Positions 1 through 58,415 of a stretch of DNA of 58,415 bases are shown piece after piece. Position numbers and translations under genes: made by a program. Source of the stretch: a virus (taxonomy: Duplodnaviria; Caudoviricetes); the IMG/VR virus record IMGVR_UViG_3300032236_000753, positions 1 through 58,415 of that record; one strand, written 5' to 3'. The first letter of the stretch is position 1, and the number at the start of each line of letters is the position of its first letter. Under the pieces are notes generated by a model, which was not told where the DNA came from, did not search any database, and saw only the letters and a program-made list of their open reading frames with translations.

Positions 1-123
1 GGCGAACTGGACCGTGAACTTCCGCTGGAGCAGCACGGTTTCCGCCAATACGGCAATGTCCACAGGGCAGTCGGTGACGGTAGCGTTTTTGGTTACGCAG
101 GGTAGCACTGCGTATTATAATAA
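1..123. repeat. Terminal direct repeat, copy 1 (circular-assembly overlap)
   Basis: Bases 1-123 (ggcgaactgg...cgtattataataa) are identical to 58293-58415. Confidence 0.97.
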
Positions 124-283
124 CGCCATCACTGTTGACGGCACGTCTGTCACGCCAAAGTATCAGGGTGGCACGGCTTGGTCGGCGGGTAATGCGTCAA
201 GCGTTGATATTTACACCTACACCATCGTGAAGACGGGAAGCGCAGCTTTTACGATCTTTGCGTCACAGACACAGTTTAAGTGA
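1..283 (+). CDS. 3' part of a 152-aa virion/tail-fibre adaptor-like protein spanning the circular join (starts at 58117)
   Basis: The frame of ORF 14..283 continues from ATG 58117 through the overlap. The protein is paralogous to the C-terminal domain of 19522..20598 (AYYNNAITVDGTSVTP vs AYYNNAVTIDGTSVTP). Confidence 0.85.
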   Translation, partial: ANWTVNFRWSSTVSANTAMSTGQSVTVAFLVTQGSTAYYNNAITVDGTSVTPKYQGGTAWSAGNASSVDIYTYTIVKTGSAAFTIFASQTQFK

Positions 284-292
284 GGCGATAAA

Positions 293-2128
293 ATGCCTGC
301 AATCATCACTCGCGGTGCTATGTCAGCCAAAGGATTTGGGTTTGGAGTGGGCGGTGTCCCATCTGTATTTGCTGGGCTTACAACACCCAAATTGCTCCCA
401 CTGGCAAGCTTCAGCACTCATTCTTTATTAGCGGTTGCGGTAAATTCTTCTGGTTTGTTTGTCGCAGTCGGGTTTGGACAAACAGGAGGAAATTACTACC
501 CTATCGCATCAAGAAGTACTGACGGCGTAACGTGGTCTACGCCAGCATTAACTAATGGGACAACAATTCCAGGTTCTTTAAGGGCAATCACAGTAACTCC
601 ATCAGGATTATTCGTAGCTGTAGGGTTTGTTTTTACTGGTTCTCCCTATGCCGGTATTTATGCCACCAGCACAGATGGCATAACATGGACGACTGGATAT
701 ATTAATAATTCTTCAACAGCATTTGCTGCATTTGGCATAGCAGTAAATTCTTCGGGGTTATTGGCCGCGGTTGGGTATAATTATCTTTCTGCTGGCTCAT
801 TGTATTCAACTAGTAGCAATGGATCTACTTGGTCTACAGTGTCATCAATGGGTGGCATCAATGACGGTGCTACAATAAAAGGAGTTGCCGTTAATTCTTC
901 TGGTTTGTTTGTCGCAGTTGGAAGTGATTCTAGCGGAACATCTCTTCCTTGTTTTAGGACAAGTAGTGATGGATCCACGTGGAATGCATTGACAACTATA
1001 GGTTCTACAAATGGCATTTTGTGGGGAATTACAGTTAATTCTTCAGGAAGATTTGTGGCAGTTGGTATTAATTCAGCAGCATCGCCGCAAAGGGGTTGGA
1101 CAACAACCAGTACTAATGGAACTAGTTGGTCAAGTCCAACAAATATATCGCTTCAAGGAAATAATACTGCTTCGGCAATGTACGCTGTATCTGCTAACCC
1201 GTCAGGGCTTTTTGTTGCAATTGGCACTGGACAAATAAAAAGCCAAAATACTGGTTCAGACGGTACCGGGTACGTCACTACAAGTTCTGATGGATCTACA
1301 TGGAGTTCTGCCGCATTATTTAATGGATCGGGTAACGGTAGTCTTCCCAATGGCATTGCGTTTAATTCTGCTGGTTTGGGGGTAGCGGTTGGCAATACGA
1401 ACAGCGGGTATGGCACAGTTGCCTATAGTGTAAACGCACCTTCTAACTATAATAGTTACACTTATGTTGCGCCGGGAATGTATTCATGGGTTGCCCCTGC
1501 TGGTGTAACAAGTGTGTCCGTGGTGGCAGTCGGCCCCGGTGGGATTGGCTATTCTTGTGCTGGCGGCGGTGGCGGTGGTTTGGGCTATACTAATAGTTAT
1601 TCCGTGACACCGGGAAATTCTTATACGGTTCGCGTTGGGGATAGTGTTTCTGGTTTTCAAGATAGTTATTTTGTTTCCACCAGCACTGTAAAGGGTGGGT
1701 ATGCACTCTATACAACTGGTGGAAGTTATACGGGGTCTGGTGGCGGTGCTGGCGGAAATTCTGGTTCTAATTCCGGGGGTGGTGGCGCTGGTGGGTATAG
1801 CGGCACTGGTGGCGCCGGAGTGTGTTCTGGCACCGCAGGAAGTGGCTCTGGCGGCGGTGGCGGTGGCGGCGCAGGCGCTAGCGGGGGCGGCGGTGGAGTT
1901 GGATTAATGGGGCAGGGAACCAATGGCGCAGGCGGCGTCTCAACGGGTTCTGCTGCGGGTAAAGGCGGTTCCTGCGGCGCTGATGGTTATCAAGGATATG
2001 GCAATTGGGGTGGCGGTAGTCGCACTGCACCTTGCGGATGCCAATTCCCCGGAGGAACAGGCGCAGTTCGAATTGTTTGGCCCGGTTCAGCGCGTCAATT
2101 CCCATCAACTAAAGTGGGGCTTCCGTAA
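293..2128 (+). CDS. Putative receptor-binding/tail protein: Asp-box (BNR-like) beta-propeller plus Gly-rich C-terminal domain
   Basis: About 7 repeats of VAVNSSGLFVAVG and 6 of S-x-D/N-G-x-T/S-W; Gly-rich tail; lies among tail-fibre genes. Confidence 0.7.
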   Translation: MPAIITRGAMSAKGFGFGVGGVPSVFAGLTTPKLLPLASFSTHSLLAVAVNSSGLFVAVGFGQTGGNYYPIASRSTDGVTWSTPALTNGTTIPGSLRAITVTPSGLFVAVGFVFTGSPYAGIYATSTDGITWTTGYINNSSTAFAAFGIAVNSSGLLAAVGYNYLSAGSLYSTSSNGSTWSTVSSMGGINDGATIKGVAVNSSGLFVAVGSDSSGTSLPCFRTSSDGSTWNALTTIGSTNGILWGITVNSSGRFVAVGINSAASPQRGWTTTSTNGTSWSSPTNISLQGNNTASAMYAVSANPSGLFVAIGTGQIKSQNTGSDGTGYVTTSSDGSTWSSAALFNGSGNGSLPNGIAFNSAGLGVAVGNTNSGYGTVAYSVNAPSNYNSYTYVAPGMYSWVAPAGVTSVSVVAVGPGGIGYSCAGGGGGGLGYTNSYSVTPGNSYTVRVGDSVSGFQDSYFVSTSTVKGGYALYTTGGSYTGSGGGAGGNSGSNSGGGGAGGYSGTGGAGVCSGTAGSGSGGGGGGGAGASGGGGGVGLMGQGTNGAGGVSTGSAAGKGGSCGADGYQGYGNWGGGSRTAPCGCQFPGGTGAVRIVWPGSARQFPSTKVGLP

Positions 2129-2544
2129 TGGAACTTTTTATCCAAATCCGAAATGGTCAGCCGTTTGAGCACCCGATCTTTGGCGACAACTTTCGTCAGG
2201 CTTTTCCTGACGTTGATGTAGACAATCTGCCGTCTGAGTTCGCTAGGTTTGAACGTGTGCCGCAGAATGTTGTGCCGGACATTTTTGAAGTAGCGGAGGT
2301 TCGCTACGAATGGTTTGACGCCATTGTCAAAGATGTTTGGTCAGTGCGCCCTATGACAGCTCAGGAAAAAGCTGACAAGATTGCTCAATACCGGGCACAT
2401 CAACCTTTTCCGTCATGGACATTTGACGAGACCACATTAAAGTGGTCCGCGCCGACACCGAAGCCCGATGACGGACAAAAGTACCGTTGGGACGAAGCTA
2501 CCTTATCTTGGGTTGTTTTTGTCCCGCCTGCACCAACATCTTGA
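2128..2544 (+). CDS. Hypothetical protein, probable tail-fibre-associated chaperone
   Basis: Translationally coupled (TAATG) to the fibre gene; C-terminal PFPSW...W-x-AP-x-P-x-P-x-DG-x-x-Y-x-WDE motif often seen in small genes beside phage fibres. Confidence 0.6.
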   Translation: MELFIQIRNGQPFEHPIFGDNFRQAFPDVDVDNLPSEFARFERVPQNVVPDIFEVAEVRYEWFDAIVKDVWSVRPMTAQEKADKIAQYRAHQPFPSWTFDETTLKWSAPTPKPDDGQKYRWDEATLSWVVFVPPAPTS

Positions 2545-2554
2545 GGGGAAGATA

Positions 2555-3253
2555 ATGTGCAAATCACCAGATGAAGCGATAATACCAGCGCAGACGTATT
2601 CTGGTCCGCAGTTAGACCCATTTTTTTGCTTTCCAACTGCTGTCTACACAATCAAACTGCCGCAGTATGTAGATGCCGCCAAAACGGTCGTAACGGAAGC
2701 TATCGCTGCAAAAAAGAAAACGATCAAAAAAATGAATGAAATTTATCCGTTGATTATGACGGATAACTTGCACACTGATCCGCGCATGGCGGATCTAGCG
2801 GCATTCATTGGCCAAACTGCGTGGAACATTTTGAATGGCCAAGGTTATGCCATGCAAAATTTATCTACGTATTTTACGGAGTTTTGGTGCCAAGAACATC
2901 ATAAGCACTCTGCAATGGAGCAGCATGTTCATGGGTTTGGCTCACAGCTTGTGGGCTTTTACTTTATTGACGTGCCCAAAGATAGCTCCGTGGTGCTGTT
3001 TCATGATCCCAAAGCTGGTAAGGTTCAGCTTAACTTGCCTGAAGCAGACATAAACCAAGCTACGTTCGCGTCTAACATCATCAATTTTATTCCTGAACCG
3101 GGTTTGTGCATGTTTGCTCCTGCTTGGCTGGCGCATTCGTTCACTAGACATGCGGCAAGCAAGCCGATGCGGTTTATCCACTTTAACGTCAGTGTGCAAA
3201 TGAATGCTGCGCCAACAGCATGTCCTATGCATTCTGATGTTGAGGTAATTTGA
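2555..3253 (+). CDS. Putative 2OG-Fe(II) oxygenase (TIGR02466-like)
   Basis: HxH (QHVH), GFYFI, FHDP, P-x-PG-x-x-x-F-x-PAWLAHS and R-x-x-x-FN motifs; start re-placed at ATG 2555 after GAGGGG. Confidence 0.8.
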   Translation: MCKSPDEAIIPAQTYSGPQLDPFFCFPTAVYTIKLPQYVDAAKTVVTEAIAAKKKTIKKMNEIYPLIMTDNLHTDPRMADLAAFIGQTAWNILNGQGYAMQNLSTYFTEFWCQEHHKHSAMEQHVHGFGSQLVGFYFIDVPKDSSVVLFHDPKAGKVQLNLPEADINQATFASNIINFIPEPGLCMFAPAWLAHSFTRHAASKPMRFIHFNVSVQMNAAPTACPMHSDVEVI

Positions 3254-3486
3254 GTAAGTTCTGCATTCGGTTTAACCAATCTCGTGGTCAACCCGGACGT
3301 GGCACAGCCGAGCATGTTTGGCGCGTGTTCGAAGATGACAAGGAACGCTTGTTCAAGCACTTGCGCATCACTGTGCCAATTTGGGATGAACGTGATGGTG
3401 AACAATGGAATGTGTGTTGTGAAGGTGAACTTTCTATAGACCGTAGCACATCTACGGCTATAATAAGCGCGCCAACTGGCGAATAG
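3250..3486 (+). CDS. Hypothetical protein
   Basis: ORF overlapping the upstream stop, with RBS-like GAGG. Confidence 0.65.
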   Translation: MSKFCIRFNQSRGQPGRGTAEHVWRVFEDDKERLFKHLRITVPIWDERDGEQWNVCCEGELSIDRSTSTAIISAPTGE

Positions 3487-3495
3487 GGGAACTAA

Positions 3496-3675
3496 ATGGT
3501 CAAGCTTACATTCACTATCGACGAGATCAACTTTATCTTGGCAGCGTTGAGCGAGCGCCCGTTTAAGGATGTTGCTTCTTTGGTCATGAAGATCAAAGAA
3601 GATGCTGAGAAACAGCTTGCCCCGGGGGCCAGCGAATCGGTTGATACAACGGTGCCGGAAGGCGCTCCTGTGTAA
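3496..3675 (+). CDS. Small hypothetical protein (59 aa, MVKLTFTIDEINFILAALSERPF...), not in the ORF track
   Basis: AGGGG RBS; ATG 3496 to TAA 3675; fills the gap between neighbouring genes. Confidence 0.7.
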   Translation: MVKLTFTIDEINFILAALSERPFKDVASLVMKIKEDAEKQLAPGASESVDTTVPEGAPV

Positions 3676-3690
3676 AGGAAATGCGGCGCT

Positions 3691-3921
3691 ATGGATCAAG
3701 CAACGATAAACTTGGCACTTAGCGCCGTACTTTGCAGCATAGGCTGGTTCGCCCGCCAATTGTGGGAAGCGGTAAAATCTTTGAAAGAAGATCTTCACCG
3801 GCTTGAGGCGGATTTACCAAGGTCGTATGTCCTTAAAGATGATCTAGATAAACGCATGGATCATATTGAGGATATGTTTAAACGGATTTATGATAAACTG
3901 GACAATAAGGCGGATAAATAA
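3691..3921 (+). CDS. Small membrane/coiled-coil protein, holin-like
   Basis: N-terminal hydrophobic helix plus coiled coil ending KLDNKADK; upstream of the endolysin. Confidence 0.55.
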   Translation: MDQATINLALSAVLCSIGWFARQLWEAVKSLKEDLHRLEADLPRSYVLKDDLDKRMDHIEDMFKRIYDKLDNKADK

Positions 3922-4385
3922 TGGATCCGCTTACTATCCTTGCCCTTGCTAGAGGCTCTTATGAAGCCATCAAGGCTGGCATTTCTGTTGGTAAAGAAAT
4001 GCAAGGTATGTTTGGCGATGTCATGTCGCTGTTGGATAGCGCGGGTAAGATTGCCAAGTTAGCTGCGGAGCCCCCTAAGCCGGGGCTTTTTAACGAAAAA
4101 TCAGCAGAGCAAATTGCCATCGAAGCTTTTACCGCCAAGGCGGAAGTTGAGAAGATGATGGCGGAAGTCAAGAATACCTTTCTTTCTGAATATGGTATAT
4201 TAGCTTGGGACGAAATTCTTCGCGAAACAACACGTATAAAGAAAGAGCAAATTGCAGCAAGGTTACAAGCACAGAAGGAACAGGAGGCTTTTATGCAGGA
4301 TGTCATGGTTTGGGGCTCTGCTTTTATGCTTCTTGTGGTCCTCGTCATCTGTGGCCTACTCGTGGCCATTTCCGCTGTTCACTAG
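3921..4385 (+). CDS. Membrane-anchored hypothetical protein in the lysis cassette
   Basis: C-terminal TM segment (WGSAFMLLVVLVICGLLVAISAV); coupled start. Confidence 0.65.
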   Translation: MDPLTILALARGSYEAIKAGISVGKEMQGMFGDVMSLLDSAGKIAKLAAEPPKPGLFNEKSAEQIAIEAFTAKAEVEKMMAEVKNTFLSEYGILAWDEILRETTRIKKEQIAARLQAQKEQEAFMQDVMVWGSAFMLLVVLVICGLLVAISAVH

Positions 4386-4395
4386 GAGTACCGCC

Positions 4396-5154
4396 ATGCA
4401 AATGAGCCAAGAGGGTATTGACGCCCTTCTCAAGAAGTTTGAAGGTTGCAAGCTGACGGCTTATCGTTGCCCGGCTGGAGTTTGCACAATTGGATATGGC
4501 CATACGTCATCGGCTGGCCAGCCAAGCGTCAATGACGGTATGAAAATCACGCAGAAGCAGGCTGATGATATTCTTCGTTCAGATTTGGTCAAATATGAAA
4601 CTGCTGTTCATGATCTGCTCAAACAGCCGGTAAATCAGCATCAATTCGATGTTTTGGTTGATTTTGCCTACAATGCTGGTGTTGGAAATCTTAAATCTAG
4701 CACTTTGCTTAAGAAGGTAAATGCGGCTCAGTTTGACGCTGTTCCTGCCGAATTAATGAAGTGGACCAAAGGCGGCGGAAAGGTTTTGCCGGGGTTGGTC
4801 CGCCGTAGGCAGGCTGAAAGCGCCTGGTGGGTATCTGGCGAAGACGCAACAGTATCAAAACTAGTAGAAGAGCCCACTTCTGATGAACATGAACAGCGCG
4901 CCGATCCCGATCCAGTACCTGTACGAACAATGGCGGATAGCAAGCAAGGTAATGCGGCGTTACTTACGGCGGGGCTTGGAGGTTTGGGCGCAGCAAAAGA
5001 AATCGCTGCGCAGGCTCAAGACGCATCTGACACAGCAAATCAGCTTGTTGGGTTATTTGCTAACCCTAATTTTGTTATCATGCTTGCCGTTGCGGGATTG
5101 GCGGGCACGATTTGGTACTTCCGCAAACAACACATGGAGGAACACGGTGTTTAG
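4396..5154 (+). CDS. Endolysin, GH24 phage lysozyme, with C-terminal hydrophobic segments
   Basis: FEGCKLTAYRCPAGVCTIGYGHT, QFDVLVDFAYNAG and GLVRRRQAE motifs; AGGAG RBS before ATG 4396. Confidence 0.92.
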   Translation: MQMSQEGIDALLKKFEGCKLTAYRCPAGVCTIGYGHTSSAGQPSVNDGMKITQKQADDILRSDLVKYETAVHDLLKQPVNQHQFDVLVDFAYNAGVGNLKSSTLLKKVNAAQFDAVPAELMKWTKGGGKVLPGLVRRRQAESAWWVSGEDATVSKLVEEPTSDEHEQRADPDPVPVRTMADSKQGNAALLTAGLGGLGAAKEIAAQAQDASDTANQLVGLFANPNFVIMLAVAGLAGTIWYFRKQHMEEHGV

Positions 5155-5377
5155 CCTCCTGTTTACCCCTGTTGGGCGTTATTTGGCCATAGCGGTTGCC
5201 GCTATAGTCATATTGTCTGGCGTTTACTTTAAGATTCGATCTGATGCTATCGCCGAGGTTGAGGCTGCGGCGGTTGCTGATGCGCTTAGGAGAACACAAG
5301 ATGCGATTCGTGCTGGTGATTCTGTCGATATTTCCCCTGACAGCTTGCTCAAGTCGGATGGTCACCGCCGAGACTGA
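5147..5377 (+). CDS. Putative i-spanin (Rz-like)
   Basis: GGAGG RBS, GTG start overlapping the lysozyme stop, N-terminal TM followed by a periplasmic helix. Confidence 0.7.
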   Translation: MFSLLFTPVGRYLAIAVAAIVILSGVYFKIRSDAIAEVEAAAVADALRRTQDAIRAGDSVDISPDSLLKSDGHRRD

Positions 5378-5498
5378 TTTGGCTGTTTGTAGCGTTTGGC
5401 GTGACGTTTCTTGGTCATCCAAGGATACAACTGGCACCATTATAGAAGTTAAACAGAACAATGCTCGCCGCGAGGGGTGGTGCGCCGGGCAAAAATAA
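5301..5498 (+). CDS. Putative o-spanin lipoprotein (Rz1-like)
   Basis: MRFVLVILSIFPLTA-C lipobox, AGGAG RBS, overlaps the 3' end of the i-spanin in another frame. Confidence 0.75.
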   Translation: MRFVLVILSIFPLTACSSRMVTAETDLAVCSVWRDVSWSSKDTTGTIIEVKQNNARREGWCAGQK

Positions 5499-5530
5499 GT
5501 GCTATAAGAAGCACTTAGAGGAGCAACGTA

Positions 5531-6274
5531 ATGACCACCGGCTTGAGTTACGATGGTTCAGTTTCTGGCACCATGAGCTATATCCAGCAGGTGGCGGAAA
5601 TGGCGGTTGTCCCGCAGACGGATAGCAATTACGTCGCTATTCTCCCTATGATGATTACGTATGCAGAAAACCGCATTTATCGCGACTTGGATCTTCTGCA
5701 AACTTTCACGGCAAATACGTCGTTTTCCACAGTTGCAAACAATCGAAATGTAATCCTTCCTGCGGGAACTTTCGTTACTTATCAAGAAGTTAACGTCATC
5801 ACTCCTGCTGGTCAGACAAATCCTGATGCAGTGTCTGCTACTAGAAATGCTCTTATACCTACAACAAAAGAATTCTTAAATCAGGTATACAACAGCAATA
5901 CGGGCGCAACGATTCCTGTTTATTTTGCACCTTTGAGCCAAAACCAACTAATTTTGGGGCCATGGCCAGATAGCAATTACACTTTGGAGATTATTGGAAC
6001 AGTGCGCCCTGCATCCATGTCAAGTTCCAACTTGACAACATATGTCAGCCTTTATTTGCCCGATTTATTCATCATAGCATCTATGGTGTATATTTCGGCT
6101 TATCAGCGCAACTTTGGGCGCATGTCGGATGACCCAATGATGGCGCAGTCTTATGAAAGCCAGTATCAAGCACTTCTGAAGGGTGCGGGTGTTGAAGAAT
6201 TCAGGAAAAAGTTTGAAGCTGGTGGCTGGTCTTCAATGACACCGGCAGTCGTAGCTACGCCGACAAGGGGATAA
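5531..6274 (+). CDS. Putative head-tail adaptor / tail tubular protein
   Basis: ITYAENRIYRDL, LGPWPDSNY and YESQYQALL motifs; directly before the gp10-like gene. Confidence 0.6.
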   Translation: MTTGLSYDGSVSGTMSYIQQVAEMAVVPQTDSNYVAILPMMITYAENRIYRDLDLLQTFTANTSFSTVANNRNVILPAGTFVTYQEVNVITPAGQTNPDAVSATRNALIPTTKEFLNQVYNSNTGATIPVYFAPLSQNQLILGPWPDSNYTLEIIGTVRPASMSSSNLTTYVSLYLPDLFIIASMVYISAYQRNFGRMSDDPMMAQSYESQYQALLKGAGVEEFRKKFEAGGWSSMTPAVVATPTRG

Positions 6275-6277
6275 TCA

Positions 6278-8359
6278 ATGCCCCATAATAGCATCCAAAT
6301 TGTTCCTGGCGTTGATCAAAACAAAACAGTTGCGCTTAACCAAGCGGGGCTTTCGTTCACCAATCTTGTTCGGTTTGTCCCTGATAGAAACGGGCTTGGG
6401 TTAGTTCAGAAACTGGGTGGCTGGCTTCAATACATATACCTTAATTACGGATCTTACATTCGCGCTCTTTGGGCTTGGCAAGATACTAATTCCGTAAAAT
6501 ACTTGGCTGTGGGGTCAGAAACCAATTTATCGGTGATTAAAAATGCGAGTCTTGGGGGTGGCCAGCCATCTGTAATTACTCCGCAACAGCAAACTGATAA
6601 CGTATCTGTTAATGTGGCTCCTACTACAGGAAGCTCTGTTTTTGTTATTACAGACGCCGGCATTCAAACGACTCCCTATGATAGCGTGTATATTCAAACA
6701 CCAATTGCTGTTGGCGGGATCGTCATTACGGCTGGGATATATCAAGTCACTCCAATTAGCGCCTCGACATATTCGATTGTCGCAGTAGATGCATTGGGAA
6801 ATCCCAAAGTAGCGTTAAATTCGACTGCCGGAGGATTGGTTCCTCAATTTACGTCTACAAACGCCAGCGGTAACATAACAGTTACTCTCACCAACCATGG
6901 TTATGCCTATGGTGATACTTTCTCCGTTTTGGTGCCAACCTCCATTGCTGGGTTAGTGCTTTCTGGAAATTATTTGGTCGAAGCCGTTTTAACGGCTAAC
7001 ACATTTGTGATCGTGGCCACGGCACAAGCCAATACTGGCACATCGGTATATATGAATTCAGGGAACGCCAGATACACCTATTATATTGGCGTTGGCCCAC
7101 TTCCCTTGGCTTTTGGCTACGGAACAGGCGGTTATGGCTTAGGTGGTTACGGCACAGGATCCACTGGTGTGGTCCCGTCTGCAATCACGGCTATTGATTG
7201 GACTTTGGACAATTGGGGTGAAATTCTAATTTCTTGCCCGTTAAATGGCCCACTTTATCAGTGGGATCCAGAATCCGGGTTCAACACGGCAGTGGTTATC
7301 TCAGCAGCGCCAGCGGTCAATGCCGGTGCGCTCATTGCGATGCCACAACAGCAGATTGTTGCATGGTCAAGCACTTTTACTGGAGTGCAGGATCCGCTTC
7401 TTATCCGTTGGTGTGATGTTTCCAATTACAATTCTTGGATTGGCAGCGTAACTAATCAAGCTGGTTCATACCGGCTTCCCAAGGGGTCAAAGATTGTTCA
7501 ATGCATCCAGGCTGGCCAGCAGATTCTCATTTGGACAGACTTGGCTATCTGGGCGATGCAGTATGTTGGTCAACCTTATGTTTATCAATTTAACGAGCTT
7601 GGAAATGGTTGCGGATTGATTGGCCGCAAAGCTGCGGCATCGATGAATGGCGTCACTTACTGGATGGGGCAAAGCCAATTTTATAGCTTGACTGGAAATG
7701 GCATTACGCCAATTCAGTGCCCTGTTTGGGATGTGATCTTCCAGGATCTTGATACATCAAACTTGGACAAGATTCGTATCGCCCCGAATAGCCAATTTAG
7801 CGAAATCGCATGGTATTATCCTACGATCAGCGGCGGCGGCGAAAATACGGCTTACGTAAAATATAACACGGTTTTGAATTGCTGGGATTACGGCACTTTG
7901 GATCGAACAGCTTGGCTAAATCAATCCGTGCTTGGTCCGCCGATTGGCGCAGCAACAGATTACTTTTTGTACCAGCATGAAGTTTCTCCGAATGCAAATA
8001 ACCAGCCTATGCTGTCAAATTTTCAGACAGGGTATTTTGCCATGTCGGAAGGCGATACCAAGGTCTTTGTTGATCAAGTATGGCCAGATATGAAATGGGG
8101 CTATTTTAATGGTGAAGTAAACGGTGGCGCTGTTTATCAATCACCGACTGCTCAACTTCAGATAACTTTTTACACTGCGGATTATCCCGGAGATACGCCG
8201 TTAGCTTATGGCCCATATACGATCACGCAGGGTTCGCAGTATATTACGCCGCGCTTTCGTGCGAGACTGTTATCGATTGCAGTGAGTAGCAGCGATTACG
8301 GCAGTTGGTGGCGCATTGGCGATACACGGTATCGCTACCAAAGCGATGGGAAGTTCTGA
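6278..8359 (+). CDS. Phage stabilisation / tail nozzle protein (P22 gp10-like)
   Basis: 693-aa beta-rich protein with LIRWCD, NQAGSYRL, GCGLIG, EIAWYYP and RFRAR motifs typical of podovirus nozzles. Confidence 0.7.
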   Translation: MPHNSIQIVPGVDQNKTVALNQAGLSFTNLVRFVPDRNGLGLVQKLGGWLQYIYLNYGSYIRALWAWQDTNSVKYLAVGSETNLSVIKNASLGGGQPSVITPQQQTDNVSVNVAPTTGSSVFVITDAGIQTTPYDSVYIQTPIAVGGIVITAGIYQVTPISASTYSIVAVDALGNPKVALNSTAGGLVPQFTSTNASGNITVTLTNHGYAYGDTFSVLVPTSIAGLVLSGNYLVEAVLTANTFVIVATAQANTGTSVYMNSGNARYTYYIGVGPLPLAFGYGTGGYGLGGYGTGSTGVVPSAITAIDWTLDNWGEILISCPLNGPLYQWDPESGFNTAVVISAAPAVNAGALIAMPQQQIVAWSSTFTGVQDPLLIRWCDVSNYNSWIGSVTNQAGSYRLPKGSKIVQCIQAGQQILIWTDLAIWAMQYVGQPYVYQFNELGNGCGLIGRKAAASMNGVTYWMGQSQFYSLTGNGITPIQCPVWDVIFQDLDTSNLDKIRIAPNSQFSEIAWYYPTISGGGENTAYVKYNTVLNCWDYGTLDRTAWLNQSVLGPPIGAATDYFLYQHEVSPNANNQPMLSNFQTGYFAMSEGDTKVFVDQVWPDMKWGYFNGEVNGGAVYQSPTAQLQITFYTADYPGDTPLAYGPYTITQGSQYITPRFRARLLSIAVSSSDYGSWWRIGDTRYRYQSDGKF

Positions 8360-8709
8360 TGGCGAGTCTCGATGACATCCTCACAACGCAGAAAAATGGT
8401 GTGATTGCCATTAATAATTTGGCGCAAACCAATAATCGAATGCTTGGGACAACGACAACTTCAGTTATTACCGCTAGTAGTTTAGTTATAAGCGGTTCAG
8501 GATATTTAGTTCGATACTCTATATTGGTAGCTGGCGCTGTTGGAACGATAAATAATGCCAATTCAGTGGCAAATTCTTCTTCCAGCAATGCGTTGTGCGC
8601 CACACAAGCAACTGTTGGAATTTTCAACGTAGGAATGCCTTTTGTTAGTGGATTAGTCGTCAACCCCGGCGCAGGGCAATCTGTTGCTGTCACTTATTCG
8701 GTAGGATAA
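8359..8709 (+). CDS. Hypothetical virion protein
   Basis: Coupled start (TGATG), [14 protein letters not shown]; in the structural operon. Confidence 0.7.
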
Positions 8710-8714
8710 TCCTC

Positions 8715-9389
8715 ATGCCGCTTTCCAAGGGTTCTTCGAAAAAAACAATCAGCCACAACATCTCGGAGATGATTCATGCTGGTCATCCCCAGGATCAAGC
8801 AGTTGCTGCGGCGTTGAACACTGCCCGCAAGGGACATGCTTTTGGTAGTCACGTTCCTGCGTTTATGAAAAAACCAGTTAGCGCAAAAGGGGAAATGAGC
8901 CATGCTCCAGCCGCGCCAGCCAAGCCAACGAGCCCCAAGATCCATGTTGGTCCGATCCACAGCGCAGTGGCGGGGCGCACGGATCATTTGCCAGTACATG
9001 TCCCATCAGGAGCCTATGTTATCCCTGCGGACATTGTATCGGCAATGGGCGAAGGCAACACGATGGCTGGCTTTAAAGTTTCGCGGCGCATCTTTGACGG
9101 AATGCCTTATGGCGGGGGAAAGCCACTATATGGCCAAGCAGGAATGCCGTATGGCGGCAATCTCGCTCGTGGTGGCCAGCCTCACGAATCGGGGGAAACG
9201 GTAATTAATGAGCCTGGAGTGGCTGTCATTGTTGCGGGTGGAGAGTATGTAATTCACCCAGATGATGTACGTAGATTAGCGGATGGTGACTTGGACGAGG
9301 GGCACCAAACTCTAGATCATTTTGTAACTAAAATGAGAGCTAGAACAGTTAAGACGTTGAAAAATCTGCCTGGGCCAAAGCGAGACTAA
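8715..9389 (+). CDS. Hypothetical virion-associated protein with two G[AE]YVI-x-x-D-x-V repeats and an LARGG motif
   Basis: Basic N-terminus ([16 protein letters not shown]); repeats [11 protein letters not shown] and [11 protein letters not shown]. Confidence 0.7.
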
Positions 9390-9399
9390 GGGGAACAAT

Positions 9400-9927
9400 A
9401 TGGGTCGCAGAGAAGTTATTATCCCTCGGAAGAAGGAAGAGTTGGTCATTCGACTGGGTACGCCGGATGATATTAATGAAGTAATGAATCTTGCATTGTC
9501 GGCGTGTGATGAAAATGGGTTTGTAGAGCCAAACCCGCATAAGCTTTACAATGAAATATGGCCAGCATTGAATAAAATTTACGGGATGGTCGCGCTTATT
9601 GGCAAGCCCGGTGGCCAAGCTGAAGGTGGCATCCTTTTAAGAGTCGGGGCCATGTGGTATTCTGACAGAATGGTTCTGGAGGAAAAGGCGGTTTTTATCC
9701 ACCCGGATTTTCGATCAGCTAGGGGTGGTCGTGCCAGTAAATTGTGCCGTTTTGCAAAAGAAGCCGCCGATATTTTGGATCTTCCTTTGATGATTGGCGT
9801 ACTGTCTAACCAGCGTACAGAAGCAAAGGTGCGCATGTATGAACGTGAATTTGGCAAGCCAAGCGGTGCTTTCTTCCTCTACAAAGCCAATACGGGACTT
9901 GGGAGCGGAGATGGGCAACTTAACTGA
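9400..9927 (+). CDS. GNAT-fold acyltransferase-like protein, copy 1
   Basis: IRLGTPDDI start and VFIHPDFRSARGG-RA acyl-CoA-binding-like motif; upstream of the ejection protein. Confidence 0.7.
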   Translation: MGRREVIIPRKKEELVIRLGTPDDINEVMNLALSACDENGFVEPNPHKLYNEIWPALNKIYGMVALIGKPGGQAEGGILLRVGAMWYSDRMVLEEKAVFIHPDFRSARGGRASKLCRFAKEAADILDLPLMIGVLSNQRTEAKVRMYEREFGKPSGAFFLYKANTGLGSGDGQLN

Positions 9928-10441
9928 GTATATAGGCAAACGTAAGAATGATATTTTTTCGATCCGTGCGGCAACAACGGATGATGTTTATGAAATCATG
10001 ACTTTGGCGGAAGAAGTCTATGGTGAAATGTGCATTGTCGCGCCGGATAAGGAAAAGATCCTGAACACGCTTTGGCCAGCTTTGCTTCAGGAAGATGGTG
10101 TGTGTTTTGTTGTTGTCGGACCCGATAGCAAAATTCAAGGCGGTGTGCTAATAAGAACAGGTGAGCTTTGGTTCTCCACAGAAAAGCTTTTGATCGAAAA
10201 CCTGTTATTTATCAGTAAGAAGTATCGAAATACGTCGAGCGGGTTGCTCCGGGCAAAGCTATTGTGCAATGCAGCAAAAAGACGATCAGATGAGTTAGGT
10301 ATGCCGCTCTGCATAGGGGTTTTTAGTACGGATCGTACTGAGAGCAAGATGCGGTTTTACGAGTCGCAGTTTGGTTCGAGTGTCGGCGGGTCGTTTTTGT
10401 ATGGAGCCAAATCTGGCCAATACAAAGTAGCGGAGAAGTAA
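9911..10441 (+). CDS. GNAT-fold acyltransferase-like protein, copy 2 (paralogue of 9400..9927)
   Basis: IRAATTDDV, WPAL, GGVLIR-x-G-x-x-WFS, LFISKKYR, IGVFS-x-x-RTESKMRFYE, FG...GGSFLY align with copy 1; start at ATG 9911. Confidence 0.7.
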   Translation: MGNLTEYIGKRKNDIFSIRAATTDDVYEIMTLAEEVYGEMCIVAPDKEKILNTLWPALLQEDGVCFVVVGPDSKIQGGVLIRTGELWFSTEKLLIENLLFISKKYRNTSSGLLRAKLLCNAAKRRSDELGMPLCIGVFSTDRTESKMRFYESQFGSSVGGSFLYGAKSGQYKVAEK

Positions 10442-10442
10442 T

Positions 10443-13400
10443 ATGTGTGGTGGCGGCGGAACTACTACATCCGTATCTTGCACTAAGCCACCTCCGTGTG
10501 TGCTTCAGGCTTATCAGAACGCCGTCGCCCGGATGAACGAGGCTGCAAATCAGCCTTTTGTTGCTTATGGTCAAACTCCCTGTGCTTATGTTGCCGGGCT
10601 TTCTTCTGCCCAAAAAGCTGGGATGCAGAATATCAATAGCTTGATGGGTTCTGCCACCAAGTGCGTTCAGGGTGGGCAAAATTATTTGATGCAGGGCGCA
10701 AACCAGGGAATTGGTTTGCAAAATCAATCTCTTTGCTTGGCCAACCAGGGGCTCGGTATGGCTTCTGGCATCAATTTGAATGCCTTGCAGGGGATTTGTG
10801 CGGCTAGAGCGCAGGGTCAACAGTATCTCGGTGGCGCTACTTGCTTGACAGCAAACGCAATTCGCACCGGCAACATGTACGCTGGGCAGGCGCAGCCTTT
10901 CTACACTGGTGCTTTGCAGGCTGCTGCTCCGATGACGGCTGCTTCTCAGCAGTTTATCGGTGCGGGAACTCAAAATCTTAACCCGACTGCGGTTCTTCCT
11001 GCGGTTAGCGCGTTTGAAAACCCCTATACACGCTGCGTGATTAACGCCACTCAGCGGGCTATGGCCCAGCAGAATGCGCAGCAGGCGTCAAATTTGCAAG
11101 GTTGCGCCATTATGAAGGGCGCTTACGGTGGATGCCGTGCGGGAATCGCGCAGGCTAATCTGGCATATCAGCAGAATTTGGCCAATCAGCAGACGCTGGC
11201 TAATCTGTATTGCAAAAACTATTCACAGGCTCTTGCTGCGGCGCAACAGCAGCAGGGTGTTTGCCTTGCAGCGCAGCAGGCTAATCGTGCAGCGCAGCAA
11301 TATGGTGCGCAGCAGGCGGCTGCTTTGGCTCAGCAGCAATATAATCAAGTTATGGGTGTTGGTACTGGCTTGGCGGCACTTGGCCAGCAGCAGTATGGCC
11401 AGAACCTCGGCACTGGCGCGCAGCTTAATACGCTTGGCAATACAGGATACAGCCAGGGTATCGGCGCGGCTCAGGCTCAGGCTGGCATTGGTCAAAACAT
11501 TTTTGGCAATGCCGCTCAGACTGCGGGTCTCTATCAGGGTGCTGGAAACAACATTGCCAATACGTCGCTGAATGCTGGCAATGCTTACGCCAATCTCGGT
11601 ATGCAGAATCAGCAGCTTCAGTTGGCCAATGCCAACGCGCAGATGCAGGCTGGTTTGGTTTGCCAGCAAACTGAACAGGCGAAGAAGACTGCTGGGTACA
11701 ACACATTTCAGCAGCAGCAGGGGTATCCCTTCCAGACGGCAAGTGCTGTTGCGAACACTGCTGAAGCCACTGGCGCGGCTTCTGGATCCACTTCTACGGG
11801 AACCTCGCATACCAGCAGTGGCTTTGCTGCGGGTGGCGCGGTTGGTCGTCCGAGTAAATATTACGGCGGCGGGTTAGGCGCTTCGAGCCAAGGTGGTGCA
11901 GTATTTAATCCGGGGGCATATGCTCGCGGCGGATATGATGCTGGCGGAACGCCGGGGCGTTCGTATTATCAAACATATACTGAAGATGGGTCAGAATATT
12001 GGGCGGATGATTCTGGTAACGCCGTTTCAAACGATGACCCCGGATTGCAAGCATTTATTGCAAATGGTCAGAAACCTGTGACTAGCACTGGGTCGTCTTT
12101 GCAGAACGAGCAACTCGTTAATAATGCTTATCAAGCAGTTTTTGGACATGCGCCGGATCCTGACGGTTTAAAAACTTGGACGAATGAATTAGCCAGCGGT
12201 CGCGTTACTCCGCAAACTTTGAACGATGTTCTTTTCAAAAACGCTCAAGGCACCGATGTTGAAGCAGCCAGAAGGGTGCAGCTTGAAAATCAAAAAAATG
12301 CCCAATACGAGGGTTTAATTAATAACGCATATGGCGGATTGGGGCGTTCTGGTATCGGTACTGCTGTCAATAACATTGATCAGGCGGGACATGATTATTG
12401 GTTGAATCAGCTTAAATCTGGCGCAATCACGCCAGATCAATTTCAAGCGCAGTTTGCTAAAGGCGCTGAAACTGCATTTGCCAATGATCCAAACAATCCC
12501 AGTGTTCAATACGCTAATGCGTATGCTTCATCGAACCCCAATGGCGGCATCAGAGGCACTCAATGCGCCAATACTGCATATTACAATATGCAGAAGTATG
12601 GCCCAATTGCGCCAACAACCAATGGTTTCAACCCCGCTGGGTTCAAGCCGGTTCTTTGCGGCGATGTGATTAAGTATCAATGCCCCAATAACCCCAGTGT
12701 TTCCTACACTTCGGCGCAACTTGCCTCGATGACTGGCGCCCCTCCGTGCATTACTGCACTGAAGGGTGGCGCAAACATGGTTTACAACCCGAATTTGTAT
12801 CAAAAGCCGGGATGCGCAACCACGAATCAGTATGGTTTTGCTAGTGGTAATGCTGCTGGCGTAGGTAATTTGCCAGCTAGTATGGCGAATGCGGCTTATC
12901 GCCCGACAAACACACAATGTGCGTTTCTGAGCGGTCTTGGAAATCTGTTTAATTCCTACCAGCCGCAGCAGCAGAACACTTATATGCCGAAGTTTAATTT
13001 TGGCAGTGCATGTACCGCGAATCCCATGGGTGCTGGCGCATATGGAGCATTACCTACTGCCAACTTAAAGGGTACGTCTTCCATGGCTGGCGGTTATTCG
13101 CCTTATGCCACCCAGCAATATACTCAGCAGCAGTATCAAGCTCCTGCTCAGCAGCAGTATCAGGCGTATGCCCCACAGCAGCCGATGTATAATGATTATT
13201 ATGGCTCGTATCAGCAGCCAAATTATGGGATGCGTTCGTCTGCCACCTATGGCCAGCCAAGCCCGGCTTACAATGCAACAGGTTATGGGCAACAGCCAAG
13301 TGGTGGCCCCATTGCGCTTGCAACTGAACAAGCGACTGGCACTTACAGCGGCGGCGCTTCTGGTCAATATTCTGGTAATTGGGCAGATGCGGCAAATACG

Positions 13401-16400
13401 CAGAATGCCCAGATGGCCACAACGGGGCAGACGGCGGTTCCCGGTGCTTCTGCGGCGAAGCCATTCGCAAATGGTGGTCGCGCTGGATTTGCTTTGGCTG
13501 GCGCAGTTGGTTGTGCGAGCCAGTTCGGGTGTGATCGTGCAGCGCGCATGGCGCTTGGCGCTATAAACCCCTATGCTGCTTCGCCTAACGCTGGTGGTGG
13601 ATATGCAGCGAATATTCCTGCGCAATATGTCAGCAGCAAGGGATTGCAGGGTGTCGCGCCTCCTACACCGCAGAAGAAGGCTTCTGGCTTAGCCACAGTT
13701 ATGCAAATGCCGCAGCAGGCTGCTGGCGCTATTGAAGGCGTCGAAAAGCTTGGTACGGCTGGCAAAGATGCTTACAAGTGGGCAACAGAACCAGCGAAAG
13801 CTCGTGGCGGGCGCATGGGATTCGCCACAACTGGCACTGTTCCCTGCTGCTGCAGTTATGTAACCAATCGCACTAATTTTGGCGACTATGGTTCGCAGCC
13901 TTATGGCGCTGCTGGCGCAACAGGAAGCCCGCAAGTTCCCAACAGCAAATCAGGCTACGTAATGCCCGGTTTGGCTCCGAATCCGTGGTCACATATTCAG
14001 CCTTTGAAGCCTGCATCACTTCCGGCTGCGCCGACGCCACAGAACCCGCTTAAAACTGCGGCTAACATGGCTGGACAAGCAAAAACGCTCGCCAGTTTGC
14101 CTAGTGACATTAGCAAAATGAAAACTGGGTTGGGCAATTTGTTTGGTGGTGCTTCGGATACTGGCGCGGCGTCTACTGCTGCTACTTCTGGTATGCCCGG
14201 TGCAATTGATCTTACAACGCCTGTTCCTGCTAACGCTGCTACGGGACTTGGCAGCGCGGGTGCTAATGCGGCATCTGCTGCAGCACCTGCTGTAGCGGAT
14301 ACCAGTCTGGCAGCGTCTAGTGCGATGCCTGCTGCGATTGATCTTACTTCTGGCGCGACGGGTCTTGGCGCTGCGGGTGGTGCGGCTGCTATCCCAGAGG
14401 CTGCTGGCAAAGGTGCTGCTGCGATACCTGAAGCGGCTGGTAAGGGCGCTATGCTGTTGTCCCGTGGCGGTGCTGCGCACTATGCCCATGGTGGATTTGT
14501 GCCGCGCACACGGTTCGCTGATGGTGGCCCCGAAGACGCGCCCGCCGCAGATCTCCCATCTGAAAACGCCAACGAGGCTATTGGAAATGGTCTTCCGCCT
14601 GGCGTAAGCGAAACTGAAGCTTTTGGGAAAAAAGAAAAACCACAACAATCAAGTAAAGATCTTGTCGAAGATTATTTGCAACGCACTATTAATCGCGAAA
14701 GTCGTGGCAATGAATTTGCTAAATCTACGACTTCAACGGCTGGTGGTCTTGGGCAAGTAATTAATTCGACTGCACGAAGCTGGCTGGATAAAAACAATGT
14801 TCCTTATGACCCAAATGCATCTCACATAGCAGCAACATTGCCCAAAGAAACGCAAATAGCGATGAACCGCGATTTAATTCGTGGCCATATCGATGCATTG
14901 CAAGGTCGTGGATTAGACCCTTCATACGGTAACGTAACTATGGCGCACTTCCTTGGTGATGCTGGTGGCCCGGCTTTTGTCAAAAATATGCTGGCAAATC
15001 CAGATGCGCCTGCAACATCATTTGTAACGCCACAAGCCGCTAGTAAGAATCAATCTATTTTCTTTAAGAATGGACAACCGCGCAGTGCCCAGGAAGTCTA
15101 TAATCTTATGGAAAAAGCTGGCCAGGGCGGCGGTGGTGGCAGCGCCATGTCTTACGCTCCGGTTCAGCGTATGGCTTCCGGGGCATCTGATGCAATCAAC
15201 AGCATCATGAGCGGTGGCAAAGAAGCTACTAATCAAATGATTAGCGGCGGGAAAGATATTGCTGGCGGCATTAGTGATGCTGCTAGTGGTGTTGGCGATT
15301 GGTTTACTCAGAATAAGTCTTGGATCTTGCCAATTCTGGCTGGTCTTGGCGCGGCTGGACAAGCTTCTGGTCAAGGTATGGGTCGCGGATCTTCGATCCT
15401 TTCTGGTCTTGGCGGTTTTGCCACCCAATATGGCAACATGGCGTATCAGCAGAGCCAGATCAATAAAAACAATATTGATCTGTTCAACCAGAACGTCATC
15501 ATGACCAGAGATGAGAACGGCGCTATTAAAGCCACTGACAAATTGGGTAGACCCCTTTCGCAGCAACAAGTTGAGCAACTGTGGTCTCAAGCAACTGGCA
15601 ATAATCCTGCTTTAAGAGCCATTGGTTCGCCAACACCGCCAGTTGTCCCGGCAAATGCTACACAAGAACAAATCGCTGCAACTAAGCCGCAGCAGAAAGA
15701 AACTTCTGCGGAAGCGGGGGCTCAAGCTGCTGCTCCTAAAACTGAACAGCCAGCCATAGGTGGCCAGCCAAAACAGCCATCCGCAACGGATCAGGCTGCT
15801 CAAACTGCTTTTGAGCCTGCACCCGGTGCGCTTAATCTTAATTCTGAATTGAGCAAATTGCGCCAAGTTGCGTTGACGCAAACTCAATGGCCTAGCGATC
15901 CCAATCAAAACCCTAATGCTCTGTTGCAGCAAGCTAATTCTGCACAGCAGGAAGCTGCTCGCTGGGAAAAGGTTTCTGGGAATAATGCGAATTACAACAA
16001 GGAGTATGCGGCAACTGCGCATCAGCAAGCTTTGGATTGGCAGAAAAAAGCCATGGATTACACGGAACAAGCTAATAAGCTTGTTGAACCCATCATCAGC
16101 GGCAACAAAGATTTCCTCGCCAAACGCGCTGATTCTTTGAATACAAGCGCGATGGGTTTTGATAAGGAAACGGGTGAAAGTTCTCTTAATTCTCAGCGCG
16201 ATATGCAAATGCAGGATCAGCTTGCTGAAGTTTTGAAAAATCACAAATTTGGTCCTGGCACTGAACTTTGGCAAGAAATTAACAAATACAAAAATCTTGT
16301 TCCTGGGTTAGATACGGTAGTAAATTATTTTTCGAACGGGGCCAATCAAGAATGGGCATCGGCTAGTCAAGATGCGCAGAAAAAAGCAGAAACTATGCTT

Positions 16401-16859
16401 GTCCAAGCGGTTTCGGCTATGGGTCTGCAACGCGCTCCAGCTTCATCTGCGCAACATCTTTCTAAGATTGTACCGGGGATCGAAGTTGAACCTGGTGCCG
16501 CATATGACATCATCACGAATCAACGTGCATATGATATGCAACAGCTTGATATGAACAAAGCGTGGAGAGAAGCGCGAACATCGCACGATAAAAATGGATA
16601 TATTCCCAACTCAGAATTGTGGAAACAAAATTGGGTGGAAAATAATCCAATTGAAAATTACAAGCATGCTGCGCATCTCGCGGTTCCCACACCAACTGGT
16701 ATGACGCCAAATGAAGTAAGGGAATATGGGCCTAAGATTAGTGACCCGAGCGAAATTCAAAAAATGCGCCCTGGAACGCAATTTATGTTTGCTTCTGGTC
16801 CTAACCAAGGTCGGATTGGGGTGATAACGTCGGATCGTAAAGCGGCTTTAGTGCCCTAG
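10443..16859 (+). CDS. Large DNA-ejection / internal virion protein (2138 aa) with Q/A/G-rich helical N-terminus, two DUF4214-like repeats and a lytic-transglycosylase-like domain
   Basis: MCGGGG start; AYQAVFGHAPDPDGLKTW and AYGGLGR...DQAGHDYWLNQL repeats; INRESRG...AKSTTSTAGGLGQ...AHFLG lysozyme-like motif; late hydrophobic segments. Confidence 0.8.
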   Translation: MCGGGGTTTSVSCTKPPPCVLQAYQNAVARMNEAANQPFVAYGQTPCAYVAGLSSAQKAGMQNINSLMGSATKCVQGGQNYLMQGANQGIGLQNQSLCLANQGLGMASGINLNALQGICAARAQGQQYLGGATCLTANAIRTGNMYAGQAQPFYTGALQAAAPMTAASQQFIGAGTQNLNPTAVLPAVSAFENPYTRCVINATQRAMAQQNAQQASNLQGCAIMKGAYGGCRAGIAQANLAYQQNLANQQTLANLYCKNYSQALAAAQQQQGVCLAAQQANRAAQQYGAQQAAALAQQQYNQVMGVGTGLAALGQQQYGQNLGTGAQLNTLGNTGYSQGIGAAQAQAGIGQNIFGNAAQTAGLYQGAGNNIANTSLNAGNAYANLGMQNQQLQLANANAQMQAGLVCQQTEQAKKTAGYNTFQQQQGYPFQTASAVANTAEATGAASGSTSTGTSHTSSGFAAGGAVGRPSKYYGGGLGASSQGGAVFNPGAYARGGYDAGGTPGRSYYQTYTEDGSEYWADDSGNAVSNDDPGLQAFIANGQKPVTSTGSSLQNEQLVNNAYQAVFGHAPDPDGLKTWTNELASGRVTPQTLNDVLFKNAQGTDVEAARRVQLENQKNAQYEGLINNAYGGLGRSGIGTAVNNIDQAGHDYWLNQLKSGAITPDQFQAQFAKGAETAFANDPNNPSVQYANAYASSNPNGGIRGTQCANTAYYNMQKYGPIAPTTNGFNPAGFKPVLCGDVIKYQCPNNPSVSYTSAQLASMTGAPPCITALKGGANMVYNPNLYQKPGCATTNQYGFASGNAAGVGNLPASMANAAYRPTNTQCAFLSGLGNLFNSYQPQQQNTYMPKFNFGSACTANPMGAGAYGALPTANLKGTSSMAGGYSPYATQQYTQQQYQAPAQQQYQAYAPQQPMYNDYYGSYQQPNYGMRSSATYGQPSPAYNATGYGQQPSGGPIALATEQATGTYSGGASGQYSGNWADAANTQNAQMATTGQTAVPGASAAKPFANGGRAGFALAGAVGCASQFGCDRAARMALGAINPYAASPNAGGGYAANIPAQYVSSKGLQGVAPPTPQKKASGLATVMQMPQQAAGAIEGVEKLGTAGKDAYKWATEPAKARGGRMGFATTGTVPCCCSYVTNRTNFGDYGSQPYGAAGATGSPQVPNSKSGYVMPGLAPNPWSHIQPLKPASLPAAPTPQNPLKTAANMAGQAKTLASLPSDISKMKTGLGNLFGGASDTGAASTAATSGMPGAIDLTTPVPANAATGLGSAGANAASAAAPAVADTSLAASSAMPAAIDLTSGATGLGAAGGAAAIPEAAGKGAAAIPEAAGKGAMLLSRGGAAHYAHGGFVPRTRFADGGPEDAPAADLPSENANEAIGNGLPPGVSETEAFGKKEKPQQSSKDLVEDYLQRTINRESRGNEFAKSTTSTAGGLGQVINSTARSWLDKNNVPYDPNASHIAATLPKETQIAMNRDLIRGHIDALQGRGLDPSYGNVTMAHFLGDAGGPAFVKNMLANPDAPATSFVTPQAASKNQSIFFKNGQPRSAQEVYNLMEKAGQGGGGGSAMSYAPVQRMASGASDAINSIMSGGKEATNQMISGGKDIAGGISDAASGVGDWFTQNKSWILPILAGLGAAGQASGQGMGRGSSILSGLGGFATQYGNMAYQQSQINKNNIDLFNQNVIMTRDENGAIKATDKLGRPLSQQQVEQLWSQATGNNPALRAIGSPTPPVVPANATQEQIAATKPQQKETSAEAGAQAAAPKTEQPAIGGQPKQPSATDQAAQTAFEPAPGALNLNSELSKLRQVALTQTQWPSDPNQNPNALLQQANSAQQEAARWEKVSGNNANYNKEYAATAHQQALDWQKKAMDYTEQANKLVEPIISGNKDFLAKRADSLNTSAMGFDKETGESSLNSQRDMQMQDQLAEVLKNHKFGPGTELWQEINKYKNLVPGLDTVVNYFSNGANQEWASASQDAQKKAETMLVQAVSAMGLQRAPASSAQHLSKIVPGIEVEPGAAYDIITNQRAYDMQQLDMNKAWREARTSHDKNGYIPNSELWKQNWVENNPIENYKHAAHLAVPTPTGMTPNEVREYGPKISDPSEIQKMRPGTQFMFASGPNQGRIGVITSDRKAALVP

Positions 16860-16869
16860 GAGTTTGGTC

Positions 16870-19512
16870 ATGGCAGATAACGCCAATACAAATGATCCTT
16901 GGGCCAGCGTTATGGCTGATCCTGGGTCAATTACTCCGCCTAAACGAAGCGAAACCAGTGGGTCTGCCCCTGTTTCGGATAAAAACGACCCTTGGTCCAG
17001 TGTTATGGCTGAACCTGGATCTTATAAAGCGCCCACTAGTGGTGCGCCCACGCAACCTATGGGTAATATTGTAAATATACCGATGGGTACAGAAGAAAAA
17101 CCAACACCTTGGTCAGAAGTTGGCAAAGGTTTTGTCGCGAATGTTGTTCCAAGCACTGGTCGCGCTATTGTTGGCGCGGCTGAAGGTCTTGGTCATGCTG
17201 TCATGCATCCGATTGATACTGCTCAAGGCATTGGGCATTTAGCTAAGGGGCTTTATTCAAAAGAAGAAGGTTGGCGTGGTGCCAAGCAGGATCCTGAACA
17301 AAAAGCTCAGGATGAGGCGCTTGTTAACGCTTTCATGCAAAGCTATTCGGATAAATATGGTAGTTGGGAAGGATTCAAACATACTCTGGCAAACGATCCA
17401 GCCAGCATTGGTATGGATTTAGCAACAGTAGCATCTGGTGGCGAATTGGCTGCTGGAAAGCTTGCTGGGTTGGCTGGAACGGCAACCACTACAGGAAAAG
17501 TTTTGGGCACTGCTGCCGATGTGGCAGGCAATGTGGCTAAATATACAAATCCGTTGACGCCCGCGACAACTGCTGTTGGCGCTGTGGCAAGTAAAGTTGG
17601 TGCGCCTATAATCGGCAAAGTGTTCAAAACGGCTGGCCAGCCGGGCACAGAACCTATTTGGGATGCATCTGCTGGTACGTTCACGCAGCCAGTACAGGAT
17701 TTAATTAAAACGCATTTTGAAGGGCGTTTAGATCCTGCTGTTTTGCATGACATTAAAGACAGCATATCCCATGAGATGAGTGAAGGTGGCATCAATAGCG
17801 CCTCTTTGGATCAAGCTTTGTTAAAAGCGCAAGGGATGGCACCAACCACTAGCGGCGTCACTGGTATTAAAGCACCTGCTGAAGCTAAGGCTGGTTTGGA
17901 AGAAGTTCGCGTTAAAAATATGCTGCAAGCGCAGCAAAATGCGGAATCTTTAATTGGTGGGCCAATTCCTAATACGCCTGTCATGGGCGATGCGCTTGAA
18001 CAGGCTATGGAAGCCAGAAAAAATAATTATGCGCAGGCTTATGATGCTTTAAATGCAAACACGGATCGGCTGCATCCTTCGGTCTTCAATGGTTTGGTGC
18101 CCGACTTACATGCGGCGGTTGAAGCTAGATTGGGCACTTCTTTAGATCCGTCAAAATTTGCTGGATACTCTGGCAAGCGCGGTTTGTCATCTAATCAAAC
18201 TGCATTCCCTGGCACTCAAGAAGCAATAGATATTCTAAAAAATGATCTTGCACCTATCCCTACTGCGGTTCCTATGCAAGCTCCGCAACAGGGTATGCAG
18301 ATGCTACCTAAAGTAACTGCTTTGGGCCCAATAACGCAAAAAACCATCAATGATGTTCGAAAATCCCTAAATAAAATTTGGGACAATGCCAGCGACATGG
18401 ATCGTCGCGGGATTGATGCTGTCAAACAGGTATTAGATGATCGAATTGATGGGGCGTATAGCTCGGTAACTTCGCCTAGATCCACAAACCCCTTGGTATT
18501 TGATGCTAAGGGGAGACCGTTGTCTCCTAGTCAAGCGGCTCAAACCCGCAATTTGATTGGTGATGCAAACAGCAAATATGCTGACTATCGAAATACATTT
18601 ACAAATTATTCCACCACACCCGATGGCGTAATCGCCCGTGCAGCAAAAAACTTAAACAATAGTTTAAAATATGATCCGCAAAGCCAAGCCTGGGTTGGCC
18701 AAGCCACTCCTGAAATGCATAATATTGCCCAAAGTACTTTGCTGCAAGGATTAAAAGATCCTGCTAAATCAGCGGCAATATATGATAAATTAGCTGGTCC
18801 GCAGGGAGTTTTTGCTTCATCTCCGCAGCATATTGATATGCTTGACCAAATGCTTAGGCGTTCAATTTTGAATGGTGATGCCGAAAAATTGCCCGCAAAT
18901 ATAGACAAGTTTTTGAAAACTAATAAAGCCTTGGCAGATAGAATCTTCCCTGTAACTTCTGCTGGAGTGAACCCGCAAAACGAGCTTCGTCAACTTGGTG
19001 AAGCAATTCGTAGCGCCAATAAAATTCCAGACACAAATCCTGCTAAACCAGGAATATTACGGGATCTTACTGGAAGACTTGGAAAAGCCGGAATAATTGC
19101 AATGGGCCACGGTGTGGGTGGCGGAATGGGCGCAATAACTGCTGGCATCATTAGCCATAACTTGCATATGCCGCCTCCAACTCCAGAAGCGGCACTTGCT
19201 AGACAGTTGCAGGGTAATCCTAAGTTGCCTGCATCAGCCTATGCACCAGAGGTTCCGCCTGCACTCAGCGATGCGGCAAATGCTGCTGCCTTGGCCAGCG
19301 GTGAGTACGAAGAAAATGTCCCTCGTTATCTTACCATTCACCGCAAAGCAGGTGGTCGCGTGTCTAAAACAACGCCTGAGCAGCGCGCCGAGAAGCTTAT
19401 CCGCATGGCGGATCTTGCTAAAAAGCAAGTTAACAAGACGACAGAAACTCTCCTTAGCGCCCCTGACGAGGCTGTGGTAAAAGCCTTGAAGATAGCCCAG
19501 GCTCACATATAA
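16870..19512 (+). CDS. Second DNA-ejection / internal virion protein
   Basis: NDPW-x-SVMA-x-PGS repeats at the N-terminus, Ala/Gly-rich hydrophobic stretches, C-terminal RKAGGRV; follows the large ejection gene. Confidence 0.7.
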   Translation: MADNANTNDPWASVMADPGSITPPKRSETSGSAPVSDKNDPWSSVMAEPGSYKAPTSGAPTQPMGNIVNIPMGTEEKPTPWSEVGKGFVANVVPSTGRAIVGAAEGLGHAVMHPIDTAQGIGHLAKGLYSKEEGWRGAKQDPEQKAQDEALVNAFMQSYSDKYGSWEGFKHTLANDPASIGMDLATVASGGELAAGKLAGLAGTATTTGKVLGTAADVAGNVAKYTNPLTPATTAVGAVASKVGAPIIGKVFKTAGQPGTEPIWDASAGTFTQPVQDLIKTHFEGRLDPAVLHDIKDSISHEMSEGGINSASLDQALLKAQGMAPTTSGVTGIKAPAEAKAGLEEVRVKNMLQAQQNAESLIGGPIPNTPVMGDALEQAMEARKNNYAQAYDALNANTDRLHPSVFNGLVPDLHAAVEARLGTSLDPSKFAGYSGKRGLSSNQTAFPGTQEAIDILKNDLAPIPTAVPMQAPQQGMQMLPKVTALGPITQKTINDVRKSLNKIWDNASDMDRRGIDAVKQVLDDRIDGAYSSVTSPRSTNPLVFDAKGRPLSPSQAAQTRNLIGDANSKYADYRNTFTNYSTTPDGVIARAAKNLNNSLKYDPQSQAWVGQATPEMHNIAQSTLLQGLKDPAKSAAIYDKLAGPQGVFASSPQHIDMLDQMLRRSILNGDAEKLPANIDKFLKTNKALADRIFPVTSAGVNPQNELRQLGEAIRSANKIPDTNPAKPGILRDLTGRLGKAGIIAMGHGVGGGMGAITAGIISHNLHMPPPTPEAALARQLQGNPKLPASAYAPEVPPALSDAANAAALASGEYEENVPRYLTIHRKAGGRVSKTTPEQRAEKLIRMADLAKKQVNKTTETLLSAPDEAVVKALKIAQAHI

Positions 19513-19521
19513 AGGTGAAGC

Positions 19522-20598
19522 ATGACCACGACATACACGGTAAACAAGGATCTTGCGCTTCCCGGAACCGGCGATGACGTTGGGACATGGGGTCCAGTGG
19601 TCAATGGTAACTTCTCCATCATTGACTCGGCGTTCGGTGGTACGTTTACCGTGTCACTTTCAAACACAAACGTCACGCTGACCCAAGCGAACGTAGAAGC
19701 TGTTCGCATTCGCTTGACTGGAACCGTAACTGCATCTTTGCAAGTTATTTTTCCTTCGGGGATTTCTGGGTTTTATATCGTTCAGAATGCGACTACTCAG
19801 GGCAGTAATGTCATCACCCTATCCAGCGCAGGTGGTGGAACTTCTGTGACCGCAACGGCTGGTGCAGCCACGTTTATCTTCTCGGATGGCACCAATATCA
19901 TTTATGCGAGCCCTACGACAGTTACGGCTGGAACCGGGATTTCGGTTGTCGGCTCAACGGTTAGCTTGTCCACCCCGGTATCTGTCGCAAATGGCGGCAC
20001 GGGGCAATCTACTTACACCAATGGCCAGCTTCTTATTGGAAATAGCACCACTGGCGGGCTTACTCCGGCTACATTGACAGCGGGCACCAATATCTCAATT
20101 GCCAACACGGCGGGCAATATCGTCATTAGTGCCGGTGCAACAGGTGGCACAACCACTTACACTGGCTTGCAGACTTATCTTGGATCCGTGAACAATCTAG
20201 CAGCTTTGCTTACCAACGCAGGTGAAGTCGTCACGATACTCGCGTCGGCACCATCTAGCCCAGTTTCGTTTAACATAACCAATCAATCGGTTGGTTACGT
20301 CACGGCAAATGCCACAGGTAATTGGACTCTAGCGATTACAGCGTCATCGACAACGACACTCAATTCAATCATGAGTGTTGGGCAAAGCGTGACCATTGCT
20401 TACTTGGCCCAGTGCGGAACAACGGCATATTACAATAATGCCGTAACCATTGATGGCACTTCGGTCACGCCAGTATGGCAGGGTGGGGCTCCAACTGCGG
20501 GCTATGCGTCTTCTTTGAACGCATATACCTACACAATTATCAAAACGTCTACTACGCCGACTTGGACAGTGCTGGCGTCGCTAACACAATTTACGTAA
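19522..20598 (+). CDS. Tail fibre/needle-like virion protein
   Basis: Thr/Ser/Gly-rich, with a V-x-NGGTG fibre motif; C-terminal domain paralogous to the 58117/1-283 protein. Confidence 0.7.
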   Translation: MTTTYTVNKDLALPGTGDDVGTWGPVVNGNFSIIDSAFGGTFTVSLSNTNVTLTQANVEAVRIRLTGTVTASLQVIFPSGISGFYIVQNATTQGSNVITLSSAGGGTSVTATAGAATFIFSDGTNIIYASPTTVTAGTGISVVGSTVSLSTPVSVANGGTGQSTYTNGQLLIGNSTTGGLTPATLTAGTNISIANTAGNIVISAGATGGTTTYTGLQTYLGSVNNLAALLTNAGEVVTILASAPSSPVSFNITNQSVGYVTANATGNWTLAITASSTTTLNSIMSVGQSVTIAYLAQCGTTAYYNNAVTIDGTSVTPVWQGGAPTAGYASSLNAYTYTIIKTSTTPTWTVLASLTQFT

Positions 20599-21070
20599 CC
20601 GCTTCTTCCTGTTTTTTCTTAGACTTCACCGTATTTGGCACATAACATAGTTTATGGTGTTGCTCGCAGCACCAACGATATGTTTTGACTTTCCCGCAAA
20701 ATAACGCTTCTTTGCCGCTTGGCTGGTCGATGACATATCTACAATGCCAATGCTCTAGATCAATTAATTTAACATATGTCGAAGTTTCTGTTTGTTCTTG
20801 TGATGGTAATTCCGCCACAGGTTCAAACACAAATTTCAATTGATTTTGCGTAGGTTTGCTTTTTGGCGCTTGCTTGACCATTGGCAACTCCTGCGGGGGC
20901 GCAAGGTTAACTTCTTTGGGTGCTTTCTGTCGTAAAGTTACGCCTTTTTCCCTTAATCGGAAAATCATCCCCATGACCGCGCCACGGGTTATTCCCAATT
21001 CCTTGGCAATTTGATTGGAAGAAAAACCTTTCTCCCATAGCTGAACAATTTTTTGATTTCTTTCGCTCAT
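20591..21070 (-). CDS. gcrA: GcrA cell-cycle regulator homologue
   Basis: N-terminal HTH (LWEKGFSSNQIAKELGITRGAVMGMIFRL) and C-terminal LIDL-x-x-x-HCRY...FCG...CEQH motif. Confidence 0.85.
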   Translation of the reverse strand: MSERNQKIVQLWEKGFSSNQIAKELGITRGAVMGMIFRLREKGVTLRQKAPKEVNLAPPQELPMVKQAPKSKPTQNQLKFVFEPVAELPSQEQTETSTYVKLIDLEHWHCRYVIDQPSGKEALFCGKVKTYRWCCEQHHKLCYVPNTVKSKKKQEEAVT

Positions 21071-21073
21071 TTT

Positions 21074-21403
21074 CTACCTATATTTTGTCTCAGTATATCC
21101 GCGATATGTGTCGTATTGATTCGACCTATCTTCATATTTTTGAACTTTACCAACATGTTGCATGTTGATAATTACATCATCGCGTGTTTCCCAAACCATT
21201 TTCCCATTTTCATCACGTTTAGTAGTTTTGTACATTTGGGTGACGACAATGTAATCATCCTGATCCATGATTTGCTTCAACGCTGCCAAAGTAGGAGCGG
21301 AATGCTCGCCGATCACTTGATGAACAAGTTTGCTCCAGCGCCCACTGTCGTCTATCGACCCCTGTGACGACGGCATATTCAACGTGAACAAAAACTTAGT
21401 CAT
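21074..21403 (-). CDS. Hypothetical protein
   Basis: ORF in the tightly packed minus-strand operon. Confidence 0.65.
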   Translation of the reverse strand: MTKFLFTLNMPSSQGSIDDSGRWSKLVHQVIGEHSAPTLAALKQIMDQDDYIVVTQMYKTTKRDENGKMVWETRDDVIINMQHVGKVQKYEDRSNQYDTYRGYTETKYR

Positions 21404-21751
21404 TTATTTTGTCCTTTGCACAATTGTGCCATCCATTTTCCGTTTCAAGCCGGAATTTCTTCCAAATGGCATTGCAGCCGTTTTTGGTTTTACACCTAAA
21501 TGTTTGGCGCGTATACGTTTTACCTTTGCTATCAACGGCATATCCACTTTTGCAGTATGCCGCCGATGGCAAGACCGATGTGCCACGAGCCAATTACTAG
21601 AATCGTCTTTCCCGCCAGCCTCAAGAGGGATCTCATGACTGACATCCCACTCTTGGCCAGCGTCAACGCGCATTTGGCACATATGGCATATGCCTTTATG
21701 GCGTTCAAAAATTTCGATCCTCATTTTGGTGGATATACGCACCCTCTGCAT
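21404..21751 (-). CDS. HNH endonuclease-like protein
   Basis: CHMC, W-x-V-x-H-x-IPL-x-x-GG-x-D-x-x-x-N and HRSCH motifs. Confidence 0.75.
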   Translation of the reverse strand: MQRVRISTKMRIEIFERHKGICHMCQMRVDAGQEWDVSHEIPLEAGGKDDSSNWLVAHRSCHRRHTAKVDMPLIAKVKRIRAKHLGVKPKTAAMPFGRNSGLKRKMDGTIVQRTK

Positions 21752-22029
21752 TAATGCACCACGCCGTCATGAGGTTTCCCCAAATCACCGACTGTTCGAG
21801 ACATCGCAATTATATTAGCGCAAATTAATGCGGTATTTTCTTTAAATTCAACTTCATCGTTTGAAATACTTCTAACAAAAGATACAGACAATTCCGCTAA
21901 AATTATAAAAATATCTTCAATAGTCATTTTGATTGACTCGCTACGTAATCCAAGAAGCATTACAATTTCTTTGCAGATTTCTGCTTGAACTTTAGCAGTA
22001 AACTTTTTCTTTCTAGGATTCTTTTTCAT
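21751..22029 (-). CDS. Hypothetical protein
   Basis: Coupled ORF, AT-rich. Confidence 0.6.
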   Translation of the reverse strand: MKKNPRKKKFTAKVQAEICKEIVMLLGLRSESIKMTIEDIFIILAELSVSFVRSISNDEVEFKENTALICANIIAMSRTVGDLGKPHDGVVH

Positions 22030-22349
22030 AGCTTCATCTCCGCTCTGCGAGTTGCTTCATGTGATTGCCATTCATGAAATTTCATGCGGATATATTCCAT
22101 CTGAACTTTCAATAAACTGGCTTGCTCTCTTGCTTTAACCATTGATGTTATATGTTCACTCCAAGCAGACGATCCTTTGACCAACATTTCTGCTTTGCTA
22201 ACAGCCATATCGCCAAGGGAAAGCATCTGCTTGGATAAGAACGCAGATTTTGTTTCTTCTAAAAGATTAGCCGCTGCGTCGGCATCGACCCACTTTTTCG
22301 CAACAATGCGAAATTGCTCACTTAATGGAAGATCATTATCTGCGCTCAT
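22026..22349 (-). CDS. Helical hypothetical protein in the recombination module
   Basis: All-helical sequence ending EATRRAEMKL; adjacent to the SSB and exonuclease genes. Confidence 0.65.
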   Translation of the reverse strand: MSADNDLPLSEQFRIVAKKWVDADAAANLLEETKSAFLSKQMLSLGDMAVSKAEMLVKGSSAWSEHITSMVKAREQASLLKVQMEYIRMKFHEWQSHEATRRAEMKL

Positions 22350-22361
22350 GGATGCACCCTA

Positions 22362-22619
22362 TCAAAAAGGAATACTGTCTTCTATGTCGTCACTTTTCTT
22401 ATTACCGTCTGATTGATTGTTGTGTGCCTCATATTTTACATATTCAGGCTGAATTTTCAGACTGAACCATTCGCCATAATTCCCCTGCTTAACCCACCCA
22501 GACAGATCATATATTTTCCCATCAATGTTTACTTTCCCTTTATGAGAAGGTTGATTGTCGGTTTTCCGGTATTTGTTTTGGCTAAAATTACCCTGACCAG
22601 GTTTTAGTTCATATGCCAT
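22362..22619 (-). CDS. Putative single-stranded DNA-binding protein
   Basis: Small OB-like protein with acidic C-terminal DDIEDSIPF tail. Confidence 0.7.
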   Translation of the reverse strand: MAYELKPGQGNFSQNKYRKTDNQPSHKGKVNIDGKIYDLSGWVKQGNYGEWFSLKIQPEYVKYEAHNNQSDGNKKSDDIEDSIPF

Positions 22620-22624
22620 TGCTT

Positions 22625-23239
22625 TCACTCCTTAAAAGCAGCTTCTAGATCATTCAGTTTTGCATCCAAATCTTTCAGAAAATCAATGACTTCCTTTTCC
22701 ATGGATACAATTTCAGCGTCATCGCGTTCAACGCGCTTGATGAACAACTGGATATTGTCTGGCAAACGTGGATCATACGATACAAAATCTACCCACTTCC
22801 TACCAGTACAAGCCATTTGCCACTGCATCTGTGTCTGGTACTTTTTAGGAACCGATCTTGTGATGCAAGTTTCAATATGCGTTGCGGTATTGGGGCATTT
22901 GATCTCGACCATACCATCGTCATTGATAAGCCCGTCTGGGCTACATCCAGACATATCGATAGTTGGGTGGGGAACAAAGCCTACCTGATCCACCAAAACC
23001 CCTAGTTTGGCTTCATAGGCGAGCCTAGCATGAGGCTCTTGCTCTGTTCCCCACTGCATAGCAGCGTTGATATATGAATCTGCTGGCTTGCCCGTCAGCC
23101 TTTCAACAATCAACTCTGCCATGTAATTAGCCCTAGATGCACTAGGACCAGATTTTGTCTTGGCTATCAAATCAGCCATGCGGCTGGCTGTAACCTTGCC
23201 ACAGCGAATGGCGAGCCATTCTGGTGTTCCTTGTTCCAT
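22625..23239 (-). CDS. YqaJ-like / lambda-exonuclease family recombinase nuclease
   Basis: QGTPEWLAIR-x-GKVTAS, CSPDGL, EIKCP, QMQWQM and FVSYDPR motifs. Confidence 0.92.
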   Translation of the reverse strand: MEQGTPEWLAIRCGKVTASRMADLIAKTKSGPSASRANYMAELIVERLTGKPADSYINAAMQWGTEQEPHARLAYEAKLGVLVDQVGFVPHPTIDMSGCSPDGLINDDGMVEIKCPNTATHIETCITRSVPKKYQTQMQWQMACTGRKWVDFVSYDPRLPDNIQLFIKRVERDDAEIVSMEKEVIDFLKDLDAKLNDLEAAFKE

Positions 23240-23250
23240 AGCTTTTATCC

Positions 23251-23862
23251 CTAAATATGTCCGACAGGATCTTCACTTCCAAAAGTGGCAACCTCTGCAT
23301 CTTCCGCAGCTTTCTTCAACGCGACCATCTGTGTTTCAGAAATGGTTGAGCGCACATCTTTGTTTTCACGCCACCACTTGTTAAAAGCATCCTTGCCTTT
23401 CCTAGCTGCCTCTAACGCTGAGGCATATGTGACGCGAGTGGCTTCTAAGGGCTTTTCCTGAGCCTTGGCTTGGCCAGCCACAGCGGCATTGCCATCATCG
23501 TCATCTGCAGCCAGATTCAAAATCGCAGACATACCGTAGCGCCGCGCATATGTCAGTGCAGAACCGATACCATGAGCATCCGGCTTGCCAACGGGCATCG
23601 ATAGCACCTCCGACATGAATTCGCCTGACTTATGCAAAATCATGGTTTCCACTTCAACGCGATTATCAGAGGTGCGCGGAAACTGAAGGATAGAAAGATC
23701 GTTGGTGGCAAGCGGTTCGCGGATGGCGTCACGCAGCGCATTGATGTCGGCATACTTTGATTTGAAAACAGGGTTGACGCTGCCCTTGGTCGCAGCTTCG
23801 ATTTGGCCCTGAGCCTTGGCGAGCGCCGTGGCAAGCTCGCCTATTGTTTCAGACATTTTCAT
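23251..23862 (-). CDS. erf: ERF-family single-strand annealing protein
   Basis: ALAKAQ, NP-x-FKSKYAD, GSALTYARRY and DDDGN motifs; start re-placed at ATG 23862. Confidence 0.9.
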   Translation of the reverse strand: MKMSETIGELATALAKAQGQIEAATKGSVNPVFKSKYADINALRDAIREPLATNDLSILQFPRTSDNRVEVETMILHKSGEFMSEVLSMPVGKPDAHGIGSALTYARRYGMSAILNLAADDDDGNAAVAGQAKAQEKPLEATRVTYASALEAARKGKDAFNKWWRENKDVRSTISETQMVALKKAAEDAEVATFGSEDPVGHI

Positions 23863-23909
23863 CGCTTTTCCCTTTCTTGCGTCGTTCTGACCATCACAAA
23901 ATACGCCAA

Positions 23910-23961
23910 TGTCAAAGGATGTCAAGGTGCCCTTGACATTTTTTTTGAGGGCAAGTATGAT
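23910..23961. promoter_or_regulatory. Divergent sigma70 promoters with a palindromic operator
   Basis: TTGACA(23933)-N17-TATGAT(23956) on +; TTGACA copies on - at 23910-23925; inverted repeat ATGTCAAGG-N3-CCTTGACAT (23919-23939). Confidence 0.7.
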
Positions 23962-23967
23962 TTCAAT

Positions 23968-24159
23968 ATGAAGAAGCGTAACCCCATACTTTGGAGAGTG
24001 TTTGAGCATTTTGGCAGCGCCTCTGCCTTGGCTCGCAGTCTTAACCTAACCCGAGCAGCGGTATCTGCTTGGACCCATATCCCATGGGCGCATGTTCGCA
24101 CAATAGAGCGGTTAACGGGTATTCCTAAAGAGGAGTTACGCCCAGATGTTTACCAATGA
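23968..24159 (+). CDS. Cro/YdaS-like HTH regulator
   Basis: FGSASALARSLNLTRAAVSAW...IERLTGIPKEELRPD. Confidence 0.8.
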   Translation: MKKRNPILWRVFEHFGSASALARSLNLTRAAVSAWTHIPWAHVRTIERLTGIPKEELRPDVYQ

Positions 24160-24448
24160 CATCGCCGTTAAAGACGTTTTGCGAATGTTTGATCTTGGTA
24201 TGGACACAGAAACCATTGCCAAGGTTTTGCAGGTTGAAGAACATTTGATCTACAATATCCTGGCATTTGCGAAATCGGTGGAGAAGAACTTTGGAAGTGA
24301 TGCTCAAATTGTCAAAACTTCCACCAAGCGTGAACAGCATTTGGAGGAGGGGAGTGGGAGTGACGTACCGCTCCTCCAATTACTTGAGTTGGAGGGCGTA
24401 TGTATCCGTGGAAATTCTTTTGCAGATGAGAAGCCAAAAACCGATTAA
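24146..24448 (+). CDS. Hypothetical protein (possible HTH)
   Basis: GAGGAG RBS; GMDTETIAKVL; 3' half overlaps the RusA-like gene. Confidence 0.5.
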   Translation: MFTNDIAVKDVLRMFDLGMDTETIAKVLQVEEHLIYNILAFAKSVEKNFGSDAQIVKTSTKREQHLEEGSGSDVPLLQLLELEGVCIRGNSFADEKPKTD

Positions 24449-24737
24449 CGGAAAATTTGGGCTTTATGTTGTATTTGTGAGGAAGGATAAACGTAAGCGG
24501 GATCTCGATAACTTATTCAAAGGGTTGTTGGACATTCTAACTGAGATGAAGGTCATCGAGGATGATTCGTTGATGGAGAATATCGCCGCAGAATGGGCTC
24601 CGAATGATGGGCATTTCGATTGTGCGGTGATTGTGTGGATAAACTCGATACCTGAAGCTATGGAAACAGGAGAACATGATGGAAAAGCAAAAACTCGAAA
24701 AGCTCGTAAAACTTTGCCCCGCAAATCCGACATTTGA
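24300..24737 (+). CDS. rusA: RusA-like Holliday junction resolvase
   Basis: PPSVNSIWR, RDLDNLFKGLLDIL and IEDDS motifs. Confidence 0.85.
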   Translation: MLKLSKLPPSVNSIWRRGVGVTYRSSNYLSWRAYVSVEILLQMRSQKPINGKFGLYVVFVRKDKRKRDLDNLFKGLLDILTEMKVIEDDSLMENIAAEWAPNDGHFDCAVIVWINSIPEAMETGEHDGKAKTRKARKTLPRKSDI

Positions 24738-24903
24738 TTTGTGTGCAGCCAGCCAGCCAGAGCTTTGGATTAAATGGTGCGAAGCCCGTGGCAGGCAAAA
24801 TGAGCCTAGCAATGTTTGGACAGAGATTGATGTGTACAATCACATCTGGTCCCTTTGCTATAATTATCCTGATTTGGCGAATCAATTTGGAGCCATATCA
24901 TGA
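24676..24903 (+). CDS. Hypothetical protein
   Basis: AGGAG RBS; coupled to the next gene. Confidence 0.55.
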   Translation: MMEKQKLEKLVKLCPANPTFDLCAASQPELWIKWCEARGRQNEPSNVWTEIDVYNHIWSLCYNYPDLANQFGAIS

Positions 24904-25109
24904 TGATCCAATTAAACCCCACAATTCCGCTTACCACCCCGTTGGGCAAAGCGTTATGCCATTTTTTGATTGATAATGGCGACGAGCATCATTTGCTGTG
25001 GGTGTGCATACAGGAAGATACCGGAGAAATTTGGACTTGGCCCAACACCAAAGTTCGTGGTCGAAACAATCCGACATTGGGCAGAAATATGGAGATAGGC
25101 GATGACTGA
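24900..25109 (+). CDS. Hypothetical protein
   Basis: MIQLNPTIPL-x-TPLG...TGEIWTWPN; coupled ORF. Confidence 0.65.
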   Translation: MMIQLNPTIPLTTPLGKALCHFLIDNGDEHHLLWVCIQEDTGEIWTWPNTKVRGRNNPTLGRNMEIGDD

Positions 25110-25332
25110 ATGGCAACCAATCGAAACTGCGCCAAAGGATGGGACGAGTGTTCTTCTTTATGGCATTTGGTCTGGCGAAGTTCATGGTCACGACAATGAG
25201 TATTCTATTTTACAAGCTTCTTTTTCGTTTAAAGATTGGCTTGTAGAAGGGGGTGAATATTATTGCGCATATGTTCTCAATCCCACCCATTGGATGCCGT
25301 TGCCGCCAGAACCTAAAAAGGAGAAGAAGTGA
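25102..25332 (+). CDS. DUF551-like protein
   Basis: WQPIETAPKDGT...PTHWMPLPPEP. Confidence 0.8.
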   Translation: MTEWQPIETAPKDGTSVLLYGIWSGEVHGHDNEYSILQASFSFKDWLVEGGEYYCAYVLNPTHWMPLPPEPKKEKK

Positions 25333-25457
25333 TGGAAGAACTGCTCAACTTGCTCTTGGTTCTTTGGCTTCTTTTCATGACTGTAGGTGTCTGCATCATA
25401 GCCACCTACATTGTTTGGGATGCCCTTAAATCAATCTACAGGGGAGATTTTCCATGA
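25332..25457 (+). CDS. Small membrane protein (41 aa), not in the ORF track
   Basis: AAGGAG RBS; MEELLNLLLVLWLLFMTVGVCIIATYIVW...; overlaps the next start. Confidence 0.55.
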   Translation: MEELLNLLLVLWLLFMTVGVCIIATYIVWDALKSIYRGDFP

Positions 25458-25645
25458 CTGATGATCTTGTGAAGCGGCTGCGTACCCCTAATGGGCCATT
25501 TAACTGGGAAGACGCCGTTGCAACCTACCTTGAAGCCGCCGATTGCATTGAACAGTTAGAACGCGAACTTAGGAAGCTTGAACATTGGCTTCCAGACGAT
25601 GTGTTCCAGCCTATTCTTGCAATATTGGAGGGGAAAGATGGATAG
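25454..25645 (+). CDS. Short coiled-coil protein, array member 1
   Basis: MTDDLVKRLR...AADCIEQLE...LEGKDG. Confidence 0.7.
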   Translation: MTDDLVKRLRTPNGPFNWEDAVATYLEAADCIEQLERELRKLEHWLPDDVFQPILAILEGKDG

Positions 25646-25844
25646 TTTTCTTGAAGCTTATGAAAGAGAAAACAAAATTGTTTGGGGGCGAGTTGATGAA
25701 TTGGAGGCTGAAGAAAAACGCCTTAAGGCTCGCATCGAGAAGCTGGAGGAGGCGCTGCGCGCATTGTCGGCTACTTGCGATTGTTGGGCGGCGGTGAAGG
25801 AGCGCGGAAAGGTAATAAAACTATTGGAGGGGAAAGATGAATGA
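25638..25844 (+). CDS. Short coiled-coil protein, array member 2
   Basis: ...ARIEKLEEALR...LEGKDE; start lies in the GGAGGGGAAAGATG cassette. Confidence 0.7.
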   Translation: MDSFLEAYERENKIVWGRVDELEAEEKRLKARIEKLEEALRALSATCDCWAAVKERGKVIKLLEGKDE

Positions 25845-26163
25845 TCTTGTGAAGCGGCTGCGCAGTTTGGTTGGGCAGTACATTGGTGATGCCGATATTG
25901 ACGATGAATTGCAGGGTGCCGCCGACTGCATCGAGAAGCTGGAGGCTGCTATTGTAACATATAGCAGCGCTGTAGCAGGTGCCCAAGTATGTAATGAAGA
26001 ACTAAATCGCGCACTTAATCGCGTGATTGACCGCTGGGAAATTCAAAGCGCCCGCATAGAGAAGTTAGAGGAGGCGTTGCGGGAGATTGCTGCGCTGGGT
26101 TATTGGGATGGCGACAGCGCGATGAATATCGCCCGCAAAGCACTGGAGGGGAAAGATGACTGA
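25837..26163 (+). CDS. Short coiled-coil protein, array member 3
   Basis: MNDLVKRLR...AADCIEKLEAA...ARIEKLEEALRE...IARKALEGKDD. Confidence 0.7.
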   Translation: MNDLVKRLRSLVGQYIGDADIDDELQGAADCIEKLEAAIVTYSSAVAGAQVCNEELNRALNRVIDRWEIQSARIEKLEEALREIAALGYWDGDSAMNIARKALEGKDD

Positions 26164-26416
26164 ACTGAACGAAAAGTTAGCACAAGAAGCCGCAGAATTG
26201 ATCAACGGCGGTGAGTGGCGTGATGGCAAGTGGTATTCTGAAGGCCATCGTGACGCATGGCGAAGGGCGTTGAAGCCAGCCGCCGACCGCATCGAAAAGT
26301 TGGAGGCGGCGCTGCGGGAGATAGTCGATCTGTCTAAAGGCATGTCATACCTTTTAGGGTTCACTCCCGCAGACATCGCCCGCAAAGCACTGGAAGATAA
26401 AGATAGTTTGGTTTGA
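26156..26416 (+). CDS. Short coiled-coil protein, array member 4
   Basis: ...AADRIEKLEAALRE...IARKALEDKD. Confidence 0.7.
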   Translation: MTELNEKLAQEAAELINGGEWRDGKWYSEGHRDAWRRALKPAADRIEKLEAALREIVDLSKGMSYLLGFTPADIARKALEDKDSLV

Positions 26417-26440
26417 TCGAACTTAACAAAGGGGAAAAAC

Positions 26441-26806
26441 ATGAATCACAAAGACGCACTTCTCTCTGCTGTCACTATCTTAAATGAACGTGCGGCAGAA
26501 TATGGACCAGAAGAATTGTGTTTCCAACGCATAGCCAGCCTGGCAACTATCGTTCTGAATAAGTATCTAAACGAATACGACATTGCCATGATACTGCATT
26601 GCGTTAAGCTTGGCAGATTACAGGAAAGCCGTGGCAAAGCTGATAACTATATTGATGGCATCAACTATCTTGCGTTTGGAGCGCAATTTGCTCAGACGCT
26701 GGATCCTGTAGCTACGGCTCAACAAGGCGTTGATGCGTTAGACGATGGCATCGCCAGCATCGCACAAAAATATGCGCCGTTACCTAACACAGACGAGCCG
26801 CAATAA
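26441..26806 (+). CDS. DUF6378-like protein
   Basis: ER-x-x-EYG...FQRIA...DIAMILHCVKLGR...DNYIDGINY motif. Confidence 0.7.
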   Translation: MNHKDALLSAVTILNERAAEYGPEELCFQRIASLATIVLNKYLNEYDIAMILHCVKLGRLQESRGKADNYIDGINYLAFGAQFAQTLDPVATAQQGVDALDDGIASIAQKYAPLPNTDEPQ

Positions 26807-26838
26807 AAAAACCCGCCTCGCGACGGGTCAAGTTAGCG

Positions 26839-26883
26839 TTTCGAGCTTCCCAGTTACTCAGGTAAAAACTGGGAAGCTCGAAA
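26839..26883. repeat. Perfect 17-bp inverted repeat with an 11-nt loop
   Basis: TTTCGAGCTTCCCAGTT-actcaggtaaa-AACTGGGAAGCTCGAAA, intergenic. Confidence 0.9.
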
Positions 26884-26910
26884 TCTTCTCGCAAATGCAG
26901 GGGGTCGTCA

Positions 26911-27132
26911 ATGAAAAAAGTGCCGTTGGAAGATCAAATTAACTGTCTCGAAACTGTCTACGAAAACTTATCTGAAGCCATCAACATTTTGAAAAAAATT
27001 GATTCGTTGAACCCGCAAATTTTACATAAACAAAGCCATTTGGAGGAAATACAAGCGGCGATTAACACATTGAAATGGTTAGAAAAAAACAAACAATCCG
27101 TTGTCGAGGCGCATAGGCGTATGGCTGATTGA
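26911..27132 (+). CDS. Hypothetical protein
   Basis: AGGGGG RBS; helical ORF. Confidence 0.6.
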   Translation: MKKVPLEDQINCLETVYENLSEAINILKKIDSLNPQILHKQSHLEEIQAAINTLKWLEKNKQSVVEAHRRMAD

Positions 27133-27179
27133 CATGCGCCAAAAAAGCATGTTATTTTGTCATTGCGATGGAGGTCAAA

Positions 27180-27425
27180 ATGAGAGTGAAAGAATATTTT
27201 GAGGACAAAGCGATGGAGCAAATGATGCCAACGATGACAGACAAGGAAAAGCGCACAGATGCGTTTTTCAAGCTATGTCAAAAAACCAACATGCTGAATC
27301 GGGAGATTGCTGAGTTTCTGCAAATTCCAGAACGTAGTTTGTATCGCTACTTGTCAGGGACAAGTCGTGTCCCGCCGCAACTTGTCAAACTTTTGACGCT
27401 CAAATTAGAGGGCGTTATTGACTAG
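27180..27425 (+). CDS. HTH DNA-binding protein
   Basis: NREIAEFLQIPERSLYRYLSG; GGAGG RBS; TTGACA at 27129 upstream. Confidence 0.7.
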   Translation: MRVKEYFEDKAMEQMMPTMTDKEKRTDAFFKLCQKTNMLNREIAEFLQIPERSLYRYLSGTSRVPPQLVKLLTLKLEGVID

Positions 27426-27449
27426 CTTAGGCTGGCCAGCGGGCGACTG

Positions 27450-27660
27450 CCTATATGTGATATATATATAATAACATAACGCGCACACGCACTAACTTAG
27501 TCTTATCTTCGGGTTATATATATATATAATACTAAACCCTCAGATAATCCTAAGTTAGCCAGCCTTGGCTAGCAAAGTTATATATATATATATCCCTTAA
27601 CTCAGATTACTCCCTTAGCTGCGCGGGCGCGATATAGTCCCAAACCTAGGTTAGGTTTCG
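27450..27660. other. Candidate replication origin with three (TA)n tracts
   Basis: Non-coding; (TA)5-7 at ~27461, 27515 and 27579; CTCAGAT repeat; AAACCTA-ggt-TAGGTTT palindrome; upstream of helicase and primase. Confidence 0.5.
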
Positions 27661-27819
27661 TGTAAGCGGGCGTGTAGGCAAGTGCGCGAGCGGGCACATC
27701 AGACGAACTTTCGATTAAAAATATCTGTTGGCGGGGATTAGAGCTATGCTGGAGGCGTTGCAAACGACTAAAAGTTGCGATATGTGTTTAGTCGTTGCAA
27801 ACGGCTCAGTGAGGCTTTT

Positions 27820-28299
27820 ATGGCAAAGAGGCGATTTGGACCCGAGCGGATGTTTCGGATCAGGATTAGCGGCTACTTCTGCGTGTATTGTGGAGAGATT
27901 GCAACGCAGGATGAGCATTTCCCTCCCATGTCGTATTCGCTCCACGGATATATTTTGCCAGCGTGTGCAGAATGTAATTCTTTAGCTGGAACGAATTATC
28001 CAACTGATTTTGTTAATCGAGCTAGTCGCGTAAAGGGAAGGTTGAGAAATCGCTATCAACATCAGATGGAAACTCCTGATTGGTCGCAAGAGGAAATTGA
28101 TGAATTCGGCAGAAACCTAAAAGCTGAGGTATTAAAATGGGAAAAAACGACACGAATCGCAAAAGAGCGCATTGCCTGGAATGCAATCAGCTATTTAGCC
28201 AGTATAGACCAATGCAACGATTTTGTTCAGACTTATGCAGAGGAAGATTTTTTAGAGCAAAACAGATGGAAATGGTCCGAGAAGCAAAAGAAGTACTGA
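27820..28299 (+). CDS. HNH-like Zn-binding nuclease
   Basis: CVYCG...DEHFPP...PACAECN; GAGG RBS before ATG 27820. Confidence 0.65.
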   Translation: MAKRRFGPERMFRIRISGYFCVYCGEIATQDEHFPPMSYSLHGYILPACAECNSLAGTNYPTDFVNRASRVKGRLRNRYQHQMETPDWSQEEIDEFGRNLKAEVLKWEKTTRIAKERIAWNAISYLASIDQCNDFVQTYAEEDFLEQNRWKWSEKQKKY

Positions 28300-28319
28300 A
28301 AAAAAAATGAGGAAAAGCG

Positions 28320-29822
28320 ATGACATCTTTGAGGGATTACCAAATCGACGCGCTGGACAAGCTTCGGTCTAGCTTGAAGGCTGGCAACCGGCGTCCGGTT
28401 GTCCAAATGCCGACAGGTGCTGGCAAGACCATCATGGCGGCTGCGATCATCCAAGCTGCCCGTGAGAACGACAAGCGGGTGATGTTCACTGTGCCTGCGC
28501 TGAGTTTGATCGATCAGACTGTGCAACGGTTTGAGAATTTTGGCATTACCGACATCGGGGTGATCCAAGCGGATCATTGGATGACCGATGCTTCGATGCC
28601 GGTGCAGGTAGCCTCGGTGCAAACGCTCAACCGGCGTAAAATACCCAAGGTTGATCTTGTGATAGTGGATGAGGCTCATATCCGATTTGGTCTTTACGAT
28701 CAATGGTTTAAACAAGAATCTTGGCAAAAGACTCCAATCATTGGGTTGTCTGCGACACCCTGGGCCAAAGGGATGGGTTTAATTTGGGATGATTTGATTA
28801 TCGGCACGACAATCGATGATTTAATCAAAACCGGACACTTGTGTGATTACAAAGTTTTTGCGCCGAGCCACCCGGATCTAGCCGGGGTAAAAACCCGCAT
28901 GGGTGATTATGAGGTTGACGCGCTGGGCGCCGCCATGAGCAAAAAAGATCTTGTGGCAGACATTGTGTCAACGTGGCTTGAGCGTGGCGAAAAGCGACCG
29001 ACAATTTGTTTTTGCGTCAATAGGTTACATGCAAAGTACGTGCAGGAACAGTTTATTGAGGCTGGCGTTCGATGCGAGTATCAAGATGCGTACACGGATC
29101 GTGAAGAACGCAAATCGATTGCTAAGCGGTTTGAGGATGGTGACTGTCAAATAGTTTGCAATGTCGGAACTTTGACAACCGGCGTTGACTGGGATGTTCG
29201 CTGCATCATTTTGGCGCGACCGACGAAAAGTGAAATGCTTTTTGTCCAGATGGTTGGGCGTGGTTTGCGTACTGCGCCGGGAAAAGACCACTGCGTTATT
29301 TTAGACCATTCGGACACCACCAGCCGATTGGGATTTGTGTCGGACATACACCACAATAGGTTGTCTGTTAGCCAGTCGGATTTGCTTGAAAAAGAGGCTC
29401 GCCAAGAGCCGCTCCCCAAAGAATGCCCCCAATGTCATTTCCTGCGACCGCCGAAGATCTCGGTGTGTCCTGCATGTGGTCATCAGCCTGTTGCTGTGAA
29501 CAAGGTGCATTCTATCGCGGGCGAACTATCGGAACTTTCGCGTAATGGAAAGGCTGCATCTCAGGTTCAGGTTGATGAAGCTGAGAAGGAGCTATTTTGG
29601 CGTGAGCTTTTGACCTATGGTCGTCTCAAGAACTATAAATCCGGCTGGGCGTGGTACAAATTTATCGAGAAATTCGGGATGAAAGCGTGGAATCATTATT
29701 CGACCGACAATGTGGATGAGATCCGACCGGCAACGAAGGCGTGGATCAAGCATCGCCTCATTGCGGTTGCTAAAGCTAGGCAAAAAATTCAATCAGTGAT
29801 TCAGGTGCAAAATGTCCATTAG
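28320..29822 (+). CDS. SF2 DEAD/DEAH-box helicase (RadD/YejH-like) with C-terminal Zn ribbon
   Basis: LRDYQ, MPTGAGKT, DEAH, SAT, QMVGRGLR, CPQC...CPAC. Confidence 0.92.
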   Translation: MTSLRDYQIDALDKLRSSLKAGNRRPVVQMPTGAGKTIMAAAIIQAARENDKRVMFTVPALSLIDQTVQRFENFGITDIGVIQADHWMTDASMPVQVASVQTLNRRKIPKVDLVIVDEAHIRFGLYDQWFKQESWQKTPIIGLSATPWAKGMGLIWDDLIIGTTIDDLIKTGHLCDYKVFAPSHPDLAGVKTRMGDYEVDALGAAMSKKDLVADIVSTWLERGEKRPTICFCVNRLHAKYVQEQFIEAGVRCEYQDAYTDREERKSIAKRFEDGDCQIVCNVGTLTTGVDWDVRCIILARPTKSEMLFVQMVGRGLRTAPGKDHCVILDHSDTTSRLGFVSDIHHNRLSVSQSDLLEKEARQEPLPKECPQCHFLRPPKISVCPACGHQPVAVNKVHSIAGELSELSRNGKAASQVQVDEAEKELFWRELLTYGRLKNYKSGWAWYKFIEKFGMKAWNHYSTDNVDEIRPATKAWIKHRLIAVAKARQKIQSVIQVQNVH

Positions 29823-30738
29823 AGAGGATGCCCAAGGACATTGGATGGAAATTTTGTTGGCGGTTGGCATCGACCGATCTTTTTTACGTAATAGCCATGG
29901 TCCGTGCCCGTCATGTGGGGGTAAAGACCGATTCAGGTGGGATAATCACAACCAAAAGGGTGGTTTTATCTGTAACCACTGCGGCGCAGGTGATGGGTTT
30001 AAGCTTGCAGAATTGTGCGGCATAGGGTTCCGCCAGGTTTGCGATATTATTCGTGGTTTGGGCATATCGACCGACCAAACAGGCGTTCAACGTATAAGTG
30101 GGGAGGAAGACCATCGTCTACGGGATCGGATGCAATCTGTCTGGATGGGCGCAAAGGCTCTGAGTCGGGGATCCCCAACGGATAAATACCTGACCCGACG
30201 CATGGGTACTTTTTTGGATCTTTCGCGGGTGCGTTATGTCAAGGAGTGCTTTGACATTTGGCATCCTTTTGACCAAAAACGCTATCCAGCGGCGATGGTT
30301 TGCAAGATTGCTCACGAGGGGCGCGCTGTTAACCTGCATCTGACCTATCTGGACAACGATGGGTTACGCATTGAAACGGGGAAACCGAAGCTGGTGATGG
30401 CTGGCAAGCTTCCTGCGGGGTGCGCGATCCAATTAGCGGATCATGGCGACCATTTGGGCATTGCGGAGGGCGTTGAAACTGCCTTGGCTTGCCAGATGCT
30501 GACGGGGATCCCGACTTGGGCGGCGATTAACGCCACGTTATTGTCTCAGTGGGTCCCGCCAGCGGGTGTCAAAAAAGTGACAGTATTTGGTGATAATGAT
30601 TTGAGCTATACGGGACAGGCTAAGGCGTATTGCTTAGCTAACCGATTGGTGGTAAAGGAGAAATTATCTGTCTCAGTGCAATTGCCAGAGACCGATGGGG
30701 CCGATTGGGCCGATATAGTGGCGGCGGGCGCACGTTAG
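29812..30738 (+). CDS. DNA primase (Zn-ribbon + Toprim; P4 alpha-like primase domain)
   Basis: HGPCPSCGGKDRFRW, CNHCGAGDG, IAEGVETALA, GDND and DWAD motifs. Confidence 0.88.
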   Translation: MSIREDAQGHWMEILLAVGIDRSFLRNSHGPCPSCGGKDRFRWDNHNQKGGFICNHCGAGDGFKLAELCGIGFRQVCDIIRGLGISTDQTGVQRISGEEDHRLRDRMQSVWMGAKALSRGSPTDKYLTRRMGTFLDLSRVRYVKECFDIWHPFDQKRYPAAMVCKIAHEGRAVNLHLTYLDNDGLRIETGKPKLVMAGKLPAGCAIQLADHGDHLGIAEGVETALACQMLTGIPTWAAINATLLSQWVPPAGVKKVTVFGDNDLSYTGQAKAYCLANRLVVKEKLSVSVQLPETDGADWADIVAAGAR

Positions 30739-30752
30739 TGGCCCGCCGTTTT
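30722..30752 (+). terminator. Rho-independent terminator between convergent operons
   Basis: CGGCGGGC...GCCCGCCG followed by TTTT. Confidence 0.6.
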
Positions 30753-30756
30753 ATAT

Positions 30757-31053
30757 TCACACACACATGTGGTCGCTTGGAAGCTCGAACGATTTAAACC
30801 ATTCGACAGTTTCCCGATGGCAATATTCATTGCCTGTATCGTAGATTTCCCACACAAGTTCTGCGACCTTGGCGGTTATATCTGACCAAGTGCCGACTTC
30901 ATCCAACCATAGAATGGCTTTGATTGTGTTTGGATCATCAATTTGCATGGAGTAGATCCAATCGACCATTGCCTCGACCGACCGAAATGGTTGTTCATCC
31001 ATCCATGGCTTGCGGTCTTGACCTTTGAACATGATGATACCGAATGATTCCAT
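30757..31053 (-). CDS. Hypothetical protein
   Basis: GGAGG RBS; minus-strand operon. Confidence 0.65.
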   Translation of the reverse strand: MESFGIIMFKGQDRKPWMDEQPFRSVEAMVDWIYSMQIDDPNTIKAILWLDEVGTWSDITAKVAELVWEIYDTGNEYCHRETVEWFKSFELPSDHMCV

Positions 31054-31057
31054 AGCT

Positions 31058-31183
31058 TTATCCTCCGATTGCGATGATGCCAGCCAAGATAGCTGCTACT
31101 GCGATTGTGATAGCCGCCGCCCATAGGGCGATGGCTGTTATTTCGAATAGGGCGACCAATGCCCATGAGACCAATCGTGACAT
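31058..31183 (-). CDS. Small membrane protein (41 aa), not in the ORF track
   Basis: MSRLVSWALVALFEITAIALWAAAITIAVAAILAGIIAIGG; coupled to the upstream stop. Confidence 0.55.
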   Translation of the reverse strand: MSRLVSWALVALFEITAIALWAAAITIAVAAILAGIIAIGG

Positions 31184-31443
31184 TATGCCATCGCCCAATC
31201 ACAAGCAAAATCTAAATACGTTTCTTCTAAAATATACCATTCATCATCAGATAGATAAAATACGTTATTTGATTGCTCTATTGCATCATGATAAGCGTCA
31301 GCATAGCTTTCACTAAATTCTTTGTGCATAGAATACATATGATGAATGGCTTTTTCTCGTGTTGTAAATGCGCTTGCGCTAGGCTCATCCATTTGGAGAC
31401 CGTAGTGGATTGTGAGCCAAATTTTCTGCATGTGTTTTGTCAT
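31183..31443 (-). CDS. Hypothetical protein
   Basis: AAGGAA RBS; downstream of a TTGACT promoter-like element. Confidence 0.65.
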   Translation of the reverse strand: MTKHMQKIWLTIHYGLQMDEPSASAFTTREKAIHHMYSMHKEFSESYADAYHDAIEQSNNVFYLSDDEWYILEETYLDFACDWAMA

Positions 31444-31470
31444 GTTCTGTTCCTTTCCATTGTTTTAATC

Positions 31471-31571
31471 GACCGACCGACCATCGACCGACCGATATGA
31501 CAGTTTGGCACACGACCGACTTATAGTCAAGTGACCGACCGACCGACCGACCATTGACCGACCGACCGACC
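31471..31571. repeat. (GACC)n tetranucleotide array, about 15 units in five runs
   Basis: Runs at 31471, 31486, 31514, 31533 and 31556 surround a minus-strand TTGACT at 31525-31530. Confidence 0.9.
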
Positions 31572-31761
31572 AACAGATAATGCGCCGCGACTGATTATCC
31601 GACCGGCGCATTTGCACATTTCGCCTGGGTTGTCGTGATTATTGGCGGCGCCCCTGGACTCCCCTGGGCACAGCTTAACCATGGCTATATGGCAGATTTA
31701 ACATAAACATTGCTTTAGCTCCAGGGGATACTTGGGCTTTGCTTTAACAAGTGGGGGATTG

Positions 31762-31977
31762 TTAGCGTGCTAGCCGTTTGCGCTTTGTCAATTCAACGGT
31801 TATTGCATCGAATTCGGCTAGTAGCTTGGCTACGTACGGGTCTCTTGTATCCCTTTCGCGATATATGGGGAGCGTAGCGGCTATATCGCGCCTAGCGTGG
31901 TCCAATTCGGCTATAGGCTTGCGCTTGGCTTGCGCTTCATACCATGCGAGAGAATACGGGGCGGGGCTTATCTTCAT
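31762..31977 (-). CDS. Hypothetical early protein
   Basis: GAAAGG leader; start re-placed at MKISPAPY. Confidence 0.6.
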   Translation of the reverse strand: MKISPAPYSLAWYEAQAKRKPIAELDHARRDIAATLPIYRERDTRDPYVAKLLAEFDAITVELTKRKRLAR

Positions 31978-32065
31978 AGCTTGGGCCTTTCGGTTAGGGT
32001 TAGCTGTTAGGGTTACTGGCAGACAATAGGCGCAGAAAAGCCGGGGAAAGCCCCGGCTCATTTGA

Positions 32066-32146
32066 TTAGACGAAACACAAGGCGCAAAGCGCGCCCACGA
32101 AAAGCCAACAAGCTAAAGCGGCTACGGCTTCAATTGCTTTCCCCAT
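32066..32146 (-). CDS. Very small hydrophobic peptide (26 aa)
   Basis: MGKAIEAVAALACWLFVGALCALCFV preceded by GAAAGGCCTAAAGCT. Confidence 0.4.
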   Translation of the reverse strand: MGKAIEAVAALACWLFVGALCALCFV

Positions 32147-32150
32147 AGCT

Positions 32151-32384
32151 TTAGGCCTTTCCATATAAGCGCGCCAAGCGGCTTTCATGAATTGCGTCCC
32201 TTGCAGCATTACAAGCCTTACAATACGCTTTCCAGCGTTTCAGAACGAAATTAGCGGCTTCTAGACGTTCCCTTTCGGCTTCCGTGTTTAGGTAGCTTCC
32301 GAAAACTAGGGCTAGCGCCATATTTTGCACTTCATAGCGGGCGCGATTAATCCCTAGCGCGGCTATTGCTCTGTTCATGTCCAT
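32151..32384 (-). CDS. Hypothetical early protein
   Basis: GGGGAAAAGCA-ATG leader. Confidence 0.6.
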   Translation of the reverse strand: MDMNRAIAALGINRARYEVQNMALALVFGSYLNTEAERERLEAANFVLKRWKAYCKACNAARDAIHESRLARLYGKA

Positions 32385-32430
32385 TGCTTTTCCCCATAGG
32401 TTAGAGCGCGCTTTTTATAGCGCGCTCGAG

Positions 32431-32446
32431 TTAACATAGGCTTAAC
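32431..32446. promoter_or_regulatory. CtrA-box-like site
   Basis: Intergenic TTAA-CATAGGC-TTAAC; matches TTAA-N7-TTAAC on both strands. Confidence 0.4.
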
Positions 32447-32448
32447 GA

Positions 32449-33213
32449 CTAAGCCGCAAAGCGTTCACGATCAAAAAGCGTAGTACTAGCTTTGTCGCCG
32501 TGTTGCACCACAAAGCCGGAAGATATGTCACGCTTGGCTTTGTTCCCTTTCGGGGAAAGCCCTATCACCACGCCCTTGGGGCGCAAGTGCAAGAGGTCGT
32601 GATCATCCCCATTCACGACCCGGAAGCCATGCCACAAAGCCGGAAGCCCATGGGCAAAAACAACGGCTACATTGCCCCCGGCTTTTAGCACTTCTAAGCT
32701 TGCGCTCTCATTTATTTCTGAACGGCTAAAAGTTAAGCTATAGTTAGCCGGAAGCTTCCCTTGCACATAAGCCAAGGCGCGCTTTTTGCTTTTCGTATAA
32801 TCTACGAATTGCAGATCGGGGAAAGTCTCGGGGATGGAAAGCCCATTGTAGCGTAAACCTTCCCAAGCGAGATCCGTTGAACCATTTAAGCGAACGCAAA
32901 GCTTTAAACCTTCCCTGTTGGCTTTCGCATAAGCTAGCTCAATTGCGTGAATGATATCGGCCAAATAGGCCTTACGGTCTCGCATAAAGCGGCGAGCTTT
33001 GACAATGCGGCTTTGCACTACGCTAGGGTAGTAGATAGCCGCCCCGCTTGTCGTACCTAAGCAAAGCGCAATGCAAGCGGGGCTTGCGTCACCACAAAGG
33101 TTACCTACCCCGGCTAGCTTGTGGGGCGCCATATAGTGAATAGCGTTTAGATAGCCGAATCTTACGGCTTTAGCCGCCTTGGGGTTATCTAGGCTAAATA
33201 TCCTATTTTCCAT
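32449..33213 (-). CDS. Gp88-like protein with a C-x6-C-x3-C cysteine cluster
   Basis: NLCGDASPACIALCL, VRLNGSTD, F-x-DYTK, NY-x-LTFS, GGNVAVVF and NGDDHDL motifs. Confidence 0.7.
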   Translation of the reverse strand: MENRIFSLDNPKAAKAVRFGYLNAIHYMAPHKLAGVGNLCGDASPACIALCLGTTSGAAIYYPSVVQSRIVKARRFMRDRKAYLADIIHAIELAYAKANREGLKLCVRLNGSTDLAWEGLRYNGLSIPETFPDLQFVDYTKSKKRALAYVQGKLPANYSLTFSRSEINESASLEVLKAGGNVAVVFAHGLPALWHGFRVVNGDDHDLLHLRPKGVVIGLSPKGNKAKRDISSGFVVQHGDKASTTLFDRERFAA

Positions 33214-33296
33214 AGCTTTTACCTTTCATAGCTTTTCGCCTGCCAATGCAAACGGCAATGGGAACAGCTAGGCCATTCCCATAAACTCTTGCACTG

Positions 33297-33713
33297 TTAA
33301 TCCATACGGCTTCCGCTGAAAGCCGCAAAGCCCGCTTCCCTGAACGCTTGCGCCATTGCATAGGCGTGGGTTTCTTTACGCGCCATGGATTGTCCATGTG
33401 CGCTAATCCATATTTCTGCGCCCCCATAATACCCCTTTCTTGCGTGGCCGTTTTTTATAAGCCATCTGCCAAATGAGCTATTTGCGGGCTTTACAGTAAC
33501 CCACGCAAAGCCGCACGCGCCTTCCGAAACGTGATATACTTTCCCCGTAGCCGGGTCGTGAACGCACATTTCGGGGGGGGTTATCATTTCGGCTTTAGCG
33601 AAACCTTCCCTATTGGCGCGGGCTAGCAATTGAGCGAAATTTTCGTAAAGCTTGGCGCGCTCTTGCTTTTCGGCGGCAATCTTTTCGCGCAAGCTGTTGT
33701 ATTGCTTTTCCAT
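33297..33713 (-). CDS. Conserved-looking hypothetical early protein
   Basis: GACGFAWV...FGRWL...GQSMARKE motif; GAAAGG leader. Confidence 0.7.
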   Translation of the reverse strand: MEKQYNSLREKIAAEKQERAKLYENFAQLLARANREGFAKAEMITPPEMCVHDPATGKVYHVSEGACGFAWVTVKPANSSFGRWLIKNGHARKGYYGGAEIWISAHGQSMARKETHAYAMAQAFREAGFAAFSGSRMD

Positions 33714-33728
33714 GGCATTTACCTTTCT

Positions 33729-33902
33729 TTAGATCGTGGGGGTTTCAACGGTTATTGCATAGCCCATGTTCTTGATTATGCGGATCGCATGATCGGTTAG
33801 TGTTTTGTTGCCCGTTAAAGCTGCTAGGGCTTTAGCAGTCTCGCAAACGGGGTAAACCGTAGGATTGCCGTAAACTTGCTTTATTCTAACTGTGATCATC
33901 AT
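33729..33902 (-). CDS. Small early protein (57 aa), not in the ORF track
   Basis: MMITVRIKQVYGNPTVYPVCETAKALAALTGNKTLT...; GAAAGGTTAAAGCC leader. Confidence 0.7.
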   Translation of the reverse strand: MMITVRIKQVYGNPTVYPVCETAKALAALTGNKTLTDHAIRIIKNMGYAITVETPTI

Positions 33903-33951
33903 GGCTTTAACCTTTCGGGAGATAGAGCGGGGCTTTCGCCCCGCTGTTGAG

Positions 33952-34122
33952 TTAGAAGTTATGGGGAGTAACCCCGCGCGCTTTGCAAATTGCTAGGGCT
34001 TCACGTTTCCCTTTTACGGCGATCCGCTCGCCTTGTTGGAATTCTGCGCCATTGCAAGGGCGAGCGCAGATGGTCAATTCGAAGTTTCCCTTGCCGCGCG
34101 CCTTGTGAAAATATGCGATCAT
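33952..34122 (-). CDS. Small early protein (56 aa), not in the ORF track
   Basis: MIAYFHKARGKGNFELTICARPC...; first ORF after the strong promoter. Confidence 0.6.
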   Translation of the reverse strand: MIAYFHKARGKGNFELTICARPCNGAEFQQGERIAVKGKREALAICKARGVTPHNF

Positions 34123-34157
34123 TTGACTAGCCCCGTGTTTGATTGCTTACAGTTACG

Positions 34158-34186
34158 CTTATAGGTCTCACGGGAGCGCATGTCAA
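34158..34186 (-). promoter_or_regulatory. Strong sigma70-type early promoter
   Basis: Minus strand TTGACA-N17-TATAAG. Confidence 0.75.
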
Positions 34187-34358
34187 ATTGGCAGATTGTG
34201 GAAAGAAAAGCGTAGTGTTTTCAATGATTTACTTTTTGGGCTTTTTGGGGTATTTTTATTGAGTCGCGCAGAAATTTCGCAAGCTTTTCAGCAGCTTATC
34301 GGTAAAGCGTGACTGTTTTCAGGGGCGAAATTAGCAAGGCGCGCTTTAGGGGCGAAAT

Positions 34359-35042
34359 ATGGCGAAAGCGGCAAAAAAAACGGAAGCGGCTAGCACTGGC
34401 AAGCCAAGGGAAGCCGTAAGCGTGAGAGAGCTAAAGCTAACCCCGCCGGGGATATTGCCGCCAACTAGGGAAGATTGGAACGCGAAATATAAAGCCGTAA
34501 GCACTGAGCGCGCAGGGAAGGCCCTAGAAGCCGTAAAGAAGCCCAATGGGCGCCCTAGCAGATACACGGAAGAAATAGCGGATCAATTAATAGAGCTAGT
34601 AGCTAGCGGGGTTACAGTTTCGCAAGCTTGCGCTGTTTTGGGGCTACCACGTAAGACATTGGAAACGTGGTTAGGGAATGGGAAGCCTGAGATTGAAGCT
34701 TTTAAGGTTAGGCTTGCGCGCGCCCGAAATGACGGGGGAGAAGCCCTAGCCGGGGAAGCGTTGCAAGTAGCCCGCGAAACCTATGCGAAAGAAGAAGTGA
34801 CTAGCGCGCAAGTGCAAGCTGCTACGCTTCTAACTAACGTACTCAAATGGCAGGCAGGGGTTTTGAACACAAGCTATAATCCTAACGCTATCAAACACTT
34901 AGAGATAACCGGGGCGAATGGCGCGCCATTAAACGCGCCTGTTGTAATAGATGCGCGATCGTTGCCCGACGATCAAAGAGAGGCAGTAAGACAAGCCTTG
35001 CTAGCCATGCGTGGCGATAGCGCGAAAACCATCGACGGTTAA
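34359..35042 (+). CDS. terS: Terminase small subunit (Sf6-like HTH type)
   Basis: GRPSRYTEEIADQLIELVASG...TLETWL...ARAR...LKWQAG motifs. Confidence 0.75.
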   Translation: MAKAAKKTEAASTGKPREAVSVRELKLTPPGILPPTREDWNAKYKAVSTERAGKALEAVKKPNGRPSRYTEEIADQLIELVASGVTVSQACAVLGLPRKTLETWLGNGKPEIEAFKVRLARARNDGGEALAGEALQVARETYAKEEVTSAQVQAATLLTNVLKWQAGVLNTSYNPNAIKHLEITGANGAPLNAPVVIDARSLPDDQREAVRQALLAMRGDSAKTIDG

Positions 35043-35047
35043 AAACG

Positions 35048-35122
35048 TAATGATATCAATGGGTTAGCTCGGCGGCGATTCTGCGCTGGCGGAAAATGTT
35101 TAATGATATCAAGGGGTTAGCT
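35048..35122 (+). promoter_or_regulatory. Two IHF-consensus sites within a 22-bp direct repeat
   Basis: TAATGATATCAA(T/G)GGGTTAGCT at 35048 and 35101; each contains WATCAANNNNTTR. Confidence 0.6.
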
Positions 35123-35338
35123 GGGAAAAAGGGGGATACCTTAGTTTTTTGGGTCCCGGCAAACCGACCACCGACACCCCGCCTATTGAACAGGAGTCCC
35201 AGGCTTAAGCCTGAACCCCTCACCTCAATATACGCCCCACAAAACTAAACTATACGCGCTTGACTATTCTCAAAATAGGATCAATATAGGCGCAGTCTCA
35301 ATATAGGATCACTGGTATCTATAGGGGTATATAGGGGT

Positions 35339-35641
35339 ATGGTTATAGAGGTACGGGATATATTGCCTAAGAAGGGTATGGGTAATGGGGCCCCCGGAAA
35401 GGTACCTGGGAAAGTTTCTGGCTCTATGGGTCCCTCAAATGGGTCCCCTGTGGGGGTAGGGGGTAATACCCAGGCTGCTACGGCTGGCCAGCCATTGGGT
35501 GGGTATATAGGGCGACCTAGGTTGGAGGAGGTGCCGTATACCTTTGAAGCAACTAAGCCTTGGGAAACTGGTAAGGTTAAGATGTCTAGGGCGACTTGGT
35601 ATCGGCGTCGGCGTGAGGCGTTGGCCAATAAGAAGCCTTAA
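35339..35641 (+). CDS. Hypothetical protein with C-terminal HTH-like KPW...SRATWYRR motif
   Basis: Motif at the C-terminus; start uncertain; G-rich low-complexity DNA. Confidence 0.5.
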   Translation: MVIEVRDILPKKGMGNGAPGKVPGKVSGSMGPSNGSPVGVGGNTQAATAGQPLGGYIGRPRLEEVPYTFEATKPWETGKVKMSRATWYRRRREALANKKP

Positions 35642-35677
35642 GTGTTTGTAATTTAACATGAATAGGGGAAAATAACA

Positions 35678-36049
35678 ATGATAGAGTATGCAAAACGGCA
35701 ATGGTTACGTTTTAAGCAAGCTTGGAGAGCGTTTAAACGTGAGTGGTTGTTCAACCATGTTGATCGTTCAGATCATGTTAAGGTTGACCGATCTTTTCAA
35801 ATTATGGGTCTTGGGCGTCTTAGGGATCCTAATAGCTATCCAGACGGCAGCTTTGATATGTTGCCGTCGTATTATGGCCAAGCTTTAACCAGATTTGATG
35901 GTCATGTTTTTACGCTTAAGCATACGCACTATAATCCCAAAACCATGGAAGTGAGGTACTTGGAGACAGATCAGCCAGCAGACGGATTTATTGTACTGAC
36001 AGAAACTTGGTTACGCCAAGACCCTCAAACGCCGGATCCTTTCAGATGA
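35678..36049 (+). CDS. Hypothetical protein
   Basis: AGGGG RBS. Confidence 0.6.
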   Translation: MIEYAKRQWLRFKQAWRAFKREWLFNHVDRSDHVKVDRSFQIMGLGRLRDPNSYPDGSFDMLPSYYGQALTRFDGHVFTLKHTHYNPKTMEVRYLETDQPADGFIVLTETWLRQDPQTPDPFR

Positions 36050-36294
36050 ACACGTCAACAATCAGCAGCTTGATGGAAAAGGTCTTATCCTATCCTGCAT
36101 ACAACAAAGACTTGGCTTTGTTTTATATGGACAAGTACGAACCGGCTTGGTCGGCTGAGTATTGTAACCCAGCGTCGCATTGCGTCATGCTGGGCGAAGC
36201 ATCCGGTGATTTTGTTGGATCAGGCAAGACGCCGGAAGAAGCTTTGGAAAATTTGATCAAGGCGCTGGATAGCCATAACTGGGACGATCCGTGA
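36046..36294 (+). CDS. Hypothetical protein
   Basis: ATGA-coupled start; C-terminal GSGKTPEEALENL. Confidence 0.55.
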   Translation: MNTSTISSLMEKVLSYPAYNKDLALFYMDKYEPAWSAEYCNPASHCVMLGEASGDFVGSGKTPEEALENLIKALDSHNWDDP

Positions 36295-36307
36295 TTTTAT
36301 GCCATGT

Positions 36308-36350
36308 ATGTCAAATTATATATTGACATGCTTGGCTGTTTTGGTAGGGT
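36308..36350 (+). promoter_or_regulatory. Promoter-like element within an ATGTCAA-N8-TTGACAT inverted repeat
   Basis: Same half-site as the palindrome at 23919; TTGACA at 36323. Confidence 0.45.
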
Positions 36351-36374
36351 TCACCGTCAACAAGGGGAATAGCA

Positions 36375-36575
36375 ATGGAAAAGCCAAAATCAAAACGTGG
36401 GTTTGCCAGCATGTCGTTGGAAAAGCGCCGTGCAATAGCTTCTATGGGTGGCAAAGCTTGTCCAAGTGAAAAGCGCCAGTTTTTTGTTAATAGAGAACTT
36501 GCCCGGCTGGCTGGCCAAAAAGGTAAAAGATTGAAAAAAACAACTCAAACAACGGAGCATAACAATGTCGCCTAA
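36375..36575 (+). CDS. KGG-repeat (stress-induced motif) protein
   Basis: RGFASMSLEKRRAIASMGGKA...F-x-x-NRELARLAGQKG. Confidence 0.75.
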   Translation: MEKPKSKRGFASMSLEKRRAIASMGGKACPSEKRQFFVNRELARLAGQKGKRLKKTTQTTEHNNVA

Positions 36576-36957
36576 AGACAAGATGCTCATTGAAGTTGAA
36601 GTTTCGTTCAACGAATTTGTATCCGTGATCACAAAAGAATTTGGAACAAAGTTTCCACAGGCTTTGCGTGATCAATTTATGAATGCGTCAGCTATCGATG
36701 ACGGCGATCTAAATAACTTGAAAACAACAATTAGACGCACGGGCAAATGGCTGTGGAACTATCAGTATGGCGCTACAGGGATTGTGTCCGAACAAATTGT
36801 CGAGTCACGGAAGGCAATAGAGCAGCTAGTGTCTATCCTGCACATTGGCCAAGCTTATCCTGAAAAAGCAGCGGCGCGGGCTATAAAACTGCGCCCCAAA
36901 CTTGTGCTTGATAAAAAACCAAAAATTATTTTGGAGGAACAAGATGCAGACGCTTGA
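36565..36957 (+). CDS. Hypothetical protein
   Basis: GGAG RBS; coupled ORF. Confidence 0.6.
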   Translation: MSPKDKMLIEVEVSFNEFVSVITKEFGTKFPQALRDQFMNASAIDDGDLNNLKTTIRRTGKWLWNYQYGATGIVSEQIVESRKAIEQLVSILHIGQAYPEKAAARAIKLRPKLVLDKKPKIILEEQDADA

Positions 36958-37366
36958 GGAAATGCATCAACATTACAAGGCTGTGCGGAATCGGCTAAGA
37001 TACGCGCCACCCCAAAAACCTGTGGTAATCGCTTTTGTACCTCAGCCTGAACCTGAACCTGAGCCTGAGCCTGAGCCTGAGCCGCAACCAGAAGAAATTA
37101 AATATGCAATCCAGATTGCGCTGCCATTAAGCCCAGCGCAATACATTTTGCAGGAAGTGGCTCTAAAGCATGGCATTACCACCCAAGACATCAAATGCCA
37201 CAGCCATAAAAAATTGTTCGTAAAAGCCAGACAAGAAGCAGCGTATTTAATGCAAAAAAATTTAAAGTTATCGTTGCCAATGATAGGTCGCGTCATGGGC
37301 AAACGAGACCATACAACAATTTTGCATGCGATTCGGCAGTACAAAAAACTGAACCAGATAGAATAG
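36944..37366 (+). CDS. Stand-alone DnaA C-terminal (domain IV) HTH protein with a (PE)n linker
   Basis: ARQEAAYLM...SLPMIGRVMGKRDHTTILHAIR matches the DnaA domain IV signature; GGAGG RBS. Confidence 0.85.
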   Translation: MQTLEEMHQHYKAVRNRLRYAPPQKPVVIAFVPQPEPEPEPEPEPEPQPEEIKYAIQIALPLSPAQYILQEVALKHGITTQDIKCHSHKKLFVKARQEAAYLMQKNLKLSLPMIGRVMGKRDHTTILHAIRQYKKLNQIE

Positions 37367-37375
37367 GAAAAAATA

Positions 37376-37864
37376 ATGGAAGACGTAATAAGGATTCATT
37401 TGTCTCCCGCTGAAATGTTTGTCGCGGCGGAAGTTGGAAAGCTGCGGCAAATTCAGGCTATACAAGAAAACCGTAAAAATAGAATTAAAAACCATAGAGG
37501 AGCCCCTTGGGAAGCCCATACTGAAGGCTCTATGGGGGAATTGGCCGTATCCAAACATTTTAAACTGCACTGGTCCGGTTTATGCAACCAAGGCGCGGCA
37601 GATGTAGGCGGCATATATGATGTTCGAACCACGTCGTACATGAATGGCAGTCTATGGGTTCATGAAGATGATAAAGATGAAAGGTTTATGTGGCTGTTAA
37701 CGGGCTACGACGGTTCATACATTTTGCGTGGCGGAATGTATGTACACGAAGCCAAGCAAAAACATTGGTGGGGCACAAAAGACGCAACTGGTCCCAAAGA
37801 AAACAAAAGTTTTGCATTTTGGATCCCGCAAGAGCATCTTTATTTCCCGGAAGGCACGAGGTAA
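37376..37864 (+). CDS. Hypothetical protein, possible PD-(D/E)xK-like nuclease
   Basis: GSMGELAV...ADVGG-x-YDVRTT pattern. Confidence 0.55.
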   Translation: MEDVIRIHLSPAEMFVAAEVGKLRQIQAIQENRKNRIKNHRGAPWEAHTEGSMGELAVSKHFKLHWSGLCNQGAADVGGIYDVRTTSYMNGSLWVHEDDKDERFMWLLTGYDGSYILRGGMYVHEAKQKHWWGTKDATGPKENKSFAFWIPQEHLYFPEGTR

Positions 37865-39594
37865 TGAGCATGAATGGCCCTTTGGGACAAATTGACGCTT
37901 CAAAGTTTGACTTGGAAAAAAGTTTGCAATCCTATGAGCGCATGGATTGCGAAAACAGTTTGTATGAATTTTTTCAAAAAGCTTGGAAGTATATAGATTC
38001 AGCGCCTTACACCGATGGCTGGCCAATTGAAGCCGTCGCTGAACACTTACAAGCTGTAGTAGACGGCGATATTAAACGCCTTATCATTAATATCCCGCCT
38101 CGCTGCGCCAAATCCACACTGACATCCGTGGCTTTCCCTGCTTGGGTATGGACACAGCCGTGGAATACGCCAACTTCTGGCCCCGGAGTGCAGTTGCTCC
38201 ATGCATCATATGCGTTCTCCCTAGCTCTTCGAGATAGCGTAAAGTGCCGCAGACTTATCGAATCGCCTTGGTATCAAGCTCTATGGGGCGATAGGTTTAA
38301 GCTGCAAGGCGATCAAAACACCAAGGGGCGCTTTGCCAACGATCAAAATGGCGAACGACTGATAACTGCCGTCGAAGCGCGTGTAACGGGTGAAGGCGGC
38401 AACATTATCGTAATTGACGATCCCAACGCAGCCAACGAAGCGTTCTCAGAAGCAGCAATTCACACCACAGTGGAGTGGTGGGACACTACAATGTCTACCC
38501 GCTTGAATGATCCCAAGACGGGCGCGTTCATTGTCATCCAGCAGCGGCTAGGTGAAGAAGATCTTACCGGGCATATCCTTTCCAAGGAATACTCAAGCTG
38601 GACGCATTTGTGTCTGCCCATGCGATATGAATGGCAAAGGCATAGCTACACTAAAATCGGCTGGCACGACCCCCGTGGCTGCGCGGCGAATGACACCCCT
38701 TTGGTGGCGATTACAGACAATGGCGAACGATTGCCCGTAAGCCCGGAGGCTCGGGAGGAATTGGAAATCCGCGAAGGTATGCTTATGTGGCCCGAGCGGT
38801 TTGCGGAAGAAGAAGTTAAGCTTTTGGAAAGGCAACTTGGCCCATGGTCGGCTGCTGGCCAGCTTCAACAGCGCCCAGAACCCAAAGGCGGCGGTATTAT
38901 CAAGCGAGATTGGTGGCAAACATGGGAAAATCCGGCGTATCCCCCAATGGATTTGATTATAGCCTCCTTGGATACGGCATATACAACCAAAACTGAGAAC
39001 GATTTCAGTGCTTTAACAATTTGGGGCGTGTTTACATCCGACGTTGTAGCCCAAGCTAACCGGATGGCTGGCCGATATGATGGCATTTCCCAGTCGTATC
39101 AGCGAACTTTTGCAGAATCCCACCCCCGTGTAATGCTTATGTATGCTTTCCAAGAGCGTCTGGAGATCCACGAGTTGGTCACAAAAGTCGCCAAATGGTG
39201 CAAAGATCTAAAAGTAGACACGCTTTTGATTGAAAACAAAGCCGCTGGTCACTCTGTGGCCCAGGAAATCCGCAGATTGTACGGATTTGAGCAATTTGGA
39301 GTGCAGTTATGCGACCCCAAAGCGCAAGATAAATTAGCTAGACTGTATTCTGTGCAGCATCTGTTCGCCGAAGGGATGATTTATGCACCGATAAAAGCAT
39401 GGTCAGAAATGGTAATTTCCCAAGTTGGCACGTTCCCCAAGGGAAAACATGACGATTTGGTGGACACGGTTAGCATGGCTTTAAGGCATATGCGGGATAT
39501 TGGTGTGCTTGTGCGTTCTACGGAATGGGCGCAGACCATGGAAGAAAACATGACATTTAAGGGGAACACCGATGCTCCTCTGTATCCCGTGTGA
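37864..39594 (+). CDS. terL: Terminase large subunit
   Basis: INIPPRCAKST (Walker A), IVIDDP, QQRP, SLDTAY, IENKAAG and FPKGKHDDLVD motifs; start at ATG 37864. Confidence 0.93.
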   Translation: MSMNGPLGQIDASKFDLEKSLQSYERMDCENSLYEFFQKAWKYIDSAPYTDGWPIEAVAEHLQAVVDGDIKRLIINIPPRCAKSTLTSVAFPAWVWTQPWNTPTSGPGVQLLHASYAFSLALRDSVKCRRLIESPWYQALWGDRFKLQGDQNTKGRFANDQNGERLITAVEARVTGEGGNIIVIDDPNAANEAFSEAAIHTTVEWWDTTMSTRLNDPKTGAFIVIQQRLGEEDLTGHILSKEYSSWTHLCLPMRYEWQRHSYTKIGWHDPRGCAANDTPLVAITDNGERLPVSPEAREELEIREGMLMWPERFAEEEVKLLERQLGPWSAAGQLQQRPEPKGGGIIKRDWWQTWENPAYPPMDLIIASLDTAYTTKTENDFSALTIWGVFTSDVVAQANRMAGRYDGISQSYQRTFAESHPRVMLMYAFQERLEIHELVTKVAKWCKDLKVDTLLIENKAAGHSVAQEIRRLYGFEQFGVQLCDPKAQDKLARLYSVQHLFAEGMIYAPIKAWSEMVISQVGTFPKGKHDDLVDTVSMALRHMRDIGVLVRSTEWAQTMEENMTFKGNTDAPLYPV

Positions 39595-39601
39595 GGATGA
39601 C

Positions 39602-39850
39602 ATGGAACCAGATAAGTTTATTAGGTTGACCGCCAGTTGCGAACCAACTGAAACTGGGCTATGGGATGTTGAAATTGAAAATGTTGATGACCCCCAGATG
39701 AGGGTACACTATACTATTCGAGCAAAAACTGATAATTTAGCGGTTCAGCACGGGATGAAGCAGTTTACCGACAGCATCAGACGTGGGTCGCCGGACAGTG
39801 GTAAGGTTAAGGAAATATTGAATGCCACTTACCCCAGGATTGTCTCCTAG
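39602..39850 (+). CDS. Hypothetical protein
   Basis: GAGG RBS; between terL and portal. Confidence 0.55.
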   Translation: MEPDKFIRLTASCEPTETGLWDVEIENVDDPQMRVHYTIRAKTDNLAVQHGMKQFTDSIRRGSPDSGKVKEILNATYPRIVS

Positions 39851-42125
39851 CATCCGACAGCCAGACACGTCTGGTTTGGGCGCTCTTCTGTCGTCGGAAG
39901 CGCCCATGGTCGATATAGTGGTCGATGAAGCAGGCGTAACACCTGATGAACCTTCAAAAGAATCCAAGAAAATATTATCAATTGAGCATGAAGACGGTTC
40001 TATAACAATTTCTCTAGATGGCAAATCACTGACTGACGATGACACTGACACAAATCCACCTGACTGGTTTGATAACCTTGCTGATCGTCTTCCTGACGGT
40101 GAACTAAACCGCATTAGCTCGGATCTTTTGCGCGGAATCGATGACGATCTTGAAAGCCGCAACGAGTGGATGGAAACTCGTGCGCTTGGCATTAAGCTTT
40201 TAGGGCTTAAAGTTGAAGTTCCTGGCTTGCAGGGAGCATCTGACGGCGCTCCTGTGGAAGGTATGTCCAAGGTCCGCCATCCGTTGTTGTTGGAAGCTGT
40301 GCTGCGCTTCCAAGCTAATGCGCGTTCAGAACTTTTGCCCACCGATGGCCCAGCCAAAATCCGCAATGACGATAATAACTCGACATTAGAAGAAGATCAG
40401 CTTGCAGATGCGTTTGAAGTTGATCTGAATCATTACCTGACAGCAACAGCAACTGAGTATTATCCTGATACGGATCGTATGCTGTTAATGCTTGGTTTTG
40501 GCGGCACTGCTTTTAAAAAAGTATATATGTGCCCGCTGCGCAATCGCCCTGTGTCTGAAACGGTGGATGCAAACGATCTGATCGTCAACAACGCCGCAAC
40601 GGATCTTGAGAATGCAAAAAGGATTACGCATCGTTCTTTTATGCGCCCATCGACGCTTAAAAGGCTGCAAATCCTCGGTGTTTATCGCGATGTAGATCTT
40701 TCAACGCCGCACGAAGCTAAACTTGACAGTGTTCGGCGCGAAAAAAACGATCAGCAAGGCATTTCCTCGCAATCTCGTAATCCAGAAGATCGGGATAGAG
40801 AAATATACGAGTGTTATTGCGAATTGGATTTGCCTGGGTTTGAACATAAATGGAAAGGCAAGCAATCTGGTTTGGAAATTCCATATCGAGTGACGATTGA
40901 CGTGTCTTCCAAAAAGATTTTGTCGATTGTTCGCAATTACGATGAAGATACCGAAGATCTTCCTGTTTCACGGGAAACATTTATCAAATACACATTTGTT
41001 CCCGGTATGGGATTTTACGATATTGGCCTAGTTCACATACTTGGCAATACCACAAACGCGATTACGGCTGCTTGGCGTGAGATGCTTGACGCCGGTATGT
41101 ACGCAAATTTCCCCGGCTTCTTGATGGCGGACACCGGAGCAAGGCAAAATACTAATATCTTCCGTGTTCCTCCTGGTGGCGGCGCGTTAGTAAAGACAAA
41201 TGGTATGTCGATTAAGGAAGCGATTATGCCGCTTCCTTATAAAGAGCCATCTAGCGCGTTAATGACGCTTGTGAACGACATGGCGCAGACTGGAATGCGC
41301 ATTGGTGGCACATCTGAGCAGCAAGTTGGCGAAGGTAAGACGGAAATGCCCGTCGGCACTACGCTTGCGATGATGGATCAAGCTGCAAAAGTTATGAACA
41401 GCGTTCATAAGCGGCTTTGCTCGGCGCAAGCCAAAGAACTTCAGCTTATCGCCAAGGTGTTTAAGGAGAATCCTGAAGCATTTTGGCAGCGCAACCGCGC
41501 TCCGGCTACTCAGTGGGATGAGGAAAAGTTCCTGAAGGCGCTTAAGGACTTTGATTTGGTGCCGCAAGCTGATCCTAATACTGCCAGCCATGGCCAGCGG
41601 TTAATGAAAATCAGTGGGTTGAAGCAGCTTCAGTCTACATCGCCCAACATGTACGATGCGTACAAGGTAGATGCGGCTGCGCTTCAGGCGCTTGGCTGGT
41701 CTAACCCGCAGCAATTCATGAAGCATCCTGACGACATGAAGAAGCCTTCGCCGCAGGATCAGGCGTTGCAGGCTAAGGCTCAGGCTGAAAAGACAGTTGC
41801 TGACGCCCGCATGATGGATAGCCAGACTCGCGCCAAGGAAGGCGATGCAAAGATCAAGCATCAATCGCATAGAGAGACTGTAAGCAATGTGAAGACGCAG
41901 ATGGAACTTTCAAAGGTTCAAATGAAAGATTCCACTGACAAGCAGATTGCTTTGATGGATCAGCAGAAGGCTTTGCTTGAGCTTGCCAGGGATATTGCCA
42001 AAAATCCTGAAAGCGCAGTGCAGTTGCAGCCTTTGATTCAGCCTGCCGTTGATCAAATGCAGCGTGATCAAGCTGCTTTAGGAACTCAACCGCCTATGCC
42101 CCCTAAACCGCCTGGAGTCGCGTGA
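39822..42125 (+). CDS. Portal protein
   Basis: 767 aa after terL; HPLLLEAVLRFQA, GFGGTAFKKVY, FVPG-x-GFY and PVGTTLA motifs; C-terminal coiled coil. Confidence 0.85.
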   Translation: MPLTPGLSPSIRQPDTSGLGALLSSEAPMVDIVVDEAGVTPDEPSKESKKILSIEHEDGSITISLDGKSLTDDDTDTNPPDWFDNLADRLPDGELNRISSDLLRGIDDDLESRNEWMETRALGIKLLGLKVEVPGLQGASDGAPVEGMSKVRHPLLLEAVLRFQANARSELLPTDGPAKIRNDDNNSTLEEDQLADAFEVDLNHYLTATATEYYPDTDRMLLMLGFGGTAFKKVYMCPLRNRPVSETVDANDLIVNNAATDLENAKRITHRSFMRPSTLKRLQILGVYRDVDLSTPHEAKLDSVRREKNDQQGISSQSRNPEDRDREIYECYCELDLPGFEHKWKGKQSGLEIPYRVTIDVSSKKILSIVRNYDEDTEDLPVSRETFIKYTFVPGMGFYDIGLVHILGNTTNAITAAWREMLDAGMYANFPGFLMADTGARQNTNIFRVPPGGGALVKTNGMSIKEAIMPLPYKEPSSALMTLVNDMAQTGMRIGGTSEQQVGEGKTEMPVGTTLAMMDQAAKVMNSVHKRLCSAQAKELQLIAKVFKENPEAFWQRNRAPATQWDEEKFLKALKDFDLVPQADPNTASHGQRLMKISGLKQLQSTSPNMYDAYKVDAAALQALGWSNPQQFMKHPDDMKKPSPQDQALQAKAQAEKTVADARMMDSQTRAKEGDAKIKHQSHRETVSNVKTQMELSKVQMKDSTDKQIALMDQQKALLELARDIAKNPESAVQLQPLIQPAVDQMQRDQAALGTQPPMPPKPPGVA

Positions 42126-43108
42126 TGTCACCGGAAGAAATTCTTGCTCTCTTTACGCCCCAGCGCCGAATCAATCCCAATACGGGTGTTGCTGTTCCCA
42201 AGCGCGGACCTTCTGGGCGCATGGAAGCGGATTTTGGGGTTCCTGGCGCTGTAGACCCTTATGAAGCTCTTGCGGCAGAAGCAAAACGCATCTTGGCGGA
42301 AAGGGCGCAACAGGCTGGCAGTGCTGTAGCTTATCCGTTTATGCCTAATACATGGAATGGCAGACAAGTTCGTGGGCCTAGGGGCCAATGGGGCGAAAAA
42401 ATTATGGAATATTCGCCTACGCAAAAGGCTGCGGCTGGCGCGCTTGGCACTGGTATGCTTGTTGGCACGGGCGTTGGCCTTGATGATTATCTGCATCAAC
42501 CTCCTGCGGCAGTTGCTGCTCCTGCGCCCGCTCCGTTTCCTTCAAATGTTGATCGGATGCCGCAGGGTTATACGCCGCCGTCATCTTTGCCCAGTTATAT
42601 GATGGCTGATACTGTTCCGCAGGGATATGTGCCCCCTTCTTCATTAGATAGCAAATTGTTGGCTGATGTGGTCCCGCAAGGATATACGCCTCCTGCTGCG
42701 TTAGATATTGGGCAATCTTCTCGTTCTGCGCCTACCACTTTACAACACGCTCCCGCTCGCCCCGCACCAATGCCACCAACTCGTCCTGCTGAATTGGCGC
42801 GTGAACAGCCAAGTATTTTGTCACGGATTTTTTCTGGTCAAGATTACCAGTCTAACAATGAACTGGTAAACAAACCTACGGGTGGCGCGCCGGTTAACTG
42901 GGGCAATTCTGACAATGCGGCGGATTTTTTCCGTGCATCCAAGGCTTTGCAGCAAGCTCGCCCTGAAATGTTCCAACAGGGTTCAGATGATAGTGGTCAT
43001 GCTCGGGGTGGCACGGTTGGCCAGCAAGGTAAAGGCGCCAGTGGCAACAATGCCGCATTGCACAAAGCGTTAGAAATTATTCATCACATGCTAATGCAGA
43101 GGCATTGA
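42122..43108 (+). CDS. Pro-rich putative internal head protein with 3x PQGY-x-PP repeats
   Basis: Three 19-aa-period repeats; C-terminal HARGG followed by LHKALEII. Confidence 0.65.
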   Translation: MMSPEEILALFTPQRRINPNTGVAVPKRGPSGRMEADFGVPGAVDPYEALAAEAKRILAERAQQAGSAVAYPFMPNTWNGRQVRGPRGQWGEKIMEYSPTQKAAAGALGTGMLVGTGVGLDDYLHQPPAAVAAPAPAPFPSNVDRMPQGYTPPSSLPSYMMADTVPQGYVPPSSLDSKLLADVVPQGYTPPAALDIGQSSRSAPTTLQHAPARPAPMPPTRPAELAREQPSILSRIFSGQDYQSNNELVNKPTGGAPVNWGNSDNAADFFRASKALQQARPEMFQQGSDDSGHARGGTVGQQGKGASGNNAALHKALEIIHHMLMQRH

Positions 43109-44424
43109 TGCACGATCAGCATATTTCCACTGCTTTGGAGTTAATTCGCCATCATTATGAAGGTGGCGGGAAAACCCCTATGCTTTTGGAGGATCCGGCT
43201 GGTTGGTTTGCACGCAAGGGCCAACAAATTGCGGATTTGCCAAGCAATGCGGCGGAAGCATGGGAAAACTATCGGAACAATCCGGTTGTTGCTGCGTTTA
43301 GAGAGCAACCGGCTACAATGATACCCGGTGCAGCAAAAATTTTTGGGGGGTGGGCGGCGGAACACCCATTTGCGGCTGCACGAAAAATTGCTGGCACGTA
43401 TGCGGATTTTACGGGGAATCCCACAGTTGCGGTTCCTAATGCTTTTTTATCTTCTAGCCCATTAAATGAAGGCGAAGATGAAATAGCTAGGCAGATAGAA
43501 TATGGTATTCGCCCAGAAAGCGATTATCCCGGCAAAGAACGGTATACAATGCCCGATAATTTTGCCCGTGGTGGAGAAGTGCGCGAGCATCATGCTAGTG
43601 GAAATCGCGTTTTAGGCGCAATAATTTCTGGCGCAGAACGTGGCGGCGGAAATGAATTAACAAATTTTGCAAAACAAATTTTAAAACAATCACCAGAAAG
43701 TAATTTATATCAGGAAATTTTGCAAAATCGTGGAGTTGATGCGGCGCGTCGAGTTCAGCGCGCAGCGGATGAAATCCCCAATCTTGGAAGCATGTATACT
43801 CCTAATGCGCTTAGAGAAGCGTTTACTGGTATGAATGGAGATGAAAGTCTTTTGATGGCTATGAAACCTTCTGATTTTGGTAAATTTGCTGCGCCAATAG
43901 AAGACGATTTGAAAAATTGGAAAGCTGGAAGCCCTGAAGCATGGGATCGATATGTAAACGAACTTTCAAAAGTTCCTCAATCAGGCGGGTTTTCGGAAGT
44001 TCCATATCTTATTTATGGAGAACCAGATAATGTTCCTGCTATTGTTGGGCATGAAGGTCGCCACAGATCGTTGGCTTTAGAGCAAATGGATGCCCCTAGT
44101 TCTTTAGTTCGCCTTCAACCTAGTTTTATAGTTAAAGATGCAATAACATCGCCAATTTTGGAGAAAAATCCATATTGGAGACCCTATCAAGATGAAAAAT
44201 TAAAAATGCAATTTCAACAACGATTACCAGAAGATCTAAAAGTGGTGCCAGAAACTAAAAGTTTAGATGATTCTCAAAAACTTCAATTGCCAGAACCCTT
44301 TGCGGGTGGCGGGCACGTTGACTCAACTGAAAGTTACATTAAACATATATTAAATCGGCTTGGCATCACGCCGCAGGATGCTTTGGATGTGTTGAAGCGG
44401 CATTACGGGGGACGCCCCGAGTAA
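43108..44424 (+). CDS. Putative internal head protein containing a ParB/sulfiredoxin-like domain
   Basis: PYL...IVGHEGRHRSLAL motif lies between FARGG and FAGGG. Confidence 0.6.
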   Translation: MHDQHISTALELIRHHYEGGGKTPMLLEDPAGWFARKGQQIADLPSNAAEAWENYRNNPVVAAFREQPATMIPGAAKIFGGWAAEHPFAAARKIAGTYADFTGNPTVAVPNAFLSSSPLNEGEDEIARQIEYGIRPESDYPGKERYTMPDNFARGGEVREHHASGNRVLGAIISGAERGGGNELTNFAKQILKQSPESNLYQEILQNRGVDAARRVQRAADEIPNLGSMYTPNALREAFTGMNGDESLLMAMKPSDFGKFAAPIEDDLKNWKAGSPEAWDRYVNELSKVPQSGGFSEVPYLIYGEPDNVPAIVGHEGRHRSLALEQMDAPSSLVRLQPSFIVKDAITSPILEKNPYWRPYQDEKLKMQFQQRLPEDLKVVPETKSLDDSQKLQLPEPFAGGGHVDSTESYIKHILNRLGITPQDALDVLKRHYGGRPE

Positions 44425-44443
44425 CCTAGCTAGGAGTGGTGCA

Positions 44444-45484
44444 ATGAACGAGATGGCCAAAGCTGCGCGAGCGGCTATGAAGAAGAAAGCCTCTCTTATG
44501 GGTGGCAAAGGAGAGCCTCACCAGAAGGTTGATGCTTCTTCTTGGACACCCCCTGAGATGCTGAATGCTGGTTCCAAAACTGGCATGCGCCCGGTTTCCA
44601 AGCGCCAGTATAAAGCTGGCGGCAAGGTTCATGGCGAAGACTGCGGCGAGAATATGGGGCGTAAGCCTCGTAAATCTGGCGGTCGCACACTGGCTCATAA
44701 CATGGCCATTGCCAAAATGAACCGTAACCAGCGGGATGCAAACGAAGAACGCGACGGTTTCAAGCACATTGGCGGCTTGAAGCATGGTGGCAAGGCGCAC
44801 CGCAAGCACAAGGACATGGGTGGCCCCATGATGGGTGGGATCCCGCCTGTTGGCTCCGCTCCCGGCGCTGCCCTGAGCCCCAATTCTGCGCCTAATGCTC
44901 CCGGCACGATCCCCGGTTCGCAGGCTAAGTTTATGGCAAACCAGAGCCCTATGGGCGGTATGATCCGGCTGAAGCGTGGTGGCAAAGCTGAAGATCATCC
45001 TGATGTCGCGGAAGATAAGGCGTTGATCCGCAAGATGGTCAAGCCGTCTGCCCGTACTGGCAAGAAGCATGGCGGCTCGCCTGTAGCCAGCGGTGAATAT
45101 CAGGGTACTCGTCCCACGGGCGGGCGTATTGCTCGTGCCAGTGGTGGCAGCGCCAAGGGCAAGAAAACCAACATCAATATTACCATTGATGCTGGTGGTA
45201 AGCCTGCTGGTGCTGGTGGCCCCCCGATGGGCGCTCCAATGCCGCCGCCTCCCACACCTATGGCTCCTCCTCCGGGCGCTGGAGCCCCGCCTCCTGGTAT
45301 CCCCCCTATGGGCCCGCCTCCGGGTATGCCAATGGGTGGCCCTCCCGGTATGCCCCCTGGCGCTCCTCCTATGATGCGCAAGCGTGGTGGCCGCACTAAC
45401 GCTGGTTTCCCGGATATGGATGCCGGAGCCGGTGGCGGGCTTGGCCGTCTTGAGAAGATTAAAGCCTACGGTAAGCAGGCTTAA
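44444..45484 (+). CDS. Basic Gly/Pro/Lys-rich protein with 8-9 xKxGG-type motifs
   Basis: YKAGG, RKSGG, LKHGG, KDMGG, LKRGG, KKHGG, RASGG, RKRGG; AGGAG RBS. Confidence 0.75.
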   Translation: MNEMAKAARAAMKKKASLMGGKGEPHQKVDASSWTPPEMLNAGSKTGMRPVSKRQYKAGGKVHGEDCGENMGRKPRKSGGRTLAHNMAIAKMNRNQRDANEERDGFKHIGGLKHGGKAHRKHKDMGGPMMGGIPPVGSAPGAALSPNSAPNAPGTIPGSQAKFMANQSPMGGMIRLKRGGKAEDHPDVAEDKALIRKMVKPSARTGKKHGGSPVASGEYQGTRPTGGRIARASGGSAKGKKTNINITIDAGGKPAGAGGPPMGAPMPPPPTPMAPPPGAGAPPPGIPPMGPPPGMPMGGPPGMPPGAPPMMRKRGGRTNAGFPDMDAGAGGGLGRLEKIKAYGKQA

Positions 45485-45527
45485 CAAAGTTAGCGGGTTA
45501 TAAGGTTTTGCGTATAACTCGTTAATC

Positions 45528-45560
45528 ACCGGGCGGTGTCCCCCTACGCCGCCCGGTTTG
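45528..45560 (+). terminator. Stem-loop terminator
   Basis: ACCGGGCGGTGT-cccct-ACGCCGCCCGGT-TT. Confidence 0.55.
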
Positions 45561-45586
45561 CTCTAAACTAGGGGAAGAAAGGGGAA

Positions 45587-45799
45587 TTGGTGTTCACAGC
45601 AACTAATCTATTTGAAAAAGAACTCGAAAAAAGAATAAAATCAGAAATCGAACGAGTTACCAAGGAACTCAGTTTCGGTTGGCACGTCGATGACTATCCT
45701 TCTTACAAGAAAGTTGTCGGCTATTTGGAAGCGCTTCGGTGGGTAGAATCAACCGCACTAGAAGAAGTCGCTGAAATCGTCCACGAACGCACGATATAG
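45587..45799 (+). CDS. Hypothetical protein
   Basis: DDYPSYKKVVGYLEAL; precedes GroES. Confidence 0.65.
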   Translation: MVFTATNLFEKELEKRIKSEIERVTKELSFGWHVDDYPSYKKVVGYLEALRWVESTALEEVAEIVHERTI

Positions 45800-45808
45800 G
45801 GGAAAAAT

Positions 45809-46201
45809 ATGCCGTACATGGAAATGACTCACGACGTAGATCCTGTCAAGCAAATGCTTGACGAAGTTGGCGATTTGTCAGGTTTTGATATTTTAAACAA
45901 TCATGTGTTGCTTGGCATTTACATTCGCCCGGTAAGAACCAAAGGCGGCATTATGCTGACGGACAATTATAGAGACGAAGACAAGTGGCAGGGAAAGGTT
46001 GGTTTGGTTCTTAAGAAAGGGCCTACTGCTTTCATCGACAAAACTGGTGAATGGTTTGATGGGATCACCATCAATGAACATGACTGGCTTGTAACTCGCC
46101 CATCTGATGGGTTCCTCATCACGATTAGAAATGTGTTTTGCAAGCTTGTTGTAGATACAAGCACCAAGATGCGTATTTCTCGTCCTGATGAAATTTGGTG
46201 A
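45809..46201 (+). CDS. groES: GroES-like co-chaperonin
   Basis: NHVLL...RTKGGIML...GLVLKKGP mobile-loop motif. Confidence 0.8.
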   Translation: MPYMEMTHDVDPVKQMLDEVGDLSGFDILNNHVLLGIYIRPVRTKGGIMLTDNYRDEDKWQGKVGLVLKKGPTAFIDKTGEWFDGITINEHDWLVTRPSDGFLITIRNVFCKLVVDTSTKMRISRPDEIW

Positions 46202-46211
46202 GAGGTAAACT

Positions 46212-47138
46212 ATGGTTGAGAAAAAGGAAGACGCAAGCGATCTTGGCGTTGTTGCGGATGACCCTATAAAGTCAGATGCGAACAATTCTTTGGAAGTTGT
46301 TGAAAAGGTTGAAGAAAAAGAACCTGATGTAGATGATTTACGCAGAGAATTGGAAGATTACAAGAAACGCCTTGAACAACAGGCGCAAGCTAGGTTTGAA
46401 GCTGAGCGTCAGGCTCAGGAAGCCATGCAACGTTCTGTGCAGGCTACCAATGACAAGTATGATAGCGAATATCATCTGGTCGCCAGTGCGCTGGAAACGA
46501 CAAAAAATCAGGCTGCGATGCTTAAGGCTCAGCAGGCTGAAGCTATGTCCGTTGGTGATTACCAGCGAGCAGCGGAGCTTAATGAAGCTCTTAACCGTAA
46601 TGTGCTAGACCATGACAGGCTGGCCAGCGGTTTGGAGCGCATGAAAACTCAGCCTCGCCCGCAGTATAATCCCCAGCAGGCTCAGCTAAACAATCAGATG
46701 GAAGTAGCTAATCCTTTGGACGAGCTAATCCATGTGGTGGCAAAAACATCACCACGTTCTGCCGCTTGGTTGGAAACAAACCGTAGCAAAATCACGGATC
46801 CTAGAACATTGAACAAGATCCGCCGCGCACATGAAGATGCGGTGGATGATGGTTTGATGGTCGATACTGACGATTATTTCCGGTATGTGGAAAATCGTTT
46901 GGGTTTTGTCCGTGGTTCTGAACCGCTAGGGGAAGATCCGTTTTCTAGCGCGGCATCTTCCACAACACGACGTTCTGCGCCTCCTGCTGCCCCTGTGTCT
47001 AGGTCAGGTTCTCCGGGGCAGAGCCGCCCCGGCAGGATTACTTTGACGCCGGAACAAAAGGAAGCTGCTGAATTTAGCAAAATGACCTACGAAGAATACT
47101 TTGATCGTATGGTCGAAGAGAAAAAGAGGAGCAAGTAA
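46212..47138 (+). CDS. Putative scaffolding protein
   Basis: Acidic N-terminus, long coiled coil, C-terminal ITLTPEQKEAA...MTYEEY; upstream of the capsid genes. Confidence 0.6.
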   Translation: MVEKKEDASDLGVVADDPIKSDANNSLEVVEKVEEKEPDVDDLRRELEDYKKRLEQQAQARFEAERQAQEAMQRSVQATNDKYDSEYHLVASALETTKNQAAMLKAQQAEAMSVGDYQRAAELNEALNRNVLDHDRLASGLERMKTQPRPQYNPQQAQLNNQMEVANPLDELIHVVAKTSPRSAAWLETNRSKITDPRTLNKIRRAHEDAVDDGLMVDTDDYFRYVENRLGFVRGSEPLGEDPFSSAASSTTRRSAPPAAPVSRSGSPGQSRPGRITLTPEQKEAAEFSKMTYEEYFDRMVEEKKRSK

Positions 47139-47140
47139 CC

Positions 47141-47713
47141 ATGTCTGATCAAGAATTTCCCCCTGCGGCTCGCCGCCGTGGTCGTCCTCCTGGGTTTTCT
47201 GTGGAAGAAAATTCGGCAATGGACCAGTTTGAGCCGGTTTCTGAGCGCCCGCCGCTTCGGGAACCTGTTGAAGAAGATTCTCGCGCCCGCGCCCGTAGGC
47301 ACATGGACGAAATTCGGCGTTCTGGCGCTGAAGAAGCCGAAGGCATTGATCGTTTTTGGGCTCCGCAGGCTCCAGAGTACTTCGAGTATGAGTGGAAGAT
47401 GAAATCCGTCATGCAGAAGGAAGATGCGCCGTACCAAATTCGGATGCGCCATGCTGGATGGAAGTTTGTCCCGCTTTCTCGGCACCCCGAGATGTCTCCT
47501 GCGGGCGAATCTGACATTATTGAGCGTGATGGGATGGTCCTGATGGAGCGCCCCAAGGAGTATAATGACGAAGTTCGCGCTCGCGAACGCCAGAAAGCTA
47601 GGGATCAGGTTCGCGCCAAACAGGCTCAGCTTGGCGGTACGCCGGATGGCCAACTTGACCGTGTTAAACCTAAGATTGGCACGTCTTACGAGCCTCTCAG
47701 GATCCCGGAATAA
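47141..47713 (+). CDS. Hypothetical head-module protein
   Basis: YEWK...GWKFVP...GMVLMERP motif; GAGGAG RBS. Confidence 0.65.
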   Translation: MSDQEFPPAARRRGRPPGFSVEENSAMDQFEPVSERPPLREPVEEDSRARARRHMDEIRRSGAEEAEGIDRFWAPQAPEYFEYEWKMKSVMQKEDAPYQIRMRHAGWKFVPLSRHPEMSPAGESDIIERDGMVLMERPKEYNDEVRARERQKARDQVRAKQAQLGGTPDGQLDRVKPKIGTSYEPLRIPE

Positions 47714-47737
47714 AAAAGTTTTGGGAAAACAACAAGG

Positions 47738-47764
47738 AGGGCGGCTTAAGTTAAGCCGCTCTTT
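47738..47764 (+). terminator. Stem-loop terminator
   Basis: GCGGCTTAA-G-TTAAGCCGC followed by TCTTT. Confidence 0.5.
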
Positions 47765-47901
47765 ACATTTAGTTTGGATCGTGTATTTTGAATCTAGGTC
47801 TTAGCACCTACTCCCCCCAGGGAGGGAGTTTTCACTACTATCGGTCGTTGAGTCGCCCCGGTGTGCGATGATTGACCTTCCTGTAAAAAGGAGGATCCGT
47901 C

Positions 47902-48519
47902 ATGGCGAACACCAATACGCCTTACGGTTTCCGTCAGTACAGTGGACTTGGCTCTGCTCCCACATACGAGCAGGCTACCACCCAGATTGCGTCTGCTAAT
48001 ACTACCGCCATCTATTTTGGCGACCCCGTGGTCCAGCTTAGCACTGGCTACATCACTCAGGCTTCGAGCAATTCGACGGCTGTGGCTGGCATCTTTGCTG
48101 GTTGCAAGTACCTTTCTACTTCCCAGAAGCGCACTGTCTGGTCCAACTATTGGCCCGGTTCTGACGCCAACGGCGACGTGACTGCGTATGTTATCACTGA
48201 CCCGAATGCTCAGTTTATCGTCCAGACGGCTAACGCCTCGACGACAGCGACGGCTGTTGGTCTTACCAATGTTGGCAACAACATCGGTTTCGCTATCGGC
48301 ACTGGTAACTCGGCTAATGGCATCTCTGGCGCTTACGCTGACCAGAACACCATTAACACGACTTCCACGCTTCCTTTCCGCATCATTGCTCTGGCGAACT
48401 ACACTCCGGGTGGCACAAGCCCGCTGGTGTCGATCAACGGCAATGACAACACATCCGCCTACAATTCGATTATCGTGACGTTCAACAACGCTACGACGAA
48501 ATCGTTGACTGGCATTTAA
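47902..48519 (+). CDS. Capsid decoration/minor capsid protein
   Basis: MANTNTPYGFR...IYFGDPV...GIFAGC; strong AGGAGG RBS; directly before the MCP. Confidence 0.65.
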   Translation: MANTNTPYGFRQYSGLGSAPTYEQATTQIASANTTAIYFGDPVVQLSTGYITQASSNSTAVAGIFAGCKYLSTSQKRTVWSNYWPGSDANGDVTAYVITDPNAQFIVQTANASTTATAVGLTNVGNNIGFAIGTGNSANGISGAYADQNTINTTSTLPFRIIALANYTPGGTSPLVSINGNDNTSAYNSIIVTFNNATTKSLTGI

Positions 48520-48532
48520 GGAGTAGGGAACA

Positions 48533-49447
48533 ATGGCTGTCAATCTCTCGGCTATTAAGGATCTGCTCCTGCCTGGCCTTCGTGGAATCGAAGGCAAGTA
48601 CGAGATGATCCCGAGTCAGTACGACAAGATCTTCACCAAGCACGATTCGAAGATGGCTCTCGAACGTACTGCTGAAATGCGCTTCCTTGGGTATGCGCAG
48701 CTTAAGCAGGAAGGCGGGCAGACTGCTTTCGATAACGGCGCTGGTGAGCGTTACGTCTACAACCAGGAACACACTGAGATCGGTCTCGGTTATTCGATCA
48801 CCCGCAAGGCGATTGACGACAACCTCTACAAGACTCAGTTTCATCCTTCCAATCTGGGCCTCATTGAGTCGTTCCAGCAGACGAAGGAGATCTACGGCGC
48901 GTCGATCCTGAACAACGCCACCACCTACAACAACGCTGTTGGCGGTGACGGTGTTGCGCTTTGCTCGGCTTCGCATCCGATTGATGGTGGCACGGTCGCC
49001 AACACCCCCACCATCCAGGTTGACCTCAACGAGGCGACCCTGCTGAACGCGATGATTGCCATCCGCACGAACTTCAAGGACCAGGCTGGTCTGAAGGTGT
49101 TCGCTCGTGGCCGCAAGCTGATCGTTCCGCCGCAGCTTGAGCCTGTCGCGATTCGTCTTACCAAGACTGAACTGCGCCCTGGCACAGCGGACAATGATGT
49201 CAACGCAATCCTCACCACGGCTGGCGGGCTTTCCGAAGGCTACATGGTGAACGACTTCTTGACTTCATCGTATGCTTGGTTCTTGCTGACCAACATCGAC
49301 GGTTTGTCGTATATGGAGCGAGTGAAGTTTGAAACCGATATGCAGGTGGATTTCGTAACCGATAACCTTCTGGTTAAGGGCTACGAGCGTTACAGCTTCG
49401 GTTACTACAACTGGCGTTCGATCTACGGCAGCTTCCCGACTTCGTAA
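48533..49447 (+). CDS. Major capsid protein (HK97 fold, Mu gpT-like family)
   Basis: LLLPGL, GGDGVALCSASHP, LIVPPQL and ERYSFGYYNWR motifs; strongly biased codon usage. Confidence 0.85.
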   Translation: MAVNLSAIKDLLLPGLRGIEGKYEMIPSQYDKIFTKHDSKMALERTAEMRFLGYAQLKQEGGQTAFDNGAGERYVYNQEHTEIGLGYSITRKAIDDNLYKTQFHPSNLGLIESFQQTKEIYGASILNNATTYNNAVGGDGVALCSASHPIDGGTVANTPTIQVDLNEATLLNAMIAIRTNFKDQAGLKVFARGRKLIVPPQLEPVAIRLTKTELRPGTADNDVNAILTTAGGLSEGYMVNDFLTSSYAWFLLTNIDGLSYMERVKFETDMQVDFVTDNLLVKGYERYSFGYYNWRSIYGSFPTS

Positions 49448-49464
49448 CCGTAGGAGAAGGCACG

Positions 49465-50658
49465 ATGTCTAATACAGCTTTCTCTGGTCCGTTGATGGTG
49501 TTTGGGCAGAACCCTTACAACCCCAACGAATACAACCCGGACATCGGCGGCATGTCGATGTTCTACGCTGGCGCGGGCATTATGGACCCGCGCACGGCTT
49601 ACACTTACCTGCCAGGCGAAGCTCAGTCTGCGCCTGACTATGGGTGGCTTGGGTTTGACAACATCACAACAATCAATGCGGTTCCTTACACCAAGGCTGC
49701 TGGTGCGATTGTTGCGTCTGCCAACGCTACTTCTGCGACTCTGACGCTTGTCTCTGCTTCTTCGGCTACGACTGGCGTCTACATCACAAGCAGCATGGTC
49801 CGTGCCGATACTGGTGCGGTTGATGCTGGTCCGCTGGTGGCTCTTGATGCTTATACCTCTGTGACGGCTTCGTTCTCGAACGGTGTGATGACGATCACCG
49901 CGAACAGCGCGATGCCTGTTGCTCCGGGTATGGTTGTGATTTCAACCACGGGTACTGTTTCGCAGGGCACTGCGGCTGGTACGCAGGTTGTAAATCAGCT
50001 TACGGCTGGCACGGGTGGCCAGGGTGTTGCTGGTACTTACCAGACTAACGGTAACCTGACGGCTACTTCTGGCACGGTGGTTCTCGCCATCCAGACGCCT
50101 GGGCAGTGCATTGTTCCTAACAATGCTTCTACCCCGAGCGATGTCGCCTGGAATGCCATGACCTTGTACGGGCGCGCTGTTGCGGTTACTGCCGCTGCCA
50201 GCGCCACTGCTACAACGGCTACGGTGAACGGTTATGATTGCTATGGTTTCCCGATGACGGAAAACATCACTCTCACTGCCGGTTCTCAGGTGTCTGGCAA
50301 GAAGGCGTTTAAGTACATCAAGTCTGTCGTTCTCAATGCGGCGGATGCGACCCATGCTTATTCGGTTGATACCACGGACATTTTCGGGCTTCCGATCCGC
50401 TCGGACAGCTTCGGCGATGTTCTTGTCAACTACGCTTCGTCGTTGACTGGTGTCACGCTGATCACCGCAGCCACCAACTACGTCGCCAGTGACCGTACTG
50501 CGGCCTCTGCGACTACAGGCGATGTCCGGGGCACCTTTGGTGCATTCACGTCTTCCACGGGCGCGAACAAGCTGGTCATTCGTCAGTCTCCGCAGGCGTA
50601 CATGACCACCACGGCTAACCCTGGTCTGTACGGCGTCACCCAGTACTCTGGCTTCTAA
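49465..50658 (+). CDS. Virion structural protein
   Basis: MSNTAFSGP start; T/A/G-rich beta protein; GKKAFKYI motif. Confidence 0.7.
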   Translation: MSNTAFSGPLMVFGQNPYNPNEYNPDIGGMSMFYAGAGIMDPRTAYTYLPGEAQSAPDYGWLGFDNITTINAVPYTKAAGAIVASANATSATLTLVSASSATTGVYITSSMVRADTGAVDAGPLVALDAYTSVTASFSNGVMTITANSAMPVAPGMVVISTTGTVSQGTAAGTQVVNQLTAGTGGQGVAGTYQTNGNLTATSGTVVLAIQTPGQCIVPNNASTPSDVAWNAMTLYGRAVAVTAAASATATTATVNGYDCYGFPMTENITLTAGSQVSGKKAFKYIKSVVLNAADATHAYSVDTTDIFGLPIRSDSFGDVLVNYASSLTGVTLITAATNYVASDRTAASATTGDVRGTFGAFTSSTGANKLVIRQSPQAYMTTTANPGLYGVTQYSGF

Positions 50659-50668
50659 GGAGTAGACC

Positions 50669-51112
50669 ATGAAGGGTCATAAGGCACATCATCACCGCAA
50701 GCATCATGCTAAGGGCGGTTCCGCGCATGAGGACACTGGCACTGAAAAGGGCCATTGGGAAGAGTCTGCTGAAACCGGCACGGATGAGGCGGATCAGGAT
50801 CTTAATCGCAAGAACATGGACTACACTGCTCACAGCAATGTGACGGGTGAGGCCGAGAAGCGCAAGCGTGGCGGTCGTACTGCTCGCAAGCACGGCGGTC
50901 ATGTCCATCACGAGGCTGGCAAGCACATGGCTCACGCCAAGCATCTTGGCAATGTCCATGGCGAGCATGGCGGTCATCATGCTGGTCGCAAGCCTCGCAA
51001 GGCTGGCGGTCGCGCTGGTGCAGACATGCATCCTTTCTCCTCTGCCATGCACGGGTCGCTTCCCAAGGGCCGCAAGGTCGAGAAGATGACTATGGGCGGC
51101 GACAAGGAATAA
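50669..51112 (+). CDS. His/Lys/Gly-rich protein with four xxxGG motifs
   Basis: 22 His in 147 aa; HAKGG, RKRGG, RKHGG, RKAGG. Confidence 0.75.
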   Translation: MKGHKAHHHRKHHAKGGSAHEDTGTEKGHWEESAETGTDEADQDLNRKNMDYTAHSNVTGEAEKRKRGGRTARKHGGHVHHEAGKHMAHAKHLGNVHGEHGGHHAGRKPRKAGGRAGADMHPFSSAMHGSLPKGRKVEKMTMGGDKE

Positions 51113-51133
51113 TCCTTTCGCAGTGGCTTAAAG

Positions 51134-51156
51134 GCGGGGGCTAAGGCCCCCGTTTT
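51134..51156 (+). terminator. Rho-independent terminator
   Basis: GCGGGGGC-taag-GCCCCCGT-TTT. Confidence 0.7.
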
Positions 51157-51171
51157 ACCATGGGGGAATCG

Positions 51172-51417
51172 ATGGCTGGCGCTTGGACACGTTCAGAAGG
51201 CAAATCTCCCTCTGGCGGGCTTAATGAAAAGGGCCGCGCTTCTCTTCGTGCTGAAGGGCACGATATTAAGCGCCCACAGCCAGAAGGCGGATCTCGCAAG
51301 GACAATTTCCGTGCTAGAATGTGCGGGATGAAGGAAAAACTAACTTCTGCAAAGACGGCTCATGATCCCAATAGCCGAATCAATTTGGCTTTGAAGAAGT
51401 GGAACGTCAAATGCTGA
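51172..51417 (+). CDS. Small basic protein (DUF6321-like)
   Basis: GKSPSGGLNEKGR...F-x-ARM-x-GMK...DPNSRIN...W. Confidence 0.65.
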   Translation: MAGAWTRSEGKSPSGGLNEKGRASLRAEGHDIKRPQPEGGSRKDNFRARMCGMKEKLTSAKTAHDPNSRINLALKKWNVKC

Positions 51418-51581
51418 AAGATCGTCCTTTTTGGGAAAAAGAAGCCCCAAAAGATGCTCGTGTGAAGCATTTGGACAAAAGCCAAAAGCAATCTGCTAAG
51501 GCGATGGCTCGGGCGGCTGGTCGGCCATATCCAAATTTGGTCGATAACGTAAGGGCCGCTAAAGCGGGCAAAAGGAGCTGA
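51411..51581 (+). CDS. Small basic hypothetical protein
   Basis: AKAMARAAGRPYPNLVDN motif. Confidence 0.6.
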   Translation: MLKDRPFWEKEAPKDARVKHLDKSQKQSAKAMARAAGRPYPNLVDNVRAAKAGKRS

Positions 51582-51583
51582 TT

Positions 51584-52366
51584 ATGACTGGTATCGTCAA
51601 TCAATCTATCACCCGTGTTGGCAGATACGAGCCGTTTGAACTTCAAGTCTCTCGTAGTCAAATTACGTTTCACTCTACCCAGAATATTTTTGGGTATGGA
51701 ACCACTCCCTCTACCGCTGGTTTGTTCCGCACGGTTTGGGAAAACATGACGACGACTGACTATGTGTTTCCTTCGTCCGCCACCACCATGACTTTGACGG
51801 GTGGCGCTGGAGACACGGCAACGATCACGATTGTTGGTTTGGACGCCAATTACAATGTTTTAACTGAAAACCTTGCCCTTAATGGCGCGACAGGCGTTAC
51901 GACCGCTAATTCTTATTTTCGCATCAACAGCATGTATGTTGCGACAGGAAGTGCCACAAATCCAGCTAATGCGGTGACGCTGACCAATGGCGGCGTAACC
52001 TATGCGCAGATCAATACTGCAACCATAAATGGCGTCACAGGTAGCGTTGGTACAACGCAAATGGCGGTTTATACGGTGCCAGCGGGATATACATTTTATG
52101 GTTTCCGTTATGGCGCTTATTCGTCATTCAATGGAAATAGCGCAAACTATACCACTTATCGCGCCATCACCAATTTATCATCTGGTGTGCAGCGTATTAT
52201 TGTTCAAACGCCGTTTAACACAACATATGAAGTGCAACGCCATTTCCCGTTTCCGTATGTTGAAAAAACTGATTTGCGGTTTCAAGTTGCACCTAGCGCC
52301 GCCGCTGCCGCTGTTGTTAGCATCAATATCGGCGGTGTGCTAATAAAGAATGACGGCGATTTGTAG
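51584..52366 (+). CDS. Virion structural protein
   Basis: Beta-rich; TITIVGLDANY, FRIN, QMAVYTVPAG and EKTD motifs. Confidence 0.65.
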   Translation: MTGIVNQSITRVGRYEPFELQVSRSQITFHSTQNIFGYGTTPSTAGLFRTVWENMTTTDYVFPSSATTMTLTGGAGDTATITIVGLDANYNVLTENLALNGATGVTTANSYFRINSMYVATGSATNPANAVTLTNGGVTYAQINTATINGVTGSVGTTQMAVYTVPAGYTFYGFRYGAYSSFNGNSANYTTYRAITNLSSGVQRIIVQTPFNTTYEVQRHFPFPYVEKTDLRFQVAPSAAAAAVVSINIGGVLIKNDGDL

Positions 52367-52375
52367 GGAAATTAA

Positions 52376-53065
52376 ATGGCAACGAGCAACACATACAATT
52401 ACAACCCGTCGCTAGGCGAGCTTGTTTTGTATGCCTTTAACTTGATTGGCATTCGCAATACTGCGTTGCTTCAAGAACATATGGAAGCTGCCAAAATGGC
52501 GGCTAATTTGCTGCTGGGGCGTTGGTCATCACAGGGTGTAAATCTGTGGTCTGTGGATCTTCAGACGATTTCATTGGTGCAGGGAACAGCTACCTACACT
52601 GTTCCATCTAACACAATTGTTATGTTAGACGCTTATGTGGTTGTAACCAACGGCGGATACACCACAAACCGGCTGATTTTGCCGATTAGCCGCACAGAAT
52701 ATGCGTCTTACCCTAACCCTAATCAGCAAGGTTTCCCAACAACCTATTGGTTTGACAGGCTTTTGTCGCCAACGGTGACATTGTGGCCCGTACCAGATGG
52801 TAATGAAACTTCATTCAACTATTATCGTGTGCGTCAATTGCAGGATGCTGCCTTGGCCAGCGGTACGCAGGTGGAAGTTCCATATTATTTCCTAGAAGCT
52901 TTTGCATATGGCTTGGCTGTGCGGTTGGCTATGATCTTTGCCCCTGAAAGGGTAGGGTTGCTTAAGCCTATTGCTGATGAATCTTACCAGATTGCGGCAA
53001 GTCAGAACGTAGAAACCGCGCAACAGTACATAAGCCCTACAATTAGTTCCTATTTCCGCGCATAG
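52376..53065 (+). CDS. Putative head-tail adaptor/connector protein
   Basis: GVNLW, ISRTEYA-x-x-PN, QG-x-P-x-x-YWFDR and LWPVPD motifs. Confidence 0.6.
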   Translation: MATSNTYNYNPSLGELVLYAFNLIGIRNTALLQEHMEAAKMAANLLLGRWSSQGVNLWSVDLQTISLVQGTATYTVPSNTIVMLDAYVVVTNGGYTTNRLILPISRTEYASYPNPNQQGFPTTYWFDRLLSPTVTLWPVPDGNETSFNYYRVRQLQDAALASGTQVEVPYYFLEAFAYGLAVRLAMIFAPERVGLLKPIADESYQIAASQNVETAQQYISPTISSYFRA

Positions 53066-53074
53066 GAGGCGTAA

Positions 53075-53809
53075 ATGGCATACGCTTCTCAAGCTGGCCG
53101 AGCTAGAACTAGCGCAAGATCCCCGCAAGCACATGCGATCTGTGATAGATGCGGGTTTCGGTACAATTTTGTTGACTTGAAATGGCAATTTGATTGGCGT
53201 GGCGCTGCTTTGCAAAACCTAAAATTGTTGGTTTGCAATACGTGCTATGACACACCTCAAGAACAACTGCGCGCTATCATTGTACCTGCGGATCCGACAC
53301 CGATTGTGCAGGCTCGCCCAGAAAATTATGCTTTAGATTCAACAAATTACGTCACAACCTCTGCACCAACAGTTTATGATTCTAGAACAGGTATCCCGAT
53401 ACCATCTACAACAAATGTTGTGGATCAAAACGGCAATAATGTAACTACGCAGCCTGTTGGCCCGCCATTGGGTCTTGCTCAAGGCGCTGTAATGCCGGTT
53501 CAAGAGGGAATTACATACGGAACTCAACTTTTCCCGTTATCTGTGTATTCTTTTGGAACTCCAGAAATAACGGTTACTTTTTCTTCCAATCACGGCTTGT
53601 CTACAAATGATCAAATTTCCGTTTTGGGGTTGAGCAACAATTTAGCCAATGGATTTTTCTCGATCACGTTCAAAACGAACACCTCCTTCACCTACCAGGC
53701 AAATACTGCTATACCTTCAGGGTCTCTTTTGCAGGGGACAACTAGGATGATCACGGCTATAGCGGGTACGCCGTGGAACTATAGCCAGATTGTCCAGACG
53801 GGGCCATAA
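53075..53809 (+). CDS. Zn-finger-containing structural-module protein
   Basis: AICDRCGFRY...LLVCNTCYD; C-terminal NHGLSTNDQI beta domain. Confidence 0.65.
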   Translation: MAYASQAGRARTSARSPQAHAICDRCGFRYNFVDLKWQFDWRGAALQNLKLLVCNTCYDTPQEQLRAIIVPADPTPIVQARPENYALDSTNYVTTSAPTVYDSRTGIPIPSTTNVVDQNGNNVTTQPVGPPLGLAQGAVMPVQEGITYGTQLFPLSVYSFGTPEITVTFSSNHGLSTNDQISVLGLSNNLANGFFSITFKTNTSFTYQANTAIPSGSLLQGTTRMITAIAGTPWNYSQIVQTGP

Positions 53810-53811
53810 AC

Positions 53812-56800
53812 ATGTCCAACATCACTATCCCCGGCTTGCCAGCGGCTATATCCTTAAATGGAACAGAAGAATATTTGGCTGTTCAATCAGGTTCTTCTGT
53901 TTACGTAACGACCTCGCAAATCGCCAGTTATATCAACACCAATTACCCTGCGCCTGGGGTTTCGCGTGTTTCAACTTCTGGGCCCATAACTGGTGGCCCA
54001 ATTACATCTACAGGTACGATTGCGCTCCAAACGGCTGGCGTAACGAATGCTTACTTGGCAACGATGGCTGCTGGAACGGTAAAGGCAAACGTAACGGGTG
54101 GCACAGCTACTCCAACGGATGCTACACCTAGTTCTATTTTGGATCTTTTTGGCTCCACGCAGGGCATGACGTTATATCGCGGGGCAAGCGGCTGGGCTGC
54201 TCTGGCTGGCAGTGGAACTAATACGCTTTTGAGTCTTAGCGGCTCAACATCCAACCCAGCATGGCAGACGCTCTCCTATATGATCGACAACGCGATCAAT
54301 AGTTCGTCTGCGCAAGGCACAATTTTGTATCGCGGCGCTTCTACGTGGTCTGCGCTGGCTCCGGGAACAAGTAATCAATTTTTGCAAACGAAGGGCTCTG
54401 CCGCAAATCCCCAATGGTCAACTACCGTTACAAGTGTTGATGTTAGTGGCGGAACAACGGGGCTTACCACCAGCGGCGGGCCGATTACCTCAACTGGCAC
54501 GATTACATTAGCTGGTACGCTGGCTATTGCTAATGGCGGTACAGGGCAAACTACTTCTTCCGCAGCTTTCAATGCGTTGTCGCCAATAACCTCAACGGGC
54601 GATTTAATCATTGGCAACGGCACAAACAGCGCCACACGACTTGCCATTGGGCCCAATACCTATGTTTTGGCTTCTAACGGCACAACCGCATCTTGGCAAC
54701 CTGCCTCGGGCGGCGGGTCTGGAACTGTAGCAGCCGGAACGGCTGGCCAGCTTACATACTATGGATCAACTGGCACCACAGTATCCGGCAATGCTAACGC
54801 CACCATTAGCGGCGGCGCTTTGACACTTGGCGTTGCTGGAACAACAGCGGGTAGCCTGCTCTTTTCTGGCAGCACCTCTGGCGCAGTGACGGTGAAATCT
54901 GCCGCTGCGGCTGGAACTTGGACTATGACCCTGCCGACAACGGCGGGCACCAATGGCTACGTGCTGTCTACGGATGGAACCGGCGTTACAAGCTGGATCG
55001 CCACATCTGGCGGTGGCGGCACCGTCACCAGTGTCAACGTCAGTGGCGGCACAACAGGTTTGACAACCAGTGGTGGCCCAGTTACGGGGTCGGGCACTAT
55101 TACCTTGGCGGGTACTCTAGCTATCGCCAATGGCGGCACGGGGCAAACAACAGCTTCTGCCGGATTTAATGCTCTGTCACCAATTACATCGACTGGCGAT
55201 CTTATTATTGGCAATGGGACCAATAGCGCGACACGCCTTGGAATTGGGACAAACGGTTACGTTCTAACCTCTAATGGGACAACAGCAACTTGGGCGGCAT
55301 CGACCGGTGGCGTAACGTCGTTCTCTGCGGGCTCAACGGGGCTTACGCCTAACACGGCAACGACTGGGGCTATCACGCTGGCTGGCACCCTTGGCGTTGC
55401 CAATGGCGGCACGGGAGCCACAACCTTAACTGGTTACGTTAAGGGAAGCGGAACAAGCGCGTTAACGGCAGCATCGACAATTCCCAATACGGACATTACT
55501 GGGTTGGGAACCATGTCCGTGCAGGCTGCTACGTCTGTCGCCATCACTGGCGGCACAATCAACGGCACAAGCGTTGGCGCTACAACTCCTAGCACAGGCG
55601 CGTTTACGTCTGTTTCCGCCAATCTATCGACTACCGGGGCTTTGTCAGCCGGTGCTTATTCGTATGGATCGCTTTCTTACAGCGATACCGGAATTTTTGC
55701 ATCATACAATACCTCCACAAACAGCTACGCCCAAATCATTTTGGCCAACGGTAGTGCGGGCGCTGCTGCTTCGACTGACTTCATTGTTGGCAACAACAAC
55801 ACGACTGCCACAACATATTTTGGTGATTTTGGTATGAATAGTTCCGCATTTAGCGGAACTGGTTCTCTAAGTGCCCCGAATGCGGTTTTCTTGTCTTCTA
55901 CTTCATCGGATCTGGTGATTGGCACAACCACATCAAACGCTATCCGGTTTGTAGTAAATAGCGGCGCTACCGATGCGATGACCATCGGAACATCGGGCGC
56001 GATTACTACTGGAACGTGGAACGGCTCTGCAATTGGTATTGCATATGGCGGCACTGGTCAGACAACCGCTTCTGCGGCGTTCAACGCCTTGTCGCCTATC
56101 ACGACAACTGGCGATTTGATTATCGGTAACGGCACAAACAGTGCGACGCGCCTTGGCATTGGCGCGAATAGTTATGTGCTGACTTCCAACGGCACGACTG
56201 CTTCGTGGGCAGCGCCTACTACTAGTTCTAGCAGCTATACCCGCACAAGTTTTACGGCTACAGGCGGACAAACCACATTCAGCGTTACCTACACCGTTGG
56301 GTACATTCAGGTTTATCTGAACGGCGTGTTGCTGAACGCCTCTGACTACACGGCGTCGAATGGCACGTCGGTTGTTTTGGCGGTTGCCGCTTCTTCTGGC
56401 GACATCGTTGAAACCATTGCCATGAGCGTGACTTCTGTCGCGATCCCCGGCACGTACACACGCACGACGATTACAGCGACTGCGGGGCAGACAAGCTTCA
56501 CAGCGACATACACCGTTAACTACGTTCAAGTTTACGTAAACGGTATGTTGTTGAACCCGTCTGATTACACGGCTACGTCTGGCACAGCCGTGGTTCTGGG
56601 CGTGGCGGCGTCTGCGGGCGATTTGATTGATGTTGTCGCGTTGACGGTTGGACCCGTGACAGGCGGCGCATTTATCACGGGTACGCCTACCGCTGGAACA
56701 TTAACGTCTTGGACCAATAGCACTGCTATTCAGGGATTTGCGCCGTCTGCTACTGGCGATGTGCCGTTTTCGACTGATGGGACGACATTTGCGTCTACGC

Positions 56801-57273
56801 AGAAGATTGTCAGAGGCACTTCTGTCGCAACGACTAGCGGCACCAGCATCGACTTTACAGGAATCCCATCTTGGGCAAAACGCATCACTGTAATGTTCAA
56901 TGGCGTTGGGACGAATGGGTCGCAATCAGTTATATTTCAAATTGGTAGCGGGTCTGTTACAACTACTGGATATTTGTCTTATGTAGCAACTAGCTCAAAT
57001 AGTGGCTCTGTAGGATTAAACGCAACAAATGGATTTATTACTGGCGGCCAAAATTCATCCAATTTAATTTATGGCACGGTTACTATTTTTTTATATTCTG
57101 GTTTCAATTATGTTTCTACTGTTACCGGGTCAATTAACTCTGCTGGAACATATGGTGGATTTACAGGTGCTGGAACCTTAACTCTATCTGGTGCTATGGA
57201 CCGTGTTCGCATTACAACCGCAAATGGTGTGCCAGTATTTAACGCCGGTTCCATCAACATTCTGTATGAATGA
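53812..57273 (+). CDS. Long tail fibre protein
   Basis: T/S/G-rich; repeats GGTGQTT-x-SA-x-FNALSPIT-x-TGDLIIGNGTNSATRL (3x) and ATxGQTxF-x-x-TYTV-x-Y-x-QVY-x-NG (2x). Confidence 0.85.
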   Translation: MSNITIPGLPAAISLNGTEEYLAVQSGSSVYVTTSQIASYINTNYPAPGVSRVSTSGPITGGPITSTGTIALQTAGVTNAYLATMAAGTVKANVTGGTATPTDATPSSILDLFGSTQGMTLYRGASGWAALAGSGTNTLLSLSGSTSNPAWQTLSYMIDNAINSSSAQGTILYRGASTWSALAPGTSNQFLQTKGSAANPQWSTTVTSVDVSGGTTGLTTSGGPITSTGTITLAGTLAIANGGTGQTTSSAAFNALSPITSTGDLIIGNGTNSATRLAIGPNTYVLASNGTTASWQPASGGGSGTVAAGTAGQLTYYGSTGTTVSGNANATISGGALTLGVAGTTAGSLLFSGSTSGAVTVKSAAAAGTWTMTLPTTAGTNGYVLSTDGTGVTSWIATSGGGGTVTSVNVSGGTTGLTTSGGPVTGSGTITLAGTLAIANGGTGQTTASAGFNALSPITSTGDLIIGNGTNSATRLGIGTNGYVLTSNGTTATWAASTGGVTSFSAGSTGLTPNTATTGAITLAGTLGVANGGTGATTLTGYVKGSGTSALTAASTIPNTDITGLGTMSVQAATSVAITGGTINGTSVGATTPSTGAFTSVSANLSTTGALSAGAYSYGSLSYSDTGIFASYNTSTNSYAQIILANGSAGAAASTDFIVGNNNTTATTYFGDFGMNSSAFSGTGSLSAPNAVFLSSTSSDLVIGTTTSNAIRFVVNSGATDAMTIGTSGAITTGTWNGSAIGIAYGGTGQTTASAAFNALSPITTTGDLIIGNGTNSATRLGIGANSYVLTSNGTTASWAAPTTSSSSYTRTSFTATGGQTTFSVTYTVGYIQVYLNGVLLNASDYTASNGTSVVLAVAASSGDIVETIAMSVTSVAIPGTYTRTTITATAGQTSFTATYTVNYVQVYVNGMLLNPSDYTATSGTAVVLGVAASAGDLIDVVALTVGPVTGGAFITGTPTAGTLTSWTNSTAIQGFAPSATGDVPFSTDGTTFASTQKIVRGTSVATTSGTSIDFTGIPSWAKRITVMFNGVGTNGSQSVIFQIGSGSVTTTGYLSYVATSSNSGSVGLNATNGFITGGQNSSNLIYGTVTIFLYSGFNYVSTVTGSINSAGTYGGFTGAGTLTLSGAMDRVRITTANGVPVFNAGSINILYE

Positions 57274-57283
57274 GGAATGATCA

Positions 57284-57907
57284 ATGAGCATTACTCGCAA
57301 CGGATCAATCATGGTGCAGGGTGCTAGTGCTTCTGGCATTCTGAACTATGCCTATGGCGGTACAAGCGCCAACATCGCACCTACAACCGCTGGCAACGTG
57401 CTATTTACCTCAGACGGAACAAACTGGTCGTCTGCGCCCAATATTGTGCGTGGTACGGCTGTTAACTCTACAAGCGGCACCAGCATTGATTTTACCAGCA
57501 TACCATCGTGGGTGAAGCGCGTCACTGTGATGTTTAATGCCGTGTCTACAAGTGGCACATCTTTGCTGCAAGTACAGCTCGGGTCTGGCAGCGTGACCAC
57601 AACCGGCTACCTTGCTGCAAGCGCATACATAACAACGGCGGCGGCTGCTAATGCTACGGCTACAAGCGGTTTTATTATAAACCAAAATGCTGCCAATTAT
57701 TCTACTCAGGGAAGTGTTATATTTTCTTTATTAAGTAGCAACACTTGGGTAGCTCAGGGAGTTTTGTACCAATCAACGGCAATAGCGTATACTATTTTTA
57801 TGACTGGTTCGATAGCACTTTCTGGTAGTCTTGATAGGGTTCGCCTCACCACGGTGAACGGCACCGACACCTTCGACGCCGGTAGCGTCAACATTCTCTA
57901 CGAATAG
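57284..57907 (+). CDS. Short tail-fibre-like protein paralogous to the fibre C-terminal domain
   Basis: TSGTSIDFTSIPSWVKRVTVMFN...FDAGSVNILYE vs TSGTSIDFTGIPSWAKRITVMFN...FNAGSINILYE. Confidence 0.8.
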   Translation: MSITRNGSIMVQGASASGILNYAYGGTSANIAPTTAGNVLFTSDGTNWSSAPNIVRGTAVNSTSGTSIDFTSIPSWVKRVTVMFNAVSTSGTSLLQVQLGSGSVTTTGYLAASAYITTAAAANATATSGFIINQNAANYSTQGSVIFSLLSSNTWVAQGVLYQSTAIAYTIFMTGSIALSGSLDRVRLTTVNGTDTFDAGSVNILYE

Positions 57908-57916
57908 GAGCTTCAC

Positions 57917-58111
57917 ATGGAACGCATCGAAGTCAACGTCGAGACGGGTGAAGTAACGGTCATCCAATTCACGCCAGAAGAAGAGGCGGCTGCTTTGGCC
58001 TATGCGGCGACTGTGCAGGAGCCTGTCCAGCCGAAGCCGACGCTTGAGCAGCTTCAGGCTCAGTTGGCTGCACTCACTGCGCAAATCCAACAGCTTGCCA
58101 CTGGGGGCTAA
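57917..58111 (+). CDS. Small tail-fibre assembly chaperone-like protein
   Basis: MERIEVNVETGE...T-x-EE...PTLEQLQAQL; AGGAG RBS. Confidence 0.6.
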   Translation: MERIEVNVETGEVTVIQFTPEEEAAALAYAATVQEPVQPKPTLEQLQAQLAALTAQIQQLATGG

Positions 58112-58116
58112 TCAGC

Positions 58117-58415
58117 ATGACTATCCCGCGCAATCTATCCATACTGGCCGAGTCTGCGGGAGCGGCGAATACTCCCGTGCTGAACCTGCCCAACGTGGGC
58201 GAGGTTGCGACTATCTCGGCTACGGCTGCGACGGGAACGATCAACTACGACATGGGAACACAGGGCGTTCTCTATTACACCACCAACGCTTCGGCGAACT
58301 GGACCGTGAACTTCCGCTGGAGCAGCACGGTTTCCGCCAATACGGCAATGTCCACAGGGCAGTCGGTGACGGTAGCGTTTTTGGTTACGCAGGGTAGCAC
58401 TGCGTATTATAATAA
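58117..58415 (+). CDS. 5' part of the 152-aa protein that continues at position 124 across the circular join
   Basis: MTIPRNLSILAESAG...EVATISATAATGTINYD...YYTTNASANWTVNFRW; in frame with 14..283. Confidence 0.85.
   Translation, partial: MTIPRNLSILAESAGAANTPVLNLPNVGEVATISATAATGTINYDMGTQGVLYYTTNASANWTVNFRWSSTVSANTAMSTGQSVTVAFLVTQGSTAYYN
58293..58415. repeat. Terminal direct repeat, copy 2
   Basis: Identical to 1-123. Confidence 0.97.

Follow-up and report, generated by a model that had tools for sequence, protein, structure and literature searches.

A recurrent A-x-G-G motif and terminal helices in putative ejection and post-portal proteins of a podovirus clade

The window analysed here, meaning the whole stretch of DNA, is a complete podovirus genome of 58.4 kb (72 ORFs in the motif count), and it raises the question of why a short motif ending in Gly-Gly recurs in seven of its proteins. 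An earlier note on this DNA called these proteins otherwise unrelated, which agrees with BLASTP among them (no pair with E<0.2), and took the motif for the site of a GG-specific protease. The motif is a genuine short linear signal in proteins that are most likely carried in the particle and ejected with the DNA, and we consider it about an even call that it belongs to a 'joint-and-anchor' code marking the virion-borne, ejected proteins of this podovirus clade. The genes concerned are as follows.

8715..9389, + strand: protein of the 8715 family, ejection module (phrog_2423 over residues 1–40)
10443..16859, + strand: putative giant internal virion protein, 2138 aa (motif clusters, homologues)
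16864..19512, + strand: putative ejection protein, 882 aa (C-terminal module alignment, Atlas lead)
39822..42125, + strand: portal protein, upstream limit of a variable 'cargo' zone (PF23899 SU10_portal, E=2.5e-21)
42122..43108, + strand: post-portal protein, 328 aa (C-terminal HARGG and LHKALEIIHH module)
43105..44424, + strand: post-portal protein, 439 aa (terminal helices, GG motifs, central GHEGRHR domain)
44444..45484, + strand: basic Gly/Pro-rich protein, 346 aa (8 motif copies)
45809..46201, + strand: GroES-like protein (phrog_3188, E=0.0026)
50669..51112, + strand: basic His-rich protein, 147 aa (4 motif copies)

The portal protein is 62–67% identical to its counterparts in six relatives. 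The GroES-like gene, at which the scaffold and capsid genes begin, is the downstream limit of the cargo zone and is syntenic with 'co-chaperonin GroES' genes in MW202675, HTVC027P, RW and CRP-902.

Enrichment and conservation of the motif

With the strict pattern set by the earlier note, [FYHRKL][AKDS]xGG, 25 copies are found in the seven proteins against 4.3 expected from 30-aa local shuffles, a count reached by none of 500 such shuffles, whereas the remaining 65 ORFs contain 2 against 6.5 expected; whole-protein shuffles of all 72 ORFs give 10.8 expected against 27 observed. The proposed enrichment in head/ejection proteins was thus recovered, and every listed instance lies where the note had placed it, although its 'more than 25 copies' becomes 25, with the listed YYGGG and YEGGG falling outside its own pattern. 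The consensus reads [F/Y/H/R/K/L]-[A/K]-x-G-G-x-[V/I/A], with a 3.0-fold preference for V/I at +2 and with doublets eight residues apart being common. As the codons vary among the copies in the window, the motif is a feature of the protein and not a DNA repeat. By whole-protein shuffles only 10443 (8 copies against 1.68 expected), 44444 (8 against 0.80), 50669 (4, at nt 50705–51010, against 0.45) and 43105 are individually significant; the single copies in 8715, 16864 and 42122 are not (p 0.17–0.43), and what supports them is conservation.

This conservation is pronounced. In the 8715 family, which has at least 2994 homologues, A151, G153 and G154 show no variation among 21 sequences, and across 99 sequences G154 is invariant and A151 and G153 are each kept in at least 90%. 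The C-terminal module of 16864 (nt 19324–19509) consists of RKAGG (19342–19356) followed by a helix-loop-helix with terminal VVKALKIAQAHI (19474–19509); it recurs in 1552 representative proteins at E<=1e-3, all 150 among the matches listed stop within three residues of the C-terminus, and GG, A-L and A58 are invariant in an alignment of 27 sequences. The Atlas places 16864 in a cluster where 63% of the members carry Phage_P22_gp16 (score 0.93); this lead is a feature similarity and not an alignment. In 42122, HARGG (42998–43012) is followed by LHKALEIIHH (43058–43087); the homologues listed mostly align to its C-terminal third only, and in 120 of 120 a GG falls within the final 50 aa and an HKALEIIHH-type helix within the final 30 aa. 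In 43105, the N-terminal helix ISTALELI (43123–43146) and YEGGG (43156) are followed by FARGG (43561), the central GHEGRHR domain, FAGGG (44299) and the C-terminal helix QDALDVL (44374–44394) with YGG, and all of 62 sequences keep G401/G402 of 'YAxGGxV'. GG is accordingly invariant in three families, those of 8715, 16864 and 43105.

In the six related genomes, with the pattern kept unchanged and shuffles made per protein, 34 copies against 6.7 expected were found in eight post-portal proteins without a homologue in the window, 40 against 13.5 in 17 homologues of 8715, 10443 and 16864, 43 against 4.4 in four homologues of 44444 and one of 50669, and 49 against 51.6 in 402 other ORFs, these counts coming from genomes that share ancestry and are not phylogenetically independent. 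The 44444 homologues (in G001 and G003–G005) have 10 copies apiece and the 50669 homologue (in G004) has 3. The enrichment is therefore limited to post-portal and ejection-module proteins, as expected of the conserved functional signal of head/ejection proteins that the note had proposed. Across 80 IMG/VR loci, the families of 8715 (151 observed, 22.1 expected), 10443 (166 and 61.7) and 16864 (34 and 15.2) are enriched, and the adjoining tail proteins are not (28 and 30.3, 1 and 8.4, 3 and 7.3). The code is not shared by the more distant CRP-902 (2 observed, 1.4 expected) or RW (none in a tiny cargo zone, 7 against 2.5 elsewhere).

It is scarcely credible, then, that the pattern merely reflects a Gly-rich composition or a definition chosen post hoc. 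The pattern is loose and was set after inspection, and the three single-copy proteins lack significance on their own, but the local shuffles never attain the observed count, the two highest-Gly proteins (293 and 53812) have no copies, enrichment with the unchanged pattern extends to non-homologous proteins elsewhere and spares the 402 control ORFs, and GG is invariant across three families. Tested by shuffles and by the relatives' genomes, the compositional reading was not upheld.

Domain borders and terminal helices

The motif stands at the borders of domains. In 8715, an N-terminal helix-hairpin domain holds VAAALNTA (nt 8802–8825), a degenerate first AxGG (HAFGS) is accompanied by LARGG (9162–9176) and there are two 'G-x-YVIP-x-D' hairpin motifs; two members of the family, P0039 and P0109, have foreign domains inserted between both AxGG motifs. 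In 10443, cluster 1 (FAAGG, YYGGG, YARGG and YDAGG, nt 11823–11948) starts seven residues past aa 1–454, the N-terminal block that homologues have in common with it, cluster 2 comprises FANGG and KARGG (nt 13464–13811), and cluster 3 (LSRGG, YAHGG and FADGG, nt 14457–14528) sits about 50 aa ahead of a stretch matching phrog_3201 (aa 1416–1882). The central domain of 43105 also occurs in ART-PolyVal, PF18838, ASCH or SLT proteins, with GG motifs on its flanks in many architectures.

The post-portal zone of the relatives codes for proteins of 605–2212 aa, and ART-PolyVal, PcfJ, M15, GNAT or InPase domains are present in four of the seven scanned. In four such polyvalent proteins with Pfam annotation, nine of 21 motifs are located outside a domain but no more than 30 aa from its edge, a zone accounting for 7.4% of the length (binomial p=9e-6); a single motif lies within a domain, and the other 11 fall in Pfam-unannotated stretches where no border can be assigned. 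This bears out the placement at domain borders that had been proposed, and is illustrated by a 739-aa protein of MW202675 with the order GG51|GNAT|GG217|M15|GG412|GG555|ART|GG735.

The terminal helix is a less uniform element. The earlier note described a shared 'KALxI' helix; VVKALKIA, LHKALEII, ISTALELI, QDALDVL and VAAALNTA are all present in the window proteins, but their homology could not be demonstrated, with mutual HMM similarity not significant (E 0.04–4) and hhalign giving P=0.002 at 14% probability. The proposed coupling of motif and terminal helix is supported. In the post-portal proteins of the relatives, eight of nine matches to 'xALxhh+', a post hoc pattern of our own, lie within 25 aa of a terminus (4.6% of the length, p=1.7e-10); these proteins have 1.03 matches per 1000 aa, and other ORFs have 0.09. 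All three window matches in 42122, 43105 and 16864 are terminal. A strict helix pattern derived from the window generalises weakly (3/30 against 3/402, p=0.005), two of its three matches in relatives being orthologues.

Joint, hinge or protease site

In the joint-and-anchor explanation, the signal would mark three sets of proteins: 8715, 10443 and 16864 of the tail-proximal ejection module; 42122 and 43105, together with their giant counterparts in relatives, as variable cargo or polyvalent proteins encoded after the portal; and 44444 and 50669, the two basic internal proteins. The anchor would be a short amphipathic helix, x-A-L-x-h-h-+, situated right at the N- or C-terminus. By it the protein may dock either inside the procapsid or in the exit channel of portal and tail; prohead cargo loading and exit-channel docking are equal candidates for its role, the latter by analogy with the C-terminal helices of tape measures, which dock in the tail hub. 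The joint would be the A-x-G-G next to the helix and wherever two domains meet, presumably exposed, where the chain may be cut or may at least bend.

Mapped phage cleavages offer precedents for such a cut. According to PMC10038345, T5 pb2 is cleaved after R1127, and in the hub its last 35 residues make up a trimeric helix; the sequence around the cut, FVPR|AEGGMMYPG, places the cut just ahead of GG. PMC12617516 has lambda gpH cleaved in a C-terminal Gly-rich region, with the exact site and enzyme unidentified, and a helix at 818–849 docking on gpI; the region contains FATGG and YATGG ahead of this helix, in keeping with the note's statement that FAxGG-like motifs occur near the processed end of lambdoid tape measures. 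PMC8402733 describes how host OpdA cleaves P22 gp7, the mature form of which then begins with Lys-Gly-Gly-Lys-Gly; this cut, E20|KGGKGG, lies just ahead of GG and fits the motif only loosely, and P22 gp7, gp20 and gp16 have no strict-pattern motif. By analogy with the T5 and P22 cuts, cleavage would be expected one or two residues before Gly-Gly, with a host enzyme, an as yet unassigned enzyme or the protein itself making the cut rather than a GG|X protease of the phage.

The earlier note had instead proposed that a GG-specific phage protease cuts after Gly-Gly, that the helix loads the prohead and that 10443 is a polyprotein, which we regard as unlikely. The motif brackets domains in the manner of polyprotein sites, the 8715 family, to which no function is assigned, could in principle be an enzyme in view of its extreme conservation and its invariant His/Ser/Asp/Arg residues, and 44444 and 50669 would give short basic peptides that may resemble adenovirus or T4 internal peptides. 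However, Pfam and PHROG searches detected no prohead protease in the genome, consistent with the note having recognised none of HK97/S49/T4-gp21 type, and no GG-specific peptidase (clan CE, JAB, NlpC/P60); no S78, clan CE (C48), JAB, NlpC/P60 or other peptidase was among the matches listed (two of the peptidase searches listed 25 of 29 Pfam and 25 of 67 PHROG families). The adenain consensus, which demands M/I/L at a position where the motif has A/K, is not matched by the motif. Both mapped precedents are cut before GG, one by a host enzyme.

A further reading, doubtful but deserving consideration, is an uncleaved joint, in which Gly-Gly is a turn or hinge between short strands and the helices only oligomerise, the hinge serving compact storage, unfolding and threading via the narrow portal/tail channel, or refolding after ejection. 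The doublets eight residues apart (GGRIxRASGGRV, GGRVGFAQGG) and the V/I preference at +2 suggest a small strand-turn-strand element, the motif belongs to conserved domain ends (Y-A-x-G-G-x-V) and the genome searches found no protease; yet the conserved Ala/Lys at −2 and aromatic or basic residue at −3 would be superfluous for a pure hinge, and the T5 pb2 cleavage site is closely similar. It is quite improbable that the repeats of 44444 (nt 44609–45391) and 50669, chiefly [RK]-K-x-G-G-[RK] in the former, are merely DNA-binding or charge-neutralising and functionally unrelated to the FAxGG motifs. They are embedded in Lys/Arg/His-rich sequence, and the motif itself is the sole BLAST similarity of the two proteins, but there is a continuous gradation from this core, A/K-x-G-G-R/K-V/A, to the copies that stand in neutral or acidic surroundings (RKAGGRV in 16864, KRGGRVGFAQGG in a relative), and the 44444 gene shares the post-portal cargo zone in five relatives too.

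Comparison with known systems

Adenovirus protease and ASFV pS273R cut Gly-Gly|X sites in virion precursors, basic core proteins included. Here no clan CE peptidase was found in the genome, the flanking consensus differs, and their cuts follow GG whereas those of the mapped phage precedents precede it. T4 internal proteins likewise have a short shared terminal peptide on unrelated proteins with a processing site nearby, but that capsid-targeting tag is N-terminal only and gp21, the prohead protease, cuts at L/I-x-E; no gp21-like protease was found in this genome. P22 gp7, gp20 and gp16 are ejected together with the DNA, gp7 losing 20 N-terminal residues immediately ahead of KGGKGG via host OpdA; 16864 has the Atlas lead to Phage_P22_gp16, and the P22 proteins differ in having no matching terminal helix or strict motif. 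As in the polyvalent proteins of Iyer et al. (2017; PMC5512222), the window's genes adjoin the portal gene and the 43105 domain recurs in such architectures, although the window's copies are short, split and without a Pfam hallmark domain; the words 'glycine' and 'linker' are absent from that paper's main text, which seems to describe neither the punctuating motif nor the terminal helix. One polyvalent protein, phi24B gp47, is abundant in virions according to a preprint.

The likeness to T5 pb2 and lambda gpH is at the level of the motif only: sequence homology is undetectable, an HMM of the 8715 family matches neither protein, and the Pfam family of the lambda tape-measure C-terminus spans gpH 627–701, outside the motif region. 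T5 and lambda are siphoviruses, whereas the window is from a podovirus without a tape measure, in which the motif is repeated within proteins and occurs in many of them, and in which cleavage at the motif is putative. In T5 pb2 and lambda gpH alike, a hairpin-like 'GE[YFH]..V' stretch follows x-A-x-G-G (RAEGG in T5; FATGG and YATGG in lambda), and the terminal helix that comes next docks in the tail hub as a trimer. Both proteins leave the virion via the tail, and no protease is known for their cleavage, which falls at the motif in T5 and near it in lambda.

The Gly-Gly motif in the window and in related genomes

The earlier note had described copies of the strict pattern [FYHRKL][AKDS]xGG in seven proteins, named here by the start of their ORFs: 8715, 10443 and 16864 of the ejection module, 42122 and 43105, which directly follow the portal gene and have position-equivalent post-portal genes in six relatives, and the basic proteins 44444 and 50669. 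All of the instances that it listed were recovered where it had placed them, with YYGGG and YEGGG falling outside its own pattern. The seven proteins are mutually unrelated by BLASTP, and Pfam, PHROGs and NCBIfam give them no informative name except DUF4214 and phrog_3201 on 10443 and phrog_2423 on 8715. Across the 72 ORFs, 27 copies of the strict pattern are present against 10.8 expected from whole-protein shuffles. When shuffling was confined to 30-residue blocks, which preserves local composition, the seven proteins held 25 copies against 4.3 expected (none of 500 shuffles reached 25) and the remaining 65 ORFs held 2 against 6.5. The two most Gly-rich proteins of the window, both tail-fibre-like, contain no strict motif. 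By whole-protein shuffles the enrichment is individually significant for 10443 (8 observed versus 1.7 expected), 44444 (8 versus 0.8), 50669 (4 versus 0.45) and 43105 (2 versus 0.24), and not for 8715, 16864 and 42122, which carry one copy each. The motif is not a DNA repeat, because synonymous codons differ between its copies. No paper naming the motif was found in the literature on polyvalent proteins, tape measure cleavage sites and phage virion processing.

The window, a complete virus record bounded by direct terminal repeats, belongs to a podovirus with a portal and adaptors of the SU10 type. It encodes a GcrA-like protein, for which reason its hosts are probably alphaproteobacteria. Among deposited genomes the uncultured MW202675 stands nearest to it (portals 63.5% identical), and remoter relatives are Pelagibacter phage HTVC027P, Roseobacter phage CRP-902 and Caulobacter phage RW. 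The head module keeps the order terminase, portal, a variable stretch (the cargo zone), GroES-like gene, scaffold, two small proteins and capsid protein; in the window the scaffold is 46212 and the capsid protein 48533. The second module comprises a P22 gp10-like 'stabilisation' protein, 8715, one or two GNAT acetyltransferases, 10443 (a giant internal virion protein) and then 16864. A homologue of 9400 occurs in 77 of 80 related loci, and the acetyltransferase is therefore a fixed part of the ejection module.

Neighbouring features in the window (coordinates, strand, description)
9400-9927 and 9794-10441, + strand: two GNAT-like acetyltransferase paralogues, flanked by 8715 and 10443
36375-36575, + strand: early protein of 66 aa with a KGG stress-protein repeat (PF10685, E = 3.4e-6; the match was given to this ORF by reading the sequences, the alignment-mode search naming no matching member)
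45809-46201, + strand: GroES-like co-chaperonin gene, lying after the cargo zone and before the scaffold gene
51160-51417, + strand: stand-alone DUF6321 protein of 85 aa (PF19846, E = 3.6e-14)

The strict pattern was applied unchanged to MW202675 and five complete IMG/VR relatives, the portals of which are 62-67% identical.

Strict motifs in the six relatives (class; number of proteins; observed versus expected copies)
Post-portal proteins without a BLAST match in the window; n = 8; 34 versus 6.7
Homologues of 44444 and 50669; n = 5; 43 versus 4.4
Homologues of 8715, 10443 and 16864; n = 17; 40 versus 13.5
All other ORFs; n = 402; 49 versus 51.6

These class counts show enrichment in the first three classes and none in the other ORFs; counts across related genomes are phylogenetically non-independent, but the eight unmatched post-portal proteins are non-homologous. 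Local-shuffle controls in the relatives give the same outcome. In 80 loci found via the 8715 family, the 8715, 10443 and 16864 families are enriched, and the adjacent tail proteins show no enrichment; a search for related loci using 16864 alone returned no relative. The code weakens with distance, from 7 copies against 2.05 expected in the HTVC027P cargo zone (a count reached in 3 of 500 shuffles) to 2 against 1.4 in CRP-902 and none in the tiny cargo zone of RW, where 7 against 2.5 occur elsewhere. Four different proteins between the portal and GroES genes of CRP-902 (7550-12801) share a near-identical N-terminal peptide, MANPVKGAxGxLG..., which looks like a lineage-specific N-terminal tag in place of the Gly-Gly/helix code.

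Conservation, domain borders and terminal helices

The best-conserved copies are the single ones, those of 8715, 16864 and 42122. The 8715 family has at least 2994 homologues; in a set of 21 sequences A151, G153 and G154 of its LARGG never vary, and in 99 sequences G154 is invariant and A151 and G153 are kept at 90% or more. Most homologues carry a second A-x-G-G directly behind the N-terminal helix; the window sequence at this position is a degenerate HAFGS. In the 16864 family all 27 sequences keep the Gly-Gly of RKAGG together with the Ala-Leu of KAL, and the motif usually takes the form of a doublet, xxGGRIxRASGGRV; the profile of the 62-residue C-terminal module matched 1552 representative proteins at E of 1e-3 or below, and 150 of 150 among the matches listed end within three residues of the C-terminus. 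The Gly-Gly of the terminal YAxGGxV of the 43105 family is invariant in 62 sequences of many architectures, and among the 42122 matches listed, 120 of 120 have a Gly-Gly in the last 50 residues and a HKALEIIHH-type helix in the last 30. The idea that the 42122 C-terminal module is attached to N-terminal bodies unrelated to one another was dropped, as single-linkage BLAST joins 118 of the 120 bodies. P0401 (419 aa), a homologue of this module, is not encoded in the window, where tblastn matches only the 42122 C-terminus, and probably comes from a different phage.

For a phage protein, 8715 belongs to a family of unusual conservation, with 55-60% identity over thousands of metagenomic sequences and invariant H82, S83, R88, T89, D90 and H91; a G-x-YVIP-x-D..G-[DE]-G repeat is present twice. 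The family has no PDB or Pfam match, and its profile, like that of the 43105 family, gave nothing meaningful against PDB sequences; the 8715 protein (8715-9389) is a candidate for a receptor that binds the motif or an enzyme that acts on it. Its 40-residue N-terminal domain (phrog_2423; Atlas neighbour DUF6496) also heads gp26 of Burkholderia phage BcepB1A, a Nudix plus protease/scaffold polyprotein, and stands alone as basic proteins of 48-52 aa in Pseudomonas phage O4 and phiCbK. The DUF6321 protein 51160, which includes SPSGG, PEGG and INLALKKW, aligns to the last ~80 residues in eight PHROG families with lengths of 99-928 positions, and because it matches the C-termini of families differing so widely in length it may be another modular C-terminal unit of phage proteins.

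The placement of the motif at domain borders, which the earlier note had read from 10443, was confirmed in annotated proteins of the relatives. Nine of the 21 strict motifs in four such proteins lie within 30 residues outside a Pfam edge, a zone that accounts for 7.4% of the total length (p = 9e-6). Of the others, 11 fall where no domain is annotated and a single one is within a domain. The order in the MW202675 protein of 739 aa is GG51, GNAT 64-121, GG217, M15 294-386, GG412, GG555, ART 569-721 and GG735. In 10443 the first motif cluster begins seven residues past the N-terminal block common to its homologues, and in the 8715 family an ART-PolyVal domain and a ParB-like segment, both foreign, are inserted between two A-x-G-G motifs. 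In three of the relatives the post-portal position is filled by a single giant polyvalent gene of 1557-2212 aa, its product bearing a helix at both ends, and the window (42122-44424) has two short genes instead, each with its own terminal helices; this fits connectors being places of gene split or fusion.

The first post-portal protein of five relatives starts with M-x-DPKAIxKALxxAK, and the giant proteins of the relatives end in ...GG..xALxhh+. A broader helix pattern (xALxhh+), written post hoc after viewing the sequences, has nine matches in the eight post-portal proteins, eight of them at most 25 residues from a protein end, a zone with 4.6% of the length (p = 1.7e-10); its density in these proteins is eleven-fold that in the 402 other ORFs. 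Its three matches in 42122, 43105 and 16864 are all terminal, and the other 65 ORFs of the window contain one. The motif-coupled helix claimed earlier is present and confined to termini; the five window helices show a loose likeness only, and their mutual homology was not significant in HMM and profile-profile tests. Several candidate links were rejected: an HMM of the 8715 N-terminal domain gave a marginal match to the 43105 N-terminus in the window proteome (E = 0.05) and none to the 16864 and 42122 helices; in searches with HMMs of the relatives' N-termini and of the 16864-family C-termini, the 8715 helix came first and third (E = 0.04 and 0.87); an hhalign comparison between the C-terminal module of 16864 and the N-terminal domain of 8715 was suggestive only (P = 0.002, 14% probability); and a strict helix pattern drawn from the window alone generalized weakly.

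Possible processing at the motif

A prohead protease gene occupies the slot before the scaffold gene in many phages; here that slot holds the GroES-like gene, which is kept in every relative examined. The earlier note had recognised no prohead protease, and the Pfam and PHROG tables agree: the 20 structural proteins, for which the tables are complete, include no peptidase, and for the other 51 ORFs none is among the best 25 of 29 Pfam and the best 25 of 67 PHROG families. In contrast to the T4-type system of targeting sequence and prohead protease, these tables yielded no S77, S78, S49 or ClpP-like protease, and PF04586 (S78) is absent. JAB (PF14464) and NlpC/P60 (PF00877), the tail-assembly peptidase of the lambda gpK type, gave no match at E of 1 or below, and neither did PF02902 (C48), the family searched for clan CE. 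Clan CE enzymes (adenain, pS273R, Ulp1) cut at (M/I/L)-x-G-G|x. The motif does not fit this consensus: in 392 Gly-Gly contexts the position two residues before the first Gly, where M, I or L would be expected, is A (27%) or K (16%).

Lambda gpH has the order KFHFATGGF..., then PAGIVHRGEFVF, then RGYATGGYV and then a terminal helix. In the available text of the Ur-lambda study neither the site nor the catalyst of its cut is known, residues 818-849 form a trimer docked on gpI and residues ~690-817 are unresolved (PMC12617516). T5 pb2 is described, in the available text, as cut after R1127 by mass spectrometry, with its last 35 residues forming a trimeric helix in the hub (PMC10038345); the cut sequence, FVPR|AEGGMMYPG...GEHGTEVVTP, places it inside an x-A-x-G-G motif, before the Ala. 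A search of the literature found nothing linking a prohead protease to pb2. From P22 gp7 the host OpdA removes 20 residues, and the mature protein starts Lys-Gly-Gly-Lys-Gly, according to the available text of PMC8402733 and a RefSeq note. Three ejected or tail-lumen proteins are therefore processed at or beside Gly-Gly, none of them by a known phage protease.

The counts and alignments establish a conserved, class-specific, border-marking motif and a terminal helix; cleavage, a location in the virion and docking are inferred. The favoured reading, to which we give about an even chance, is a joint-and-anchor code in which AxGG would be the joint at domain borders and the helix the docking anchor, any cut falling just before Gly-Gly through a host or unknown activity. 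A hinge that is never cleaved is possible at a distinctly lower probability. The earlier note's phage-encoded GG|X protease would cut after Gly-Gly as clan CE enzymes do, and given the peptidase searches and the A or K preference we consider it unlikely.

It is similarly doubtful that a single x|A-x-G-G joint serves siphovirus tape measure proteins and podovirus ejection, cargo and polyvalent proteins alike, as the cut site of tail-travelling proteins (for a conserved host oligopeptidase or assembly-triggered self-cleavage), with the adjoining terminal helix as a universal exit-channel handle. If true, it would explain the unmapped gpH cut and give a rule to find and release injected effectors in uncultured phages; it predicts a gpH cut before Ala734 of FATGG, leaving a 12.5-kDa fragment, compared with the ~14 kDa reported.

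Significance and comparison with known systems

The joint-and-anchor code, if real, would be a sequence rule for the particle-carried, injected proteins of uncultured phages, anti-defence effectors included, and would also mark the start and end of their functional units. Joint and terminal helix together could make a portable tag by which foreign proteins are loaded into the capsids of laboratory phages. The code is also tied to an old open problem, namely how and where the lambda and T5 tape measure proteins are cut, the protease not being known in the available text of PMC12617516.

With the C-terminal region of these tape measure proteins (gpH and pb2) the window proteins share, in a motif-level sequence comparison only, an x-A-x-G-G followed by a terminal helix, which in gpH and pb2 docks in the tail. 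Sequence homology was not detected: the 8715-family HMM had no match to gpH or pb2 at E of 10 or below, and no Pfam tape-measure family matched 8715, the 16864 C-terminus, 42122 or 43105 at E of 5 or below. With P22 gp16 (PF26808) as the family sought, 16864 had no Pfam match in the local library, and the one pointer to gp16 is an Atlas lead at rank 29 with a score of 0.93, a cluster with the family in 63% of its members.

The window shares with the polyvalent proteins (Iyer et al., 2017; PMC5512222) the portal-adjacent placement in the head/packaging module, but its 42122 (328 aa) and 43105 (439 aa) lack the multi-domain build with hallmark domains (ART-PolyVal, LPDs and others), and no Pfam family was found on either. 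Homologues of the 43105 domain do show the multi-domain feature, and four of seven post-portal proteins scanned in the relatives match Pfam families (ART-PolyVal, PcfJ, Peptidase_M15, GNAT or InPase). By the definition of Iyer et al. (PMC5512222), the post-portal proteins of the relatives are polyvalent proteins.
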